Shown here: positions 1-64,000 of the stretch, in pieces | Numbering within the stretch: the stretch's first letter is position 1 | Layout of the letters: each line of letters begins with the position of its first letter | Assembly (NCBI GenBank): GCA_025594325.1 | Contig: JANHCV010000007.1 | Span: 930,001-994,000 of the forward strand | Reading direction: 5' to 3' | DNA: 64,000 nucleotides | Origin: Blastocladiella emersonii ATCC 22665 | Taxonomy: Eukaryota > Fungi > Blastocladiomycota | Translations under genes and position numbers: made by a program | Notes under the pieces: generated by a model | Seen by the model: only the letters and a program-made list of their open reading frames with translations | What the model was told of the DNA's origin: nothing | Database searches by the model: none

Positions 1-687
1 GTAGTCGAGACGAACTTGGTATACTAGTAACGTGCGGGAGGCGCATGTGTGAGCTTTGAGCGACCGACAAGTGAACGCAAAGGCGACGGACCAGCTCGAG
101 CGAGACCAGCGGGCCCTCAGCGGCCAGAATCTCGCAATAGTCCGGATAGTAGAACTCGCGGATGACCTTGATCCCCGCAAACGGCCCGTGGACCAGAATG
201 CACGCGCGGATCTGGCTCTTGAACGCCGGCGAGAGGTCACTCAGGTGCGTCCCGCGCGTCGGGTTCGCGGATGACTTGGACTGCGAGGTCCGCGCTCGAC
301 GTGCGCGTTTCGCGGGTCTGCCACGGAACAGTCATGTCAGGGCCGAGACAAAGTCATGCACAAGCGAAACGGGACGTCATACCGCACAGTCTCCACTTCC
401 TCGCCGTCCACATCGCTGCGGTCGTCGAACGCGGCTTCGCCGCCGGTCGCTTCCTCCTCCTCGTAGTCCATGTCCTCGCCATTGTCCTCGGCCATGAACA
501 CATCATCATCGTCTTCATCACCAAGCGGCGCCTTGCGCTTCGTGCGAGTAGCGATCGGCGCGCCTGTGGACCGCGCGACGGCGGGTCCCTCGTTCGGGTT
601 GGACGGGATCCACCCCATTGGGGCGCGCATCTCTGGCCGAGCATCGGGGCGAGAGATGCTCTCGGGTGGCATTGCATCAAGATTCAT
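1..687 (-). CDS. Orphan tandem-family paralog C (acidic N-terminus plus conserved 'QIRAxILVHGPFA' domain); multi-exon, runs off the window start
   Basis: Minus-strand translation of 60-300 gives FKSQIRACILVHGPFAGIKVIREFYYPDYCEILAAEGPLVSLELV, homologous to the same block in ORFs 3311-4135 and 1676-2104. The acidic tract is in ORF 337-825; ATG at 687. Confidence 0.6.
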
Positions 688-821
688 GGGTTTTGATGAA
701 GGGTTTAGCGGGAGGGGTGGGGAGGACGCAGTTCCAGGTTCGCGTGGCGCAGGCTCGGCACGGCGACGGATCAAGCAGTTACAGAGACCGCGGGTCATAT
801 AATGATACAGGTGCACGCCAC

Positions 822-2342
822 TCACTCCTCGTGGTCGAGGAACGCGACGTCCGGGATCCCGTAGTCAGCGTCGCGGGGCACGTCCACGATGCGACTGTCC
901 TGCTTGATCTGCCGCACCACGCGATCGTTGTACAGCTTGTCGATGAGCTCGCGCGAGGCCTTTGCGAACCGCTTGCCGAGCGGCCCGTCGCGCTGGCTGA
1001 GCGCGGCCATGACCTCGTTGTACAGCTGCGGCAGCGGCGGCAAGTTGCGGCCGTTGATGCCCAAGTGCGACGTGATGCCGACGTTGGCCTAGCCAGTACG
1101 ATTGAGTGAGCGACTGAGTGGGTGTGCGTGCGACCCAGCGCAGTGGACTGAATCGTACGAGGACCGCGATCGTCGCGACGATGACGGGCGCAAGTCCGCG
1201 GAGCGACGCTGACTTGACCCCAGCCGCGCCGGTGCGGGCCACACGCTTGTTGAGTCGCTGGAGGTGCGCTTCGACGGCGCCGAACCGGCTCCCTACACAC
1301 GCGCGCGTGTCGTGTCAGCGAGGAAAGCGAGCAGCACGAGTCGGTGTCACGAAGGGAAACAAGGGCACCGTCGCGATGGTTTACGGCCCGTTTCACGACT
1401 TCGGCAAGGAACGGGTGCAGAGCAAACTCGCCGCCTTCATTGCCCGTCGGCTGCTGGACCATCCAGTGCAGGGACGTCCTTGTTCGCACCGCGCGCCGGC
1501 AACGTCGGGCGAATGGCCGCGGTGGACTTGCATTTGAACAGCCTGGTCGTGATCGCGTTGAGCTGAGAGCGGAGATGGTGGACAACGTCCAAGAACAGCG
1601 CGTGGTACTAGGTCACGCACGGATCCATCAGTTCGAACTGACCTTGCCGATCGTCCAACAACGCAGCGCGGTGGGTCAGCTTACCTCATCAAAGCCAAGG
1701 GACTCGCCGCCGGGAGCCAGCTCCAGATAGCCGGCGTAGCAGTGCTGGCGGACCACGTCAGGCTCAGCGAACGGCCCGTAGATCAGGACGCTCGCGCGAA
1801 TCTGCATCCGGATGCTTGAGGTCACGTCGGTCTCTGACCCGCTCCGCTGGCGTTTTGCCGCGGGCCTGAGGTTCGAGTAAGCTACAGCATCGCAAAAGCG
1901 GAACGCGAAGCAACACGTGTCCATCCTTGTCAACATCATCGTCTTCTTCGTCGTCCTCCTCCTCTTCATCGTCCTCCTCCTCTTCGTCGTCCTCCTCGCC
2001 GACGTTGCCCTGATCCTCGTCGTCCTCATTGTCGCGATCGTCCTCATTGTCGCGATCGTCCTCGGAGAGCAGCTCGTTGATGCTGGACACGTCCGACAGG
2101 TCATCCATGCCGTCCTCTTCCTTGATTGACGCGGCCACCTCCCCGGGCTCCATCTCCGGCGTGCCCTCTCGAGCGGACATGAGCGCTGGCCCGTCGTTCG
2201 GCTGATCGACGCGAGGACGATGGCGGGGTGTGCGCCCTTTCAAGGCGCTTGCCGCGGCGCGCGCCGGCGGCGTCCACCCCGCCGCGCCGCGGTCCTGGAT
2301 GCGCCAGCTACGGCGAGTCGGGTCCGTTGCATGAGGTTCCAT
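822..2342 (-). CDS. Orphan tandem-family paralog B, multi-exon
   Basis: Starts MEPHAT (ATG 2342), then a D/E tract, MQIRASVLIYGPFA, SLHWMV...FALHPFL, and a last exon ITSHLGINGRNLPPLPQLY...GPLGKRFAK...GIPDVAFLDHEE*. Each block matches paralog A. Confidence 0.6.
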
Positions 2343-2537
2343 GGTCGGTGCAGGTGCGCGTCGCCGTGGTTCGTCCAACACGGAGGGAAGAAGCGAGCCG
2401 CTGGGCTTCGTTTCAGCCGCGGCAGCGTGGCGCAACGCGTTTCTCCAACCATGTCTCGACTGAGAGCGGCCACGGAGCTGAGCAGGTAACAAACCTTTGA
2501 TGAGTTGAAGTACGGGACACTCTGGCACGCAATAGCC

Positions 2538-4036
2538 TCACTCCTCCTCATTGTCGCTGCCGAGGAACGCCGCGATCGGGATCCCCGACAGCGCCTCGCG
2601 CTGCACCGCAACGTCCTTGGCGCGCGCCTTGACGTTCGAGTTGTGGATCAGCTCGCGGCACCTCTTGGCGAGCCGGAGTCCGAGCGGCCCGTGCTTGTCC
2701 TTGAGCGCCTCGAGGAGCGCCGCGTACAGGTCCAGCAGCGGCGGGAGGTTGCTGGTGGACACGCCCAGGTGGGTTGTGATCGCCGCGTTGATCTGATGCG
2801 GGTAGCCGCAGTGAGCGCGCGCAACGGTGAGGTGAAGCGAGGGAGGAGGGGAGCGTACATAGCACGCCGTCGTGACCACCATGTGCGGCGCGAGCTGCTC
2901 CAGGGTAACGGGCTTGCGCGGGGGGTCGGCGCAGCGACGCCTTGGCCACGCGCGCGTTGAGGCGGTCGAGGTAGCTGGACATGGTCGCGAGGCAGCTTCC
3001 TGTGCGATGGTGCCCGGTCAGCAGCGCGGTGCAAGAGTCAAGTGGGACCCGTACCGGTATGCTAGCGAAGCACGCCCTGCGCCGCTGTCACGAGGAGCGG
3101 GTAAATGTCAAACGCGCCCGCGGTCTTGTCTTCGGCCGGCACGAGCATCCACGCCAGGTTGTACTCGAGGCCGCGCAGCTCCCGCTTCAGTACAGGGATG
3201 GGGAAGGCCGGAATCGGTAGGTCAGGCTCGGTGCCCGACATGAGCCGTTTCACGGCGTTGATCTGCTGGTTGTGACCAATGCGGACCATAGTCCCCACGT
3301 AGCTTGTGTACTAGACCGCCGTGGGCGTATGGGGTGAGAAAACGATCGAGTGCGCGCGGGGAGACAAGGTCGGAAAGCGCACCTGCTCGAGCGGGACCAG
3401 CGTGCCCTCCGCGGCAAAGACCTTGGTGTAGTCGACAAAGTGGAAGGCACGGATCACTTCCTTGGTCGCGAACGGCCCGTGGACCAGGATGTGCGCGCGG
3501 ATCTGGTTCTTGAACGCAAGCGGCATGTGCTTGAGGTAGGTGCCGCCGCGCAGCGGGTGGTACTTGGGCTTCCGGCTCACCCGGCCGGTGGGCCGTCCTG
3601 CGGAGCTGCCACGAAGGTGGACGAACGGGGTGAGCGGCGAGCGACCCACATTGCTCCAACGGAGCGCAGGGAACACGTACTGCGTGTCCTCATCGTCGCT
3701 GCCACTCTTAACAGCGTTGAGATCCTTGTCCGCCTCCTCGTACTCCACATCATCGTAATTGTTGTCATCGTCCTCCTCCTCCTCCTCCGAGCCATGCTCG
3801 TCCTCTTCCTTGTCGCTATCATCGACGCGACTACTGCACGCAGCTGCGGTGGCCACCGCAGAAGCGCGGAAGGCGCGCCGACGACGCTTCGTGCCCGCGA
3901 CGAGCTGCGCGGTCGCCCGCTCCTCGTTGGGCATGGACGGGGGCCGCAACGGCGCGGCGTTCGGAGCACGGGTCGGCGAGCGGGACTCGCGACGACTGCC
4001 GCGCTTCGTGCGGGTAGCAATTGCATGGGGCTTCAT
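2538..4036 (-). CDS. Orphan tandem-family paralog A, multi-exon
   Basis: Starts MKPHAI (ATG 4036), then an acidic tract, FKNQIRAHILVHGPFA, NLAWML...FDIYPLL, and a last exon ITTHLGVSTSNLPPLLDLY...GPLGLRLAK...GIPIAAFLGSDNEEE*. Confidence 0.65.
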
Positions 4037-4868
4037 GGTTGAGTTGGGTTGGGGTTGGGGAGCGCTGACCTCCAACTTGCGCCGGCTCAACGACTTGAGC
4101 GCGAGCGGGGCAACGCGCTGATCACTGCCCCGCAATCACATGATTTCGCAACGCGTCTCGCAGATCCGTCCGCAAGTGCGGCCGACCTTCCGGCAATGTT
4201 ACGCACTCACCCTCATGAGACAGTCGACGCGACGTTATGGATGACAATTGCATGATGTGATGGCTCGAACGGCTCCGCGACAGCCGTCGAGGGTCGGGAA
4301 CGCGTCTCGTGTCGCTCCACGCATCACCAAACCGTGCCCCAGCCATTTGAAGTGGATCCACCCAGGATCCAGCCGTGGACTGGATGGACCTCGGGAGGAT
4401 GTGGATCGCGATATTACTCTTCTGCATCAAGCGTGGATCAAGCTTGGGCGAGCTGGATCCACCCACAAATCGTGCGGACCTCTCAGATGGATCCAGATTT
4501 TGGTCAAGGTGGATCTTGAGCTTGATCCAGCAATGAATTCGCCTCGCCTCGGCGTGGATCACGCCGGGATCAAGGCGTGGGGCCTCGGCAGGCGCGGTTT
4601 GGTGATGTGCTTGCAGCAGCGGGCGGCAGGGCGGGTTGTGTCAGGATTCTGGCGCCGCAGCGGCCAATCAGCAGCGGTCAGCCGGACCGCCCGCTTCGTT
4701 GCTCTGCTCTGCTCTGCTCTTGCGCACCGACTCTCCTCGCTTCCGCCTCGGACAACTTCGTGCATCGGAACACGACGGCGACCACCACCCGCAATGTAAT
4801 ACTTCAGAGACGCATGCTGGAAAACCCAATCCGACCCACGCAAGACGCCGTTCGAGCCCTTCGCGGCG

Positions 4869-6608
4869 GTGGCCATGCATACCCGCTCCCTCGTGCGCCC
4901 GTGGCTCTTGCCGTTCGACCCGTTCGAACCAGCCGTGCGCTTGTTACGCAGGGTCGTGCCATGTGCGGCGACTCGTCGTTCACGCCGTTTGCACGCACTG
5001 AGTGCTTGCACTCATCGTGCTATCGGCCTTCCCGCACAATCATCTCGCCTTGCCCTCAGCATCCGTTGCCGCGAATCGCTTACTCACTATGCGAACCCCG
5101 TCCGTTCCTCCAGGTCCGGCTTGACTGATTCTACCGCGCCGCCCTTGGCCAACAACTTTGCGAAATTGATTGCTTCTCTCAATCCGTATCAGCTGGCCTT
5201 ATGGGACGCGGCACATAGCACCACCACCGCTCTGCCGACCGCCGCCGCCCCGCTCGGCGGCGAGATCACGCCCGTCCAGCAGCACGACGCCATGGACCAG
5301 GAGGAGATGGACGTGGACAGCGTAATCGCCAAGGACGCCGCCGAGTCGCTGTCCAACAACAACACGGGTCCGGTCCGCACCTCGGCCGTCAAGACCGCCG
5401 CCGCCCCGCACGGCGACGAGATCGCGCCCGCTGAGACCACCGCCGCCAGGTCGCTGCCCAGGGACACAGGCTCGGTCCGCACCTTGGCCGTCAAGACCGC
5501 CGACGCCCCGCACGGCGACGAGATCGCGCTCGTCGAGACCACCGCCGCCGGGTCGCTGCCCAAGGACACGGGCTCGGTCCGCACCTCGGCCGTCGAGATC
5601 ACCGCCGCCCCGCTTGGCACCGAGATCACCGCCGCCCCGCTTGGCGACGAGATCACGCCCGTCCAGCAGCACGACGCCATGGACCAGGAGAAGAAGGACG
5701 CTGCCGCCGACTCGCTGCCCAAGAACACGGGCTCGGTCCGCACTTCGGCCGTCGAGACCGCCGCCGATTCTACCACGCCGCCCTCAGCTGAGTGCACGCC
5801 GGGCACGCCCATCACGTCGGGACTCGCCACCTGGCCCAAGGACATCGTGGAATTGTTAGAGTGTATCTCTGCGGATCAGCTGGCTGCAGCCATTGAGTGC
5901 ATCAACGTGGACTTTGGCTTCATCCGCAAGGGCGACATTGACGAAAAGGCGCTGGCCAAGGGCGATGAGGTACGTTTCTTGTGCTCCGGCGTTCTCATGT
6001 ACCGTTCGCTGACATCTCGTGTCTGATAGGAACCCAACGCCGAGCACGACTGCGCAACGCCCATGGAACCAGCCGGCGACTCGGACGCAGTGGCGCAGGT
6101 GGGGTTGACAACTCGCCCATTGCGCATCAACGCGCGCGACAAGAAGCAGATTGGGCAGTCGGACGCGGCGGTGGTTGTTCCCGAGGAGCGCCAAGCTCAC
6201 GCGGCCGGCATGGCGGCGGCCACCAAGAAGCAGGCCGTGCCCAAGAAGCGGACTGCGTCCAAGACTGACGCAGTCAACCTGCGGCCGTCCAAGACCTGCA
6301 AGTTAAGCGCGGCGGCAGTCGTTCCCGAGGAGCACCTGGATCACGCAGCCAGCATGGCGGCGGCCACCAAGAAGCAGACTGTGCCCAAGAAGCAGACTGC
6401 GTCCAAGGCTGATGCAGTTGATCTGCGGCAGTCCAAGACCCGTAAGTTGAGCGCACCAGGCGACGACTTGATGTTCACCAGCCAGGTGTTCATGCTTACC
6501 TCTGATCCTTCTCTCAACCGCTTGCTCTACAAGATCGCGGTGCTTTGTCTTCAGCGCGGCAAATCAGAGGAGGAGGCGATCCGCAAGCTCAAGAAGATGT
6601 TGCGGTAA
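4869..6608 (+). CDS. Hypothetical repeat-containing protein (34-aa tandem repeats, duplicated KKQ-rich block); 5' start uncertain
   Basis: ORFs 4869-6026 and 6063-6608 join in frame through a GT..AG intron at 5970-6029 (GCTGAC branch-like site). Repeat starts at 5372, 5474 and 5576 give a 102-bp period. Confidence 0.55.
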
Positions 6609-6899
6609 TCATCATATGCCCTCGAATCCGAGACGAATACAATGTCTCCTTTATTCTTCATTCACTATGGGTGGCTCGGAACATCATGCCGTGCCGATTC
6701 GCGCGTGAACTTGAACTTGAACTTGCTTGACTTGCGACTGAACTGCCGCTTCACCGCGGCTCTCAATGCCCGCCGGCCGCTGATAGCGAACGCGCGGCCA
6801 GCTCTCTCCGCGGCCATGCCAAATCGCGGGTTCACCGCGGCTCTCAGTGTGCGCCGGCCACCGATAGCGAGCGCGCGGCCAGCTTATCCATGCGGGTGC

Positions 6900-7373
6900 T
6901 TCGTCAGCCTGTCCACAAGGGCGGGGGTGAGCGTGAGCCGAGCAATGGCGCTGACCACGTGTGTCGTCGTACTGCGTGTCCTCGTTTAGGTCGCCCACAT
7001 CACCAGCAACCTCCTCGTCGTTGTCGCTGTGCACCTCGAGACTATCGCCCGCCTCCTCGTAGATCGTGTCATCCACATCGTCGTCCCCGCTACTGTCGCC
7101 CTCCTCCTGCTCCTCCTCATCACCGCTGTTGACGCTACGGCACGCAACAGCGGCTGCAGTTGAAGCACGGGTTGAGCGCCCAGCGCGCTTAGTGCCCGCG
7201 ACCAACACGTTCTCCAGCGGTGGCAGTGGCGGTGGCGGCGGCGGCGGGACCTCGCCCTCCTCCTTCGGACGAGACAAGAGCCACGCCATCGCGGCGTTTG
7301 GCGCGCGGATTGGGATGTGAACTTCAATCCGGAGCCGGCGCTTCAGGCCGGGCGCTATTGCAGCAGGATACAT
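6900..7373 (-). pseudogene. Truncated paralog D of the orphan tandem family
   Basis: LVAGTKR...RAS...AC...DEEE...YEEA...EDTQY aligns with the N-terminal half of paralog A, but no downstream QIRA/HGPF domain follows. Confidence 0.45.
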
Positions 7374-8036
7374 GGCTGGCTCTCGGTACTGGTGTTGGTG
7401 GGGAGGAGCGGCGGCTTCAACGGAGGGCGGCGGCGAGTGGAGCGAGGGCCTACGCGTGGCGCGAAGATCATCACCGCACCGTGATCACCTGTTTTGCAAC
7501 GCGTCTCGCAGCTCGGCGCGGGCTCGCTCCACCAGCACCTCTGGCTCCACTCGAACTCAGGCCGCGCACTATCCGATTGATGTTACGTTGTCCGTCTCAC
7601 TGATCGGTCCAACCCATGCAGTACATTGGCTGCCTCAACCACGGCCCACAGCGGCCACGCGTTGCGCCACTCCTCCCCTCCTAGCTGACCTGAGCGCTCA
7701 AGTGCACGGGGCCGGCGGCACCAACAGAGGGCGGCGCGAGAACTTGCGAGCGCGCGAAGACCGCCGTTCTTGCAGCGCGACTTGCGTTTGGGACGACTGC
7801 GAGCGGTGCTCGCGCATGCTGTGCTCGACCATTAAGTTGCGACGCTCCTCCTTTCCTTGCGGCCAACCTCAGCGCTTGAGAGCAAGCAGATTTCCCGTTC
7901 CCAACCCGATCCATTGCGCACCAACCTGATCCCACGCGCGCGCGCGCGCTGTGTCCGCGGTCGGGGACACTTGCGCGCGCCACAGCAAACGTATGTACAA
8001 AATTGCAAATCAATCCAATCAATTTCAACCCCCGGT

Positions 8037-10085
8037 TTACCGCGCATCGACGGCAATCGCGCGCTGCACGTTCTCCGTGGCGGTGCCGCGGCGGGGCACG
8101 CGGAGGTACGCGTCGGTGCCGAACCCGTCGAGGACGACCATGTCGAGCGACCCGCCCCAGAACTCGGCGTAGGTGCGCGCGAGCGGCGCGCCGAGCCCGA
8201 GGTGCCGCATCGGGTGCGTCGGCAGCGTGCGCGGCGTGCGCGTCGACCACTCGAGCGTCGACGTCGCGGGCACCGCGTGCGGCGGGGGCGGGGGCAGGAT
8301 CCCGCCGTCGGCCGCCCCAGAGTGGTCTTCGCCCCACAGCGCCGCGTCGTCGTCGTGCGCGAGCCCCGTCGGCCATCCACGCGGTGAGGCCGAAGTGTCC
8401 GAGTGCAGCGCACCCGTGAGCTGCTCGGCGACGGTGCCCGTCAGGTACGGCGTGCGCGCGAGCTGGTCGCGCTGGGACTGGAGCCACGCCGAGTCGTCCG
8501 AGGTCCCACTCCAGCTCACGGACGCGAGCACGGCGCGGCGCGCGACGAGCTCGGGGTCGACGGGCGGCATGACGGCGTCGGGCGAGGACCGGCGGACAAA
8601 CGAGAAGATGTGCGGGAGGACCGAGCGCGGGACGCCGCCGCCCTGGTCCGAGACGCGGACCACGACGTCGTCGGCGCTGACGGACAGCGTCACGACAATG
8701 GGGCGGGCGGCGAGCGCCTCGGCGTCGTAGAAGACCTCGGGCCCGCCGGCGATCGAGTCGTCGCGGTGGGTGGCGCGGCGGACCGTGGCGACCATGGCGT
8801 TCTTGAGCAGCTCCAGCAGAATGTACTCGAGGTGGTCGGGCAGGTACGGGAACACGACGTTGCGGGCGAGGTCCGAGGCGGCGGCGACCGTCACGGGCGG
8901 GACGACGGGCAGGCCCGGGAACGTGTGCTTGACGAGGGCCTCGGCAATGGCGGCGGCGCGCTCGATGCAGGCGAGGGCCGAGGTTTCGGTGTCGACGACG
9001 CCCGTGCGGGTCGAGGGGGTGAGCGAGGCGGCGAGCGCCGCGGCCGGGGTGGTGCCGGGCGAGGTGGGCGCGGGGCGGTGCTGGGCGAGGTGCCAGGCGC
9101 GGGTCAGGGCGAGGTGCTGCTGGGCGAGGACGCGGCGGCCGATGCGGCTGCGGAGCATCTCGGACATGAACGTGTCGACGGCTTTCGCGGACAGCACGCC
9201 GCGGTCGTGGCACTCGAGCAGGCCGAGGGCGAGGCGCGGGATGACCGAGCGGTGGTCCTTGAGCATCTGGCGGACGAGGGCGCAGAACTGGGCATTGTCG
9301 TCGGTTGTCTCGATGACGGGGTAGTTGCGGAACGTCTCGAAGGCCGTGTAGTAGTCGGAATACACGGACGACAGCAGCGGGTTGCTGACGGCGATGTAGG
9401 GCAGCGAGGTCTGGAAGTCGCGCAGGCGGTGGGCGAGGCGCACGGGCAGCTCCTCGCGCAGGTAGTTGGCCGACTTGATGAGCTTCTGCTCGTTGACGTG
9501 GCGGCCAAAGGTGATGAGCTGGCGCAGCGTCACGCGCGTCGGCTCGCGCGCCGCGTACTGCTCGAGGACCCGGCTCGCGTAGAAGTGCTGCCGCGCGTCG
9601 AGCACCGCGCCGGGAGCGGCGGCGGCGGGTTTCGCCGCGAGCGGCGACGATCGGCTTCCCGCGGCGGACGCGGCCGGGTGCGATCCGGGCGCGGACGCAA
9701 GCTTTTTTGGGGACAGGGCAGCCGCGGCCGCGTCGGTCGCGCGCGCGGCGGCCGCCGTGTGGGGACCGGCGGTCGCGTTTGCGCTAGCGCCGGCGAACGC
9801 GGGGAAGTGTTGATTAGAGTTGGCGGTTGCCGAATTCGACGACGCGGTGGACGGCGACGAGGGCGAGGCGGCAGAGGACGAGGCGGCAGTGGGAGACGAC
9901 GCGTGCGGGCCGCTCGACCACGGCGGGTGCGCGAGACCGGAGATGCCGGCGCGCTGGTGCAGGGCGCGCTTGCTCGCAGTGGTGGCGACGGCGTGGCGGT
10001 GATGGCTGCACCGGGCGGCGACCGACGCGGTGGGCGCGGCCGCGGTAGTGATGGTCGGTGCGCGCGCGGCGAGGAGTCGATGCAT
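8037..10085 (-). CDS. Mitochondrial pyruvate dehydrogenase kinase / BCKD kinase family protein (Pkp2-like)
   Basis: REPTRVTLRQLITFG...ELPVRLAHRLRDFQ.LPY (BCDHK N-domain), LLELLKNAM (N box), VSDQGGG (G1), LGLGAPLARTYAEFWGGSL (G2), GFGTDAYL. The Arg/Ser/Ala-rich N-terminus is consistent with a transit peptide. Confidence 0.9.
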   Translation of the reverse strand: MHRLLAARAPTITTAAAPTASVAARCSHHRHAVATTASKRALHQRAGISGLAHPPWSSGPHASSPTAASSSAASPSSPSTASSNSATANSNQHFPAFAGASANATAGPHTAAAARATDAAAAALSPKKLASAPGSHPAASAAGSRSSPLAAKPAAAAPGAVLDARQHFYASRVLEQYAAREPTRVTLRQLITFGRHVNEQKLIKSANYLREELPVRLAHRLRDFQTSLPYIAVSNPLLSSVYSDYYTAFETFRNYPVIETTDDNAQFCALVRQMLKDHRSVIPRLALGLLECHDRGVLSAKAVDTFMSEMLRSRIGRRVLAQQHLALTRAWHLAQHRPAPTSPGTTPAAALAASLTPSTRTGVVDTETSALACIERAAAIAEALVKHTFPGLPVVPPVTVAAASDLARNVVFPYLPDHLEYILLELLKNAMVATVRRATHRDDSIAGGPEVFYDAEALAARPIVVTLSVSADDVVVRVSDQGGGVPRSVLPHIFSFVRRSSPDAVMPPVDPELVARRAVLASVSWSGTSDDSAWLQSQRDQLARTPYLTGTVAEQLTGALHSDTSASPRGWPTGLAHDDDAALWGEDHSGAADGGILPPPPPHAVPATSTLEWSTRTPRTLPTHPMRHLGLGAPLARTYAEFWGGSLDMVVLDGFGTDAYLRVPRRGTATENVQRAIAVDAR

Positions 10086-10509
10086 GGCGATGAGGGTGAG
10101 GGCGGGGTACTGCTGTGATTTGTGCGAGTGTCGAGGGAGAGAGAGCGTGAGAAGGGAGCGGGTCCCTCTTGAGGCGGCGCGGATCGGAGCGAGACCGCGC
10201 GAGGTGTGGGGCTCGGGGTCGCCTTGCAGTGAACAAACGGGCGGGAAGGGTCAGCGAGGAACGAAACGAAGCGAGTCAGGCGCGCGGTCCGGCTGCTCGG
10301 CTCAACGCGACACCAGTGAAAACTCGCGACTTGCCTGAACCGGGTGACGTCGAGGTGGCGCCTCCCAGCCAATCGCAATCCGGCTCGTGACACCTTTTCC
10401 GCGTGTCCCGTGACCTTGACACCGCGTGATTGAAGGGATGACTCGGTCAGGCCACCGCGTGTTCGCGCTTTCCCTCTCTTGCAACGCACACCGACCGATC
10501 AGCAATGTA

Positions 10510-12464
10510 TTAGACGCGCGCAGGCCCGCCCGTGACGGCCGCCGCCAGCGCGCGGTCCGTCTCGATCGCCACGCTCGCCGCGAGAACGGGAACGGGAACG
10601 TGCGGCCGCGCCGACGACGCGCGCGAGCTCGGCCCGACCGACGACGTGGCCGGCGACGCCGTGTACACGCGCGCGCCCGCGCTACTGACCCGTGCACCGT
10701 GGGGCGTGGGCGACGTGGTCGACGCCACGTCGTCGTCCTCCGAGTCCGAGTCGAGGTCGTCGCTGAGCTCGCCGCGGTCGCCCCACCCGCGCACCGCTGG
10801 GTGCAGGGGACTGCTGCCCGAGGTCGTGGCCGGGCGAGACGTGTTGACCACCGACAGGATCGCGCCGAGGCCCTCGTCGAACACCTCGATGCCGCCAGCC
10901 GCTGTCGTGAAACACGTCGCGGAACCGGCGCTCGACGGGCGCGAGCTGCCCGGCACACGCTCGTACCGCCGCGGCACCGTATACGCGAGCCGGATCAGGC
11001 GCAGGTGGTTGAGGAAGCTACACCCGATCAAACCGTTAGTCTCGCCCAGCTTGCTCTGAGAGCGAACACCGTACCTCTCACGAAAATACGCCGCGACCGC
11101 GTCCGCCTGCGCCGCCGTGAGCACCTGCCACTTGTTCCCGCTCCCGTTCCCCGCCGCGCCCGCGCCCTCCGCCACTGCCGCAGCACTGCCCGTGACACCC
11201 GCAACTGTCGCCGTGTGGTACGCGAGCTCGCGCACCATGTACGTGTCCAGCACCGGCTGCAGGTGCTCGACCGGGATCACCGCCATGTTGGCTGCCAGCG
11301 ACGCGGGCGCCGACGCGGTGCCGCCCGCCGCGGCCGCGCCCGCCTTCTTGTTCATCACCGTCGACGACTTGGTCGTCTTCATGCTCGCCGTCGACCCCGT
11401 CGACGACGGCTTTTCGTTGGCCGCGGGCGTTGCGGGGGTCGCGGCGGTGGGATCGGTCAGGGCCGATTTGGGGACTACACGTTGGGTTGTGAGACTCGTT
11501 TGATGGAGGAAATCCGGGTAACGTACGCGTTGCCTGAACCCGGTCCATGAGCAGCTTGCCGAGCCCAAGCACCACACTCGTCTGCTCGCGCGTCATGCTC
11601 TGCTCCTTGCACCACCTACACCGCGCGCGTCGCTTAGCGACCTGATTCCTTCTCGTAAGCCGTCCGCGTAAACGTACTGCCAATTGGCGTGGTGGAACTG
11701 CACCAGGTGCTTGTCGCGCAGGTCGCTGCTGCGTAGGTACGCCGGCGCCCGCGGCACCGCCTGCCGCAGTCGCACTCGCTCAGCCCATTTCCTACACCTC
11801 AGTCGCGGTCAGTCTCGGCCTCGTCATATCGCGCGAAAAGTCAAACGTACGCCATGAGCGCAATCTCGCGCTCCGCCTCGGCCAGCACCGCCTGCGCCTC
11901 GAGCGGGTCCGCCGCCGCTGCCGCTGCGTCCGACTTGACAGCCGGCGCGCCAGCCTTCTTCCGCGGCGGCGCGCTCCCAATGATCCCGCGCGGCTCGACC
12001 GTCCATGGCACGTCGGGCACCGCCGCGAGCGCGTCCAGCTCGCCCAGAAAGTCGGCGTGCACGAACACGTCGAGCAGCGGGATGCACTCGCCGCCGTCGC
12101 CGTACGCTTCCTCGGGCACCGCCTACACAACAACGGGTTGAGTACACGCAAAACGCGGCGTTTCCAAGCGTCGTACCTCTTCCATGACCATCCCGCCGCC
12201 GCCGCGCGCCCGCCGGCTCGTGCTCCCCGCGGGGTTGGTCGACGGCTTCGTCTCGCCATGACCTCCGGGAGCAGCGGTTGTTGTCGACGCAGTGGCAGCA
12301 GCAGTTCCAGCCGCACCGCCCTTGCCCTTGCCCTGCGCGCCGCTGCCCGACGCGCCGCCGGCATTCGAGCCGTTGTTGGTCGATGCGGACCGGCCCGTCG
12401 ACGAGCCGGGACGCGCGCGTCCACCGCTGCCTTGCCGCGTTCCTGAGGGTTTAGAGGTTGACAT
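10510..12464 (-). CDS. Hypothetical multi-exon protein
   Basis: Consecutive coding-like segments on the minus strand: MSTSKPSG (ATG 12464), 11841-12119, YLRSSDLRDKHLVQFHHANWQYVYADG (~11640-11740), and 10510-11460. They are separated by short intron-sized gaps. Family not recognised. Confidence 0.55.
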
Positions 12465-12637
12465 GGTTTGGATGCATCGACTCGTTCCGCAAAAAGAGCG
12501 AGGAGCTCCGACGAGGCGAGACGAGATGTGAGGCGCGACGCGTTCCATCAGGGTCAGGTGAGTGGCGCAACGCGTCTCTCAAAAAAGGCTCCGAGTGAAG
12601 TCAGGAAAATTGTACATTATTGCAAACTTAACTCAAA

Positions 12638-15600
12638 CTACCAGTTACCCGAACACACGAGCGCGACGCCGCGCTTGATCCAGTGCGACTGCGGGTGCGC
12701 GCTCGGGAGCTCGATGGGCAGCACGAAATTGGTCGAGTGGCCCGTCGTCGACAGCGTTCCCGCGCGCGTCAGCGTCTTGTACACGGGGCAGTCGTAGATG
12801 CCCGTCGTCGGCTTGGTCCGGTTCTGCACGGGCAGCAGCCAGATCACCGCCATCTCCGTGTACAGCTCCTTGGGCCGCGACTCGGCCAGCACCTGCTCGT
12901 TGCGGTCCCACCGTGCGCCCTCGAGCAGCAGGCCGCGGATGTAGCACCCGTCTTCGGGCCGGTCCGTGATCTCGTCCCACGGCGTGTTGACGACGTGGAA
13001 CCCGAACGCCAGCTTGTCGATCGGGATCGCGTACTTGCGCGCGAAGTTCTGCATCGTCCCCGTCAAAAACGCCTGCGGGAAGTACAGCCCCGAGATCCAG
13101 AACACGGCCGGGATCCCGCGGTCGATCCACGTCTTGAGAAAGTCCATGCGCGCAACCAGGTCCGTGACCCAGCTGCCGAGCGGCTTGAGCGACGGGTAAG
13201 CGCGCGCCGACCACATCACCGGCACCTGGTTCACCGACATGCTGTTGGCCATGGCGTCGAGCTGCTCGCTCATCACCACCACGCCCTTGCACGCGCGGAT
13301 CAGGTCCTGCAGCGACGCGTGCACCAGCTTGAGCACGCGGTTGTACCGGACGACTTCTTGCACCAGCACCGTCGACATGGACTCCTTGTAGTCGGTCGGG
13401 TACTTTTTCATGACCGCCTCGAGGTCGAGCGGTTTCGACACGCGGGACACGATCGACTCGCACACGCCAATCAGCGCCTCCTCGCGGCTCACGGCGCCCT
13501 TGCCCGTGCCCGCGCGCGGCATCAGCGTCGTCAGCGTCTCGAACAGCGTGAACGTCTCCTTCTGCGCAAACGTGATGTTGGCGTTGCTGTGCATGCAGAA
13601 GATGTCGGTCGGCTCCTGCAGCGGCAGCGACCGGATGTAGGTCCGGTACGCGTTGAGCGAGCTCGCGGCGGCCGGCAGCTGCGCGTACGTGTCGCACGTC
13701 GGGGAGAACTTGTACCCGTCGGCCAGCGCCGACGGCGTGTAGTAGTCGGCGAGAATGTTCATGATCAGGCGCCGGTCCCAGTCGTCGGTCACGCGCCCGC
13801 CGTAGTTGATGTGCCCGACCGTGTAGTTGAGCACCTTGAACGGGATCTCGCGGTACTCGTTCAGGAACATCTGCAGCTGCCGCATGCAGATCCGCATGTC
13901 GCCGTCCGTGTACTCGTACGGAATGTTCCACCCGAGCGGACCGAACTTGCGCCGCTCCTGCACAATCGCGTGGAACAGCGACAGCGCGAACAGCAACTTG
14001 CGCCACTCGTTGGGCTTGGTGCACTCGTCGAGGTACTCGTCGTTGAACGACGCGTACGTCCGCAGCAGGTTGGCCTTGATCCCGTTGGGCGGCTCGATGG
14101 TCAGCTTGACGCCGTTCTGCAGGATCGACACCGGGAACTTGGGCGTTGGCATCGACGTCAGCCACAGCCGGAAGTCGCGATGCACCTTGTCGGGGGTGAT
14201 CGCGTCCACGAGCTTGTCGAGCGTCGGCATCCACGACGGCGCCAGGTGGCAGTTCTGCAGCAGGATCCACAGGCCCTTCTCCATGCCGTCGCGCAGCAGC
14301 GCCTCGGCGCGCGGACCCTGCCCCTGGCCCAGCGATACGGACTGCAGCTTCTTGCTGAACTTCATCTCCTCGGCAAACTTGTACAGGTTGTTGGCCGGGT
14401 CCGCGCCGGGCGACAGCACGAAGATGAGCGGCGTCCATGGCGAACTCTCCTTGTAGATGGCGCCGAAATCGGACGTCTGCGGCTCGATGAACCGGTCGCC
14501 GAGCGTCGAACCGACAAACATCTGGATCGCCGCCACCATGCGGTCCGCGGCCAGGCACCGGTACAGCAGCAGCTTCTGGAATGCGTCGACGCGCGCGTCC
14601 CAGTTGCCCGGCAGCGGCTCGAGGTGCGGCGCAGGGCTGTCGAACAGCTTGCGGTACGCGTCGGGCTGCAGGCAAAAGTCCTCGGCCAGCCCGCGGTACA
14701 CCTCGAGCTTGCTGAGCGTCTGCACCTCGGTCCACGCCATCTCGGTCAGCCACTCCTTGGCCGGGTTGGGCAGCGGGCCCGTCGCGGCCGAGGTCGACGA
14801 CTTGCCGCCGCCGCCGTCCCCGCCCGTCGGCGTCGGCGCGCTGCCCGTGATCAGGAACTTGAAGTCGTCGAGGTTCACCTTGCCCTCGTTGAGCAGGATG
14901 CGGACCGCGAGCAGGAACGAGAAGAGCAGCTTGTGGCGCTCGAACAGACTGCGGCACACGTTCGTGTACAGGGCGAAGGTGAAGTAGTCGATGATGTTGG
15001 TGAGGCGCACGTCGAGCTCGGGCGACTTTTCCGAGAGCTTGAGCGATGACGAGAAGATGTTCATGAACCACCCGAGCGAGTACTGGTACATGGGGTCGAT
15101 GCGCGACATCTCGGTGATGCAGAAGAAGAGGATCCGCGTGCGCACCGCCACGGGCACGTAGCCGCTGCGCGTCGTGTCAATGTCGCGCTCCGTCACCTCG
15201 GCCTGCGCGACCTTGGCCGTGATTTCCGAGGACGTCAGCTTCGACGCCGCCAGCGTGTCGATCAGCCGCTCGTCGTCCACGGGACTGCCCTGCACCGACG
15301 ACAGCAGGTACAGGATCTTGTCCTCGATCTCCTGCAGCTCCTTTTTCATCTGCGCGTTCGACAGCATGAGCTGGTTCTTGGCCTCCTCGAGGTCGGGGCG
15401 CTCGTTGGCGACCACGATCGCCAGCAGTTGGTCCTCGAGTCCCGACGCCGCGAGCGTGAAGTTGAGCAGCGTCACGATGGCCGAGATCTCGGGCGAGTAG
15501 TGCGGGTTGGGCAGCTTGGTCGTGATGTACAGCTTGAAGTCGTTGTGGTACGGCAGCACGTTGTCGCCGAGCTTGATCACCGTGTTGCCGTTCTGCTTGA

Positions 15601-18600
15601 ACGTCTGGCGCAGCAGCACCGGCTCGAGCGCCGCGTCGAGCTTCTCCTCAATGTTCTCGAGCAGGCACGGCTTGCCGAACCGGATGCTGTTCTCGAGCGT
15701 GCGCAGGTAGTCGCGGTCGCTGAGCTTGATGATGTCGAGGCCGTTGTCCTTCTCCATGTTGCGGATCCACTTGTTGGCCTGGCCCTGCGGGTCGATGAAC
15801 AGCGACCACCGCCGCGAGTTGGCCGAGATGAGCGCGTTCTCGCGCGACAGCGAGTCCTTGGGCAGGCCAGCAATCTCCCACGTGCGCACCTGCGACGTGT
15901 CGCCGAGCACGTCCATGAGCGAGGTCGTCGCCGAGTGCGGGATCCCAAGCTTGCCGAGGCACAGGCCCCACTCCTTGAGCAGCGCCTGGCGGTACTCGGT
16001 CGTGAACGGGCCGAGGTACGCGATGGTGCCCGCGGCGAGCAGCACGTCGCCAACAATGTTCTGCAGCTGGATGTCAAAGTTCTCGACCGACGCGGACCAC
16101 CGCACGCGCTCGCTGCCGAGCCCCGAAATCAGCTTACCCGCGCGCGACAGCTTCACGTTGCACTCGGCCACCTTGCGACCGAGCTCCTCCTTCTTGGCCA
16201 CCGACTCGAGGTACTTTTTCTCCATCTCGTTGATGTTCACCTCGGCCTCCTTGAGCTTCTGCCGCAGCTCGGCCACCGTCTTGAGCGTGACCTCGAGCGA
16301 GTCCTGCGCCTCCTTGAGGCGCGCGCGCTTGGGCTCGATGGACCGCGACACCCAGTAGTACTTTTCCATGGCGCGCGCCCACGCGCAGATCGACGTGGCA
16401 GCCTTGGACACCTTGCTGATCACCTCGACGGCGAAATCGGGGTTGTCGATGTACGGCTTGATCTTGGTCACGACGGCCTCGGGGATGTTGTCCTTGTCGT
16501 AGGTCATGAGCGAGTCGAGGAACTTGGCCGGCTCGGACAGGAGCGCCTTGCCGACCTCCCAGTAGTCGTCGACCTTCTTGCCGGGCTTGTCGCCGTCCAC
16601 CTTCTTCGGCTTCAGGCCCTTCATGATACACACGGCCTCCATGACGAGCTTGACGCCCTCGGGCGGGCGCTGCATACTGCGGATCTCGATCACGTCGTTC
16701 TTGGACAGCGAGTTGAGCGACTCGAGCGCGGCGGCCAGCGCCGGCAGGGCCTCGTCGAGGTCGCGCTGCGCGTCGTCGGCAATGCTCTTGGTCTCCTCGG
16801 CCTTCTTGGACGCCTCGGTCTCCTCGCGCTGCACGATCTCGCGGATCTCCTCGGCCTTGATCTTGTCGGCGGCGATCTTCTTCATGGCGTACTCGGTCTC
16901 CTGCGACGTCTGCAGCAGCATCGGCTGCATGGCCTCGAGCTCCTCCTGCAGCACCTGGACCTCTTTCGTCGCGTTGAGCAGCTTGTCGAGCCCCGTCGCC
17001 GTGCGCTTGCGCAGCGCCTGCACCTCGCCGCGCTTGCGCTCGAGCAGCTTCTTATACAGGGCGAGCAGCTCGAGGTACGACGTCGGCGTGATGTAGTTGT
17101 TGCGGCCGAGCTGCTGACGGTATTCGGCGCACTTGTCGCGCACCGACTCGTGCATCACGACGCACAGCGTCACGATGCCCTCGAGGATCACCTCGGTGCC
17201 GAGATCCGACACCTCGGCGATGCTGTTGGCGGCCACGGACCGCAGCGCCTCCTCGGGCCACATGGTGAACCAGTCGATGGTACAGCAGTTGACGAGCGAG
17301 GGAAACATGCGCAGGCGGTTGCGGAACGCGTCGCCGATCGGCGACATGCAGAAGACGAGGTGCAGCGACTCGCGCACGCGCTGCAGGTACGTCGAGAACA
17401 TGTTCTCCTTGGTGACCACGAGCCCGAGGTCCTGCGTCACGGGCCGCATCGCCGTGTAGATGCGGTCGAGGTCGTCGTTCGTGTACAGGTTCGGCACGTC
17501 GCCCGCGTTCAGCAGGTTGTTCACGTCCTCGACGCACGACTCCTGGAACACCTGCGTGTCGCAGTACAGGAACACGATGGGTTTCGCGTCGATCCCCGCG
17601 CGCGTCAGCACCTTCTTGAGGTCCTCCTTCCACTCGTTCTGCCCGTAGTTCTTGGAGATCTCGACCTGCACGCACTCGTACTCCTCCATGTGGCACGCGA
17701 GCCGCGCGAGACTCTGGCGCCCGCTCCCGCCGACACCGAGCAGCAGCGCGTTGCCGCCCGGCTGGCGTAGGATGCGGCAGATGCGCGAGACGTGCTCAAT
17801 GGCGTCGAGGAACATGACGAGCTTCATGGGCTTGCTCACCTGGTTGTTGTAGTCCTCGAGGTACTCCTCGGTCAGCTTGACCACCTTCTTGAGGTCCTTG
17901 ACCTGCACGTACTGCTTCGGGTCCGCGCCCGGCACCAGGTAGTCGCCGAACAGCACGGGCTCGACTTTGACCACGTCGTCCCACTGCACGTCGAGCGACG
18001 ACGCGAGCGTGCGCTTGACCAGCGCCTTGAACCACGTGCGGTCATTGGCGTCGACGAGCCGGTCCGCGAACACGCGCTGGCTCTCATGCAGCCACAGCAG
18101 CACCATGTCGCTCGTCGACTCGATCGTCTTCTGCTCGGCCATGAGCATCCCCTGGAAGATCTTGGACAGATCGCGCAGGTTGTACGTATAGTGCGACTTG
18201 GAGGGCGTCGGCAGCAGCTCCTGGCGCAGCGTGTTGTAGACGTGGATGCTCGCGCCCACGAGCCGGCGCGCGAAGTCCGTCGGCCAGTCGGTGCGCGGCG
18301 CCGTGACGCTCGACAGGATCGTCGTGAAGATGTGGCTCAGACTCGCGTCGTCCATCTCGACGAAGCTGAGCAGGTTGAAGTGCCGCGTCAGCCGCTGCGT
18401 GATTGGGTTGCGGCCACCGCCCGGCGGGCCCATGGCCGCCACGAACACAATGTCGACGAGCTCCATGAACTTGCCGACCTGCTTGCGGTCGAACCACCCG
18501 CCGTAGTCCATCCACTGGCGGATCAGCTCGATGGGCGGCTGCGCGCCCGTCGACTCCATCTGCGGCATGTTGAGGTCGTCAATGAAGATGACCAGCTTCT

Positions 18601-21600
18601 TGCCGAGCGGCGGGCCGTACACGCCCTTGCGCCGCTTCTCGACCTTGCTGTCGAGCAGGTCCTGCGTCTGGTTCGCCGAAGTGCGCGCCGAGAAGTTGAG
18701 GATCGTCGGCGAAAAGTGCTCGGCCATGCCCTTCATGATCTTCTCGGTGACGGCCACGCTCTTGCCAGTGCCCGTCGGGCCCGTGCACAGGACGGGGCAC
18801 TCGTTGTGCAGCAGCAGGTCGAGGAGGTACTCGTGGCGGATCGTGTCCATGGTCGACACCATCATGCCGTTGCGCGCGGGCACGTTGCCGTCCATCCACC
18901 GGATCCACCGGCCGAGGTCCGGGTCGTACCGGTAGTCGTGCAGCATGCCGTCCTGCGGGAGGTGCGGCGCGAGCTCCTGCAGCCACGTGCTGAACTTGGC
19001 GCGCGACGCGCCGTCCGACGTGGCGCCCGCCGACCACACGAGCGAGAAGTAGAAGAAGGCGTCGAGGTGCTTGGCGCCCGCGTTCGCGTCCTCGTCGGTG
19101 CGCGTCTTGTTGAGCAGCGCGCCAAAGATCTTGAGGCACGACTGCAGCAGGTTGCCGTCGGTCGTCGCCACGGCCTCCTTGATGGACCGCCGCGTGAACT
19201 CGAGCGCCGCGAACCCGTGCTTCTGGAACAGCGCCACGAGCCCGTCGCCGAGCGCCGCGGGCACGCCGCGCCGGCTCACCCAGCTCTTGACGAGCGGGAG
19301 CAGGCCGAGCGCGCCGGGCTCCATGTACACCATGCCGCACCGCGACACGGTCGCGGGCGACGCGTGCGCGAGGTTGTCGACCTCGAAGATCAGCGTCTGT
19401 GTCGGGATCAGCTTGATGATCTCGCCCGACGTCAGGCACAGCTTCTTGTTGTCGTCGAGCACCGTGTTCATGGTCTCGATCCACATGGCGTCGACGGGGC
19501 CGTCGAAAATGTACCACTTGCGGTCGGGCGACGTGTCGGCGGCGCCGTCGCGCACCATGGACGACAGGATCCCGTCGCTCCACTCGTGCGTCTGCTCGTC
19601 AAACTCGCCGTACAGCTGGCCCATGGTGATCGATTTCGGGTTGAGCGCGTCGACGCGCACCTTGCAGATGCCCGCGTCGGCGAGCGCGTCGCGCAGGACG
19701 CGGTAGCAGCACGTCTTGCCGCCGCCCGTCGGGCCGACCAGCATCATGCCGTGGCGCACGTTGATCGTGTCGTACATCTGCAGGCACTTTTGCAGGAACG
19801 AGTCCTCGGGTAGCAGGTGGTTCTTCTCGCAGATCTTGCCGAGCGACACGAGCAGCGCGGCGTGGTCGCCCTTGGGGAACGGGATCCCCGGGAACAGGTC
19901 GCTGATGATGCCGTTGAACAGCGGTACGTCCTCGGCGAGAAACTTAGGCACGTTCACGTCGCACAGCGCGCGCAGCAGGAGCACGTCCTCGGGCGAGTTC
20001 GGGTACTGTCGCTTGAGGTTGCCCGCGGCTGAGATGACCGTCTTGACGGCGCGCATCCCGAAATCGTAGTGGTCCTGCGACGAGAGCTGCTCCGACGACA
20101 GGCGGAACGTGGCCACCATCTTCTGCGCGAGCACTTTGGCCTCGGAGAACCCGAACGAGAAGAGCGAGATTTCGCCGATCATCCCGTAGTCCGGAATCAT
20201 CATGGCCACGGGCCGGAACAGCGCCTTGAGGTTGTCAGGCAGCTCGGTACGGCCGGCGTAGCCCGGGTTCATGGTAATGAAGATGGCGTTGGTCGGGTCG
20301 AGGCGCAGCTCGACGCCCTCGAACACGAACTTGGACATGCCCGCGGCCACGGCCTTCTGGATCGTCGTGATCTGCTGCGCAATGACGGACAGGACCTCAA
20401 TGTCGATGCGGTTGAACTCGTCAAAGCACGCCCACGCGCCGGCCGACGACAGGCCCTTGAAGAACTTGGCCATGGCCAGGTAGTCGAGCTGGTCCGAGCA
20501 GTTGAACACGACGCACTGCTTGGCCAGCGCCTTGGCCAGATCCTTGGTCGTCTCGGTCTTGCCCGTGCCGGCGGGGCCCGCGGGCGCGCCGCCCATGCCG
20601 AGGTGCATCGCGCCCGTCAGCGTCAGGTAGCACCGGTCCGTCAGCGGCGTGATGACGAGGCGCCCGTTGTTGCCGAGGTACTCGTAGCCGTACTTGAAGT
20701 GCGCGTTGACGATGCGAATGTGCAGGTCCTCGTCGGCCTCCCAGTAGTACCGCAGCTGCGAGATCCACTCGAAATCGTTGGGGTTATCGATCCGGTTCTC
20801 CATGAGCTGGCGCACCACGTCGCGCGAGTGCACGTCGATGACAATGAGGGCTCCGACGCACGCGCGCACAATCGGGTCGAGATCGCCGCGGACCAGCGAC
20901 ACGAGCCCGTCGAGCGCGGCCAGCTGGCTCGCGTACATTTCGCGCAGCGTGCCCTTCTCGATGGCCTCGGTGACGGCCTGCGTGAAGTAGACCTGGCTGC
21001 CAGCGATGACGAGCTGGCCGGGCCACTGCGTGACCCACTCCTCGCGCTTCTTGACGGGGTAGTCGGCGATGGCGTGCTTGAGCACGTCGCGCAGCGACGA
21101 CTTCATGGTGTTCTCGACGCGCATGAGCCACTCCTCGACGTTGCCCTGCGGGTAGAAGGGCTCGTGGAACTTGACGCACTCGCCGTCGGCCGAGTACATG
21201 GCCGTGATCCTGTTGTCCTTTTCGAACTCGAGCTGCGTCATATTCTCGAAGGCCTTGCGCAGGTGCGGCTGCACGGCGGTCGGGTCGCGCGTCTGCGACA
21301 GGATCTGCAGCAGCTCGTCGTCGGACAGGAAGAAGAAGCGCGGGAACGCGATGCGCTTGGACTCGAGGTACGCCGACAGACCCTTGGCGACCATCTCGAG
21401 CAGCTTGTTGCACTCGCGGAACGTGTCGAGCAGCTTGGCGTCGGCGCACGTATCGACGACGCCCGGCTTGACAGCGGCCGCGGCCATGGCCTTGCGCCAC
21501 GCCTTGTCGACGGTCGCGAACCGCTTGCTCTCGACGGGCAGCTGCCGCACAATGTCGGCCGACCCGAAGATGGGCTCGAGGTACATCCACTGGCGCTGGC

Positions 21601-24600
21601 ACATGGTCCACTCCTCGAGCACCTCCTGCATGATGCGCAGCTTGCTGTCCCACAGCGTGATGCGCTCGGCAAAGGGCTTCTTGAACGGCGAGAAGTTCAT
21701 GCTCTGCGTCATGACAATGTGGTCGTCGAGCAGGCGCGTCGTCTCGTCGGCGAGCTTCATGATGAAGGTGCCCGTCTCGCGGTACGGCAGGATCTCGAGC
21801 ACCACGGCCTTCCACTCGCCCTCCATCTTGTCGAGCGCGGCCTCGATGGCGTACTCCTTGCCGGCCTCCTCGGACACCTTGGTCAGCACCTCCATGCGGT
21901 CCATGAGCTGCATCTTGATGAGCTCGGCCAGCGTGGTGGTCTGGTTCGGGCACACGTTGACGCCGAGCTCGCCCGACAGCTTCTCCCAGTGGCGGTCGCG
22001 CATGCCCGGGTTGCGCAGCGCCTGGATCAGCGGCAGCGACGGCTTGAACGCCTCCATCTCGTCCTTGAGCTGCGTGGCGACCGCGAGGCACCCGGGCGCT
22101 TGCTTGAACGTCTTGACCGTCTTGAACATGGCGCGCCACGCGCCCATGAGGCTCTTCTCCACGTCCTCGGCGATTAGGTCCAGGAACGGCCCGTTGAGCC
22201 ACGCCGCCTTCCACTTGATCCAGTCGGCCGCGTTGGTCCACAGCGTCCGGTACGGCTCAAAGTCCTTGGCCATGGTCGCGAGCTCGTCGTAGTTGGTCAC
22301 GGGCAGGTTGAACAGCCGCTCGCGCGAGTTGTACACCTGGGCGAGCGCCTGCGCCTCCTTGAGCTCGAGCGTGACCTTCTGCACCTCGGCCACGATCTCG
22401 CCGAGCTTGCTGAGGTCCGCGTGGTGCGAGAACTCGGCAATGACGCCGCCGAGGTGGTGCAGCCGCTCCTTGAACAGCTCCTGGTCGCTCTGCAGCGTGC
22501 GAATGAAGGTCTGCTCGTCGGTGGCGAGCGACTCCTCGGCCTGCTTGAGCAGCTTGTCGACCTGCTGCGGCCACCCGAACGCGGCCCACTTGGCCTTGAA
22601 GTCGTCGTTGGCGAGCTCGTACCGGTACTTGTCGAGGACCGCAAAGTCGTGCATCATGTCGTCGATGAGCGCGCGCTGCGCCTCGACCTGCTCCGGCACC
22701 GTCGCCACGTACTCGCGCAGCTCGCCGAGCTCCTCGGCCTTGACGGGCTTCTCCTTGCACCGCGCCGACATCTTGGCGAACGCGGCCGAGATGGCGAGCG
22801 CCGACTTGGCCGTGCGCCGCGCCAGGATCTCGAGAATCACCTTGCTCAGGTCCTTGCGCAGGTCTTTGCGCAGCACCTCGCAGTGCACCTGGAACACGCT
22901 GAACGTGGCGGGCGCGAGGCTGCGGTCGAGGTCTTCCCACTCGGCCTGGTACTTGGCCATGTCGGCCTCCATCTCGGCCACGGTCTTGCCCGCGGCGTCG
23001 TACTCGGCGGCAAACGTCGCCACGTCCACGCGCAGGAGACGCAGGTGCGGCTCGAACTGCGCGCGGTGCGCGTCGAGGTCGCCCTTCATGCCCGCGAGGA
23101 GCGCGGCGACGTGCTGCTTGGCTGCGACGACCACGGGCTCCTGGCGCGTCACGCACGACAGCATCGTCTTGGTGGCCCAGAACAGGTGGCGCAGGACGAG
23201 CGGCTCGAGGTCCGGCACGCCCTCGAGGACCGTGAGCGCGCGGTCGACGAGCGACATGAGCAGCGTCTCGATGTGCTCCCACGGCACGTCGTAGACGACG
23301 GCGCCGTCGCGGTACACGAGCTCGAGGTGCAGGAGCGGGCGCTTGACGACGGCGGGGTTCCCCGCGAGCATCGCGATGAAACCCTCGAGCGTGCGCTCGA
23401 CCAGCGTGCGCATCGCGTCCTCCATGACGAACTTGACTGCGGTCAGGAACGTCTTGAGCCTTGACATGGCGTACACCTCGTAGCTCGCCACGTTGGTGTT
23501 GTACCACCCCTTGCCCACGCCCGCGAGCCCGGCCTCGACCGTCTTCTGCACCTGCACCGCCCACTCGCCGCGCACCCACGCGCGCTGCGCCGCCATGTGC
23601 GCCGTCTGCTCGGCCTCGAGCTCGTCGAGCCGCATCGTCTTGACGGGCACCACCACGAGCAGCGCGGGCGCCTCGTCGGCCAGCTCCGCGCACGCAACCC
23701 GCACGCGCCGCCAGGTGTCGAACACGGGCAGCTTGGTCACAAACGACTGGAACGCGAACTCGCGCCGCCGCGTTTCCAGGGACACGCCCGCGACCGCGTC
23801 CGCCACAGGTTTCGGGCCCGTCTCGGACTCGCCGGCCGTCGCCGAGGCGGGCAGCGACAGCTGCAGGTACGCGTACTTGCCGGCGCGCGGACCCGTCAGC
23901 TCGGCGACCAGCGCCATGCGCTTCGCCGTGGCCATGTACGCGGCGCGGCACTCGCGCGCGAGCGCGACGCCCGGCGGCTGTGACACGAGCGCGGCCAGGT
24001 GACGTTGCCGCACCGTGCACCGCGACGAGATCTGCGACAGCGTCGTCGCCGGCATGTCGGCCTGGTCGAGCGCTGGCATGCACTCGGTGAAGAGGGCGAC
24101 TTTCTACGGACGTCGGGCGGCGGTTGAGTGATGTGGTGCGGGAAGGGTGACTCGCGAGACGTACCAGGAGCGACCGGGCCTCCTTGAACGCCTGGATCGC
24201 GCACTCGATGCGGCGCGCGAAGATGCGCGCGTCCTCGGCCAGAAAGTGGAGGAAGATGCTACGCGACACCGCACGTTAGTGCTGAGTCCGAGTTTCATGG
24301 CACCCACACGATCGTACCGAGGCACATAAACGTCCTCGCCAGCCGTATCGTTGGCCGAGACCTGGATCCGCCACAGGCCCGTGGAGAGGTTGAACCCGGT
24401 CATGGCGACGGGCGTCCAGCGGCCGTTGATGAACGCGTTGGCGGGGACCGGGACCGACGCGGGGACCACGCTGCTGCCGGGGGACTCGGGCGTCAGCTGC
24501 AGGCCGCGCTTGTAGATGTGGATCGGCGGCTTGTCCATGTTGAGCCACTCGCGCACCTCGCGCGCCTCGAAATCGGTGTTGTCGAAGACATGCAGCGGGA

Positions 24601-25329
24601 TCGCCGTCTCGAGATCTACGTTGCGCGCGCGCGTGAGTAACGGGCGGAGTGAGCTGCGGAGTGCGACGTACCCTGCGGCGTAACACCCAGATCATCGAGC
24701 ACCGCCGAAATATCCTGCGCGGCAAACAGCCGGCGCTTGCGCTCGATCTCGATGCGGCGCGGCGTCTCGCCCGGCCGCGGCTGGAACGGGCGCACGACCT
24801 TGGGCTCGAGGACCGACGTCCGCGCCGCGCCGCTCTCGCCCCCTTCTTCTTCTGCCGCGGGCGCGGGCTCGGATGCAGCTGCGAGGTCGCCCGTACTCCC
24901 GCTCGTAGCGGCCGTCGACTTGATCAGGACCGCGGCCCCGCCACCCGCCGCGCGCGCCGCGCGCCGCACCTCGACAATGTACCGCGAGTCGGCGGTCGGC
25001 GGAAACATCTCGGACAGCGACCCGAGCATGTTTCCGGCCCCGTCGCCGAGCCCACCACCGCTCGGCGCGCGCGGGAGCGCGGGGAGGAGCGCGTGCGAGG
25101 CGCGCAGGTTCGTGTACTGGCCCGGTGCGGCGCCGGCGGATCCGCGCGCGAGCAGGGCGCGCGGGATGGTTGCGGCCGCATCGCCCGAGGCGGCGGCGAG
25201 GATGGTGGTGGGGTCGCCAGAAGTGGCAGGGGGTGGTGGTGTGGGTCGTGACCGGCCGGCGAGCGGGCCGAGGAGGGGCTGCGGCCGCCGCTTGGCGACG
25301 ACCGGGGCCAAGGGCGCGTAGGGGTGCAT
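12638..25329 (-). CDS. DNAH1: Axonemal inner-arm dynein heavy chain, DNAH1-like
   Basis: The 3813-aa ORF has AAA P-loops GPAGTGKT, GPTGGGKT, GPTGTGKS and GVGGSGRQS, a stalk/MTBD, and a C-terminal HWIKRGVAL. Upstream exons carry PRRIEIERKRRLF and IPLHVFDNTDFE, which are typical of the DNAH1 N-terminus. Putative ATG at 25329. Confidence 0.93.
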
Positions 25330-25612
25330 TTGCTGCCGTTCGGACGCCGCTGAGTGTGGAGTGTGTGCGTAGGGCGGCGTTGTGCGTGAAGTGCAATGGC
25401 GTGCAATGCTTGATGCGTAGTGTAAAGTGCGTGAATGGTTGAGCGAGCGATATCGTCGGAGCGCGAGACGGGGTCGCGTCGCGTCGCGTCGCGTCGAATG
25501 CGACGCGTCCCTCATGTGACCGTGAGACGCGGCGCGCCACGGGGTGTCTCCCCTCCCCTCTCTCCCTTTCGTCCAACGCCGAGCTACTTTCGTAAAAGCT
25601 GTGTGCATTCCA

Positions 25613-27806
25613 TCACTGTTGCGGCGTAAACGTGAACCCGCTCGCTGCCGGTGCGACCGAGCTGTTGCCGAACCCGCCAAACGTCGCCTGCGTGGCGGGC
25701 GCGAACCCAGCGGCAGGAACCTGTGCGCCGCCGCCGAACGCTGGTGCTTGGCCGCCGAATGCCGAGGGCGCACCGGATGCGGGAGCACCGAAGGCAGAGG
25801 GCCCGCCGAAGGGCGACGGCGTCTCGGGCGTGTTGAAGGCGGCGGGAGCGCCGGCGGGCGCGCCGAACGGGGACGCGGCGGCGGCCGGAGCGCTGAAGGC
25901 GGATGGGGCGGACGCACCGAACGCGGACGGTGCAGCCGAGCCAAACGCGGATGGTGCAGTCGCGCCGAACGCGGATGGTGCAGTCGCGCCGAAAGCGGAC
26001 GGCGCAGCGGAAGCTGGAGCGCCAAACGCAGACGGTGCGCTAGCGCCGAACGTGGACGGAGCACCGGCAGCGGGCGCACCGGAAGCAGAGGGCGCTGCGG
26101 GAGCGCCAAAACCAGTCGGAGCCGCGGGCGCGCCGAACGCGCTCGGCGCAGCGGGAGCGCCGAATGCTGATGGCTGAGCCGGCACACCGAACCCGGACGG
26201 TGCAGCCGCTTGCGCAGCTGGCGGGAAGCCGAAGCCCGTCGACTGGCCAACAGCCGGCGCGCCGAACCCAGAACCAGCGCCGAAGCCCGAGGGCTGCGAG
26301 GGCGCGGGCCATGTACTCGGCGCGGGAGCAGGCTGTTCAGTCGCCGACGAGGATGAGAGCGAGGGGACGACCGGGGGCTTACTCGGGAGGACGTGGATGC
26401 GGCGGCCGTAGTGGACGTAGCCGCGGACGAGGTTGGCCGCGATCATGCTGGAGAGCCGCATGGCGGCGGCGTCCGTGGACTCGATGTCCGAGTCCCACGT
26501 GTCGCCGAGCAGCAGGTCAAAAGCGGTGGCGTGGTGCTTGAGGGACATGTACCGCGGCGTGGTGGTCCAGTTTGCGGCAAAGAGCTCGGCCCAGATCTTG
26601 GAGCTACACGGTGAAGAATGGTGAGCCGACGTTGAAAGGCAGTCTAATGCGAGCAAAAGTGCCTCTTAATCACGCAGAGTCGCATCATAGCGGCGAGCGG
26701 GCGCTCGTTGAGCATGCCGTAGACGCCGTGAGCGCGGAAGAACGGGGCGTGCGCGTCGAGTGCGTCCTCGAGCGCGGGGAAGTTGCACCCGCGAATGGCG
26801 TGAATGACGGGGACCCACGGCTCGGCGATGCCGTACCGCTGGAGCACGTCGAGCGACGGCGAGGCGCCGCTGCTGAGGCGGACGGTGATGAGCTGCGAGA
26901 GGAGCATCTGCAGGTTGCGCTGGCAGCGGCGCGACGAGTGGTAGAAGGCGAACTTGAGGTCGTCCTCGGCGTCCTGCAAGCGCCCAGTAACGAGGGACTG
27001 GCGGCCACGGAACGCGCGGAAGGCGACCTGAAGCGGCATGGGGTGCTGCTCGAGCGGGTACGACTGGAAGACGCGGTCCCAGTATTGCGTCGAGTTTGAT
27101 GTTGACGCCTGGGAGGAAGATTGCGTCAATGACCCGGTACAAGAGCCACGCGACACGAATAAAGCGTACCATGCGCGACATGGCAATCATCTGGCGGTGC
27201 AGGAGAGCAAAGACCGAGACCAACCGCTCGTGGTCAACCGTCGAGCGGTAGAAGATGATGAAGTCGCTACAGACGAGTGCAATGAGCACAATGCGACGTC
27301 GATCAAGACATGGAGCGTCGGCGTACCGGAAGAAGTCGGCGTACTGGGTGTAGATCGAGTCGTGGGTGGCCTCGTTCTGGCCCCACTTGGCGAGGAAGCC
27401 GAGGAACTGGTAGAGGACCTGGTGGACCTGCGTGGTACGGCCCGGGTACGAGACCTGCTCGAGGAGCGACGCGTAGTCGACCTGTAAAGCGGATCGACGG
27501 CGTGAGGGGAGCTCCTGGAGAGACGTAGTAGCGCGCCAGGCGACCCACCTTGTTCTGCGCGGACCCGAGGACGCGCGCGAGGTCGCCCAGCGGACCCGCT
27601 GACGCCTTGAGGTTGAAGAGCGAGGCCATGAGCGACACGTCGACGGCCTGGAAGGCGCGGTTGAGCTCGCCGATCAGCGCGGCGACCTGCGCCTCGGGCG
27701 ACGGCGCGGGGGGCGGGGCCGGTGCCGCCGCGAACCCGTTCATGGCTGGCGCGCTGAATGCATGGTGTTGTTGTAGGCCCGCAGCGGGCGGGAACGCAGT
27801 ATACAT
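25613..27806 (-). CDS. PCI-domain protein (Thp1/PCID2/Csn12-like) with a C-terminal FG-repeat tail
   Basis: Exon 26644-27186 reads QVAFRAFRGR...AF...NLQMLL..LITVRL..G..PS..VL.RY...GCNF..L..ALD....FF...GVY, which is a PCID2-type PCI region. The last exon has a winged-helix-like MIAANLVRGYV followed by about 20 FG motifs. ATG at 27806. Confidence 0.72.
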
Positions 27807-28044
27807 GGCTGGTCGGTCGAGGGCGGGGAGAGCGAGGGGCACGTCGGAGGGCTCACATCAGGTGATGCAGGTCGCGCGCGCTCGACGCAGAGCTCCGCGC
27901 CCGAAAGTTTGCGCCGCGGCCGCTCGCTCCCTCTCTCCGCGCCCCAGTCCCCACGCACTGCGAATGAAGGCTCCCGCTGCACCGCAGCCCACGTAACTCG
28001 CCGCAACTGGCCACACCCCGCCGCTACTGGCCCCCGATCGTGCC

Positions 28045-31000
28045 ATGGACCCGCAGGGGACCGGCGCGCCGCCCGCCGTCGCCGTCGCCGCCGGCCGGCC
28101 CATGACGGCCACGCAGGCCCAGCTCGCCCTCAACGGCCTCATCTCGACCTCGACTCCAGCTGCTGCCGCTACCGCCACCGCCACCACCAACCAGCCCATG
28201 CTCGCGGCGGGCGCACCCGTCGCCGCCCCGCAGCTCGCCACGCCCGCGCCGGCCTCCACGCTGCCGCTCGCTGCGCCGGCACCCGCGCCTGCACCTGCAC
28301 CCGCCCACGCACCCGCTCCACCGCCGCAGCAGCTGCCCGCCCCGCTCGAGCCCGCCGTCAACATGGCGTACCAGCCCATGCCCAACCCCGCCTTCAACCC
28401 GTACGCCCACCCGGCGGCCATGTGGCCCATGTTCATGCCGCCCGGTATAATGGCGCCCCAGGGATCGTACATGGCGGCGTTGCAGTACATGGCACAGCCG
28501 CAGATGCAGCAGCAACAACAACAACAACAACAACAACAGCAGCTCCAACCGCATGCCCCGCCGCCGGGCTTCACGTTCAACGGCTCGTTCCCGCAGCACC
28601 CCATGATGATGCAGCCCGCCTTTGCCATGAACTCGTCGTCGCCGGCGCCCGTTCCGGTACAGCACCAGCACCCGCAGCATCAGCAGCAGCGCTCGATCGC
28701 TCCCGTCCCCGCACCCGCACCGGCCGTCCAGTCGGCTGCGCACGCGCCTGCTGCCCCCGTTGTCCCTGCATCGGCTTCGGTCGCCGCCGTGATCCCGCCC
28801 GCGCCGACCCCGCTCCAGGCCGTGCTCCAGTCGCCACTGGCTCCGTCGCCGCCCGTCATTGCACCGCAAGTCCCCGCTCCGCGGCGCCCTGGCACGGCTC
28901 CCGCAACCCTCGGCCCGGTCGACGACTTTGCCGCGTCGCGCTCCCGCTCCCGCACTGCGACCGCCACCGCCGCTGCTGCTGTGTCGGGACCCTCCCTCGC
29001 CGAGCCGACGCCGCCCGCGTCCCACGACCCGTCCTCGTCGTCGTCGGCCGTCGGCGAGTCCTCGCTCTCGGCCGCGCCCACCGGTCCCATCACGGGCGCC
29101 GCCGCGACCGTCGCCGACACCCCGACGCTGTGCCACTGCGGCCAGCCCAGCGAGGACAACGTGATCCAGTGCAGCAAGTGCGAGTCGTGGGCGCACTTTG
29201 CCTGCGTGCAGATCCCGTACGAGTTCGTCGACGCCGTTGACAAGTTCTCGTGCGCGTCGTGCTCGGCGACCGGGCAGCCGAGCTACGACTGGAAGGGCGG
29301 CGTCGACCCGCGCCCGCCCGTCGTGCGGCGGTCGGCCCGCGCCACGCCGCGTGTCGACTACCTCGAGCTCGAGGAGCGCTCGCTCAGCCAGCTCAGCAAC
29401 AGCAACAACAACAACCGCGACCACGACCACTGGCTCGGTGTCATCAAGGGGTGCCGCGACGACGGGTTCATCCAGGCCAAGCAGCTCGAGGTCGTCCCCG
29501 GCAGCCGCGTCACGGCCACGCGCCTGCTCAACGACTTTGACGAGCCGTTCGCCGTCACCGACCCGATCGAGTCGTTTGGCATGACGCTCCCGCAGGGCTT
29601 CTCGGCGACGACTGTTGCGAACGCCATTGGTACGGCTTCAATCTCGCTCCCCTCGCGCTGCGACGACTCACCAACGCCTCCCACTCCCAAACCTAGGCCA
29701 GGACCACATCCTCGACGTCATCGACGTGCAGTCGCAAGAGTCCAAGTCCATGGCCATGCGCGACTGGATGCGGTACTTCAAGCACAAGCCGCGGCAGGAG
29801 ATCCTCAACCTCATCTCGCTCGAGTTCACAGGCACCCCGCTGCAGGAGGGCGTGCGCGCGCCGCTCGTCGTGCGCGATATCGACCTCATGGAGCGCCACT
29901 GGCCCGAGTACCTGCGCGCCGCCGGCGAGTTCCCCAAGGTCCAGCTCTACTGCCTCATGGGCACCGAGAAGTCGTACACCGACTTGTGCGTCTCCTGCGT
30001 GTTCGTTCGCTTGTTGCGAGATGGTCCACTGACATGATCCACGCATGGGACTGTAGCCACATCGACTTCGGCGGCACGTCCGTGTTCTACCACGTCATCT
30101 ACGGCGCCAAGATCTTCTACTTTATCCGGCCGACGCCGCGCAACCTCGCCCTGTACGAGCGGTTCACGGACGGCACGAAAAAGGTCGATTTCCTCGCGCG
30201 CGACGTGGACGAGTGCTGGGAGGTGCGCGTCGAGCCCGGCATGACCGTGTTCATCCCCGCCGGCTGGATCCACTGCGTCTACACGCCCGTCGACTCGCTC
30301 GTCGTCGGTGGGAACTACCTCCTGCCCACGTCCATAGCCACCCAGATCAAGATCCACGAGCTCGAGGTCCGCACCAAGGTCCCGCCGCGGTTCCGCTACG
30401 TACGTTTTCGCGTGTCGAATCTGCGCGCCGACCAGTCTTCTGACTTGTGCTGCGCGCATCGTAGCCGTTCTTTGTCGAGCTCATGTGGGCCACGGCGCAC
30501 CACTACAGCCGCGAGCTCGCGGCGCGCCCCGACACGGTCACCTGCGCGGTCGCCGAGCAGCTCCTGTACCTGGTCGCGTTCCTCGCCAAGACGCTCGCGC
30601 ATCGCTCGCACGTCGCCGCGACGGGCAAGCCGCTCGTCTCCCCGACCACATCCTCCTCGTCCGGCGACGACGAGTCCGAGCCCGACGAACCGCTCGACGA
30701 GGCCGACGCCATCGAGCGCAAGCAGCAGTACGCGCCGCCGCCCGCCTTTGTCACCGACGCCCTCACCGCCCCCGGCGGCGGCCGGGGCGACCCGCACGCC
30801 CTCCTGCGCAACGTCTACGACCGCGCCCTCGCCATCCTCGCCCACTGGGGCCGCCGCGTCCCCGCTGACGTCCAGGCCGCGTTCTGGTTCCCGCTCCACG
30901 CGCCGCTGTTCGACGGCGACCTCCCCGCGCTCACCGGGCCGCCGCCGCCCGTACGCACCTCGCTGCGCTCGCTCGAGCAGCCGCCGCGTGCTGGGACTAA

Positions 31001-33218
31001 GCGCTCTGCGACCGCTGCGGCGGCCGGGGCTGACGGCGGTACCGCCGCCGAACAGCCGGCCAAGAAGAAGGCCAAATCGGCTTCGTCCGCGCCGCGCCAG
31101 CCCAAGGCCAAGCCGAAGCCCCGCGCGAAACCTGTCCAGGTCGATATCCCGTCCTCGTCGCCGGCTTCCTCGGCCGCCGCGGCGGCAGCGGGCGACGACG
31201 AGGAGGACGTGGGCGGAGCGTCGGACGACTCGAGCGAGGGATACGTCCCCGCCGGCGCCGCGAAGCCGCGCGCAAAGAAGGCCAAGGCGAGCGCGGCCGG
31301 GCGCAAGGCCAAGTCCGCTGCCGCTCCAGCTGCGGCTTCGGGGACCGAGCCTGCTATCGAGCTGCCCGCGTCCGCGCCTCGGACCGCCGCCGAGAAGCCC
31401 AAGCCCGCGCCTCGCCGCAAGTCCAAGGCCAAGGTGGGCTCGACGGCCGCCGCGGCCGCCGCGGCCGCAGCCGCCGAGACCGCCAGCAGAAGTAGCAGCA
31501 GCAGCGCGTCCGCATCCACGTCGGGCGCACCTGTCGCCACCGCCGTCGACGACGACGCGCTGACACAGCTCGCCGCCGCGGCCCTCGATCCCGCGCGGTC
31601 CGCGGGCACGCCGCGCCTGCCGCCGGCCCAGCCCAAGCGGATCACCTCCGCCGAGGTCGAGAGCAGTAACACGCCCGAGGCGGGCGTAGCTGCCGGCGAC
31701 GCGCCGACGCAGCCTGCCGCCGCTGCGCTCGCCACCGCGGGATCGCCGCCACCCGCCGTCGGCGCGCGCCGCCGGCCGCCGACGCAGCCCAAGGGCCCGG
31801 CCTCGCACATCTCGGTGGTCGTGCCCATCACCCGGAGCCCGCTCCCGCTCCCGCTCCCGACCCTGCCCGTGGTTTCGCAGGCGCGCGTGTCGCAGGGCGT
31901 GGGCGAGGGCGAGCAGGCCCCCGCTGACGGTGATCGCGAGCCCGAGGACGACGCGGCCGGTTCCACCGCCGCCGCCGCCAAGACCAGCGTGGGCCCGCGC
32001 ACACTCGCGGTCATGCGGCGATTGGGCCAGCGGCGGCAGCGGTGCGCGGTCGACGACACCGAGGAGGATAGCGACATCGAGGAGGAGAACGCGGTTGCTG
32101 ACGCTGACGCGGCGCCCAAGGCTTCGGCACACTCGTCCTCGTCGTCGTCAGCTGCCGCGCCACGCCCGGTCGCGCGACCGGCGTCCGAGGGCAGCAGCTC
32201 GCCCTCAACCCCGCCGCGCTCCGCGCCCGACGCGTCCGCGCCCGACGAGTCGCCGCTGTCGTCGCCCGACGACGGGTTCGTGGCGACGCCGCAGCACAAG
32301 CAGCCGAAGCAGCGCAAGTCCGCCACCGCCGCCGCCGAGGAGGAGACGACGCCCGTCACGACGCGGACCCGCGTCATCATGTCGCCTTCGTCGTCGACGC
32401 AGAAGCAACAGCAGCAGCACACGCCGCGGCCCGCGGTCCGCCCGGACGCGCTGTCGCCGTTGCTCCCCGCGGCGCGTATCATCGGCTACTCGTCCGAGTC
32501 CGAGTCGCAGCCGGCCAACGGCGCCCGCGCGGACGAGATCGCCGATGAGCTGCCGGTTCCCGCACCCGCGGCTGGATCGGGCGACGCCGCCGAGCCAACG
32601 GCGACGACGACCAAGCCCGGTAAGCGCGGACGCGGTGCCGCTACCACCGCCGCCGCCGCCTCTGCCGCGGCCGGTCCCGCGGCGACCAAGCGCCGGCGCA
32701 AGGAGATCCCGCCGACGTCGCGCACCCTGCGCAGCGGCGTGACCCAGGCCGCCGTCCGGCCTGTCGCCCCTGCCGCCGCCGCCGCCGCCGAGGATGACGA
32801 GGAGCAGGTGTACGAGCTGGAGCCGCCGGTCGTCATCGACACCGTGCCGCTCCCCGTCGATCCCGCGGCGCAGGCGGAGCAGGAGCACGAGGAGCCACCG
32901 CGCCGGCCGACGCGGCAGCACCCCGAGCCGAAGCTCCTTGCGTTCGACATGTACGCGTCGCGCATGTCCGTGCGCACGCTCCCGGCCGGCATGAAGAGCC
33001 GCGCCGAGCTGTACGTGGCGCCCGTCGAGGCGACCGTCCCCGCAAATACAGCGGGGACCAAGGCCGCGACGGCGGCGCGGGCGGCCAGGGCCGCGGCCGC
33101 GGCTGCTGCTGCTGCTGCTGCGTCCGCGTCAGCGCCACCACCCGGCGTCTACCGGCCGCCCACGCCGGCTCCCACGGCCGCCGCGGCTACCAAGAAGACG
33201 AGGGCGAAGAAGGCGTGA
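28045..33218 (+). CDS. JHD1: PHD + JmjC histone demethylase (Jhd1/KDM2/PHF8 family) with long low-complexity termini
   Basis: PHD finger CHCGQ...IQCSKCESWAHFACV...FSCASC. The JmjC motif YTDFHIDFGGTSV is restored by splicing intron 29986-30056, and FIPAGWIHCVYTPVDSLVVGGNYL follows. Another intron at 29630-29696; polyQ near 28500. Confidence 0.88.
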
Positions 33219-33915
33219 GAGTTGAGCGCGCGACGCTTCTTAATCTATCTTGATACCGCGGAACAAAACATAATGTATGAAAAAAAGAAATCAGTCGTCA
33301 TCATCCACCTGCTGACTGCACACGTAGTCGTCATTGTCCTCGTCGTAGTAGTGACGGCGCTTTGCCCTGGCCTTCGGGGCAGCAAACCCTCCGACACTGC
33401 CGATCGCAGCGAGTGAGGGCGGTTGCGGCAGAAGAGGGAAGGGGTCTGCCTCGGCCTCGGCCTTGGGCGACACGACACGCTGGTGCTTGCGCGTGCAGGC
33501 GGGCGGGAGGACCTCCTTGAGCGGTCCGTCGGGCGGGTACTGGGCGGGGCGAGCCACACCGCGCGCCGGTCGGCGAACCGCGGGCAACGAGGGCGGGGTC
33601 AGGGCCGGCGGCGCACCGGACAAGGGCAGGACCGAGGCCGTGGTGGCGGCGGTGAACGAGAAGGCCGGCGCCACGTTGGTCGACGGGCGACGCGGCGCAG
33701 CAGCGGCGGACGACGACGAGGCCGGCGGCACGTTGGTCGAGGGTCGACGCGCCGCAGCGGCCGAGGCCGGCGGGACTGGCGCCACGTTGGTTGACGGGCG
33801 ACGCGGCGCAGCGGCGGTGAACGACGACGAGGCCAGCGCCACGTTGGTGTTGGCCGAGGCCGGCGGCGCACCGGACAAGGGCAGGACCAAGGCCGTGGCA
33901 GCGGCGGACGACGAC
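33000..33915 (+). repeat. Direct repeat copy 1 (JmjC 3' end plus orphan-gene 3' end); copy 2 at 53569-54484
   Basis: Base-for-base match at offset 20569, starting CGCGCCGAGCTGTACGTGG at 33000 and 53569. Confidence 0.92.
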
Positions 33916-35139
33916 GAGGCCGGCGCCACGTTGGTGTTGGCCGAGGCCAGCGGCGCACCGGACAAGGGCAGGACCAAGGCCGTGGCAGTGGTGGACGACG
34001 ACAAGGCCGCCGTGTCGTATCCCTTAAGGGATACAACATGGGCTGACCCACTGCCACTTGGGCTGACCAATTGCTTACCCCGAGCGGTCGGCGGCAGTCA
34101 CTCGGGGTAACCACGTGAGACCCAGTTGCTTACCCCGGGTGGTTAATAATATGTTGGATTCAAATGTCGTGTTCCCTTAGGGAACACGACACGTGGATGG
34201 AGGCTGAAGGCCGAAGCAGGTGGGCGGGAGGGTGGGTGGAAGGGAGGGGGCGAGTGGTTGAGGAGTGAGTCCCTGACCTGACCCCCGAGCCTGTCCCTAA
34301 CCAACCCCTTGGGCTGACCATTGCTTACCCCGAGCGGTTGGCGGCGGCCGGCGAGCGCAGCGAGACGAAGAGCAGCGCAGCTGCGGCTACCCACTGACAA
34401 AGTTCCCTGGTCTGGTCCCTGAGCACGGCTGCAAGTCGATCTGCGAGTTGATCTGCAAGACAAGTGTCACGGTTCAATGATCCGACGGCTCGGGCTGGTG
34501 GCGTGGGCTGGTGGCGCAGTCCCTCATAAGCCGAGCGTTGCCCTCGCTCTCCCTCTCTCTTGTCATTCGTGATACAATCCTTCATTATCCAGCTAGTCAT
34601 TCCTTGTGGCACAAGACCCTCCCCCTCGGCACCTTACACTTTGTATCACGAATGACAAGAGAGAGGGAGAGCGAGGGCAACGCTCGGCTTATGAGGGACT
34701 GCGCCACCAGCCCGCGCCACCAGCCCGAGCCGTCGGATCACTGAACCGTGACAACAAGTCCGAGAGCAGATCCCTGAGCCCGTCCCTGACCAACCACTCA
34801 GGCTGACCATTGCTTACCCCGAGCGGTCGGCGGCGGCCGGCGAGCGCAGCAAGACGAAGAGCAGCGCAGCTGCGGCTACCCACTGACAGAGTTCCCTGGT
34901 CTGGTCCCTGAGCACAGCTGCAAGTCGATCTGTGAGCAGTCCCCGAGCCAGTCCCCGAGCCAGTCCCTGACCACCTGCCGCGAGCGACTGCTATGAAGCC
35001 GTTCACCATAAAAGTTCCACTTTTCGCTCAAAAACAGGTAGGTATCTATATACACTGCCCCTTTTTGAGCGAAAAGTGGAACTTTTCAGAGACAAGAGGT
35101 CAGGGTACGGGGGGTCAGGGCAGGGGAGCGTCTTAGCAG
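33249..35139 (+). repeat. Left arm of 1891-bp inverted repeat
   Basis: Reverse complement of 49896-51786. The ends are colinear (coordinate sums are both 85035), and I spotted five substitutions. Confidence 0.95.
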
Positions 35140-35173
35140 GCAGCGTCTTAGCAGGCAGGAAGGCAGCGTGGCA

Positions 35174-35435
35174 GGTCATGGAGTGTCTGGGGTGCCAGGT
35201 CGGGGGTGCCGGGTCATGGAGGGTCTGGGGTGCCAGGTCTGGGGTGCCGGGTCATGGAGGGTCTGGGGTGCCAGGTCTGGGGTGCCGGGTCATGGAGGGT
35301 CTGGGGTGCCAGGTCTGGGGTGCCGGGTCATGGAGGGTCTGGGGTGGCCGGGTCATGGAGGGTCTGGGGTGCCAGGTCTGGGGTCACGCGGGGGGTCAGG
35401 CGGGGGGTCAGGCGGGGGGTCAGGCGGGGGGTCAC
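35174..35435 (+). repeat. G-rich tandem repeats (about five 38-bp units, then GGGGGGTCAGGC units)
   Basis: GGTCATGGAGGGTCTGGGGTGCCAGGTCTGGGGTGCCG recurs with a 38-bp period from 35174. Confidence 0.88.
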
Positions 35436-35819
35436 GTTGGGGGTGCCAGATCAGGGCCCTGTGCCTGAGGATTTAGCGCTAACCCTGGCCCTATAAGAAC
35501 CCCCCACTCCCCCTGCCCTGAGAGCTGCTCTTTGCCACTCACCATGAAAGCCATGTCACAGATTCACTGCCTCAAGCCCTACTCTGATTGTATAGGCCAT
35601 CTTTGCAATGCGCCCAACGCTCACAGTAGGCTTCTGGTATGGGTGCATGGCCGACATTGCAGGTGGCCACTTCCCTATTCCTTTGGCTTGGGATCTGCTG
35701 AGTCATCTGTATGTGCACAGCAATGACTTGGTTATCCCCTGTCTTGGTCTGGATCATGGGCGCTGCTTGGATTAGCTACCCATACAGTGCTCTTTGATTC
35801 ATTCCTATCTCTCTCTCTC

Positions 35820-35926
35820 TTTGGGTGTGTTGGCGCTGTGTGGTTCGATGAGTCTTTTGGGTGTGTTGGCGCTGTGTGGTTTGATGAGTCTTTTGGGTGT
35901 GTTTGGCGCTGTGTGGTTCGATGAGT
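35820..35926 (+). repeat. Three 36-bp tandem repeats
   Basis: TTTGGGTGTGTTGGCGCTGTGTGGTTCGATGAGTCT-type units, with TTGGG at 35821, 35857 and 35893. Confidence 0.88.
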
Positions 35927-36569
35927 ATTAGCAATGATGCCTGCTCCGTGTTGGAACTCTGATTAGTGGCTGGCCACCATGAAACGAGACCTCCAGCATG
36001 GAGCAGTCTGGGAGGCGCTTGGCCAACGCTTCCTGGACAGGGCGGAGCACCCCTTATTTCTACTTTATGTCAATGTCGTAGTGTGTCCTGTTGCTACGTC
36101 ATGCCAAGTGCGTTGAATGCGTTTGTCAATTTAAACTTTGTTGGACTACTGTAACTATGCAAGGCTGTATCAAAGAGATCGTCCCCCTGCCCAAGCTGCC
36201 ATGCGATCACTATGATGCTCCCAGCTGGGTCCATGACAATGAGCTGCTGTGGGTCCAAGTTGTGTACCCGTGCTGCGGGCACAAGTACACATACCGCAGG
36301 GTAGTCTGAGAGCGACCAGTAAAGGCTTCAAGGTAGCTAACCAAGTTAACTTGAAGGATCTATTCAAAGCAGACAGTGTACACAACCTTGGCACCTGGCA
36401 GGGCCGCGTCGCGGATGGCCGTGTAGTTGGCTGTCGACTGGGGGCCCGGACGGCCAGTCCAAGGGATGCTCGTGGAAGGTGCGCGGGGCGTTGATGCAGT
36501 AGAGCCAGTATTCATTGTCCTGTGTCTTACTATGCCTTTGCAGAAAGAATTTAAAGCACATGTCGTTGC

Positions 36570-36671
36570 TTACTCTACGGCGCGGAATACTTTGCTTGTG
36601 TACCCAACAATGGCCAGGTTGGCTACATGGATCAGGGCGTTGGTGGCAACAAGGAGCGTCTCGAGGATCAT
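36570..36671 (-). CDS. Putative 33-aa hydrophobic viral microprotein
   Basis: MILETLLVATNALIHVANLAIVGYTSKVFRAVE*, preceded by the same TTGTTG-N-TAAAC-ATG motif seen before the other element genes. Confidence 0.4.
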   Translation of the reverse strand: MILETLLVATNALIHVANLAIVGYTSKVFRAVE

Positions 36672-36702
36672 GTTTACAGTACAACAACAATTAAAGTCAA
36701 CG

Positions 36703-37446
36703 TCAGATGAACGCGAGCTCAACGTAGAAGGGTTGGCCAAGAAAGTCGACAGAGCGCAGGTTCTCGTCTACCACGTCAATGTCAACACAGTCAATCTGCT
36801 GGGCCTGTCCCTGCGCGTCAAAGCAAAAGTAGTCACCCATGTGTGGTCGATGCTCGAACCAGCTGCCAAAGGGTTGCGTGACGTGGATGCTACAAAGTAC
36901 GCCGTTGTCTTGTGGGTACGTGCTGTACATGTTGTCCGCGAGCCGGGTGCCAAGGTTGCGCGAGTAGACGTGAAGCAGGTTGATGGGCGAGATGTTGACC
37001 AGCGCCGACGCGTACTGGACCTTGCTGTAGCCATACGCTCCAACAAAGCCCATGTGGACGTTCAGCAACGCCGTCCCTGTTCCAATTGTAAAGTTGACCG
37101 TGTCATTGGCCAGGCGCATCTTCTGGGTAGTCGAGTCAACCTGGACGTCCCATGTGCCCTGCCAGAGGTACGCTGAGGGCGCGTTGTTGAGCAGGCTCTT
37201 GAGCGTGGCCGTGAACGTCTTGACTGTGTAGTTGCCATCAGGGACGGTGATGGTGCCTGGGAACGTCAGCGCGCCATGGCTCTGGGTCAGGTACACTTTG
37301 TTGGCCTTGGAGTTGACCGTGTGCCAGCTGTTGCAGAGGTACGCCGAGTTGACCTTGACGCCACGCACGGACAGGGGTCGTGGTAGGTACAGGATGCCGT
37401 TCTTGAGGTCGCGGCTGCAGATGGTCAGCGTCTTGTACTCGGACAT
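36703..37446 (-). CDS. Minor capsid protein (penton, single jelly-roll) of the Polinton-like virus
   Basis: 247 aa. VNSAYLCNSWHTVNSKANK...ITVPDGNYT resembles PLV/virophage penton motifs, and the C-terminus is DIDVVDEN...VDFLG. It lies next to the MCP. Confidence 0.7.
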   Translation of the reverse strand: MSEYKTLTICSRDLKNGILYLPRPLSVRGVKVNSAYLCNSWHTVNSKANKVYLTQSHGALTFPGTITVPDGNYTVKTFTATLKSLLNNAPSAYLWQGTWDVQVDSTTQKMRLANDTVNFTIGTGTALLNVHMGFVGAYGYSKVQYASALVNISPINLLHVYSRNLGTRLADNMYSTYPQDNGVLCSIHVTQPFGSWFEHRPHMGDYFCFDAQGQAQQIDCVDIDVVDENLRSVDFLGQPFYVELAFI

Positions 37447-37464
37447 TTAAACAAAGACAACAAT

Positions 37465-37731
37465 TTATTGTACAGCTGTCCCCGTGTCGTCAGCGTCTGC
37501 CTCAAAGATCTCGCTCGTCGGTCGGTTGTACCAGGTGTGAATGTCTTGGGCAAGGTCCGCGCCCTTGGTCACCATCTGCGCAATGGAGCTCACAGCGGGG
37601 TTGTGCGACCGCTCAAAGAACTTGGACACGGTCTTGACGCCTTTGAGGACAGTTGGCATGTGTTTGTTGACAAAGGACCCGACCTGGCCGAGCACATTGC
37701 TAAAGTTGGTCCAGAGGTTACGGAAGATCAT
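37465..37731 (-). CDS. 88-aa virion-module protein with an amphipathic N-terminal helix
   Basis: MIFRNLWTNFSNVLGQVGSFVNKHMPTVLKGVKTVSKFF; located between MCP and penton, with its own upstream motif. Confidence 0.6.
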   Translation of the reverse strand: MIFRNLWTNFSNVLGQVGSFVNKHMPTVLKGVKTVSKFFERSHNPAVSSIAQMVTKGADLAQDIHTWYNRPTSEIFEADADDTGTAVQ

Positions 37732-37773
37732 GGCGGGGTTTAACTCTACGCAAGAAAAGAAAGGACAGGGCCG

Positions 37774-38994
37774 TTACTTGTAGATGTTGATCTCGCCGGT
37801 TGGCAGGAACTCGTAGACCACGTCGATGCCAATGAAGGCGTCCACGCGCTGGTTCGGGGCCACGCTTGAAGTCAGGATCACCTGCATGTCCATGGCCTGG
37901 CTCTTGCAAGACTTGTTGCCGCTGACCACGGTGCGACTCGACTCGAGGTCATGGCCGACAACAAAGGTACCCTCGGCCGGCGCGTTGAACTTGTCAACTG
38001 TGAGGCCAGTGCCAATGACGTGGCCATGGAAGGCATTGGTCAGCTCAACGAACGCCTCGGACGCGTAGTCGTCACAGCGGATGGGTCGCTGAGGGAAGAG
38101 TCGGCCGGCCACGCTGAACTGGTACAATGTAATGGTCTTGGCACGAAGGAACGAGTCCTTGGCATTGTCGTTGAGCACGGCATTGTTGCGGAACGACAGC
38201 AGGATGTCTTTCTGTGAGGCCGAGCGGTCCGAGATGTTGAGCGTCGAGTTGGGCACCGAGTAGTTCAGGAAGTGGTGGTTGTAGGTCGTGCCAAAGAGCT
38301 TGAGGCCCTGCTTCTTGAAGGCCGCGTCCATGACCGCGATCTGCTGGTCGTTGAGCTTGATCAGGTCCGAGACAATGCAGACGTCCTTGACTGTGTAGCC
38401 CGGGATGGCATTGTTCTTGACAATGCAGGCGTCACTGCCAGGTGCGAGGGTGAACTCGACGCGGATGCCGCCCGTGTACTTCATTGGGAGGTGCTTCTGG
38501 TTTGCCAGCAGGGCCGACTTGATGGGCAGCATGTACCGGTGCAGCCCGGACGAGACGGCGAACTTGTCCGCGCCGGACGCAAAGTAGCCCTGTGCCACGC
38601 CGAGACACGAGTCCTTGAGGTACTGGGGGACCGTCACGTCGGCCTCGATGCGCTGACGCAGGTTGTAGTACGGGAGCTCTTCGAGTAGGGCACCGGACGC
38701 GCTGTAGATGCGGACACGGTCAATGACGCTGAAGATACCATTGCAGAAAGCGACGTTGGCGTCTGTGGTCTTGGCCAAGAACTGCAGGAAAGTACAGTGC
38801 GTGTCCATCATGTCGTCGCGCGGCGGGAGCAGGACGCTGATGCTGTTGCCAGGAGCAAACTCGGGGCCGCCCTGAGCCGTGAACTGGACGGTCTGGCGCT
38901 CGGCATAGACGGACTCCTTGGGCAGGTTGAACAACATCTTGGGAGGGAGAGCCTTGGACAGGACCTGCGAGAACTGGGCGTTGGTACTGGACAT
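37774..38994 (-). CDS. Major capsid protein (double jelly-roll, PLV type)
   Basis: 406 aa and beta-rich. GPEFAPGNSISVLLP...MDTHCTFLQF...SVIDRVRIY...LLEELPYYNL matches my recollection of PLV MCP N-termini. It is clustered with the penton and ATPase. Confidence 0.8.
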   Translation of the reverse strand: MSSTNAQFSQVLSKALPPKMLFNLPKESVYAERQTVQFTAQGGPEFAPGNSISVLLPPRDDMMDTHCTFLQFLAKTTDANVAFCNGIFSVIDRVRIYSASGALLEELPYYNLRQRIEADVTVPQYLKDSCLGVAQGYFASGADKFAVSSGLHRYMLPIKSALLANQKHLPMKYTGGIRVEFTLAPGSDACIVKNNAIPGYTVKDVCIVSDLIKLNDQQIAVMDAAFKKQGLKLFGTTYNHHFLNYSVPNSTLNISDRSASQKDILLSFRNNAVLNDNAKDSFLRAKTITLYQFSVAGRLFPQRPIRCDDYASEAFVELTNAFHGHVIGTGLTVDKFNAPAEGTFVVGHDLESSRTVVSGNKSCKSQAMDMQVILTSSVAPNQRVDAFIGIDVVYEFLPTGEINIYK

Positions 38995-39034
38995 GGTTTA
39001 GTTTAGGACTCGGCAACAAAAAAAAGTCAAGAGT

Positions 39035-39832
39035 CTACTGCTTCACGATCCACTCGCTGAAGCTGTCTACAAGCCGGTACTTGGGCGGGTTCTGGTTGTT
39101 GACGCCCAGGAAGCGTCACTTCGTGTTGCCAGTACGCGTGTCAAAGAGCTGTTCAATGATGGCCTCAAACTCCTTGAGGTCGAACTGCGACCCAATCTCC
39201 TTGTGCAGCGTCTGGACCTCGGTCTTGTCATAGATTGGGTAGACGACGCTGTAGCTGCAATTGATGCGCAGAGTCTTGGGCAGGGCACACCACCGCTGGA
39301 CGCCAATGATGCAGCTGATCTTCAAGTGCCGCGAGTTGCACAGAAAGTTGGTCAGCGTTTGGTGGCTCAGCAGCTTGAGCCCAAGCACGTTGTCGATGAT
39401 CAGCAGCTGGTCCTGGAGCGCCTTCTTGCCAGACTCTTCGAATGTCTTGGTCAGGTCCTGGCGCATCTTGAGCAGGGTCGGGATGAACTGCTCGGGGTCC
39501 GTGACGATGCAGCTTGGCTTGATCTTGAGCCGGTCCGGGTCGCGCTCCTGGGGGTCCAGCACGTTGCGCTCCTTCTTGGGCGGTCGCAGGATCGGTTGAC
39601 TGGCAATGTACTCGTACTTGTCGTCGGCGTGGATCGTCGGGTTAAAGACCCAGATGTTGTCGAACTGGCCCTTGTAAAAGTGCGGGAAGCAGACCATGTT
39701 TGCAATCAGCGTCGACTTGCCCTGACCCTTGGCGCCAATGACGTTCATGGTGAACGGGTGCTTGGGGATCGGCAGCGGCTCGCCGTCGTCGTTGCGCGTA
39801 AAGCCGTTGTCAATGGCAACAATGTCATACAT
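39035..39832 (-). pseudogene. A32/FtsK-like DNA packaging ATPase with a premature TGA at 39116-39118
   Basis: Walker A GAKGQGKS, Walker B LLIIDN (D>N), and RHLKIS...VQRW..LPKTLRIN. Reading through the TGA continues RFLGVNNQNPPKYRLVDSFSEWIVKQ to TAG at 39035-39037. Confidence 0.85.
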
Positions 39833-39858
39833 TTAAAGACTGCCAACAAAAAAGGGCG

Positions 39859-41574
39859 TCAGTCCCAGCCGAGGTCAAGCACAATGCCGCTGCGCCTTGG
39901 GGTCTCGCGGACCTGCTTGACGGGCCGCTCAGGGATCTTCTGGTGACGCTGGATCTTGGGCGCTGTCAGCCCGCTACCCGCTGCCCGCTTGTCTGTGAAC
40001 AGCTTCGCGTCGGTCGGCTTCTTGTAGCCCAGTTGCTTGAGGATCTGTTCGAGGAGCATGTCGGTCTTCTTAGAACTACCGCCAGAATTGTTTTGCGCGG
40101 CCAGCTCCCTGATCATGGCCTCGAGGCCGCTTGTGTCGGCAGGCTGGACAATGACTTGGGGTGCAGGGATCGTGTCCAGCTTGGACCCAAGGTCTTGGAG
40201 CGTCTTGGTCATGGCCTCGTTGCTCTGGGTCTGCCCTTGGATCGCGCCCTGGACGCCGCTTGCAAGCTGGTTCATGAGCACCTGCTGGTTGCTGAGCGCC
40301 GAGGACATGCCCGTGGCAATCTCAGACACAAGCGCGCGGTTGCCAGCGTCAATCTGGCGGACAAAGTCGTTGCGTTCGGCTCGGAGCGTGTCCACAATCC
40401 CGGACGCGAGGTTGGCAAATGCGTCCATGGCCAGTCCCTGAGCGGCCGCCGACTGCTCGATGAGCGCCTGGTACGCCTGGTACTGCATGACCTGGGACCT
40501 GGCAAACTGCGAGGCAATGAGCTCGAGCGCGGCCATGACGTTCGGGTCATTGTTGTACTGGACCAGGATCTGCTGCCGCATGTCCACGTTCTGCTCGTAG
40601 TAGTTGTTCTCGTACTGGGTGATGAACTGCCGCATGTCGACGTTCTGCGTGTTCTGCTGCGTGTAGCTGTTGTACACGAACTGGTTAAACTGTTGAAAGT
40701 TCTGGACAACGTCGACCTCCATGTCGTCCGTGGTTGTCAGCGCCCGCTCGGGGTTGTAGACCTGCAAGTCCTTGGAGCCCTCGATCATGCGTGCCTTGTC
40801 CATGGCCGGGTGGACGTGACCCTCGTTGTACACGCCTTGCCGCTGTGCCACGTCCGGGCCATAGCTTGGTGGCATGACCACGAGGTCGCGGGTGCCATCG
40901 TCAAGCCTTGGGGGCGGGTCGTTGCCGCCATCATTGTCATTCTGGATCAGGTACTGGCCGGGGATCATGGCGCCGTACTCGTCAATGTCTTGACCAACAT
41001 AGTCGCCGGCCTCGACCGGGTACTGCTCGGGCATGACTGGCCGGACGGGCACGGGGAGCAAGTGGTCCGGTACAGCGTCCTCGTCAATGACGTCCAGGGC
41101 TTGCGAGATCTCTTCTGCCAGCTCGTCGCGCTCCTCTTCGCTGCTGCCCCTGTCGCTGTCCGTGGCCGACTCGGGGGCCTCTGGTCTGGGGCTTGCCGCT
41201 GGTGGAGCGACTGGGACTCGAGTGACCTTGCCCGTTGCCTGGTGCTCTTCCCACGCTTTAAGCGTGTCTTGGACGTGCTCCTGGAGGTCCTTGACCTCGT
41301 ACCCAGTGACGCCGTCCTGGTGCTTGAGGTAGAACAGCGAGTCGCCTCATTTGCGGCCAAAGTCGTTGGCATAGCTCTCGGGCGTCACCTTGTAGTCAAA
41401 GGCAAGGATGTAAGGCACCCAGACGTCGAGGAGCTCTTTGGCATTGGGGAACGTGTACTCGCGGCCGTCAATGGTTGCCTTGATCTTCTGCCCTGCAAGG
41501 CGCTTGGCCGTGATGCGCCCACCAGTTGCCTTGGTCACTCTTGCAAGTAGATCTGGTACTGTTCTTTGGCCCAT
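39859..41574 (-). pseudogene. ~570-aa uncharacterised viral protein with one in-frame TGA (41347-41349)
   Basis: ORF 41347-41595 and ORF 39859-41061 are in the same frame. The intervening codons are stop-free and coding-like (GDSLFYLKHQDG...). ATG at 41574 has the element's upstream motif. Confidence 0.7.
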
Positions 41575-41651
41575 GATGGTTACTGTATGGACCAAAAATA
41601 AAACGTCCCCATGTCGGTACCTTTTTCCCCGTGGCAGGTGCCTTTTGTCCC

Positions 41652-41903
41652 TCAGACGGTGCTATTTGCCCCCTGGTCCCGGCGCTTGGCGTTGAGTGCC
41701 TTGTAGATCCGGATCTTGACCCGCTCTGCCCGCGCTGCCTCGTCGTCAACGTGCGTGTACCAGTTGGCCTTGCGGTCGCGCTTCCGTAGCCACTTGGCCT
41801 TGTCCTCGTCACTCTTGCTGTACCAGCTGCTTGGCATGGGCATGGTCCCGGCGAGGTGCTCCCGCCACTCGTCCAGGCTCAGGTCATGGTCGCTGGAAAT
41901 CAT
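41652..41903 (-). CDS. 83-aa basic hypothetical viral protein
   Basis: K/R-rich ORF transcribed divergently from the fibre gene across a shared TTTAAA. Confidence 0.5.
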   Translation of the reverse strand: MISSDHDLSLDEWREHLAGTMPMPSSWYSKSDEDKAKWLRKRDRKANWYTHVDDEAARAERVKIRIYKALNAKRRDQGANSTV

Positions 41904-41923
41904 TCTGTTGCTTGAGTTTAAAC

Positions 41924-43783
41924 ATGGTCAAGAATATCTTTAACGTCTCAAGTACTGCGTCTCCAACCGTGTCTACCACGGGGGTCCCGGACGTGTCCAA
42001 GGCCTACGTTGACGCGGCCATCAGTGCCGTGTACGCCACGGTTGGCGCACCTGTTGCTGGCCCTGGCGTGGCAGTCTCAGGGACCACTGTGTCGGCCAAG
42101 GTCGACAACCAGACCCTTGGCGTGGGCGCAGCAGGGCTCTATGTCAAGTTGGTTGGCACGGCACAGCTGCTCCCGGCCAGCGTCACGGCCAACAAGGTCG
42201 CCACGATTACAGCAGGGCAGGTCACAGGCAAGCTCGTTGATGCTCAGCTGGACACTGTGTCTGCGTCCAAGGTTGTGGGCGTACTCAGTGCGTCCAACCT
42301 CCCAGCCGTTGGGACCTCGGTCCTGGCAGACGGCTCAGTGACTGATGCCAAGGTCGCGTCCGTGTCTGGGTCCAAGCTCGTGGCAGGCACAGTCGGCACG
42401 GCGGCTCTCATCGACCTGGCAGTCACAGATGCCAAGGTCGCGTCTGTGTCTGGGTCCAAGCTCGTTGCAGGGACTATTGGGACGGGAGCCCTGGCAGACG
42501 GTGCCGTATCCAACGCCAAGGTGGCAGCTGGCATCGACGGGTCCAAGCTGGCAGCGGGCACAGTCGGCTCCCTGGTCCTGGCAGACGCGGCCGTGACCAA
42601 CGCCAAGCTGGCAACTGGCATTGATGGGGGCAAGCTCAACGTCGGGTCCATTCGAACAGCCCACCTGGCAGCAGGCGCAGTCACGGACGCCAAGGTCGCA
42701 GACATGTCGGCGGTCAAGCTCACTGGGATCCTTGACCCTGCCCGCATCGCCAACGGGACCCTGACCAACGCCAAGCTGGCATCTGGCATTGACTCGGCCA
42801 AGCTTGCAGGGACCATTGACCTGGCACGACTCCCCGACGTCTCGGCCAAGGTCACGGCGGTGAGCGCAGCCTCAGTCGCTGGCACGCTCCCCCAGTCCAC
42901 CCTTGGGCTTGGCGCTGCCTTTGCCTTTGCAAATACGACGGACAGTTTGACATCAAGCACTGGAGCAGTCACCATTGCTGGTGGTCTTGGAGTTGGCAAG
43001 CAACTGACTGTGCCCAACGTCCTGGTCCGGAATGCCACAAGCGCGAACCTTGTCTTTGACTCGGCTGCCAATACATTGACGTACGTCGACTTTAAGCAGG
43101 CAGGCGTACTGCGAAGCAACCTGGCATGCACAGCGGCGGGTAACATTGAGATTGCGTCTGTGACCACAGGCGGGGTCTCCCTTGTGGCACGTGGCGGCAA
43201 TGTGGTTGTGGGCTTGGCGACGCTTGGCACAGAAAGGTTCCGCGTCAATGGCACTGGTCGCTTCACAGGGCAGCTCACCCTTGACCTCGCTCCAGTGGCA
43301 GGCACCGACGCAGCAAACAAGGCGTACGTTGACTTGCAGTCCGGCACGACCCGGTACGTCGCTCAGGCCGAGCACCACTCTACAAACGGAGTGACCACGG
43401 GCGGCAAGATCATTGGCGGCACAGCATCGACGGGCCCGGCCACCTTTGCGTTCCAGTCCACGGTGGGCGCGTTCACGTCTGTGATCAATGGATGCGTCAA
43501 ACCCCCTGTCAGTGGCTACTACCTCGTCCATGCAAAGGGCTACTACGCAAACGGCGCGCTCCCTGGAGCCCACACTGTGAACTTTGCGCTGTACAATATG
43601 ACAGACATGATTGCAGTGTCGCTTGTCACCGGGTGCCGCGCTGAAGGCAATGTCCAGTTCCTTCAGTTCTCAAGCATTGAGTACCTTGACGCGGCCAAGA
43701 GCTACTCTTTCATCTGGATCCCGTCGGTCGCAGTTGCCAACGACTGCCAGGTCATCATTCAAAGCCACTGGACCCTGCTCTAA
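41924..43783 (+). CDS. Fibre / receptor-binding-like virion protein
   Basis: ATG at 41924 after GTTTAAAC. It has repeated VTDAKVASVSGSKL / VTNAKLATGIDGGKL units, KAYVD motifs near both ends of the shaft, and a beta-rich C-terminal head. Confidence 0.65.
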   Translation: MVKNIFNVSSTASPTVSTTGVPDVSKAYVDAAISAVYATVGAPVAGPGVAVSGTTVSAKVDNQTLGVGAAGLYVKLVGTAQLLPASVTANKVATITAGQVTGKLVDAQLDTVSASKVVGVLSASNLPAVGTSVLADGSVTDAKVASVSGSKLVAGTVGTAALIDLAVTDAKVASVSGSKLVAGTIGTGALADGAVSNAKVAAGIDGSKLAAGTVGSLVLADAAVTNAKLATGIDGGKLNVGSIRTAHLAAGAVTDAKVADMSAVKLTGILDPARIANGTLTNAKLASGIDSAKLAGTIDLARLPDVSAKVTAVSAASVAGTLPQSTLGLGAAFAFANTTDSLTSSTGAVTIAGGLGVGKQLTVPNVLVRNATSANLVFDSAANTLTYVDFKQAGVLRSNLACTAAGNIEIASVTTGGVSLVARGGNVVVGLATLGTERFRVNGTGRFTGQLTLDLAPVAGTDAANKAYVDLQSGTTRYVAQAEHHSTNGVTTGGKIIGGTASTGPATFAFQSTVGAFTSVINGCVKPPVSGYYLVHAKGYYANGALPGAHTVNFALYNMTDMIAVSLVTGCRAEGNVQFLQFSSIEYLDAAKSYSFIWIPSVAVANDCQVIIQSHWTLL

Positions 43784-44892
43784 AGCCCGCGGTCCCACTT
43801 TTCTTGGACTCGGACTGGGACGCGCCTGACCTGGGTCGAGGGCTCCCTTGGCGTGACTGGGGTGCGCGCAACAGGGAGCCTTGGAAGACTCGGGGCCATG
43901 CGTGGCCTTGTCGGCGGGTCCTGGGTCGCTGTGACTGGCTGGACGTCGCTGCGTGGATAGAAGCCCTTGAGGCCTTGGACCTTGTAGCTCGGATTGCTCA
44001 CGCCCGACCCCTTGCGCACAACCTGGACCTGGCTCACAGTTGTTGACCAGACCGGCTTCCCCTTGGCCTCCATGGCAGTCTTGTACGGCTCGCGGACTCG
44101 GACCTGGGTCCCTACCTTCAACAACGCGCTCAGAGGGTCGCCCTCGGGCTTGCCCTTGGCAGCTCGGATCTCCTTGAGCTCTTGCTTGGCCGTTTTGCGG
44201 GGCATGTCATGGAACGCGTTGGGTGCCTTGCTTGTGGCCCTCGACTTGCTGCTGTTGATCACAGATTCAATGGTCTCGAGGTGCTTGGGCCAGTCGTTGT
44301 TGCCCGGGATGGACAGCCACGGTGTGAGCATCCGGCGGATGGTCCCGTTCATGCGTTCAACAACACCTTGACCGTATGGCACTCCTGCCTTGCCCTTGAT
44401 GTGCTTGGCCTCGGTCCCGGCCTCTATGCCAAAGAACTCGGTCCCATTGTCCGTCTGGATCGTGGCAGGTGCAAGGCTGTGCTTGGCGACCACGCTGGAC
44501 CATGCTTCCCGCGTCTTGTCCTTGGTCTTGATGGGTTGGAGGAACACACGCCTGCTCGCGAGGTCAACGCAGGTCAAAATGTACCTGAAGCCCTTGTACA
44601 TACCGTTTTCGCCCATGTCAATGAGGTCAAGCTGGAAGTTGCGACTGGGGCTTGTTGAGTTGATGCTTCGAATGTCTCGGCGCTTCTGAGGTGCGCGCTT
44701 GTACTGCTGCCACACGGACTGTTCGCCGAGCCATCTCTCAAGCTGGGCGCGGTAGATGTGCTTCCCTGTGTTCTCTCTGGACACAATGTCAAAGAGCCGA
44801 CGGATGCCAACACCTACGTGGCCGCGCTTGTAGTACAAGTCTGTCAGGAATGCTTGCTGTGCGTCTGTGAGCGGCTCTTCGTGGGCATACAT
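43780..44892 (-). CDS. Retroviral-like (rve) DDE integrase, Polinton type
   Basis: FQLDLID, YILTCVDLASR, IQTDNGTEF and GVVERMNGTIRRML give an intact D-D-E triad. Confidence 0.92.
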   Translation of the reverse strand: MYAHEEPLTDAQQAFLTDLYYKRGHVGVGIRRLFDIVSRENTGKHIYRAQLERWLGEQSVWQQYKRAPQKRRDIRSINSTSPSRNFQLDLIDMGENGMYKGFRYILTCVDLASRRVFLQPIKTKDKTREAWSSVVAKHSLAPATIQTDNGTEFFGIEAGTEAKHIKGKAGVPYGQGVVERMNGTIRRMLTPWLSIPGNNDWPKHLETIESVINSSKSRATSKAPNAFHDMPRKTAKQELKEIRAAKGKPEGDPLSALLKVGTQVRVREPYKTAMEAKGKPVWSTTVSQVQVVRKGSGVSNPSYKVQGLKGFYPRSDVQPVTATQDPPTRPRMAPSLPRLPVARTPVTPREPSTQVRRVPVRVQEKWDRGL

Positions 44893-44920
44893 TGTATTAA
44901 CAAAGGCGGAGACAAAAGGA

Positions 44921-46057
44921 TTACTGAGGCGTCATGTAGTAGGTCAGCGCAACGGGGATGCTGTGACCCATCTCGTGCGCGCGTTTGGCAATAGCTTGCT
45001 GCGCAGCAAAGTTCTCACTGGTGGAGATACGGCGGATCACTGCCACGCCGCCATCCTCAAAGCCGACCGTCTTTGCAGCCCAACTAATCAACGTACACCA
45101 GGTGCTGCTAACCCTCTTGCAGAGCGTGGTGTCCTTGAGCTCCTCGAGGGTGTAGTTGTTGAAGACAAAGTCATGACCTTCGGCGAGACGCTGGGCGAGG
45201 ATACGCTTGAGAGCGGCGGCGACCTTGGGCTCACTAACTGTGTGTGAGAAGTTGTAGCCACAGCCCTCTGTCTTGACAATGACATCGCCGGCCAGAATCT
45301 GGGTCTCTGGGTCGTAGTACGGGTACCCAGTGGTTGGCTTCGTGGTCAGGAACGCAGGGTCGGAGCGCACCGCACTCACAACTTGGAGGTACAGACGCAG
45401 GAGCCCTGTGCCCGAGCCCTTTGCATCAACAATAGCGGCGCAAATGGCGTCACGGCTCAGGAGCGCACCAGACTCGAGTTCCTTGCGCGCGTCGCAGAAG
45501 TCAGCAGCGTCCTGCTTCTTGGCCTCTGTGTACTTGGCCCCGAGTTCAGTCCACCTGTTCCAGGTGCAGTACTTGGTCAGGGCCTTGAGCGTCTCGACCT
45601 GCAGCCCCTGCTTGCCCTTGGACGCGCGGTACGCTGCCACAGCTTTGGACACGGCGTCAACGTCTTCAATGTCCATGCCTGACTTGGCAAAGGCACAGAG
45701 CACGCGGGATGTCTTGGCCTTGTCCGTGTCGCTCAGCTCAACCAGTTCCCCGTGCTTGTTCTGAACACGCGCGTTGACGCACGCCGCAATGGATTCCTCG
45801 GTCATCTGCGCGTACTTGACCTGGGGGTCAGTGTCCATGGGCTCGCCAGACTCGTCGACGGGGGTGTGATTGGGACGGTGATTGCAGTTACGTGACACTG
45901 CAGCCAGCGCGGCGAGGCTGGTCTCAACTCCCTTGAGCCGCTCGTCAAAGGATGCCAGCAGCGGCTTGATACCATCGAGCACTTGGTGCACTACATCGGT
46001 GGCAAAGTGCTGAGCGAGGGCAATGGCGACCTGGGAGGCAAGAGAGTCAAGCGCCAT
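44921..46057 (-). CDS. Tyrosine recombinase-family protein
   Basis: AVRSD (putative first Arg), then C-terminal IRRIS...AHEMGHS...LTYY, matching the R...RxxR...GH...Y catalytic pattern. Confidence 0.65.
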   Translation of the reverse strand: MALDSLASQVAIALAQHFATDVVHQVLDGIKPLLASFDERLKGVETSLAALAAVSRNCNHRPNHTPVDESGEPMDTDPQVKYAQMTEESIAACVNARVQNKHGELVELSDTDKAKTSRVLCAFAKSGMDIEDVDAVSKAVAAYRASKGKQGLQVETLKALTKYCTWNRWTELGAKYTEAKKQDAADFCDARKELESGALLSRDAICAAIVDAKGSGTGLLRLYLQVVSAVRSDPAFLTTKPTTGYPYYDPETQILAGDVIVKTEGCGYNFSHTVSEPKVAAALKRILAQRLAEGHDFVFNNYTLEELKDTTLCKRVSSTWCTLISWAAKTVGFEDGGVAVIRRISTSENFAAQQAIAKRAHEMGHSIPVALTYYMTPQ

Positions 46058-46181
46058 GGTTTACTGACTGTCAACAAAAAGGCTCCATGGGCTCAAGTGC
46101 GTTTGAACGCAACGTTCTTTTTTCTGGGTAGCTGGGCCTGGGTCAGGGTCATGATGGTGGCAAGTCATGGACCGTGGGAGG

Positions 46182-46613
46182 GCCCAGGTCACGGTTCAAG
46201 GATCGTGACCTGAGACGCGATTGGCTCCCAAGTTGGGCTCCTGGGGGGTCTGTGACTTTGCCCTCAGTCGCTGCCCAGGTCACGGTTTGAGCGGGCCGTG
46301 ACCTCGGCCTCTGCTGGCTCCCAAGTTGGGGTTCTGGGGGTCCGTGACTTTGCCCTCAGTCGCTGCCCAGGTCACGGTTCAAGGATCGTGACCTGAGACG
46401 CGATTGGCTCCCAAGTTGGGCTCCTGGGGGGTCCGTGACTTTGCCCTCAGTCGCTGCCCAGGTCACAGTTCAAGGATTGTGACCTGAGACGCGATTGGCT
46501 CCCAAGTCGGGAGCATGGGGGGTCTGTGACTTTGCCCTCAGTCGCTGCCCAGGTCACGGTTCAAGGATCGTGACCTGAGACGCGATTGGCTCCCAAGTTG
46601 GGCTCATGGGGGA
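46182..46613. repeat. Array of ~4.7 91/92-bp units, each containing a 9-bp-stem palindrome
   Basis: Units start at 46182, 46273, 46365, 46456 and 46547. The core is CAGGTCACG-N10-CGTGACCTG. Confidence 0.92.
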
Positions 46614-46786
46614 GGTCGTGTCTGGGTCAGGGTCAGGTCACGCAAGGGCAGCTGGGCCTGGGTCAGGACAGTGGCAAGTCATGGGCCATGCCAACAAGGG
46701 CTCCCGGGTCACAGCCATTAGCGCTAAATCCTGCGCGTTTAAACGCACCTGCCCTGTCACCTTTTCTGTCGCCTCATCATAACAAG

Positions 46787-49700
46787 ATGCCTTGCAAGCA
46801 GGTTCCTGGTACAGCTGGCACCGCCTTTGGTCTTGAGTGGTTCCACGGCAAGGACGGCGGCGGCAGTGACATGGGCCCTCAGCGCAAGCTCCTCTCTGAG
46901 CTGCAAGACAACGAGACGGTCATCAAGCGCCTTGTTGACAAGGGCGTCGACAACCATGGCGAACCCAAGGCGGCGCACTATTTTGCCAAGGTCAAGACGG
47001 TGGGCCTGGCTGGGCTCCTCAACAAGAACCGCTGCATCCAGGAGATGGTCCACCCCGAGCGCCTGTCCAAGGTCTACTTTGACATTGACTGCCTGGGCAA
47101 CAACAAGGACGTGACGCTGGACGTCATCAAGAAGGTCATCCTGGCCCAGTTCCCCGGCGCCAACCTCCAGGTCTGCGGCTACGAGACGGACCTCAAAAAG
47201 TCGTGGCACATTGTCCTCAGCAACTACACGGCCACGCTCAAGGACATGTCGTTCCTGAAGCTGTTCTGCAGCCACCCCGACCACGTCAAGCTCGGCTTTG
47301 ATGCCAGCGTGTACAGCAAGCACCGCTTCATGAAGTGCATCAACCAGTCCAAGCCCAAGAAGACACCCGGCACGTTCAAGGCAGGGAACAAGGACCGCCT
47401 GTCCAAGCATCTGATCCAGTACGACTTTGACCCCAACTGCGTGCCGATCTCGGACCTGTCCTTTGTCAAGTTTGTGTCTGCCGAGGCCAAGGCAGCGCGG
47501 GCCAAGCGCCGCAAGGGTCGCTTTGACTACGACCTCGACATCCCCGAGTTCAAGGACGTGCAGATCGACCCTGACTTCTTCTACTATGACGCCACGCCAC
47601 TCGAGATCCTCCACAACCTCCCTGTCAGCCCTGAGAACGCGTTCCACAACAACGTGACCTGGCTGATCATGACCTGGGCCATGCGCAAGGGTGTCACCTT
47701 TGAACAGTTCTGGGCGTGGACGTCCCAGCAGGACAACTCGGCTCAGCGCTTTGCCAAGTACCAGCAGCGGTGGGGCGAGATTGCCAGCAACTGCGACTAC
47801 CAGGTGCCGGACAAGTTCATCAAGGCCATCTTCTACAAGCGGTTCCGGGACGCGTTCAAGTCCAAGGCCATGATCAAGTTTGAGCAGTCGCTCCAGGTCC
47901 CCGCCAACGTGACCGTCCCCAACCAGTTCCTGAGCTGCAACGACATTACCGAGGCCAAGTTCAACGTGCTGGCCACGGGCATGGGCTCCAACAAGACGGG
48001 CGCTGTTTGCGACTACATTGCCAAGTACCCAGACGCTCGAGTGGTCTGGATTACACCTCACATCACCCTGGCCCACAACACCGAGGGTTGAGCCCGCGAA
48101 CAGAAGCTTGGCTTTGTCAACTACCGCAGCATCAAGGACAAGAAGACCATGGGCGAGCACGCGCAACTCATTGTCTCGCCGTGCTCGCTGCACTACTTGA
48201 CCAAGCCCTACGACATTGTTGTGGTGGACGAGTCAGAGACGGTCCTCAAGATGTTCCAAGACGCCAAGCTCCACACGACCACCATTAGCAACAACCTCGA
48301 GGCCAACCTCAAGGCCTTCAAGACGCTGTGTGAGCACAAGGGCAGCAAGGGTATCTTCATGGACGCGTTCATCACAAACCTGACCATGGACGTCCTCCGC
48401 TCCTTTACTGTCAAGCACAACATCCTGACTGCAACCCATGGTAAGATCAAGGTGATCACAAACACGCTGGGCAAGACGTTTGTGCTGCGCACAATGAGCC
48501 TCATCACCCATGACAAGAACGAGGACAAGTCCGCCAAAGACATCATGGAGAGCAACATCATTGCCGACCTCAAGGCCAACAAGAAGCTCTACCTGTTCAT
48601 CCCGCGGCCAATCAGCAAGTCGACCAAGTGGTCGGCGCAGACCTTTGGCGAGTACCTTGAGCGGGTCTTTGCCAAGGAGAAGTGGAAGATTGGCAAGCAG
48701 ATCAAGCTGTACCACGGCGACCGCCCCAACCACGAGGACAAGGAACTTGCAGACCCTGACTCTGTGTGGGGCGACAATACGGTCCGTATAGTCATTGCCA
48801 ACCTCAAGATCACCGTTGGCGTCAACTTCTCAACAAAGAACAAGTTTGACAAGGTGTACGCGCGCTACGAGTCCTGGGTCCCTGCCCGCGACTTCTTCCA
48901 AGCAATCTACCGCGTGCGCTACCCCAAGGACAATGAGATCGTGTTCATGATCAGCCGTGGTTGCCGCAGCATGTTCATGAACAAGTCCCAGGTCATTAAC
49001 TCGGACTTGGTCGGCAAACTTCACCAGGCCATTGTCAAGAACACGGATCTCGAGAACGAGATGGCCGCTGTGACCTCGTGCCTCAAGGTCTTTGACGCCT
49101 TCCGCAAGGTTGCCAACATTGTCATGGACAACTCCCCCGAGTACTACTACATGGCGCACCCCGAGATTGAGGATGTCATGACATCGGGCTGGTCCTTTGA
49201 CTAGGCAAACGTCCAGCTTCCATCCAAGGAGACCCTGCACGACCACTGCAAGGGTACACTCAAGGACCCGGACTGGACCATCTGCCTCTCCGTCCGCAAG
49301 GCCTTCTTCATCTGCAAGTTCAAGGGTCTGAGTGAGGACAACATGGAGGCCATCTGGGACGACAACGCCGAGCGCTTCATGGAACGTATCCAGTACTTTT
49401 ACACCAAGGACAAGGCCCACGTCCTGCACAAGCTCCTTGACCACAACAGCATGGACCTCCGCACGTCCGAGGAGTTCAACGTCCAGTCCACCATCCCCAC
49501 CACGTTTGAAGCAGACATCTGCAAGTACTTCAAGAAGCTTTCGTCAAACAAGAAGTGTGGCCCAGCAATTGTACTGATCACCATGCTCGACACCTACTTC
49601 AACAAGTGCCTTGCTGCGCCAGACAAGGACAACTGCCAGGTCACAATTCGTGGCAAGTAGTACACTAACCTGAAGTGGACGGAAGACATCAACTACTTTG

Positions 49701-49801
49701 TCATGTACAAGACCTGGACCACTGCCCCGGCTGAGTCGGCGCCGTTTGTCCTGGAGCTGGACCTGGACGAGGTCTACAACGAGCTCATCAACGAGCCCTA
49801 A
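46787..49801 (+). pseudogene. AEP primase(-polymerase) + PriCT-like + UL9/origin-binding-protein-like SF2 helicase fusion, with three in-frame stops
   Basis: AEP motifs YFDID, KSWHIV and FDASVY..HRFMKCINQSK; helicase motifs TGMGSNKT, IVVVDESE and ITVGVNF. ORFs 46586-48091, 48149-49204 and 49343-49660 share one frame, and the coding-like reading continues to TAA at 49799-49801. Confidence 0.82.
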
Positions 49802-49895
49802 GACAGTCCACGACCTGCCACAATGCCTGCTAAGACGCTCCCCTGCCCTGACCCCCCCGTACCCTGACCCTTTGTCTTTGATTAATACATTGATG

Positions 49896-51786
49896 CTGCT
49901 AAGACGCTCCCCTGCCCTGACCCCCCGTACCCTGACCTCTTGTCTCTGAAAAGTTCCACTTTTCGCTCAAAAAGGGGCAGTGTATATAGATACCTACCTG
50001 TTTTTGAGCGAAAAGTGGAACTTTTACGGTGAACGGCTTCATAGCAGTCGCTCGCGGCAGGTGGTCAGGGACTGGCTCGGGGACTGGCTCGGGGACTGCT
50101 CACAGATCGACTTGCAGCTGTGCTCAGGGACCAGACCAGGGAACTCTGTCAGTGGGTAGCCGCAGCTGCGCTGCTCTTCGTCTTGCTGCGCTCGCCGGCC
50201 GCCGCCGACCGCTCGGGGTAAGCAATGGTCAGCCTGAGTGGTTGGTCAGGGACGGGCTCAGGGATCTGCTCTCGGACTTGTTGTCACGGTTCAGTGATCC
50301 GACAGCTCGGGCTGGTGGCGCGGGCTGGTGGCGCAGTCCCTCATAAGCCGAGCGTTGCCCTCGCTCTCCCTCTCTCTTGTCATTCGTGATACAAAGTGTA
50401 AGGTGCCGAGGGGGAGGGTCTTGTGCCACAAGGAATGACTAGCTGGATAATGAAGGATTGTATCACGAATGACAAGAGAGAGGGAGAGCGAGGGCAACGC
50501 TCGGCTTATGAGGGACTGCGCCACCAGCCCACGCCACCAGCCCGAGCCGTCGGATCACTGAACCGTGACACTTGTCTTGCAGATCAACTCGCAGATCGAC
50601 TTGCAGCCGTGCTCAGGGACCAGACCAGGGAACTTTGTCAGTGGGTAGCCGCAGCTGCGCTGCTCTTCGTCTCGCTGCGCTCGCCGGCCGCCGCCAACCG
50701 CTCGGGGTAAGCAATGGTCAGCCCAAGGGGTTGGTTAGGGACAGGCTCGGGGGTCAGGTCAGGGACTCACTCCTCAACCACTCGCCCCCTCCCTTCCACC
50801 CACCCTCCCGCCCACCTGCTTCGGCCTTCAGCCTCCATCCACGTGTCGTGTTCCCTAAGGGAACACGACATTTGAATCCAACATATTATTAACCACCCGG
50901 GGTAAGCAACTGGGTCTCACGTGGTTACCCCGAGTGACTGCCGCCGACCGCTCGGGGTAAGCAATTGGTCAGCCCAAGTGGCAGTGGGTCAGCCCATGTT
51001 GTATCCCTTAAGGGATACGACACGGCGGCCTTGTCGTCGTCCACCACTGCCACGGCCTTGGTCCTGCCCTTGTCCGGTGCGCCGCTGGCCTCGGCCAACA
51101 CCAACGTGGCGCCGGCCTCGTCGTCGTCCGCCGCTGCCACGGCCTCGGTCCTGCCCTTGTCCGGTGCGCCGCCGGCCTCGGCCAACACCAACGTGGCGCT
51201 GGCCTCGTCGTCGTTCACCGCCGCTGCGCCGCGTCGCCCGTCAACCAACGTGGCGCCAGTCCCGCCGGCCTCGGCCGCTGCGGCGCGTCGACCCTCGACC
51301 AACGTGCCGCCGGCCTCGTCGTCGTCCGCCGCTGCTGCGCCGCGTCGCCCGTCGACCAACGTGGCGCCGGCCTTCTCGTTCACCGCCGCCACCACGGCCT
51401 CGGTCCTGCCCTTGTCCGGTGCGCCGCCGGCCCTGACCCCGCCCTCGTTGCCCGCGGTTCGCCGACCGGCGCGCGGTGTGGCTCGCCCCGCCCAGTACCC
51501 GCCCGACGGACCGCTCAAGGAGGTCCTCCCGCCCGCCTGCACGCGCAAGCACCAGCGTGTCGTGTCGCCCAAGGCCGAGGCCGAGGCAGACCCCTTCCCT
51601 CTTCTGCCGCAACCGCCCTCACTCGCTGCGATCGGCAGTGTCAGAGGGTTTGCTGCCCCGAAGGCCAGGGCAAAGCGCCGTCACTACTACGACGAGGACA
51701 ATGACGACTACGTGTGCAGTCAGCAGGTGGATGATGACGACTGATTTCTTTTTTTCATACATTATGTTTTGTTCCGCGGTATCAAG
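49896..51786 (-). repeat. Right arm of 1891-bp inverted repeat
   Basis: Reverse complement of 33249-35139; mirror-image ORFs are visible in the ORF track. Confidence 0.95.
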
Positions 51787-51975
51787 CGCGCGACGCTGTG
51801 TATTATTTTTCCCCCGAATATGGATCGGCATTTTTCCGACGCGCCGCAGCCGCCGCGAGAGCAACGGGGGGCGCCGCCTCTCCCTTCAAAACGCGCCGCG
51901 TCGTTCATGGCCCGCTCTCCCTCCCCCCAACCCCTCCTTGATTCCAAACGCCATCAACCACCACCACTACCGACC

Positions 51976-53506
51976 ATGACCGAGCTCCTGCAGACGACGC
52001 CCATCGACGCCATCTCCGGCATCGTGCGCGACGTGCGTTCCGCGTGGCACGACTCGCGGTGCACGGCGTCACTCGAGTTCCGCCGCGCGCAGCTGCGCGG
52101 CATCGTGCGCATGCTCGAGGAGAACGAGGCCGTGTTCGCCAACGCCGTGCACCGCGACCTCGGCAAGTCGCGCCTGTACTACGTCCTCACCGAGTCGATG
52201 CTGGCGACCAACGACGCGGTCGAGGCCATCGACGCCCTCGAGGAGTGGGCGCAGCCGCAGGTCCTGCCGCGCTCGCTCGCCAACCTGTCCGACACGGTCG
52301 AGCTGCGCAAGGCGCCGCTCGGCGTCGTGCTCGTCATTGGCGCGTGGAACTACCCGGTCCAGCTCGTCCTGCGCCCGCTCGTCGCGGCGCTCGCCGCGGG
52401 CAACGCGGCCGTCGTCAAGCCGTCCGAGAACGCGCCGCATACCGCGCAGGCGCTCGCCGACCTCATCCCGCAGTACCTCGACCCGCGCGTCGTGCGCGTC
52501 GTCAACGGCGGCGTGCCCGAGACCACCGAGCTGCTCAAGCAGAAGTTCGACCATATCGTCTACACGGGCAACGGGAACGTCGGCAAGGGCATCATGCGCG
52601 CCGCTGCTGAGCATCTCACGCCCACGACGCTCGAGCTCGGCGGAAAGAGGTACGCGACGCGACGACGATGTTGGCTCCACTTGCGACGCTGACTCTTTCG
52701 CGGACGAGTGTAGCCCGGCCATCATCCACCCGTCGGCCGACCTGCGCGTGGCCGCGCGCCGCATCGCGTGGGGCCGGTTCCTCAACGCGGGCCAGACGTG
52801 CATCGCGCCCGACTACGTGCTGCTGCCGCGGTCGATCCAGGCCGCCTTCATCCAGGAGCTGCACGTCGCGCTGCTCGAGTTCTTCACCGCCACGCCCAAG
52901 TCGTGCTCCGACTACGGCCGCATCGTCAACGCGCGCCACTTTGACCGCCTCGCCGCCTTGCTGCCCACCTTCACGGGCACCGCCAAGGATTCGGCGGTGG
53001 GGAACGGCCATGTGGTCCACGGCGGGAGCGCGGTCGACTGGGACCGCAAGTCCCTGTACGCGCCGCCCACGGTCGTCGCCAACGTGGCGCCCACGGCGCC
53101 CATCATGCAGGACGAGATCTTTGGCCCGATCCTCCCGATCCTTCCACTGGACTCGGCGGACTGGATCGAGGAGGCGATCCGCGTCGTCGAGCTCAACGAC
53201 ACCCCGCTCGCCCTCTATGTCTTCTCGAACGACGACGCCGTCACCGAGCACGTCATCGCGCGCACGCGGTCGGGCGGCGTGTCGGTCAACGACGTGATGC
53301 TGCAGGCGACGGCGCGCGGCGCGCCGTTTGGCGGCGTCGGGACCTCCGGCATGGGCGGGTACGGCGGGAAGCACGGGTTCGACCGGCTCTCGCACACGCG
53401 GACGACCGTCAAGGCGAGTCTCGGCGGCGAGGCCCTCAAGGCCGTCCGGTACCCGCCGCTGTCGGCGAGTGTCGTCGCCGTGGCCAAGGTGCTGTCGCAG
53501 CTATGA
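51976..53506 (+). CDS. Aldehyde dehydrogenase family 3 (fatty aldehyde dehydrogenase, Hfd1-like)
   Basis: IGAWNYP, VKPSE, YTGNGNVG, ELGGKSP (joined across intron ~52650-52713), catalytic FLNAGQTCIAPDY, EIFGPILP and PFGGVGTSGMG. Confidence 0.93.
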
Positions 53507-53568
53507 AGTTTGGGATCGTGTGTGGGGTGTGTCGTGTACGAGAGAGCGAGTGTGGCAGAGGAGAACAA

Positions 53569-54484
53569 CGCGCCGAGCTGTACGTGGCGCCCGTCGAGGC
53601 GACCGTCCCCGCAAATACAGCGGGGACCAAGGCCGCGACGGCGGCGCGGGCGGCCAGGGCCGCGGCCGCGGCTGCTGCTGCTGCTGCTGCGTCCGCGTCG
53701 GCGCCACCACCCGGCGTCTACCGGCCGCCCACGCCGGCTCCCACGGCCGCCGCGGCTACCAAGAAGACGAGGGCGAAGAAGGCGTGAGAGTTGAGCGCGC
53801 GACGCTTCTTAATCTATCTTGATACCGCGGAACAAAACATAATGTATGAAAAAAAGAAATCAGTCGTCATCATCCACCTGCTGACTGCACACGTAGTCGT
53901 CATTGTCCTCGTCGTAGTAGTGACGGCGCTTTGCCCTGGCCTTCGGGGCAGCAAACCCTCCGACACTGCCGATCGCAGCGAGTGAGGGCGGTTGCGGCAG
54001 AAGAGGGAAGGGGTCTGCCTCGGCCTCGGCCTTGGGCGACACGACACGCTGGTGCTTGCGCGTGCAGGCGGGCGGGAGGACCTCCTTGAGCGGTCCGTCG
54101 GGCGGGTACTGGGCGGGGCGAGCCACACCGCGCGCCGGTCGGCGAACCGCGGGCAACGAGGGCGGGGTCAGGGCCGGCGGCGCACCGGACAAGGGCAGGA
54201 CCGAGGCCGTGGTGGCGGCGGTGAACGAGAAGGCCGGCGCCACGTTGGTCGACGGGCGACGCGGCGCAGCAGCGGCGGACGACGACGAGGCCGGCGGCAC
54301 GTTGGTCGAGGGTCGACGCGCCGCAGCGGCCGAGGCCGGCGGGACTGGCGCCACGTTGGTTGACGGGCGACGCGGCGCAGCGGCGGTGAACGACGACGAG
54401 GCCAGCGCCACGTTGGTGTTGGCCGAGGCCGGCGGCGCACCGGACAAGGGCAGGACCGAGGCCGTGGCAGCGGCGGACGACGAC
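53569..54484 (+). repeat. Direct repeat copy 2 of 33000-33915
   Basis: Contains a promoterless 5'-truncated copy of the JmjC C-terminal coding end (...KKTRAKKA*) followed by the sequence that forms the outer inverted repeat. Confidence 0.92.
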
Positions 54485-55155
54485 AAGGCCGCCGCCACGT
54501 CAGTCGAGGGCTGCACCGCAGCGGCGGCGGACGACGACGAGGCCGGCGCCACGTCGGTCGAGGGCTGCACCGCAGCAGCGGCAGCGGCGGCGACTGAGAT
54601 GACCGACGGGCCCGCCGTGTTGGACGAGGTTGACGCGGCGGCGGCGTTGTGCCGAGGGCCACCACGGACGCCCCGGAAGTTGGCGCGCGGTGCCATCGAC
54701 TGGTCGACACCATCAAGGGTCACTGGCCGCGTCATGTCGGACAGGCTCGCAAAGATGTGCACGGCACGGATCGCCTCGAGGCCGTACGTGGCCTTGATGG
54801 CCTCGACCGTTGGGAAGCTCAAGCCAAAGTTAGCCGAGCGCGTGAGCCGGGGATGCTCGTTCTTCCAGTTGGCCTGCGCACGGTGCGGGTCGTTCCACGA
54901 GCTGCAGCCGCGCCACGCGTCGCTGTAGGTGAGCGAGAAGGCGACCCGGCGGCCGCCCTTGTTCATGATGTACTCATGCGCGACCACGTCGTCGAAGTGG
55001 GCCTGGACCGGCTCGCCCACGCCGGCCGCGGCGTTGGTCTTGGCCTTGGCCTGCTTCTTCTTGGCCTTGCGCTTCGACTTGTTCGGGGCGACGGACGCGT
55101 CGGCGGGCTCCTCAACGGCCATGGTCTCGTCGGCGGACTCCTTGTCAATGGCCAT
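53860..55155 (-). CDS. 431-aa orphan protein divergent from Fanzor; its 3' half is duplicated in both viral inverted-repeat arms
   Basis: Long ORF with a globular-looking N-terminal part (YIMNKGGRRVAFSLTYSDAWRG...) and S/A/P repeats. The C-terminus ...YVCSQQVDDDD* also appears at 33291 and 51744. Confidence 0.5.
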   Translation of the reverse strand: MAIDKESADETMAVEEPADASVAPNKSKRKAKKKQAKAKTNAAAGVGEPVQAHFDDVVAHEYIMNKGGRRVAFSLTYSDAWRGCSSWNDPHRAQANWKNEHPRLTRSANFGLSFPTVEAIKATYGLEAIRAVHIFASLSDMTRPVTLDGVDQSMAPRANFRGVRGGPRHNAAAASTSSNTAGPSVISVAAAAAAAVQPSTDVAPASSSSAAAAVQPSTDVAAALSSSAAATASVLPLSGAPPASANTNVALASSSFTAAAPRRPSTNVAPVPPASAAAARRPSTNVPPASSSSAAAAPRRPSTNVAPAFSFTAATTASVLPLSGAPPALTPPSLPAVRRPARGVARPAQYPPDGPLKEVLPPACTRKHQRVVSPKAEAEADPFPLLPQPPSLAAIGSVGGFAAPKARAKRRHYYDEDNDDYVCSQQVDDDD

Positions 55156-55247
55156 GGCCTCGTTGTCAGGTCGCGCGACGAGGCGGCCGACAAAGAGGAC
55201 GGACGAGATGGAGCCGACCCTGAGTGCGTCGAGGCGGTGGGTGAGCG

Positions 55248-57886
55248 TTGAGCCTCAGCATCGCCCACGACAACCAGCTCGTCGTCGCCAACCCCGGGCC
55301 CGACTACGTCGCCGCGCCAGCGGCCGTGCCCGTCCCGCCGCCCGTGCCCGCCGACCACGTCGTGACGCCGCCCATCCGGCCCGCGGGCGACGTGCGCGAC
55401 TTGGTGCTCATCACCGGCCCCGACTACCGCACGTGCCGCGGCCCCAGCCTCGGTGAGGTGTTCGTGCGCGCCATGAAGCTCGTCAACGTCTTCATCGACA
55501 ACGAGGCGCGCCCGGGCATCAAGCGCGGACTGCAGTCGCTCACCGACCGCTCGCGCGTGCTCACGGCCCAGCTGCCCGACTACCTGTGCGTCATCATCGA
55601 GATGCGCCTCGAGGCCAGCCGGCCCGTGCCCGACCTTGACCAGCGCCTCATTGAGAAGGCTCTGCGGCGGCTGCAGCGGGACCCGCCGGCCCCCCGAGAC
55701 GCGCTCGACCACGAGCTCGCCACCACCCTCGTCCGCTACGAGCAGCTGCGCGATGACGGTGGGTCGCGGCCGCGGCCGCACACGCGCCACCTCAGCCACA
55801 TGGCCTCGTCCATGGCGCGTACCTACTCGCGCGAGATCAAACGCGTCGGCTGGGACCACTCGGACCGGTACATTGAGACGCTCGCCAAGGCCCTCGTCGC
55901 CAAGGAGAGTGCCACGGTGTACTCGGAACGCCTCGCCGAACTTCAACGCGAGTGGACCGTCGCCCGCCAGCAGGTTGACCCCGACCCCGACGCGCCGGCG
56001 CCCATCAGCGGCAAGACGCTCCGCGCCCGTCGTCATCGCGCCGCCAAGACCGCCGGCCACGAGCGCCGCGCGCAGGCGCAGGCGCAGGCACCGGTTCCCA
56101 AACCCACACCCGCCGCGGCCGGGCGCGGCGGCCCTCGTCCTCACCCGTCGCCGCGCGCGCGCGCCGCTGCCCGCAAGGCGGCCAACTCGACGGCGTTCTG
56201 GGCGGATCGTCGCGCCGCGGTCGCCGGTGAGACGATGCCGTGCCGCCTGCCGCGCGAGCTCCAGTTCTCCAAGGCCGAGCGCGAGGCGCGCGTCCGCGCG
56301 GCCAAGCACCGTGTCCGCGCCTACGCCGGGATCAACGTCCCGGGCCTGTCGTGGCTCGACCGTCTCGTTCGTCTTCGAGATGCCCGTGAGTACTTTGTTG
56401 ACCGCGAGCTCGTGTCGGCCTCGACGCCGCGCCCGCGCATGGTCCCCAAGCTCGAGGTGCGCGGCCGGTTCTTCAACGTGCCGTTTGAGACGCTCATGGC
56501 CGTGGCCGGCATGCCGGTCCACGTGCGCCGGGATCCGCGCACGCCAGCGCCGGGGCGAGGGCATTGGCCCGCCCGACCTCGCGCCGACTACGACATCATC
56601 GCCGCCGACGAGGACCCCGTCGCGGTCGCCGCCGCCCGTGTCCGCGTCGCCACGTACGAGCTCCAGGACGGGCGGACGGCCAAGGCCTACTGGGACTACG
56701 TGCTGCACTGGTCGTCCATGTACGTCAAGCACTCGCTGTGCTGGCGCCTTCGACCTGGCGCGCAGCCCATCAACCAGTTCATTGGCTCGATCAAGACGGA
56801 CGGGTACTCGGCCCGCGTCCCCATGTACCGCGACGGCATCTACCTGGTCGAGGGCGCCCCGTCCAAGGCCGCCACCGGTGCACTCTCGTCCGCAGCGCTC
56901 CTCGCTCGCGCCCTCGAACCTCCTCTTGTACCTCCCGCTGTCGCCCCAAACGACCCACCCCTCGTCGTCTCCCACCCTCCTGATCATCGCGTCGCTCGTC
57001 GCCGCGGCGCCGGTACCAACATGCACGACGGCGACATCGACGTGGCCGAGGGCATCGACCGCATCACCTTCGTGGACCCCGGCGCCAACTCGCCCATCAC
57101 GGCGTTCACGGTCGCGCTCGTCCTGTTCTTCTACATTGTCGCCGTCCTCGAGCGCATCGCCATGATCCACGCCGACGGCACGCTCGACGACGACGCCCGC
57201 GCCGCCGAGCTCGACGCGGTGCGCCCGATCCTGCTCGACATCGCCATGACCAAGGAGGGCATCAACCACCGGTTCGACGAGATCACGGCGTACGAGTGGC
57301 AGCACAAGACGGGCGCCCGCCTCAAGTCGAGTCGGTCGCGGATGTGGCGTGCCGAGTACGGGCTCGACGACCACGACGAGGACCGCTCGAGGGCGTCGCA
57401 CCCCGCCGCCGACCCCGCCGCCGACCTCGGCGCCAAGATCGCGGCGAACGCGGCCGCCGAGGACGCGACGCTGGCCGAGGCGTGGCGCACGCGCGTCGGC
57501 CGGCTCGGGTTCTTCACGCTCGGGCTCCGGCAGAAGATGTTCGACAGGCTCACGCACGCGTTCAAGGGCGCCTACGTCCTGATCGGGCACCAGTTCCACT
57601 ACGGCGGCGTTCGGGTTCATCGTCGTGGTCCCGTCGCTGAGCTCGTCAAGCAGCTTGTGCGCCGTGGCACCAACATCTTCCGCGTCGACGAGAACTACAC
57701 GTCGAAGCGGTGTCCGGTCTGCTCCGCGCTCTCGACGCCGCAGCAGCGCGCCGACGGCGAGTGCGACCTCATCCAGTTGCGCGCGTGGGGCACCAAGCAC
57801 TGCCCGCGGTGTCGCGCGACGTTCGGCCGCGACCGCAGCGCCGCCTTTGGCCTGCTGCTGACCCACGCCCATCGCCTTCGGTTTGC

Positions 57887-57922
<36 letters not shown>

Positions 57923-57926
57923 GTAG
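55248..57926 (+). CDS. Fanzor (eukaryotic TnpB-family RuvC RNA-guided endonuclease), Fanzor1-like; exact start uncertain
   Basis: FIGSIKTDGYS; RuvC-I FVDPG (D at 57075); RuvC-II VDENYTS (E at 57690); zinc finger CPVC...CPRC; RuvC-III RDRSAAFGL (D at 57831). About 890 aa with no internal stop. Confidence 0.88.
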
Positions 57927-57989
57927 TTTGTGCCGTTGTGTTCCCTTTCTTTCCCTCTTCTCTCCTCTCCTCTCCTCTCCTCTCCTTTC

Positions 57990-58190
57990 CGCTTCTTCAT
58001 CTCTTCCTGGCTGCTCAACAACCTCGAAACCCTCGTTGGAGACGGCCCCTGCGTCTCAGGTGCTTCATTGCGCCTTCGGTCCTACGGGATCACCTCGTGG
58101 TGCCGACCCACATTGGTCACGGCCAATGTGGTCACAGGTCTGTGTGCCTGTCAAGTATGTAAATGGCCTGCGCATCCAGCGTACTCCATT
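57990..58190 (+). ncRNA. Candidate Fanzor omegaRNA scaffold
   Basis: Non-coding interval just 3' of Fanzor with stems at 58039-58057, 58105-58133 and 58134-58151. The position matches known TnpB/Fanzor omegaRNA placement. Boundaries are inferred. Confidence 0.45.
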
Positions 58191-58234
58191 AATACAGCAC
58201 ACTAGGGAGGAACGTAGGGTAGAGAGGAGCACGA

Positions 58235-59130
58235 TTACATGAAGTCGTCGTAGTCGCCAGCGTAGTAGGCGCCGGTCTCGGGCCCGTCGGCGGCCATATC
58301 GTCGTTGGCGCCGACGCGCACCTGCTTCTTGGTGTTCTGCTTCTTGCCCTTCTTAGCGGCCTCCTTCTCCTGGCGCTGGCGGTCGTTGGCGAGGGCGTTG
58401 AGCGTTGACGACACCTTGCGGATATCCTCGACCTTGGTCAGCTTCTCGCACATGCGGCGCGCGAGCGTGTCGAGGAACCCGGCGAACGCGGGCCGCTTCT
58501 CGAGCCCCTCGAGCCGCTCCAGGAACAGGTCCGCGAACAGATCGAACTCGGCCTTGGTGCGCGGCACCAGGTTCAGCAGCGTCTTGTCGGCGGCCGCGGC
58601 CGGCTTGGACACGGACGAGACCCCCGCGAACAGCTCCGACGCCAGCTTGGCGTCCGCCTCCTCGACCTCGCGCTGCAGTCGCGCCCTCCGCTCCGCGGGC
58701 GTCTCGGCGGCCTCGGCCGCGGCGGCGGCGGCAGCCGCAGCCTTCTTGGCCGCCTCCTCCTTGGCCTTGCGCTCCTCCTCGGCCTGGCGCTCCGCCACGG
58801 CCTGCTTGACCGAGCGCTTCTTGGGCGCAGCGGCGGCGGCAGCGGCGGCGGCGGCAGCAGCAGCGGCGGCGGTCGTGGTGGCGGCGGCGGGCTTCTCGTC
58901 GTCCGAGTCCTCCTCCTCGTCGTCGGACGAGGCGTCCCAGGCATCGGCCACGTCCGAGTCGTCCTCCTCCTCGTCGTCCCACTTGGACGCAATCTTGGCC
59001 ACGGGCACGGGCACCGGCAGCGGCGCGGCGGCGGGCGCGGCGTCCTCGGCGTAGTCCTCTGTGGATGCCGATCGGTGAGTTGCGGGCGAGAGGGGCGGGA
59101 GTGTGGCGTTGACGCACCCCAGTCGCTCAT
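58235..59130 (-). CDS. HCR1: Translation initiation factor eIF3 subunit J
   Basis: MSDWED (spliced through intron 59059-59117), KWDDEEEDD...DAWD, REVEEADAKLASELF, PRTKAEF, and C-terminal YDDFM*. Confidence 0.9.
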
Positions 59131-59410
59131 GGTGATGGTCTGTTCGGTGTAAAGAGATGCAGGTGCCGGAGCGTGCGGTTGCAGCGAGTCGCGAGGTGTG
59201 CGTGTAGAGCGGCGCAGCAGGCGGATCGGTGCGAGCGGAAGGGGGAGGCGAGGAGCGGAGAAAGCAAAGCGGAGCGGAGGTGGTGCATTTCGGGCGGCAT
59301 GTGGCCGCACATGACGTGCTGCCGATCGCGTCGCCGCCCTTCCTCTTTCCCTTGCGCCTGTTCGACGCGATTCGCGCTCTCCCCTCCGCCAAACCACATG
59401 GAGCACTAGC

Positions 59411-62400
59411 ATGGATCAACCCCAACCACCTGCTACACCACCGACCACCGACCCGCCGCACCACGGCGCCGCCAAGGCCGCGCTGCAGGGCGCGATTGAG
59501 GGCGCGCTCGACGCGTTCCTCGACGCCTTCGTGCACGCGCCCGAGTCGACGGTCAACGACCCGCTGCCCGAGGCCATTGCCGCGACCGAGCGCCTGCTGC
59601 GCGTCCCCGGCGACGCCGCCGCCGCCTCGCTCGCGTCGCCCGTCTGGGTCGTGCACCTGTGGAACGACGAGATCCACTCGTTCGTCCAGGTCATCCAGAT
59701 CGTCGAGCGCGCCACCCGCTGCTCGCGCCGCGAGGCCGAGCGCACCGCCGTCGTCGTCGACGATGTTGGCCGCGCGGTTGTGCTGGAAACGGCTGACCTC
59801 GCCGCCGCGCTCCAGTGCGCACGCACGCTGAGAGAGGCGCGGCTCGGCGTCACGGTCCAGATCAAGCGCGACTACCTGCGCGAGACGACCGCGGCGGCCG
59901 CGATCGTGTGGATCCATCACCTCGTCCTCAACGCGCCGCCCGAGGTCCTGCCGACGATCCGCGCCGCCGTGATTGCCGCGCTGTTCGCCCCGCACGTCTC
60001 GAGCGTCGCGCCATCGGATCACCCGGGTCTCCTCGACCCACGCGAGCTGCAGGCCCGCTACAACCTGCCCGACCGCCAGAACCATGCCACGTTCCCCGTC
60101 GTCGCCCAGGCGCGGTCCAACCGCCCCGCCGAAATGTACCCGCTACTCGCCGCCTTCTTCCAGACGGTCCACGCCGTCGCCGAGGAGGCCCGCACGCTGT
60201 TTCTCGGGAATGGCCCCGCCGCGCACGGCCCGCCCATGTCGCCGACGACGGCGACCGCCGCGGCCGCCGTCGACCGGTCGTCGCGCCTGTACCGCATGTT
60301 CCTCGTCGACCACAAGCTGTGGAAGCGCCTGCGCGCGCAGGTCGTCGAGCTGTTTGTCGGGACCGTGATCGTCGACCCCGTCGCCAAGCTGCAGTTCGCC
60401 CACCACTTCGCCGCCGCGTACCCGTCGCTCCTCGCGTCCTACTCGTGCATGGAGCGCGAAAAGGACCTGTCGCTGTTCAACCTCTCGGTCCAGATCTTCA
60501 CGTCTGGGTCCGTCGCGCGCAGCCTTGTCGCCGCGGGCTTTTTTTATCAGCTGCTCGCCATGCTCGCGTCGCTGCTCGGGTCTACCACGCTCGCGAGTCA
60601 TGAGGTCGGGTTTGTGCAGAAGTGGAAGCTCGATATGGCTGCGCCGATCATCGCGCAGCGCGACTACCTCGTGCTCCTCGGGCATCTCCGGTACCTCGCC
60701 CGGTGCGACGCCGTGCAGCAGCTCATGCGCGACGATCTCCGGTACCTCCACGCGTTCATGGAGGCGCTCACCCTGATCCACGGGCAGCATCCGCAGCGGC
60801 GCCAGACTGGTACGCTTTTCTGTTCGGTTCTCGTGAGGGGTGGTGCGGAGTGCTGACGCGCGGTCAATAGGCTTCCACGTCGAGTACGAGGACGAGTCGC
60901 TCGGCGAGATGCAGAACATCACCATCCACCTCGTCAACGTGCTGTCGCCTGTCGCCAAGCCGTACATTGGCAACGCCGCCGCCCTCGACATGGTCGCCAC
61001 CACGCTCATCGAGGGCCAGCCGACCTACGACCTCGCCGTTCTCCCCTGCGGCACCGCGGTACCGCGCGGCTCGATCCTCGACGCCCGCGCCGTCGCCATG
61101 TACAACCACCTGCACCTGCTCCTCGCCGCCCTGAAACCCTCGCGCGACTGGGCCGTGTCGCGCGCCCGCGCTACGCAGAACCCCGCCGACGCCATGTACC
61201 TGTTCGACGCGCCGCTCTCCACCCTCGCCATGACCGCACACGTCCAGGCCGGGCTGTGGGTGCGCAACGGGCACATGGTGCGGTCGCTCGTCCACTACTA
61301 CGCGATCGACCCGCGGTTCCGGTCCGACCTGTACGACGCCGACGTCAGGCTCGTCCAGCTCGCGGCGCAGGCCATCGACCCGCGCCAGGTCCTCCCGTGG
61401 ATCCTCGACCGGTACGGCGTGTACCCGGGCGCCGCGCACCCCGCCATGGCCGAGGACCTCGCGAAAACCATGACGGTGCTCGAGGACCTGGTCCTGACGC
61501 TCATCACGCTCGCGACCGACGACCCGGACCTCGATGTGGTCGAGCGCGCGCGCCGCGCCATCATCCACGGGCTCGCCCTGAAACCCAAGACGTACTCGGA
61601 GCTCACCGCCGACATCCCCGCGCCCGTCCTCGAGGCCACCGAGGCCCAGTTCGACGACCTCCTCGAAACGCTCACCACCATGGTCACCATTGAGTCGTCG
61701 CTCACCGACACTACCGCCGCCGGCGCCAAGTTCACCCTGCGCCCCGAGTTTCGCGCGGCGGTGCAGCCCTTCTACAAGCACTTTTCGCGCAACGACCGGC
61801 TCGAGGTCGCGAAACATCTCGCCCGGCACGGGTTGGCGAATGTCGCACCGCCCGTCCGACCCGAGTTTGCCGAGTTCCTCTTCCACCCGCTCCTCGCGCC
61901 GTGGATCGCGCAGGTCCTCCTCGTCGCGACGGCGCGCGCGCACGCGAGCAGTGTCGATGCCGCGCTGTTCCTCCTCGCGGTTCTGTCGCACGACGACGGC
62001 GTCGTCGGCGCCGCGCTGCCCCCGTTCGCGCCAGTGCAGCCGCCCGCAGTCGCGCGGGTGGGCAGCGATAACGTCGTTGGCGCGTGGGAGCAGCGGTCCG
62101 ACAGCCCGATGCCCGGCATGTACCCGCCGCCGCCGTCCCAGCCGCAGCAGCAGCAGCCCGCGGCCGCACCCGCGCCCGTCCAGCAGCAGCCGATCGGGAG
62201 CGCGTGGGTCCGCATGCTCGCGGCGGCGCCGACCCTCGTCAAGATCGTCTACGACCTCCCGCCCGCGCCGATGCGCGACTGGGTCGTCGACGCGATCCGC
62301 CGCCGCGCGCCGCACTTGCTGCCCGTGCCGCCCGTCCCCGCCGCGGCCGATGCGCCCGCGACTGCGGATGCCGCAGGAACCGATGCCGCCGGCAGCGACG

Positions 62401-64000
62401 CCGAGGCGCAGCTCGCGGCCCGCAAGCGTGCAGCCGCCGAGCGGCAGCGCAAGATGCTCGAGGACATGCAGCGGCAGCAGGCGAGTTTCGCGGCGAACTT
62501 CGCCGACGAGATGGACGACGACGAGGACTTTGAGGACGCCGAGGACCTCGAGGACCCGAGCAACCCCGTCGCCCTATCGTGCCTCGTGTGCCAGCAGACG
62601 GTCAACGAGAACGAGATCGCCGGGTACACGGCGCGCATCGAGACGTCGTCGCTCGTCCGCGTCGAGGACACGCAGGCCGAGCTCGCCGCCGCGGCGAGTG
62701 CGGCGGGGAAAGACGGCGACCACTACCTGTCCCTGCGCGGCCAGGTCGCCGTCCCCGGCCTCCACGTCTCGACGTGCGGCCACGTCCTGCACCAGCACTG
62801 CCTCGACACGTACCTTGTGTCGATCCAGACCCGCCACGCCACGCAGCGGTCGCGCAACCACCCGGAGCTCGCCGCCTTCAACGAGTTCCTGTGCCCGCTG
62901 TGCAAGGCCCTGTGCAACTCCCTCGTCTACATCCACCCCGCCGCGCACCGCGAGCAGGCCCGCGCGGCTGCCCGGATCCTCCACGGACACGACGACGGCG
63001 GGCGCGTCCTGGACCCCGCGACGTCCGTGTTCGCGCCCGGCCGCCCCCTCGCGCCCGCCGAAGTCGACCGCGTCTACAACCGCCGCATCGACGAGCTCGT
63101 CCGCGAGAAGAAAAAGGCCGCGGTCAAGGCCGCGTGCATGACGCACGCCGCCCGGCAGGCACAGGTGCACGCGTCGTCGGCCGGCGGTTCCTCCTCAAGT
63201 GGGGCCGACGGCGGCGCGTCCGCGGCCGCCCCGCCCGAGCTCGACGTGCAGCACATCCTCGCCGCCATGAACCCCGTCGACAACCCGGACGGGTTCGCGA
63301 AAGCCCCGTTCCTCGGACCCGTCGCCATGGTCTCCCCCGCCATCGACCGCGCCCACGCGCCGCTCGCGACTTTTGTGTACACGCTCGCGGCGCTCGAGGT
63401 CCAGGCGCGGCCCGCGCCGGCGTCGCCCGACGGGGCCCCCGAGTGGCCCCGCGGATCGCCGCTCGTCCTCGGCCGGATGCCGAGCCACGTCCTCCCGTTC
63501 CTCCGCCAGCTCGCGCTCAACGTGCGCGCGTCCGCGGCGCGTGTCGCGGCGGCTGCGGGCGGCGAGCTCCCGCGGATCGCGATCGGGGATGTTTTGGCGG
63601 CCGGGACCGACCCGTTCGGGTGGCTCGTCGTCCAGACGCTGTTCCCGCCGCCGGCCACGATTTCGGGCGACGATGGGGACGCGGTCATGGCCGAGGCGAA
63701 TGGTGCCTGCGACGACGCGGCGTGGCGCGAGAATATCCGGATCGCGGCGGCTGCGGTCGTCGCGCAGGAGGGTAGTGAGCGCGCGGTCGTGTTCCTCCGC
63801 AAGGCGCTGCTCCTCCGCGCCGCGACGGTCCCCGGGCTCTACGTGTCGCCGTACCTCGACTACCCGACCGAGGCCGAGCAGATGGCGCACGTCCTGCAGC
63901 TCGCGTGGCCGCCCGCCGCTCCCGTTTTGGGGGATCTGCTGCCGCCGCGCCGCCGGTACGTCGACTTCCCCGGCGCGTACCGCCTGATCCCGCTGCCGCG
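59411..64000 (+). CDS. UBR1: Ubr1-like N-recognin E3 ubiquitin ligase (partial, runs off the window end)
   Basis: ClpS-like VHLWNDEIHSFVQVI...VDDVGRAVV, KLWKRLR, HVEYE after intron ~60810-60869, GLWVRNG, and a RING region STCGHVLHQHC...EFLCPLCKALCNS. Confidence 0.85.

Follow-up and report, generated by a model that had tools for sequence, protein, structure and literature searches.

A disabled Polinton-like virus insertion and its multi-copy family in the genome of Blastocladiella emersonii

A 64,000-nucleotide stretch of Blastocladiella emersonii DNA (the window) contains a viral-looking gene cluster between long inverted repeats, which raises the question of what kind of element this is, how it came to be there, and whether it is as recent and as complete as the original prediction held. 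The ends and open reading frames (ORFs) of the predicted cluster were re-found. The Polinton-like virus (PLV) insertion occupies 34013-51022 (17,010 bp) with correct bounds and is joined to host DNA, and its termini are TG at 34013 and CA at 51022. The left terminal inverted repeat (TIR; 34013-35139, forward strand, 1127 bp, beginning with TG) and the right TIR (49896-51022, reverse strand, 1127 bp, ending with CA at the base where other copies also end) differ at 3 positions over 1127 bp (99.7% identity, 0.27% apart). In all four short-read runs (X1, X2 and X3 among them), which represent one sample, contigs of other copies diverge into unlike flanks at 51022/51023; because they break there, the boundary at 51022 is fixed. 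A near-perfect palindrome of 26 bp forms the tip of the left TIR (34013-34038), which also contains other palindromes and an internal inverted repeat of 113 bp (DNA fold z -3.1). Inside the left end lie G-rich tandem arrays of 38-bp and 12-bp units (35174-35449). An unassigned 1.2-kb stretch with short ORFs only (35480-36700) gave no match in a six-frame Pfam search. The GC content of the element is about 58% versus 66-70% in the flanks, and its CpG observed/expected ratio is 0.80 versus 1.27-1.32.

Both capsid folds anticipated in the original prediction were recovered in structure models. The open 406-aa ORF at 37774-38994 (reverse strand), the major capsid protein (MCP), was modelled as a double jelly-roll (pLDDT 93.5) and matched the PBCV-1 capsid (Foldseek E 6.5e-18; VIA Z 28.7, rmsd 2.9 over 346) better than the capsids of Sputnik (Z 20.6) and mavirus (Z 19.3). 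Neither the MCP nor its 82 aligned relatives matched a Pfam family (0 of 83), Sputnik_MCP included, unlike the virophage MCPs at two environmental loci (L002 and L010), which match Sputnik_MCP strongly. Its identity to unnamed metagenomic proteins reaches at most 41%. The open 247-aa ORF at 36703-37446 (reverse strand; model pLDDT 73), the penton or minor capsid protein, is a single jelly-roll matching the mavirus penton (Foldseek E 2.2e-9), with VIA Z scores of 11.4 to that penton, 10.9 to Sputnik and 16.0 to a PBCV-1 capsid chain. Pfam and PHROG searches gave no match for the MCP, the penton or the recombinase-like protein described below, and PDB sequence searches with the MCP and primase-helicase profiles were empty.

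The A32-like packaging ATPase (39035-39832, reverse strand; Pfam Pox_A32 E 1.2e-11) is interrupted by a stop at codon 239 that removes a C-terminal stretch alignable with relatives; its Walker B motif has DN, in contrast to the DD found in 14 of 14 relatives from the environment. The fibre-like protein (41924-43783, forward strand, open, 619 aa with 28-residue repeats) matches Pfam Phage_Tail_Tip (E 6.2e-9) and PHROG tail-fibre families (E about 1e-5). Three unassigned frames, all on the reverse strand, complete this region: an 88-aa ORF (37465-37731) that is kept in sister copies and that gene callers fuse to the penton, a Q/N-rich, coiled-coil-like ORF of 571 codons (39859-41574) with one in-frame stop at codon 76, and a basic 83-aa ORF (41652-41903). 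Adjacent 303-aa and 406-aa records were considered as tandem MCPs, a reading rejected because gene models of 303 aa arise by fusion of the 88-aa ORF with the penton.

Replication is represented by a fusion of an AEP primase and a UL9-like superfamily 2 helicase (46787-49801, forward strand, 1004 codons) with in-frame stops at codons 435, 806 and 958; sister proteins are open at these three columns, and homologues have the PF02399 Herpes_ori_bp domain. Identity to Allomyces proteins is 45-49%, and a tree of 43 sequences unites the B. emersonii enzymes with those of three Allomyces species in a single clade (support 1.0). In Allomyces, the primase-helicase is found on contigs of 14.6-15 kb. Alignment-based contig scans retrieved 26 and 80 environmental primase-helicase loci (106 in all), versus no locus by a single-sequence scan; MCP-based scans of viral and metagenome contigs also gave none. 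Among environmental carriers, the nearest (23-30% identity) are contigs of PLV and virophage type. A related MCP is present at 11 of the 106 loci, and at L002 and L010 the related primase-helicase adjoins Sputnik-type MCPs. A homologue of the integrase described below was found at 0 of the 106 loci, and the gene set of the element is therefore a mosaic. Between the divergent recombinase and primase-helicase genes lie 4.7 tandem 91-bp repeats (46182-46612), a candidate replication origin. This array and the TIRs have one 10-mer in common, for which all 8 exact matches fall inside the element; at one mismatch there was no window-wide enrichment (13 matches, a number reached in 19 of 100 shuffles), nor was the strict TTTTSTYG motif enriched.

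Two genes could have mediated integration, and both frames, like those of the MCP, penton and fibre, are open as originally described. The 370-aa rve (retrovirus-like) integrase (43780-44892, reverse strand) has a D-D-E triad; it matches Pfam rve with E 9e-6, under the curated cut-off, and the HTLV-2 and foamy-virus integrase cores with E 8e-5 to 2e-4. The 378-aa protein at 44921-46057 (reverse strand), with a C-terminal R...GHS...Y motif, is likely an OLV11-type tyrosine recombinase (YR), an identity based on a C-terminal profile match and language-model likeness: residues 283-375 match a profile of 33 PLV and virophage recombinases (E 1.6e-5, 10 element proteins searched), and ESM Atlas gave 0.94-0.95 to Preplasmiviricota clusters, in one of which 16% of members have PF00589. 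The TG...CA ends and the catalytic triad suggest that the integrase was the enzyme that acted. No target-site duplication of 4-8 bp was found at 34013/51022, because the left flank, copied in inverted orientation, has overwritten the right one (see below). It is unlikely that the recombinase instead integrated the element by working at the terminal palindromes: a linear form with TG...CA ends fits a DDE integrase, as do the unlike flanks at every copy, and the overwritten flank accounts for the missing duplication. What speaks for the recombinase is its open gene, the 26-bp palindrome at the terminus, the lack of a target-site duplication and the common use of such enzymes by PLVs (PMC4642659).

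Taken by gene content, the element is a PLV and not a Polinton/Maverick. The original prediction had named both groups, and only the first was borne out. A double jelly-roll MCP, a penton, an A32 ATPase (damaged here), TIRs and a length within 15-30 kb are all present, as are a primase-helicase in place of a protein-primed DNA polymerase (pPolB) and both a likely YR and an rve gene. The rve integrase is also a Polinton feature. A pPolB was not found: there was no DNA_pol_B match, no long-enough ORF was left over, and the 1004-codon gene is AEP/superfamily 2. Nor did Pfam searches of the ORFs and of six frames of the 1.2-kb stretch detect an Ulp1/adenain-like protease. The lack of a Sputnik_MCP match sets the MCP apart from the virophage type.

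PLVs of the class Aquintoviricetes and PLVs as a whole, as described by Yutin et al. (2015, PMC4642659), are likewise 15-30 kb long with TIRs, an MCP, a minor capsid protein and an ATPase, an OLV11-like recombinase and a primase-helicase fusion, and no protease or pPolB found; however, rve is rare among them, whereas the present element has rve and a recombinase, its helicase is UL9-like superfamily 2 rather than the usual SF1/SF3, and its MCP lies outside all Pfam families. Polintons/Mavericks (Polintoviricetes) have rve, TIRs, a double jelly-roll MCP, a penton, an ATPase and high copy number in common with it but differ in the recombinase it carries and in the pPolB and Ulp1-like protease not found here. 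Tlr1 (PMC11161782) also combines rve with a helicase replacing pPolB, although that helicase is SF1. The primase-helicases of Mimivirus (R8), ASFV (pF1055L) and mriyaviruses (PMC11253617) have the same AEP plus UL9-related superfamily 2 architecture, whereas the B. emersonii enzyme sits in a 17-kb integrated element. Endogenous mavirus-like virophages (EMALEs) resemble it in having many integrated copies, TIRs, rve and a microbial eukaryote host, and its penton fold fits mavirus best, but its MCP is outside the virophage Pfam families and closer to PBCV-1, and a protease and pPolB were not found.

The search for sister copies proposed with the original prediction revealed at least 23 locus groups, spread over 12 contigs of the host, with three capsid subfamilies and 17 MCP-bearing locus tags beyond the window's own; these sister loci are known here from protein records. 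MCP identity is 95-99% inside the main subfamily and 79-87% across subfamilies, in a tree built from the family and unnamed relatives, without named references and with support labels unused. Ten MCPs are full length (406 aa) over three subfamilies differing by 13-21%, and gap-free primase-helicase models occur in two subfamilies (P0198 and P0202). Several other sister gene models are gapped, suggesting that the gene caller spliced out stops. We found no paper describing a B. emersonii PLV family, and this large family appears to be undescribed. The broader claim of fungal novelty was overstated: an integrated PLV in Spizellomyces punctatus and MCP, ATPase and helicase loci in Allomyces macrogynus were reported in 2021 (Bellas and Sommaruga, PMC7805220, whose supplement has no Allomyces entry), and chytrid A32 ATPases are reported in 10.64898/2026.06.19.733378. 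The published elements have the host type, the integrated state and the MCP, ATPase and helicase module in common with ours, but are single elements or scattered genes. A chitinase gene, found in 52% of the S. punctatus group, is absent from the B. emersonii element. Allomyces had no MCP among the named MCP matches, so the two may or may not have their capsid lineage in common.

All the genes listed in the original prediction are present, yet "near-complete" does not describe their state. The copy at 34013-51022 is disabled, with five premature stops distributed over the A32 ATPase (1), the 571-codon ORF (1) and the primase-helicase (3), so that replication and packaging genes are both hit; for movement or packaging it would depend on proteins from intact sisters. 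In a selected list of 38 sites, the interior ones of the 40 differences with the best support (out of 682), 27 of the 30 listed window-private transitions were in CpG context. Minority substitutions in six sister MCPs were also mainly CpG-type (23 of 29, versus 120 of 2679 possible changes). CpG depletion is uneven along the element, the ratio being 1.0 in the MCP gene and 0.80 overall. This spectrum suggests that the copy likely decayed through host CpG methylation, and on the 27 of 30 transitions RIP-type (CpA) mutation was rejected as the main process. A literature search on Blastocladiella methylation returned unrelated papers only, and the passages of PMC11258239 examined mention no 5mC in Blastocladiomycota.

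The original prediction had missed that the inverted identity extends 764 bp past the element (33249-34012 and 51023-51786). The left flank (33249-34012, reverse strand) holds the 3′ part of a 431-aa gene, gene B, as far as the insertion point, and its inverted copy (51023-51786, forward strand) stands in place of the original right flank. Next within the rearrangement come a segment in single copy that carries an aldehyde dehydrogenase gene (51787-53568, forward strand), and then a direct copy of 33000-33931 (53569 to 54494-54500, forward strand) with the 3′ end of a JmjC gene, a spacer and the 3′ part of gene B, which runs into an uninterrupted gene B. The right end was likely rewritten later by a template switch that copied the left end and its flank. 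TIR identity cannot date the insertion, because the identity continues into the flank and because the copy differs from high-depth family contigs far more (1.3-2.0%) than its TIRs differ from each other (0.27%); the likely source of this identity is that one end was copied at a later time. The original "recent insertion" is thus unsupported in the form given: on an evolutionary scale the insertion is young, but its TIRs do not date it.

The uninterrupted gene B (53860-55155, reverse strand) lies inside a likely Fanzor-bearing element (53818-58155) with 5-bp inverted ends and TAT on both sides. Its Fanzor/TnpB-like ORF (55245-57926, forward strand) matches Pfam Cas12f1-like_TNB (E 2.7e-7, over the Pfam cut-off), with visible RuvC D-E-D and zinc-finger motifs, a weak TnpB model match (E 0.004) and no match to solved Fanzors; the 3′ stretch of the element is structured (fold z -3.7). 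The host sequence holding the viral insertion probably belongs to such an element.

Identical inverted flanks are the usual misassembly pattern at long inverted repeats, but an assembly artefact or a contaminating viral contig, the outcome that was to overturn the original prediction, is very improbable. Contig depths in run X1 (110-118, 229-264 and 355-379) reproduced the 1x, 2x and 3x segments of the assembly, the three flank copies carry single-base differences, and homologous loci occur on 12 megabase-size contigs. Position 51786, the sole formally bridged junction, is bridged by contigs of runs X2 and X3. At the element end, the contig spanning 50994-51076 fell just short of the bar of 31 letters with 29 viral-side letters, as did those at 51786 (X1) and 53568 with 30. 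Instead of template switching alone, the locus might owe its shape to the Fanzor-bearing element, whose machinery would have mobilised or resolved a composite lying between two copies of the element's left end. We consider this possible but doubtful. The stop of the inverted copy coincides with the candidate element end (33249/51786), and direct repeats of 11 bp bound the composite (33227-33237 and 51787-51797); however, the element ends are based on a 5-bp inverted repeat and a single copy, no transposase was identified, 11 bp separate the left repeat from the element end, and three copies of the 11-mer arose in 4 of 100 shuffles, one of the three being part of the duplication.

We conclude with good confidence that the locus is a disabled integrated copy of a multi-copy B. 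emersonii PLV family, likely inserted by rve, likely decayed through CpG methylation and likely rewritten at its right end. In the ancestral virus, the ATPase would quite probably have filled an icosahedral capsid with the genome, with no maturation step by a protease, and rve would probably have joined the TG...CA ends to host DNA. Somewhat less surely, copying of the linear genome, whether excised or newly arrived, would fall to a primase-helicase that binds the 91-bp repeats and TIR boxes, by analogy with UL9-type proteins on repeated origin boxes, and primes synthesis by a borrowed host or helper polymerase. More tentatively, the tyrosine recombinase may circularise the genome, resolve the terminal palindromes or offer another way of integrating.

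The way of life of the family can be read in several ways. The preferred reading might be refined to a virophage-like satellite, silent until a Mycodnaviridae-type giant virus that infects zoosporic fungi brings in transcription and a DNA polymerase, a possibility we hold below even chances. The element has no DNA polymerase gene, the same kind of primase-helicase sits beside Sputnik-type MCPs at L002 and L010, and a motif defined post hoc (a T-tract, then TAA) lies upstream of 9 of 10 main ORFs versus 13 of 445 interior ATGs; moreover, Mycodnaviridae are integrated in Allomyces (PMC13533422) and several PLVs depend on giant viruses (10.64898/2026.06.19.733378). Against this, no giant-virus genes were identified in the window, "emersonii" and "Blastocladiella" are absent from the main text of the Mycodnaviridae paper (PMC13533422), and there is at least one PLV isolate that acts by itself as a nuclear lytic virus. 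Slightly less probable is that the family now spreads only intragenomically as an rve transposon, with capsid genes as passengers and particles no longer made. Many near-identical copies, CpG-type substitutions in a star-like spread and the apparently spliced-out stops would fit this, but the ten full-length MCPs in subfamilies 13-21% apart point to long capsid selection and repeated invasion, and two subfamilies retain gap-free primase-helicases. A bolder proposal, to which we give a low probability, is that some sisters are intact and inducible and amount to a small latent dsDNA virus, from a PLV lineage specific to the Blastocladiales (rve, recombinase and an AEP/UL9-like replicase). CpG methylation would silence this virus, which would possibly be a virophage of fungal giant viruses.

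Integrated PLVs in zoosporic fungi have so far been single elements or scattered genes, and a large protist survey (PMC10120064) excluded fungi. According to a 2026 survey (10.1101/2025.04.19.649669), fungi have yielded no isolate of a class I dsDNA virus, and their viral-region content seldom exceeds 1%; were every locus found here of full length, the family would make up as much as about 1% of the 34-Mb genome. Host gene models labelled "hypothetical" are viral in dozens of cases, and TIR identity can mislead the dating of such insertions. If the latent-virus reading is true, B. emersonii, a cultured model, would offer a first route to PLV virions from a fungus. A family of this size in a cultured host makes three matters testable: particle formation by fungal PLVs, silencing of invading DNA through CpG methylation in Blastocladiomycota, and a possible interaction of PLVs with Mycodnaviridae.

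The 17,010-bp segment at 34013-51022 is a real integrated Polinton-like virus (PLV). Its GC content is ~58%, compared with 66-70% in the surrounding window; it starts with TG, ends with CA and is bounded by terminal inverted repeats (TIRs) of 1127 bp with three differences between the two arms. The outermost 26 bp of each TIR form a near-perfect palindrome, and in a DNA fold test the first 248 nt of the TIR folded better than 200 of 200 shuffles. The interior consists of ten ORFs without introns, and eukaryotic genes adjoin the element (axonemal dynein heavy chain, a PHD/JmjC gene, aldehyde dehydrogenase and eIF3j). The dynein gene (12638-24103, minus strand) is a single open frame of 3821 codons, which fits a flagellated host. 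The stretch 35480-36700 holds a 36-bp tandem repeat and short ORFs of Cys-rich and hydrophobic character, none with a Pfam match.

The 406-aa protein had no sequence match in Pfam, PHROG or PDB. Its structure model, made with an 83-sequence alignment as input (pLDDT 93.5), retrieved the double jelly-roll capsid of PBCV-1 in a structure search (E 6.5e-18) and superposed on it over 346 residues (Z 28.7, rmsd 2.9). Z scores were 20.6 for Sputnik and 19.3 for mavirus, and 7.6 for the best non-viral match. The modelled fold thus matches a major capsid protein (MCP) with a double jelly-roll, as the original prediction had proposed. The single jelly-roll proposed for the 247-aa protein was also borne out: its model (pLDDT 73, 13 relatives in the alignment) had the mavirus penton as top match (E 2.2e-9, Z 11.4). 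Because both models match viral capsid folds, fold comparison does not refute the viral assignment. The element also encodes an A32-like ATPase and a 619-aa repeat protein with tail-fibre resemblance in Pfam and PHROG.

When stops were read through (as X), 46787-49801 formed a single 1004-codon primase-helicase gene with three stops, whose homologues bear PF02399, the herpes origin-binding domain. The window protein contains an apparent AEP motif; this motif and the architecture of the homologues suggest the AEP label. The same AEP plus UL9-like SF2 architecture as in the homologues is described for mimivirus R8 and ASFV pF1055L in the part of PMC11253617 consulted. The 370-aa protein aligned with retroviral integrase cores and has the acidic triad. 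In the C-terminal region of this rve integrase (43890-43897), a compensating pair of one-base indels relative to most other copies may be an alignment effect. Residues 283-375 of the 378-aa protein matched a profile built from 33 recombinases of related environmental contigs (E 1.6e-5), and the protein scored 0.94-0.95 against Preplasmiviricota clusters in the ESM Atlas; it is likely, but not proven to be, an OLV11-type recombinase. The pairing of rve and recombinase in one PLV is uncommon. Neither pPolB nor protease was found with Pfam in the element ORFs or in six frames of the ORF-poor 1.2 kb, and the element is a PLV, not a Polinton, by definitions in the consulted portions of PMC4642659 and PMC11161782.

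The recombinase and primase-helicase genes are divergent, and the spacer between them holds a 91-bp unit in 4.7 copies. The unit has a 10-mer in common with the TIRs; this array is a putative replication origin. A T-tract followed by TAA occurred within 30 nt upstream of 9 of 10 main start codons versus 13 of 445 interior ATGs, a motif defined post hoc, after upstream regions had been inspected. It is a candidate viral promoter element, and Mycodnaviridae late promoters are proposed for comparison.

As originally predicted, the MCP, penton, fibre, rve and recombinase frames are open, but five premature stops interrupt the primase-helicase (three), the 571-codon ORF (one) and the ATPase (one). 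The ATPase Walker B motif reads DN, compared with DD in 14 of 14 relatives. The window copy would therefore be unable to replicate or package by itself. At 38 interior sites, taken from the best-supported listed rows of 682 differences, the window copy had A/T and other copies G/C in 30, with 27 of these 30 in CpG context. Among minority substitutions in six sister MCPs from the host genome, 23 of 29 were CpG transitions, a class that accounts for 120 of the 2679 possible changes. CpG o/e was 0.80 in the element versus 1.27-1.32 outside. Because CpG-type substitutions are in excess and CpG o/e is low, the decay points to deamination of CpG sites that were presumably methylated. Viral DNA CpG methylation is reported for one of two Allomyces strains in the consulted part of PMC13533422.

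All MCP homologues at 82-96% were named Blastocladiella emersonii, and one host gene model, which splices out the three stops, is identical to the window primase-helicase over aligned residues. Listed locus tags gave at least 23 locus groups spread over 12 contigs, and MCP and primase-helicase occur together in 10 of the groups. The figure of 23 is a floor, because 11 of the largest cluster's 26 members were outside those listed. The MCPs form three subfamilies (95-99% identity inside the main one, 79-87% across), and two sister copies have a gap-free primase-helicase of 1003-1006 aa. Viral ORFs are fused or spliced in the host's gene models (proteins P0001, P0010-P0028 and P0184-P0204), which join the 88-aa ORF or the MCP to the penton and remove stops as false introns; dozens of 'hypothetical' fungal genes are therefore viral.

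Primase-helicase relatives at 45-49% came from Allomyces arbusculus, A. javanicus and A. macrogynus, and the Allomyces and Blastocladiella proteins grouped together with support 1.0 (FastTree, 43 sequences, including at most 30 environmental ones, each >=800 aa). Two Allomyces contigs with a related primase-helicase (P0191 and P0192; 14,956 and 14,600 bp) are PLV-sized and are possibly collapsed multi-copy or free viral genomes. Among 106 environmental loci fetched by primase-helicase, duplicates included, 11 also encode a related MCP, and a virophage MCP is present in at least two: the replicase is common to PLVs and virophages. The virophage-type contigs L002, L007 and L010 (Sputnik MCP or minor capsid Pfam matches) have the same AEP/UL9-like primase-helicase as PLVs.

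No target-site duplication was found at the window locus. The 3′ part of the 431-aa gene B, at 33249-34012, is repeated in inverted orientation at 51023-51786. Next come a single-copy segment with aldehyde dehydrogenase and then a direct copy of 33000-33931, which runs into uninterrupted gene B (53860-55155, minus strand). The aldehyde dehydrogenase gene (51787-53568) is single-copy and enclosed by this 2x/3x rearrangement. In contigs of short-read run X1, single-copy parts had a depth of 110-118 and the triplicated part one of 355-379; duplicated parts, as well as the element-flank joint, lay between these at 229-264. The flank arrangement is real, because these depths match it, contigs of runs X2 and X3 bridge 51786, and contigs with unlike flanks depart at 51022/3; one side of the joints at 51022 and 53568 is covered by no more than 29-30 letters, and all four runs come from one sample.

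The two TIRs differ by 0.27%, whereas the interior differs by 1.3% from X2 contigs of high depth (2.0% across the 25 pieces listed; binomial P ~3e-4). Four CpG changes in the 81 bp adjoining the element occur in both flank copies and are absent from intact gene B. Template switching at the TIRs probably rewrote the right end from the left one once some decay had set in; the four CpG changes could be older, because the 81 bp form an additional tandem unit. The insertion cannot be dated by TIR identity, and the recent insertion originally predicted is not upheld in that form.

Gene B faces away from an 893-codon ORF with a TnpB/Fanzor-type C-terminus (55245-57926, plus strand), 3′ of which a structured 229-nt stretch (z -3.7) is a candidate guide RNA. 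A 5-bp inverted repeat, accompanied by TAT on either side, encloses the two genes. Because gene B pairs with this ORF inside the 5-bp inverted ends, and the inverted flank copy ends exactly at one of them, a Fanzor-bearing element was likely the landing site of the virus and may have contributed to the rearrangement. This unit (53818-58155) is apparently single-copy at near identity and has a CpG o/e of 1.34, without depletion. An 11-bp direct repeat around the composite of virus and inverted flank (33227-33237 and 51787-51797, with a further copy at 53796-53806) may be either a templated insert or a target duplication. Allomyces is known to have Fanzors (PMC3627910, consulted in part).

In the consulted part of Bellas and Sommaruga 2021 (PMC7805220), an integrated PLV is reported for Spizellomyces punctatus; for Allomyces macrogynus, the paper reports genes for MCP, ATPase and helicase. 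A 2026 preprint (10.64898/2026.06.19.733378) places ATPases of numerous chytrid genomes among Aquintoviruses, and the portions covered name neither Blastocladiella nor Allomyces. We found no paper on Blastocladiella and Polintons in the open literature, and 'emersonii' was absent from the literature matches listed; supplements of 10.1101/2025.04.19.649669 and of the 2026 preprint may list these loci. The covered text of the B. emersonii genome paper (PMC9730499) does not mention transposons and has 'viral' only in a reference. Taken singly, the window copy is a damaged fossil. Of greater value are the apparently undescribed family of >20 copies, its Blastocladiales-wide replicase lineage and the CpG signature in a cultured fungus.

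Follow-up and report, generated by a model that had tools for sequence, protein, structure and literature searches.

A Fanzor1-type TnpB homologue of Blastocladiella emersonii and its probable mobile element

Background

Fanzors are eukaryotic RNA-guided nucleases; bringing its own RNA and its own TAM, each divergent clade may furnish a further scaffold for genome editing. Fanzor1 genes are carried by DNA transposons of the Mariner, Helitron, IS4, Sola and MuDr groups, which are characterized by inverted repeats at their termini, an accompanying transposase, or both. The superfamily has been defined by the motif D-X(125,275)-[TS]-[TS]-X-X-[C4 zinc finger]-X(5,50)-RD (Bao and Jurka 2013, PMC3627910). 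In Fanzors the canonical RuvC-II glutamate has given way to Gly or Pro, and an alternative conserved Glu lies downstream (PMC10530073); G500 and E536 are conserved in Fanzor1 (PMC3627910).

The described system closest to the one considered here is SpuFz1 of Spizellomyces punctatus (PDB 8GKH, 9CEU-9CEZ), a solo gene whose element contains no transposase and whose omegaRNA lies on the 3' side, against the right end (PMC10432273); the SpuFz1 elements have 30-nt inverted repeats. ISDra2 TnpB (PDB 8H1J, 8BF8, 8EXA) displays the same RuvC and TNB core, and its element likewise encodes the guide RNA at the right end, but the protein keeps the canonical RuvC-II Glu, is only ~400 aa long and occurs with the TnpA transposase in IS200/IS605, none of which is true of the locus described below. 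Inverted repeats and a transposase are not defining for the protein family, since the loci of GtFz1, NlovFz2 and MmeFz2 are reported to lack both (PMC10432273), as does the present one; the Fz2 proteins form a separate clade. Finally, the AMa Fanzor1 families of Allomyces macrogynus (PMC3627910) are comparable in coming from the same phylum, Blastocladiomycota, and in falling under the same motif definition.

Below we analyze a 64,000-nucleotide stretch of contig JANHCV010000007.1 of Blastocladiella emersonii ATCC 22665 (hereafter the window, to which all coordinates refer), a high-GC, early-diverging fungus.

Family assignment and active-site layout

A first-pass annotation, made from the letters alone, had claimed an uninterrupted ORF of ~890 aa with the RuvC/TNB layout of TnpB and Fanzor, a complete D-E-D triad and a zinc finger, had called the protein divergent, and had proposed an HMM search against Fanzor/TnpB profiles and a structural comparison with SpuFz1 as checks. 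On all of these counts our results bear it out. The ORF listing has a single stop-free frame of 892 codons at 55248-57926 on the plus strand, ending in the TAG at 57924-57926. The Pfam TNB model PF07282 scores 31.1 bits over aa 803-867, above its gathering cut-off (26.3). The NCBIfam guided_TnpB model scores far under its own cut-off (16.5 vs 100), as would be expected because the protein is a distant eukaryotic relative. A profile of the paralogs run against the PDB recovers SpuFz1 (8gkh) as its best match with E 3.8e-9, the homology beginning near aa 365, and next TnpB (E 3.3e-4 for ISDra2 TnpB), Cas12f, PpFz1, ApmFz2 and GtFz1 (E 0.018). Searching the PDB with phmmer and the single sequence instead yielded SPX-domain matches on a helical N-terminal stretch, which we rejected as spurious; the paralog profile was needed in its place.

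The structural comparisons agree with the profiles. The AF2 model has a pLDDT of ~90 for aa 590-880, and in a Foldseek search its top four matches are all SpuFz (E 4.6e-7 to 1.1e-6), with PpFz, AsCas12f and TnpB also recovered. With the C-terminal half of the model, VIA-align superposes the RuvC fold on that of SpuFz1 (8gkh) with Z 13.5 and an rmsd of 3.2 A over 226 residues; the top five matches are all Fanzor1 and the ones next after 8gkh all Fanzor or Cas12, with Z 9.8 for ISDra2 TnpB and Z 8.5 for GtFz1. Identity to SpuFz1 in the structural alignment is only ~20%, and in this sense the protein is indeed divergent.

The motifs named in the first-pass annotation (TDG, VDPG, CPRC and RDRSAA) all lie in frame, together with VDENYTSKRC and CPVC. 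TDG (aa 517-519; 56796-56804) sits within N-x-F-x-G-S-I-x-T-D-G-Y-S-x-R-V, which is common to SpuFz1 (HFEGSITTDGASVSV). The VDPG motif (aa 609-612; 57072-57083) holds the RuvC-I aspartate D610 (57075-57077, in FVDPGANSP), which occupies the near-invariant column D171 of alignment A7 and falls within the segment that superposes on SpuFz1 362-623; where SpuFz1 has N385 (DPN), the Blastocladiella protein has Gly (DPG). At the canonical RuvC-II position we find G780 (57585-57587, in VLIGHQF), a substitution of the Fanzor type in the family alignments. The alternative Glu is E815 (57690-57692), 35 residues C-terminal of G780, in VDENYTSKRC (aa 813-822; 57684-57713), which aligns with LDEYKTSSVC of SpuFz1. 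Both G780 and E815 are near-invariant in the family alignments, the latter in A4 as well as A7. The zinc finger of the TNB domain (57711-57812) retains all four cysteines in CPVC (aa 822-825) and CPRC (aa 852-855), of which the A7 columns C383, C413 and C416 are invariant and C386 is nearly so. RuvC-III is RDRSAAFGLL (57828-57857; RDRSAA, aa 861-866, at 57828-57845) and supplies the catalytic D862 (57831-57833). The superfamily motif is thus present in its entirety: D610, 207 residues, T818-S819, C822/C825/C852/C855, 5 residues and R861-D862.

Taken together, the profile matches and the predicted model establish a protein with a TnpB/Fanzor RuvC domain, an inserted zinc-finger (TNB) domain and an active site of the Fanzor layout (D610, E815, D862), with the Glu in its rearranged position. 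By both sequence and structure the closest proteins are SpuFz1 and PpFz1, ahead of ApmFz2. With SpuFz1 it has in common G-S-I-x-T-D-G, the Gly that replaces the canonical RuvC-II Glu, the displaced Glu within (D/N)E-x-(Y/K)-TS-x-x-C, the zinc finger and the Asp of RuvC-III. We class it as a TnpB homologue, probably of the Fanzor1 type, and as a further member of an already known family. It is worth cataloguing and would be a sensible choice for biochemistry, and leaves the picture of the Fanzor family unchanged.

It exceeds SpuFz1 in length by ~250 residues and has an N-terminal extension of unusual size that cannot be aligned to the latter. Within this extension, aa 54-239 (55407-55964) share homology with aa 88-273 of P0007, a divergent paralog (BLASTP E 1e-9), and include the motif TGPDYRxCRGP at aa 56-66; the tblastn matches of the extension also include the copies L006 and L003. 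Model confidence is low here (pLDDT <50 for aa 1-132).

The reading frame and the state of the window copy

A chance ORF in GC-rich DNA is ruled out by codon-position GC, homology and fold. The GC content of third codon positions is 0.88 over the whole frame and rises to 0.90-0.98 within its first 170 codons, resembling that of the neighboring host genes, and the coding phase passes from the minus-strand neighbor to the Fanzor frame at ~55200-55250. A 985-aa ORF on the minus strand (54963-57920) is probably a composition shadow of the Fanzor frame, because each of its codons begins opposite a G+C-rich third position of the latter.

The first-pass annotation had also called the gene intact and potentially active. 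The frame is indeed free of stops, but intactness is doubtful at the start of the gene, with no in-frame ATG before codon 76, and in RuvC-III, with its replacements N864S and N868G. As regards the start, the listed ORF opens with a TTG at 55248, preceded directly by an in-frame TGA (55242-55244), and the earliest in-frame ATG lies at 55473. A start at this Met76 falls 3' of the TGPDYRxCRGP motif conserved with P0007. The deposited GenBank model of 897 aa instead bridges to an upstream ATG at 55208, out of frame by one base, by means of a 25-nt intron. The segment 55228-55252 is the sole single 25-nt GT..AG gap that reproduces this model, and it contains the in-frame TGA; such an intron is implausibly short. 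According to the genome paper of B. emersonii, the annotation pipeline used ab initio gene prediction. Logan unitigs built from sequencing reads of this strain span 54525-56065 with zero differences and zero gaps relative to the assembly; hence, the frame offset at 55208-55252 is real in the DNA and not an assembly slip.

These observations bear on an alternative that accepts the family assignment but holds the window copy to be dead or dying: a Fanzor1 relic with an open frame and a non-working nuclease, which has lost its start or 5' frame and is damaged in RuvC-III. We place it only a little short of an even chance. It accounts directly for the ATG at 55208 being one base out of frame, for the in-frame TGA at 55242 and for the late first ATG, in a 5' stretch that the strain's reads confirm as assembled; of the 5' 800 nt the strain has just one copy. 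Likewise, both RuvC-III replacements affect positions where the family conserves Asn, N864 being near-invariant (RD-x-N-A-A) and N868 the family consensus; they are derived on the branch of the window copy, which among the copies compared is alone in having them, and its Ser in place of Asn also sets it apart from SpuFz1. Against this, the three catalytic residues and the four cysteines are all retained, and a product starting at Met76 would still hold the entire TnpB-like core because the homology to SpuFz1 begins only near aa 365.

The substitution pattern speaks on both sides. The overall dN/dS is ~0.4-0.6, with 0.54-0.56 in comparisons with L001 and L002. Without polarization, omega on the window branch is ~0.6, equal to and not below that on the branches of L001 and L002, which are truncated or frameshifted copies, as would befit a relic. 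Polarization with an outgroup places 16 synonymous and 19 non-synonymous changes on the window branch, which at a site ratio of 2.9 gives an omega of ~0.4, and neutral drift would have introduced 2.6-5 stop codons on that branch, where none is observed (P 0.005-0.08); both argue against decay. On balance we consider it somewhat doubtful, though well within reach, that the window copy still gives an active nuclease.

The mobile element and its right end

Related copies occur on other contigs among unrelated host genes, namely L001 (86% identity) and L002 (84%), and share with the window copy the same end at 58196. This right end is sharp, with identity to L001 and L002 falling to 15-31% beyond it. 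A Logan unitig (57804-58196) stops exactly there at a depth greater than that of the flank, and the strain's read graph branches at this point; since the depth varies between runs (~2x to 6x), we claim from it only that at least one further copy has the same last 30 or more nt. On the left, the full-length element must begin somewhere between 55156 and ~55400.

Between the stop codon and the right end lie two segments of very different character. The first is a C/T-rich spacer (57927-58037, plus strand), poorly conserved between copies (34-45% identity). The second, which abuts the right end, is a hairpin-rich non-coding block of ~160 nt (58038-58196, plus strand), in which 58038-58135 has 88-89% identity with both L001 and L002. 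The block has a fold z-score of -3.9 and a consensus structure of 55 pairs with a few one-sided changes and a single two-sided one, a thin covariation signal from just three sequences; it has no match in Rfam. Its placement is that of the SpuFz1 omegaRNA and of the ISDra2 guide RNA, and we regard it as a candidate omegaRNA scaffold. The flank past the right end (58197-58216, plus strand), unique in the window, is the putative source of the guide by analogy with TnpB and Fanzor (PMC10432273).

We propose a working model in which the block at 58038-58196 and the adjoining flank would be transcribed as an omegaRNA. The Fanzor protein might then bind this RNA and be directed by the flank-derived guide to a matching DNA site next to a TAM, where its single RuvC center would cut, aiding the persistence or spread of the element as has been proposed for TnpB and Fanzor. 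We hold it highly probable that the ORF encodes the nuclease of a B. emersonii mobile element that carries a Fanzor1.

No transposase is found among the flanking called genes, which code for a ClpS/UBR1 protein, two proteins without a Pfam family and an aldehyde dehydrogenase (Aldedh), in agreement with the first-pass annotation, which had seen none beside the ORF. As regards inverted repeats, a search of the window for the final 16 nt in reverse complement, tolerating as many as 3 mismatches, gave no match, and the final 84 nt align locally no better than shuffled sequence does; in this the element differs from those of SpuFz1. Since it has neither transposase nor inverted repeats, any movement would have to draw on trans-acting functions or on copying by way of repair. 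Ends of the Helitron and IS200/605 types were considered and provisionally rejected; the terminus here (...ATTAATACA) is without a CTRR end. The 431-aa gene lying head-to-head with the Fanzor was likewise rejected as a second gene of the element: no Pfam family matches it, and none of the other Fanzor copies has a homologue of it nearby.

The solo gene flanked by host genes with no transposase, the host-like GC at codon position 3 and the failure to find inverted repeats would also suit a domesticated host gene, that is, a Fanzor-derived protein with a cellular role outside any mobile element. We hold this to be quite improbable, given that the copies are dispersed at unrelated loci with a common non-coding 3' block and a precise end, that some of them are truncated or frameshifted, that omega is far higher than in typical conserved host genes, and that an exhaustive protein search finds no orthologue series in other fungi. 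It is more improbable still that the gene is cargo of the neighboring virus-like insertion (~33.2-51.8 kb) with no element of its own: that region, as delimited in the first-pass annotation, ends 3.5 kb off and large DNA viruses commonly carry Fanzors (PMC10432273), but the aldehyde dehydrogenase gene and the 431-aa gene sit between, the paralogous copies L001-L006 are surrounded by cellular genes only, and the rest of the window is devoid of Fanzor homology.

Copies in Blastocladiella and their spread

How Fanzors spread without transposase or repeats is the more interesting question raised by the mobile element, and its right-end-anchored truncated copies offer material for it. While the right end is fixed, the left starts of these copies are internal and differ (L002 at 55929 and L001 at 56016), and the window copy is the sole full-length one of its subfamily among the copies seen. 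In all three copies (3/3), the right end lies 34-61 bp beyond the stop codon of a convergent host gene. One might imagine a lineage-specific, highly diversified Fanzor1 clade copied from one end, with priming at the right end, unlike the known cut-and-paste vehicles of Fanzor1; rolling-circle-like transposition, or nuclease-triggered, repair-mediated copying begun at the omegaRNA end, would be examples of such a process. We consider this combined proposal unlikely.

The within-genome radiation itself is large. An exhaustive search of 1.8 billion representative proteins returned 23 clusters at half identity, at least 19 of which come from the B. emersonii genome. One of the 23 is a protein of Allomyces javanicus, the sole Allomyces match and a weak one (E 4e-4, over the C-terminal 77 residues). 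A word-indexed protein search with the alignment as query returned only two paralogs, both already known, low-complexity N-terminal words having probably dominated it. In GenBank, the entries for the Blastocladiella radiation are named only as hypothetical proteins.

A Fanzor1-type nuclease in a single coding frame

Window 55248-57926(+) is one open frame of 892 aa, without a stop in the ORF listing of the window, and it holds every motif that the first-pass annotation had quoted for a single uninterrupted ORF of ~890 aa: TDG (aa 517-519), VDPG (aa 609-612), VDENYTSKRC (aa 813-822), CPVC (aa 822-825), CPRC (aa 852-855) and RDRSAA (aa 861-866). Since long ORFs arise by chance at the G+C content of the window (~65-73%), and a 985-aa antisense frame overlaps this one, we tested its coding character directly. 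G+C by codon position 1/2/3 is 0.73/0.52/0.88 over the whole frame, with position 3 at 0.90-0.98 over codons 1-170; this signature matches that of the adjacent aldehyde dehydrogenase gene and of the convergent gene downstream, and at ~55200-55250 the high-GC phase of the minus-strand gene 53860-55155 gives way to the phase of the Fanzor frame. Hence, the entire 892-codon frame is coding sequence. The antisense frame, whose codons begin opposite the G+C-rich third positions, would be its composition shadow. The last residues are a variable repeat, with no conserved tail, because the C-terminal (GQ)n (window 57880-57926), encoded by a (CAAGGT)n microsatellite, corresponds to (AQ)n, encoded by (CTCAAG)n, in L001, one of the two loci closest to the window copy.

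Scanned exhaustively with HMMER, 1.84 billion representative proteins yielded 23 relatives in total, at least 19 from B. emersonii, one from Allomyces javanicus and three metagenomic. The Pfam Cas12f1-like TNB domain is detected in the frame above its cut-off (31.1 versus 26.3 bits). A profile built from 18 family members finds the Fanzor1 of Spizellomyces punctatus (SpuFz1, PDB 8gkh) as its top solved match (E 3.8e-9) over two stretches, one with G-S-I-x-T-D-G and the other running from RuvC-II to the first CxxC, with TnpB, Cas12f, PpFz1, ApmFz2 and GtFz1 ranking below. A full-length AlphaFold2 model is confident at aa 590-880 (pLDDT ~90) and poor at aa 1-180; in Foldseek its first four places are all SpuFz entries (E 4.6e-7 to 1.1e-6). 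A second predicted model, of aa 440-892, fits SpuFz1 residues 362-623 (Z 13.5, rmsd 3.2 A over 226 residues), and the best five entries in its superposition are all Fanzor1. The protein is thus of Fanzor1 type, as claimed at first pass, by every feature that could be tested, and its placement with Fanzor1 over Fanzor2 is provisional, made by best matches rather than by a tree.

D610 of RuvC-I, G780, E815, R861 and D862 are nearly invariant in the family alignments. In the Fanzor layout described by Jiang et al. (PMC10530073), Gly or Pro stands where RuvC-II canonically has its glutamate, with an alternative glutamate downstream, exactly the arrangement shown by G780 and E815; the same G and E were noted as Fanzor1 hallmarks by Bao and Jurka (PMC3627910), whose motif D-X(125,275)-TS-xx-C4-X(5,50)-RD is matched with spacings of 207 and 5. 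This agreement with both descriptions makes the proposed D-E-D triad, with its glutamate within VDENYTS, the correct assignment for a Fanzor. The zinc finger is likewise upheld by CPVC and CPRC; A7, one of the family alignments, has three of their four cysteines invariant and the fourth nearly so.

Integrity of the window copy

The description of the gene as intact stands as regards the absence of stops in 892 codons, but is qualified at the 5' end and in RuvC-III. An in-frame TGA (55242-55244) directly precedes the frame, whose first in-frame ATG is codon 76. Homology of aa 54-239, including TGPDYRxCRGP (aa 56-66), to the N-terminal part of the divergent paralog P0007 places conserved coding sequence upstream of this ATG. 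The 431-aa product of the adjacent minus-strand gene (53863-55155) is identical to that of a gene on contig JANHCV010000007.1 (GCA_025594325.1, B. emersonii ATCC 22665), and the same record includes the Fanzor frame. The GenBank gene call for the latter (897 residues, window 55208-57926), which carries no Pfam family on record or functional name, begins at an ATG (55208) one base out of the Fanzor frame, and is reproduced only if a 25-nt GT..AG segment (55228-55252) is removed; the strain's reads confirm the DNA of this region. The annotation pipeline of the genome paper was ab initio gene prediction (PMC9730499); the paralog gene models also have 'introns' cutting out frameshifted stretches, and every B. 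emersonii paralog looked up is named 'hypothetical protein'. Finally, N864S and N868G, both derived on the window branch, replace two conserved asparagines of RD-x-N-A-A-x-N, the first with an invariance of at least 90% across the family. Four points count against full integrity: the late ATG, the 25-nt 'intron', these two replacements, and the outcome of a search of public RNA runs, none of which contained the locus.

On the other side, the substitutions assigned to the window-copy branch predict 2.6-5 stops under neutral drift (P(none) 0.005-0.08), and none is seen. This lends some support to constraint, or else to a recent descent from an active lineage. Compared with L001 and with L002, the other close locus, the window copy has a dN/dS of 0.56 and 0.54, respectively; parsimony gives branch values of ~0.6 for each of the three copies, and rooting on L003 and L004 as the outgroup places 16 synonymous and 19 non-synonymous changes on the window branch (~0.4). 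As a product translated from Met76 would still contain everything that aligns to SpuFz1, the window copy could be active, though we consider this somewhat less probable than loss of activity.

Right end, copies and omegaRNA candidate

Among five paralogous loci, blastn finds DNA homology to the window in the two close copies, both on other contigs: L001 (window 56016-58197, 86% identity) and L002 (55929-58196, 84%). Their left limits are unequal, both lying within the ORF, and their right limit is common, ~270 bp beyond the Fanzor stop. Identity between copies is 34-45% in a C/T-rich spacer (57927-58037), 88-89% at 58038-58135, ~60% at 58136-58165 (a hairpin in both versions), 77-81% at 58166-58196 and 15-31% beyond. 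A unitig from the strain's own reads equals the window from 57804 and ends exactly at 58196, with a depth ~2x to 6x that of the flanking unitig (30-nt overlap), depending on the run. Neither L001 nor L002 is identical to the window over the last 30 nt before 58196, so there must be at least one more copy that ends in this very sequence but has another flank; it is absent from the protein-search results and may be unannotated or ORF-less.

The block 58038-58196 folds better than its shuffles (z -3.9) and has no match in Rfam. Its consensus comprises 5-6 hairpins, in which a few changes are one-sided and one is two-sided and compensatory. Its position and conservation make it an omegaRNA candidate, whose guide would come from the flanking sequence that starts at 58197.

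A search for an inverted repeat matching the right end found none, and, in line with the first-pass annotation, the called genes around the locus have no transposase family on record. The other Fanzor copies are likewise solitary among cellular genes, and Saito et al. (PMC10432273) report several Fanzor loci that also lack both repeats and a transposase. In each of the three close copies the right end is found shortly beyond the point where a convergent host gene stops, the distance from the stop codon being 38 bp in the window (58196 versus 58235), 34 bp in L001 (11144 versus 11178) and 61 bp in L002 (9946 versus 10007), which suggests that insertion just behind genes is preferred or tolerated.

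Fanzor1 is already known from Blastocladiomycota, in Allomyces macrogynus (PMC3627910), and from chytrids; our literature search, including the supplements of Saito et al., found no mention of Fanzor together with Blastocladiella. Slightly unusual are the size of the radiation within this genome, the long N-terminal extension, and the right-end-anchored shortened copies without repeats or transposase.

Decay in other copies and neighboring sequence

Private substitutions of L001 and L002 (versus window 56016-57923) are mainly G/C-to-A/T transitions: strong-to-weak changes make up 20/27 and 53/85, and transitions 22/27 and 60/85, respectively. Of the 24 C>T/G>A changes assigned to the window branch, 17 fall at CpG. 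The pattern looks like deamination-type decay. The protein model P0001 (L001 8001-10882) fuses an alpha/beta-hydrolase (PF07859) to a 5'-truncated Fanzor copy, splicing away a frameshifted stretch, and is probably an annotation chimera. P0005 (1233 aa; L005 7992-9041 and 13516-15393) joins a frameshifted subfamily remnant to a second, far more divergent Fanzor (26-28% identity) with the more canonical GIDPGVNN ... VNEAYTSKRC ... NRDRNAALNI. Beside the window copy, a perfect (100%) 683-nt inverted repeat (51104-51786/53818-54500) flanks the aldehyde dehydrogenase gene. The repeat either arose very recently or reflects a problem of the assembly. Its right arm, which has raised depth in Logan unitigs, overlaps the 431-aa gene 53860-55155(-) in its 3' part.
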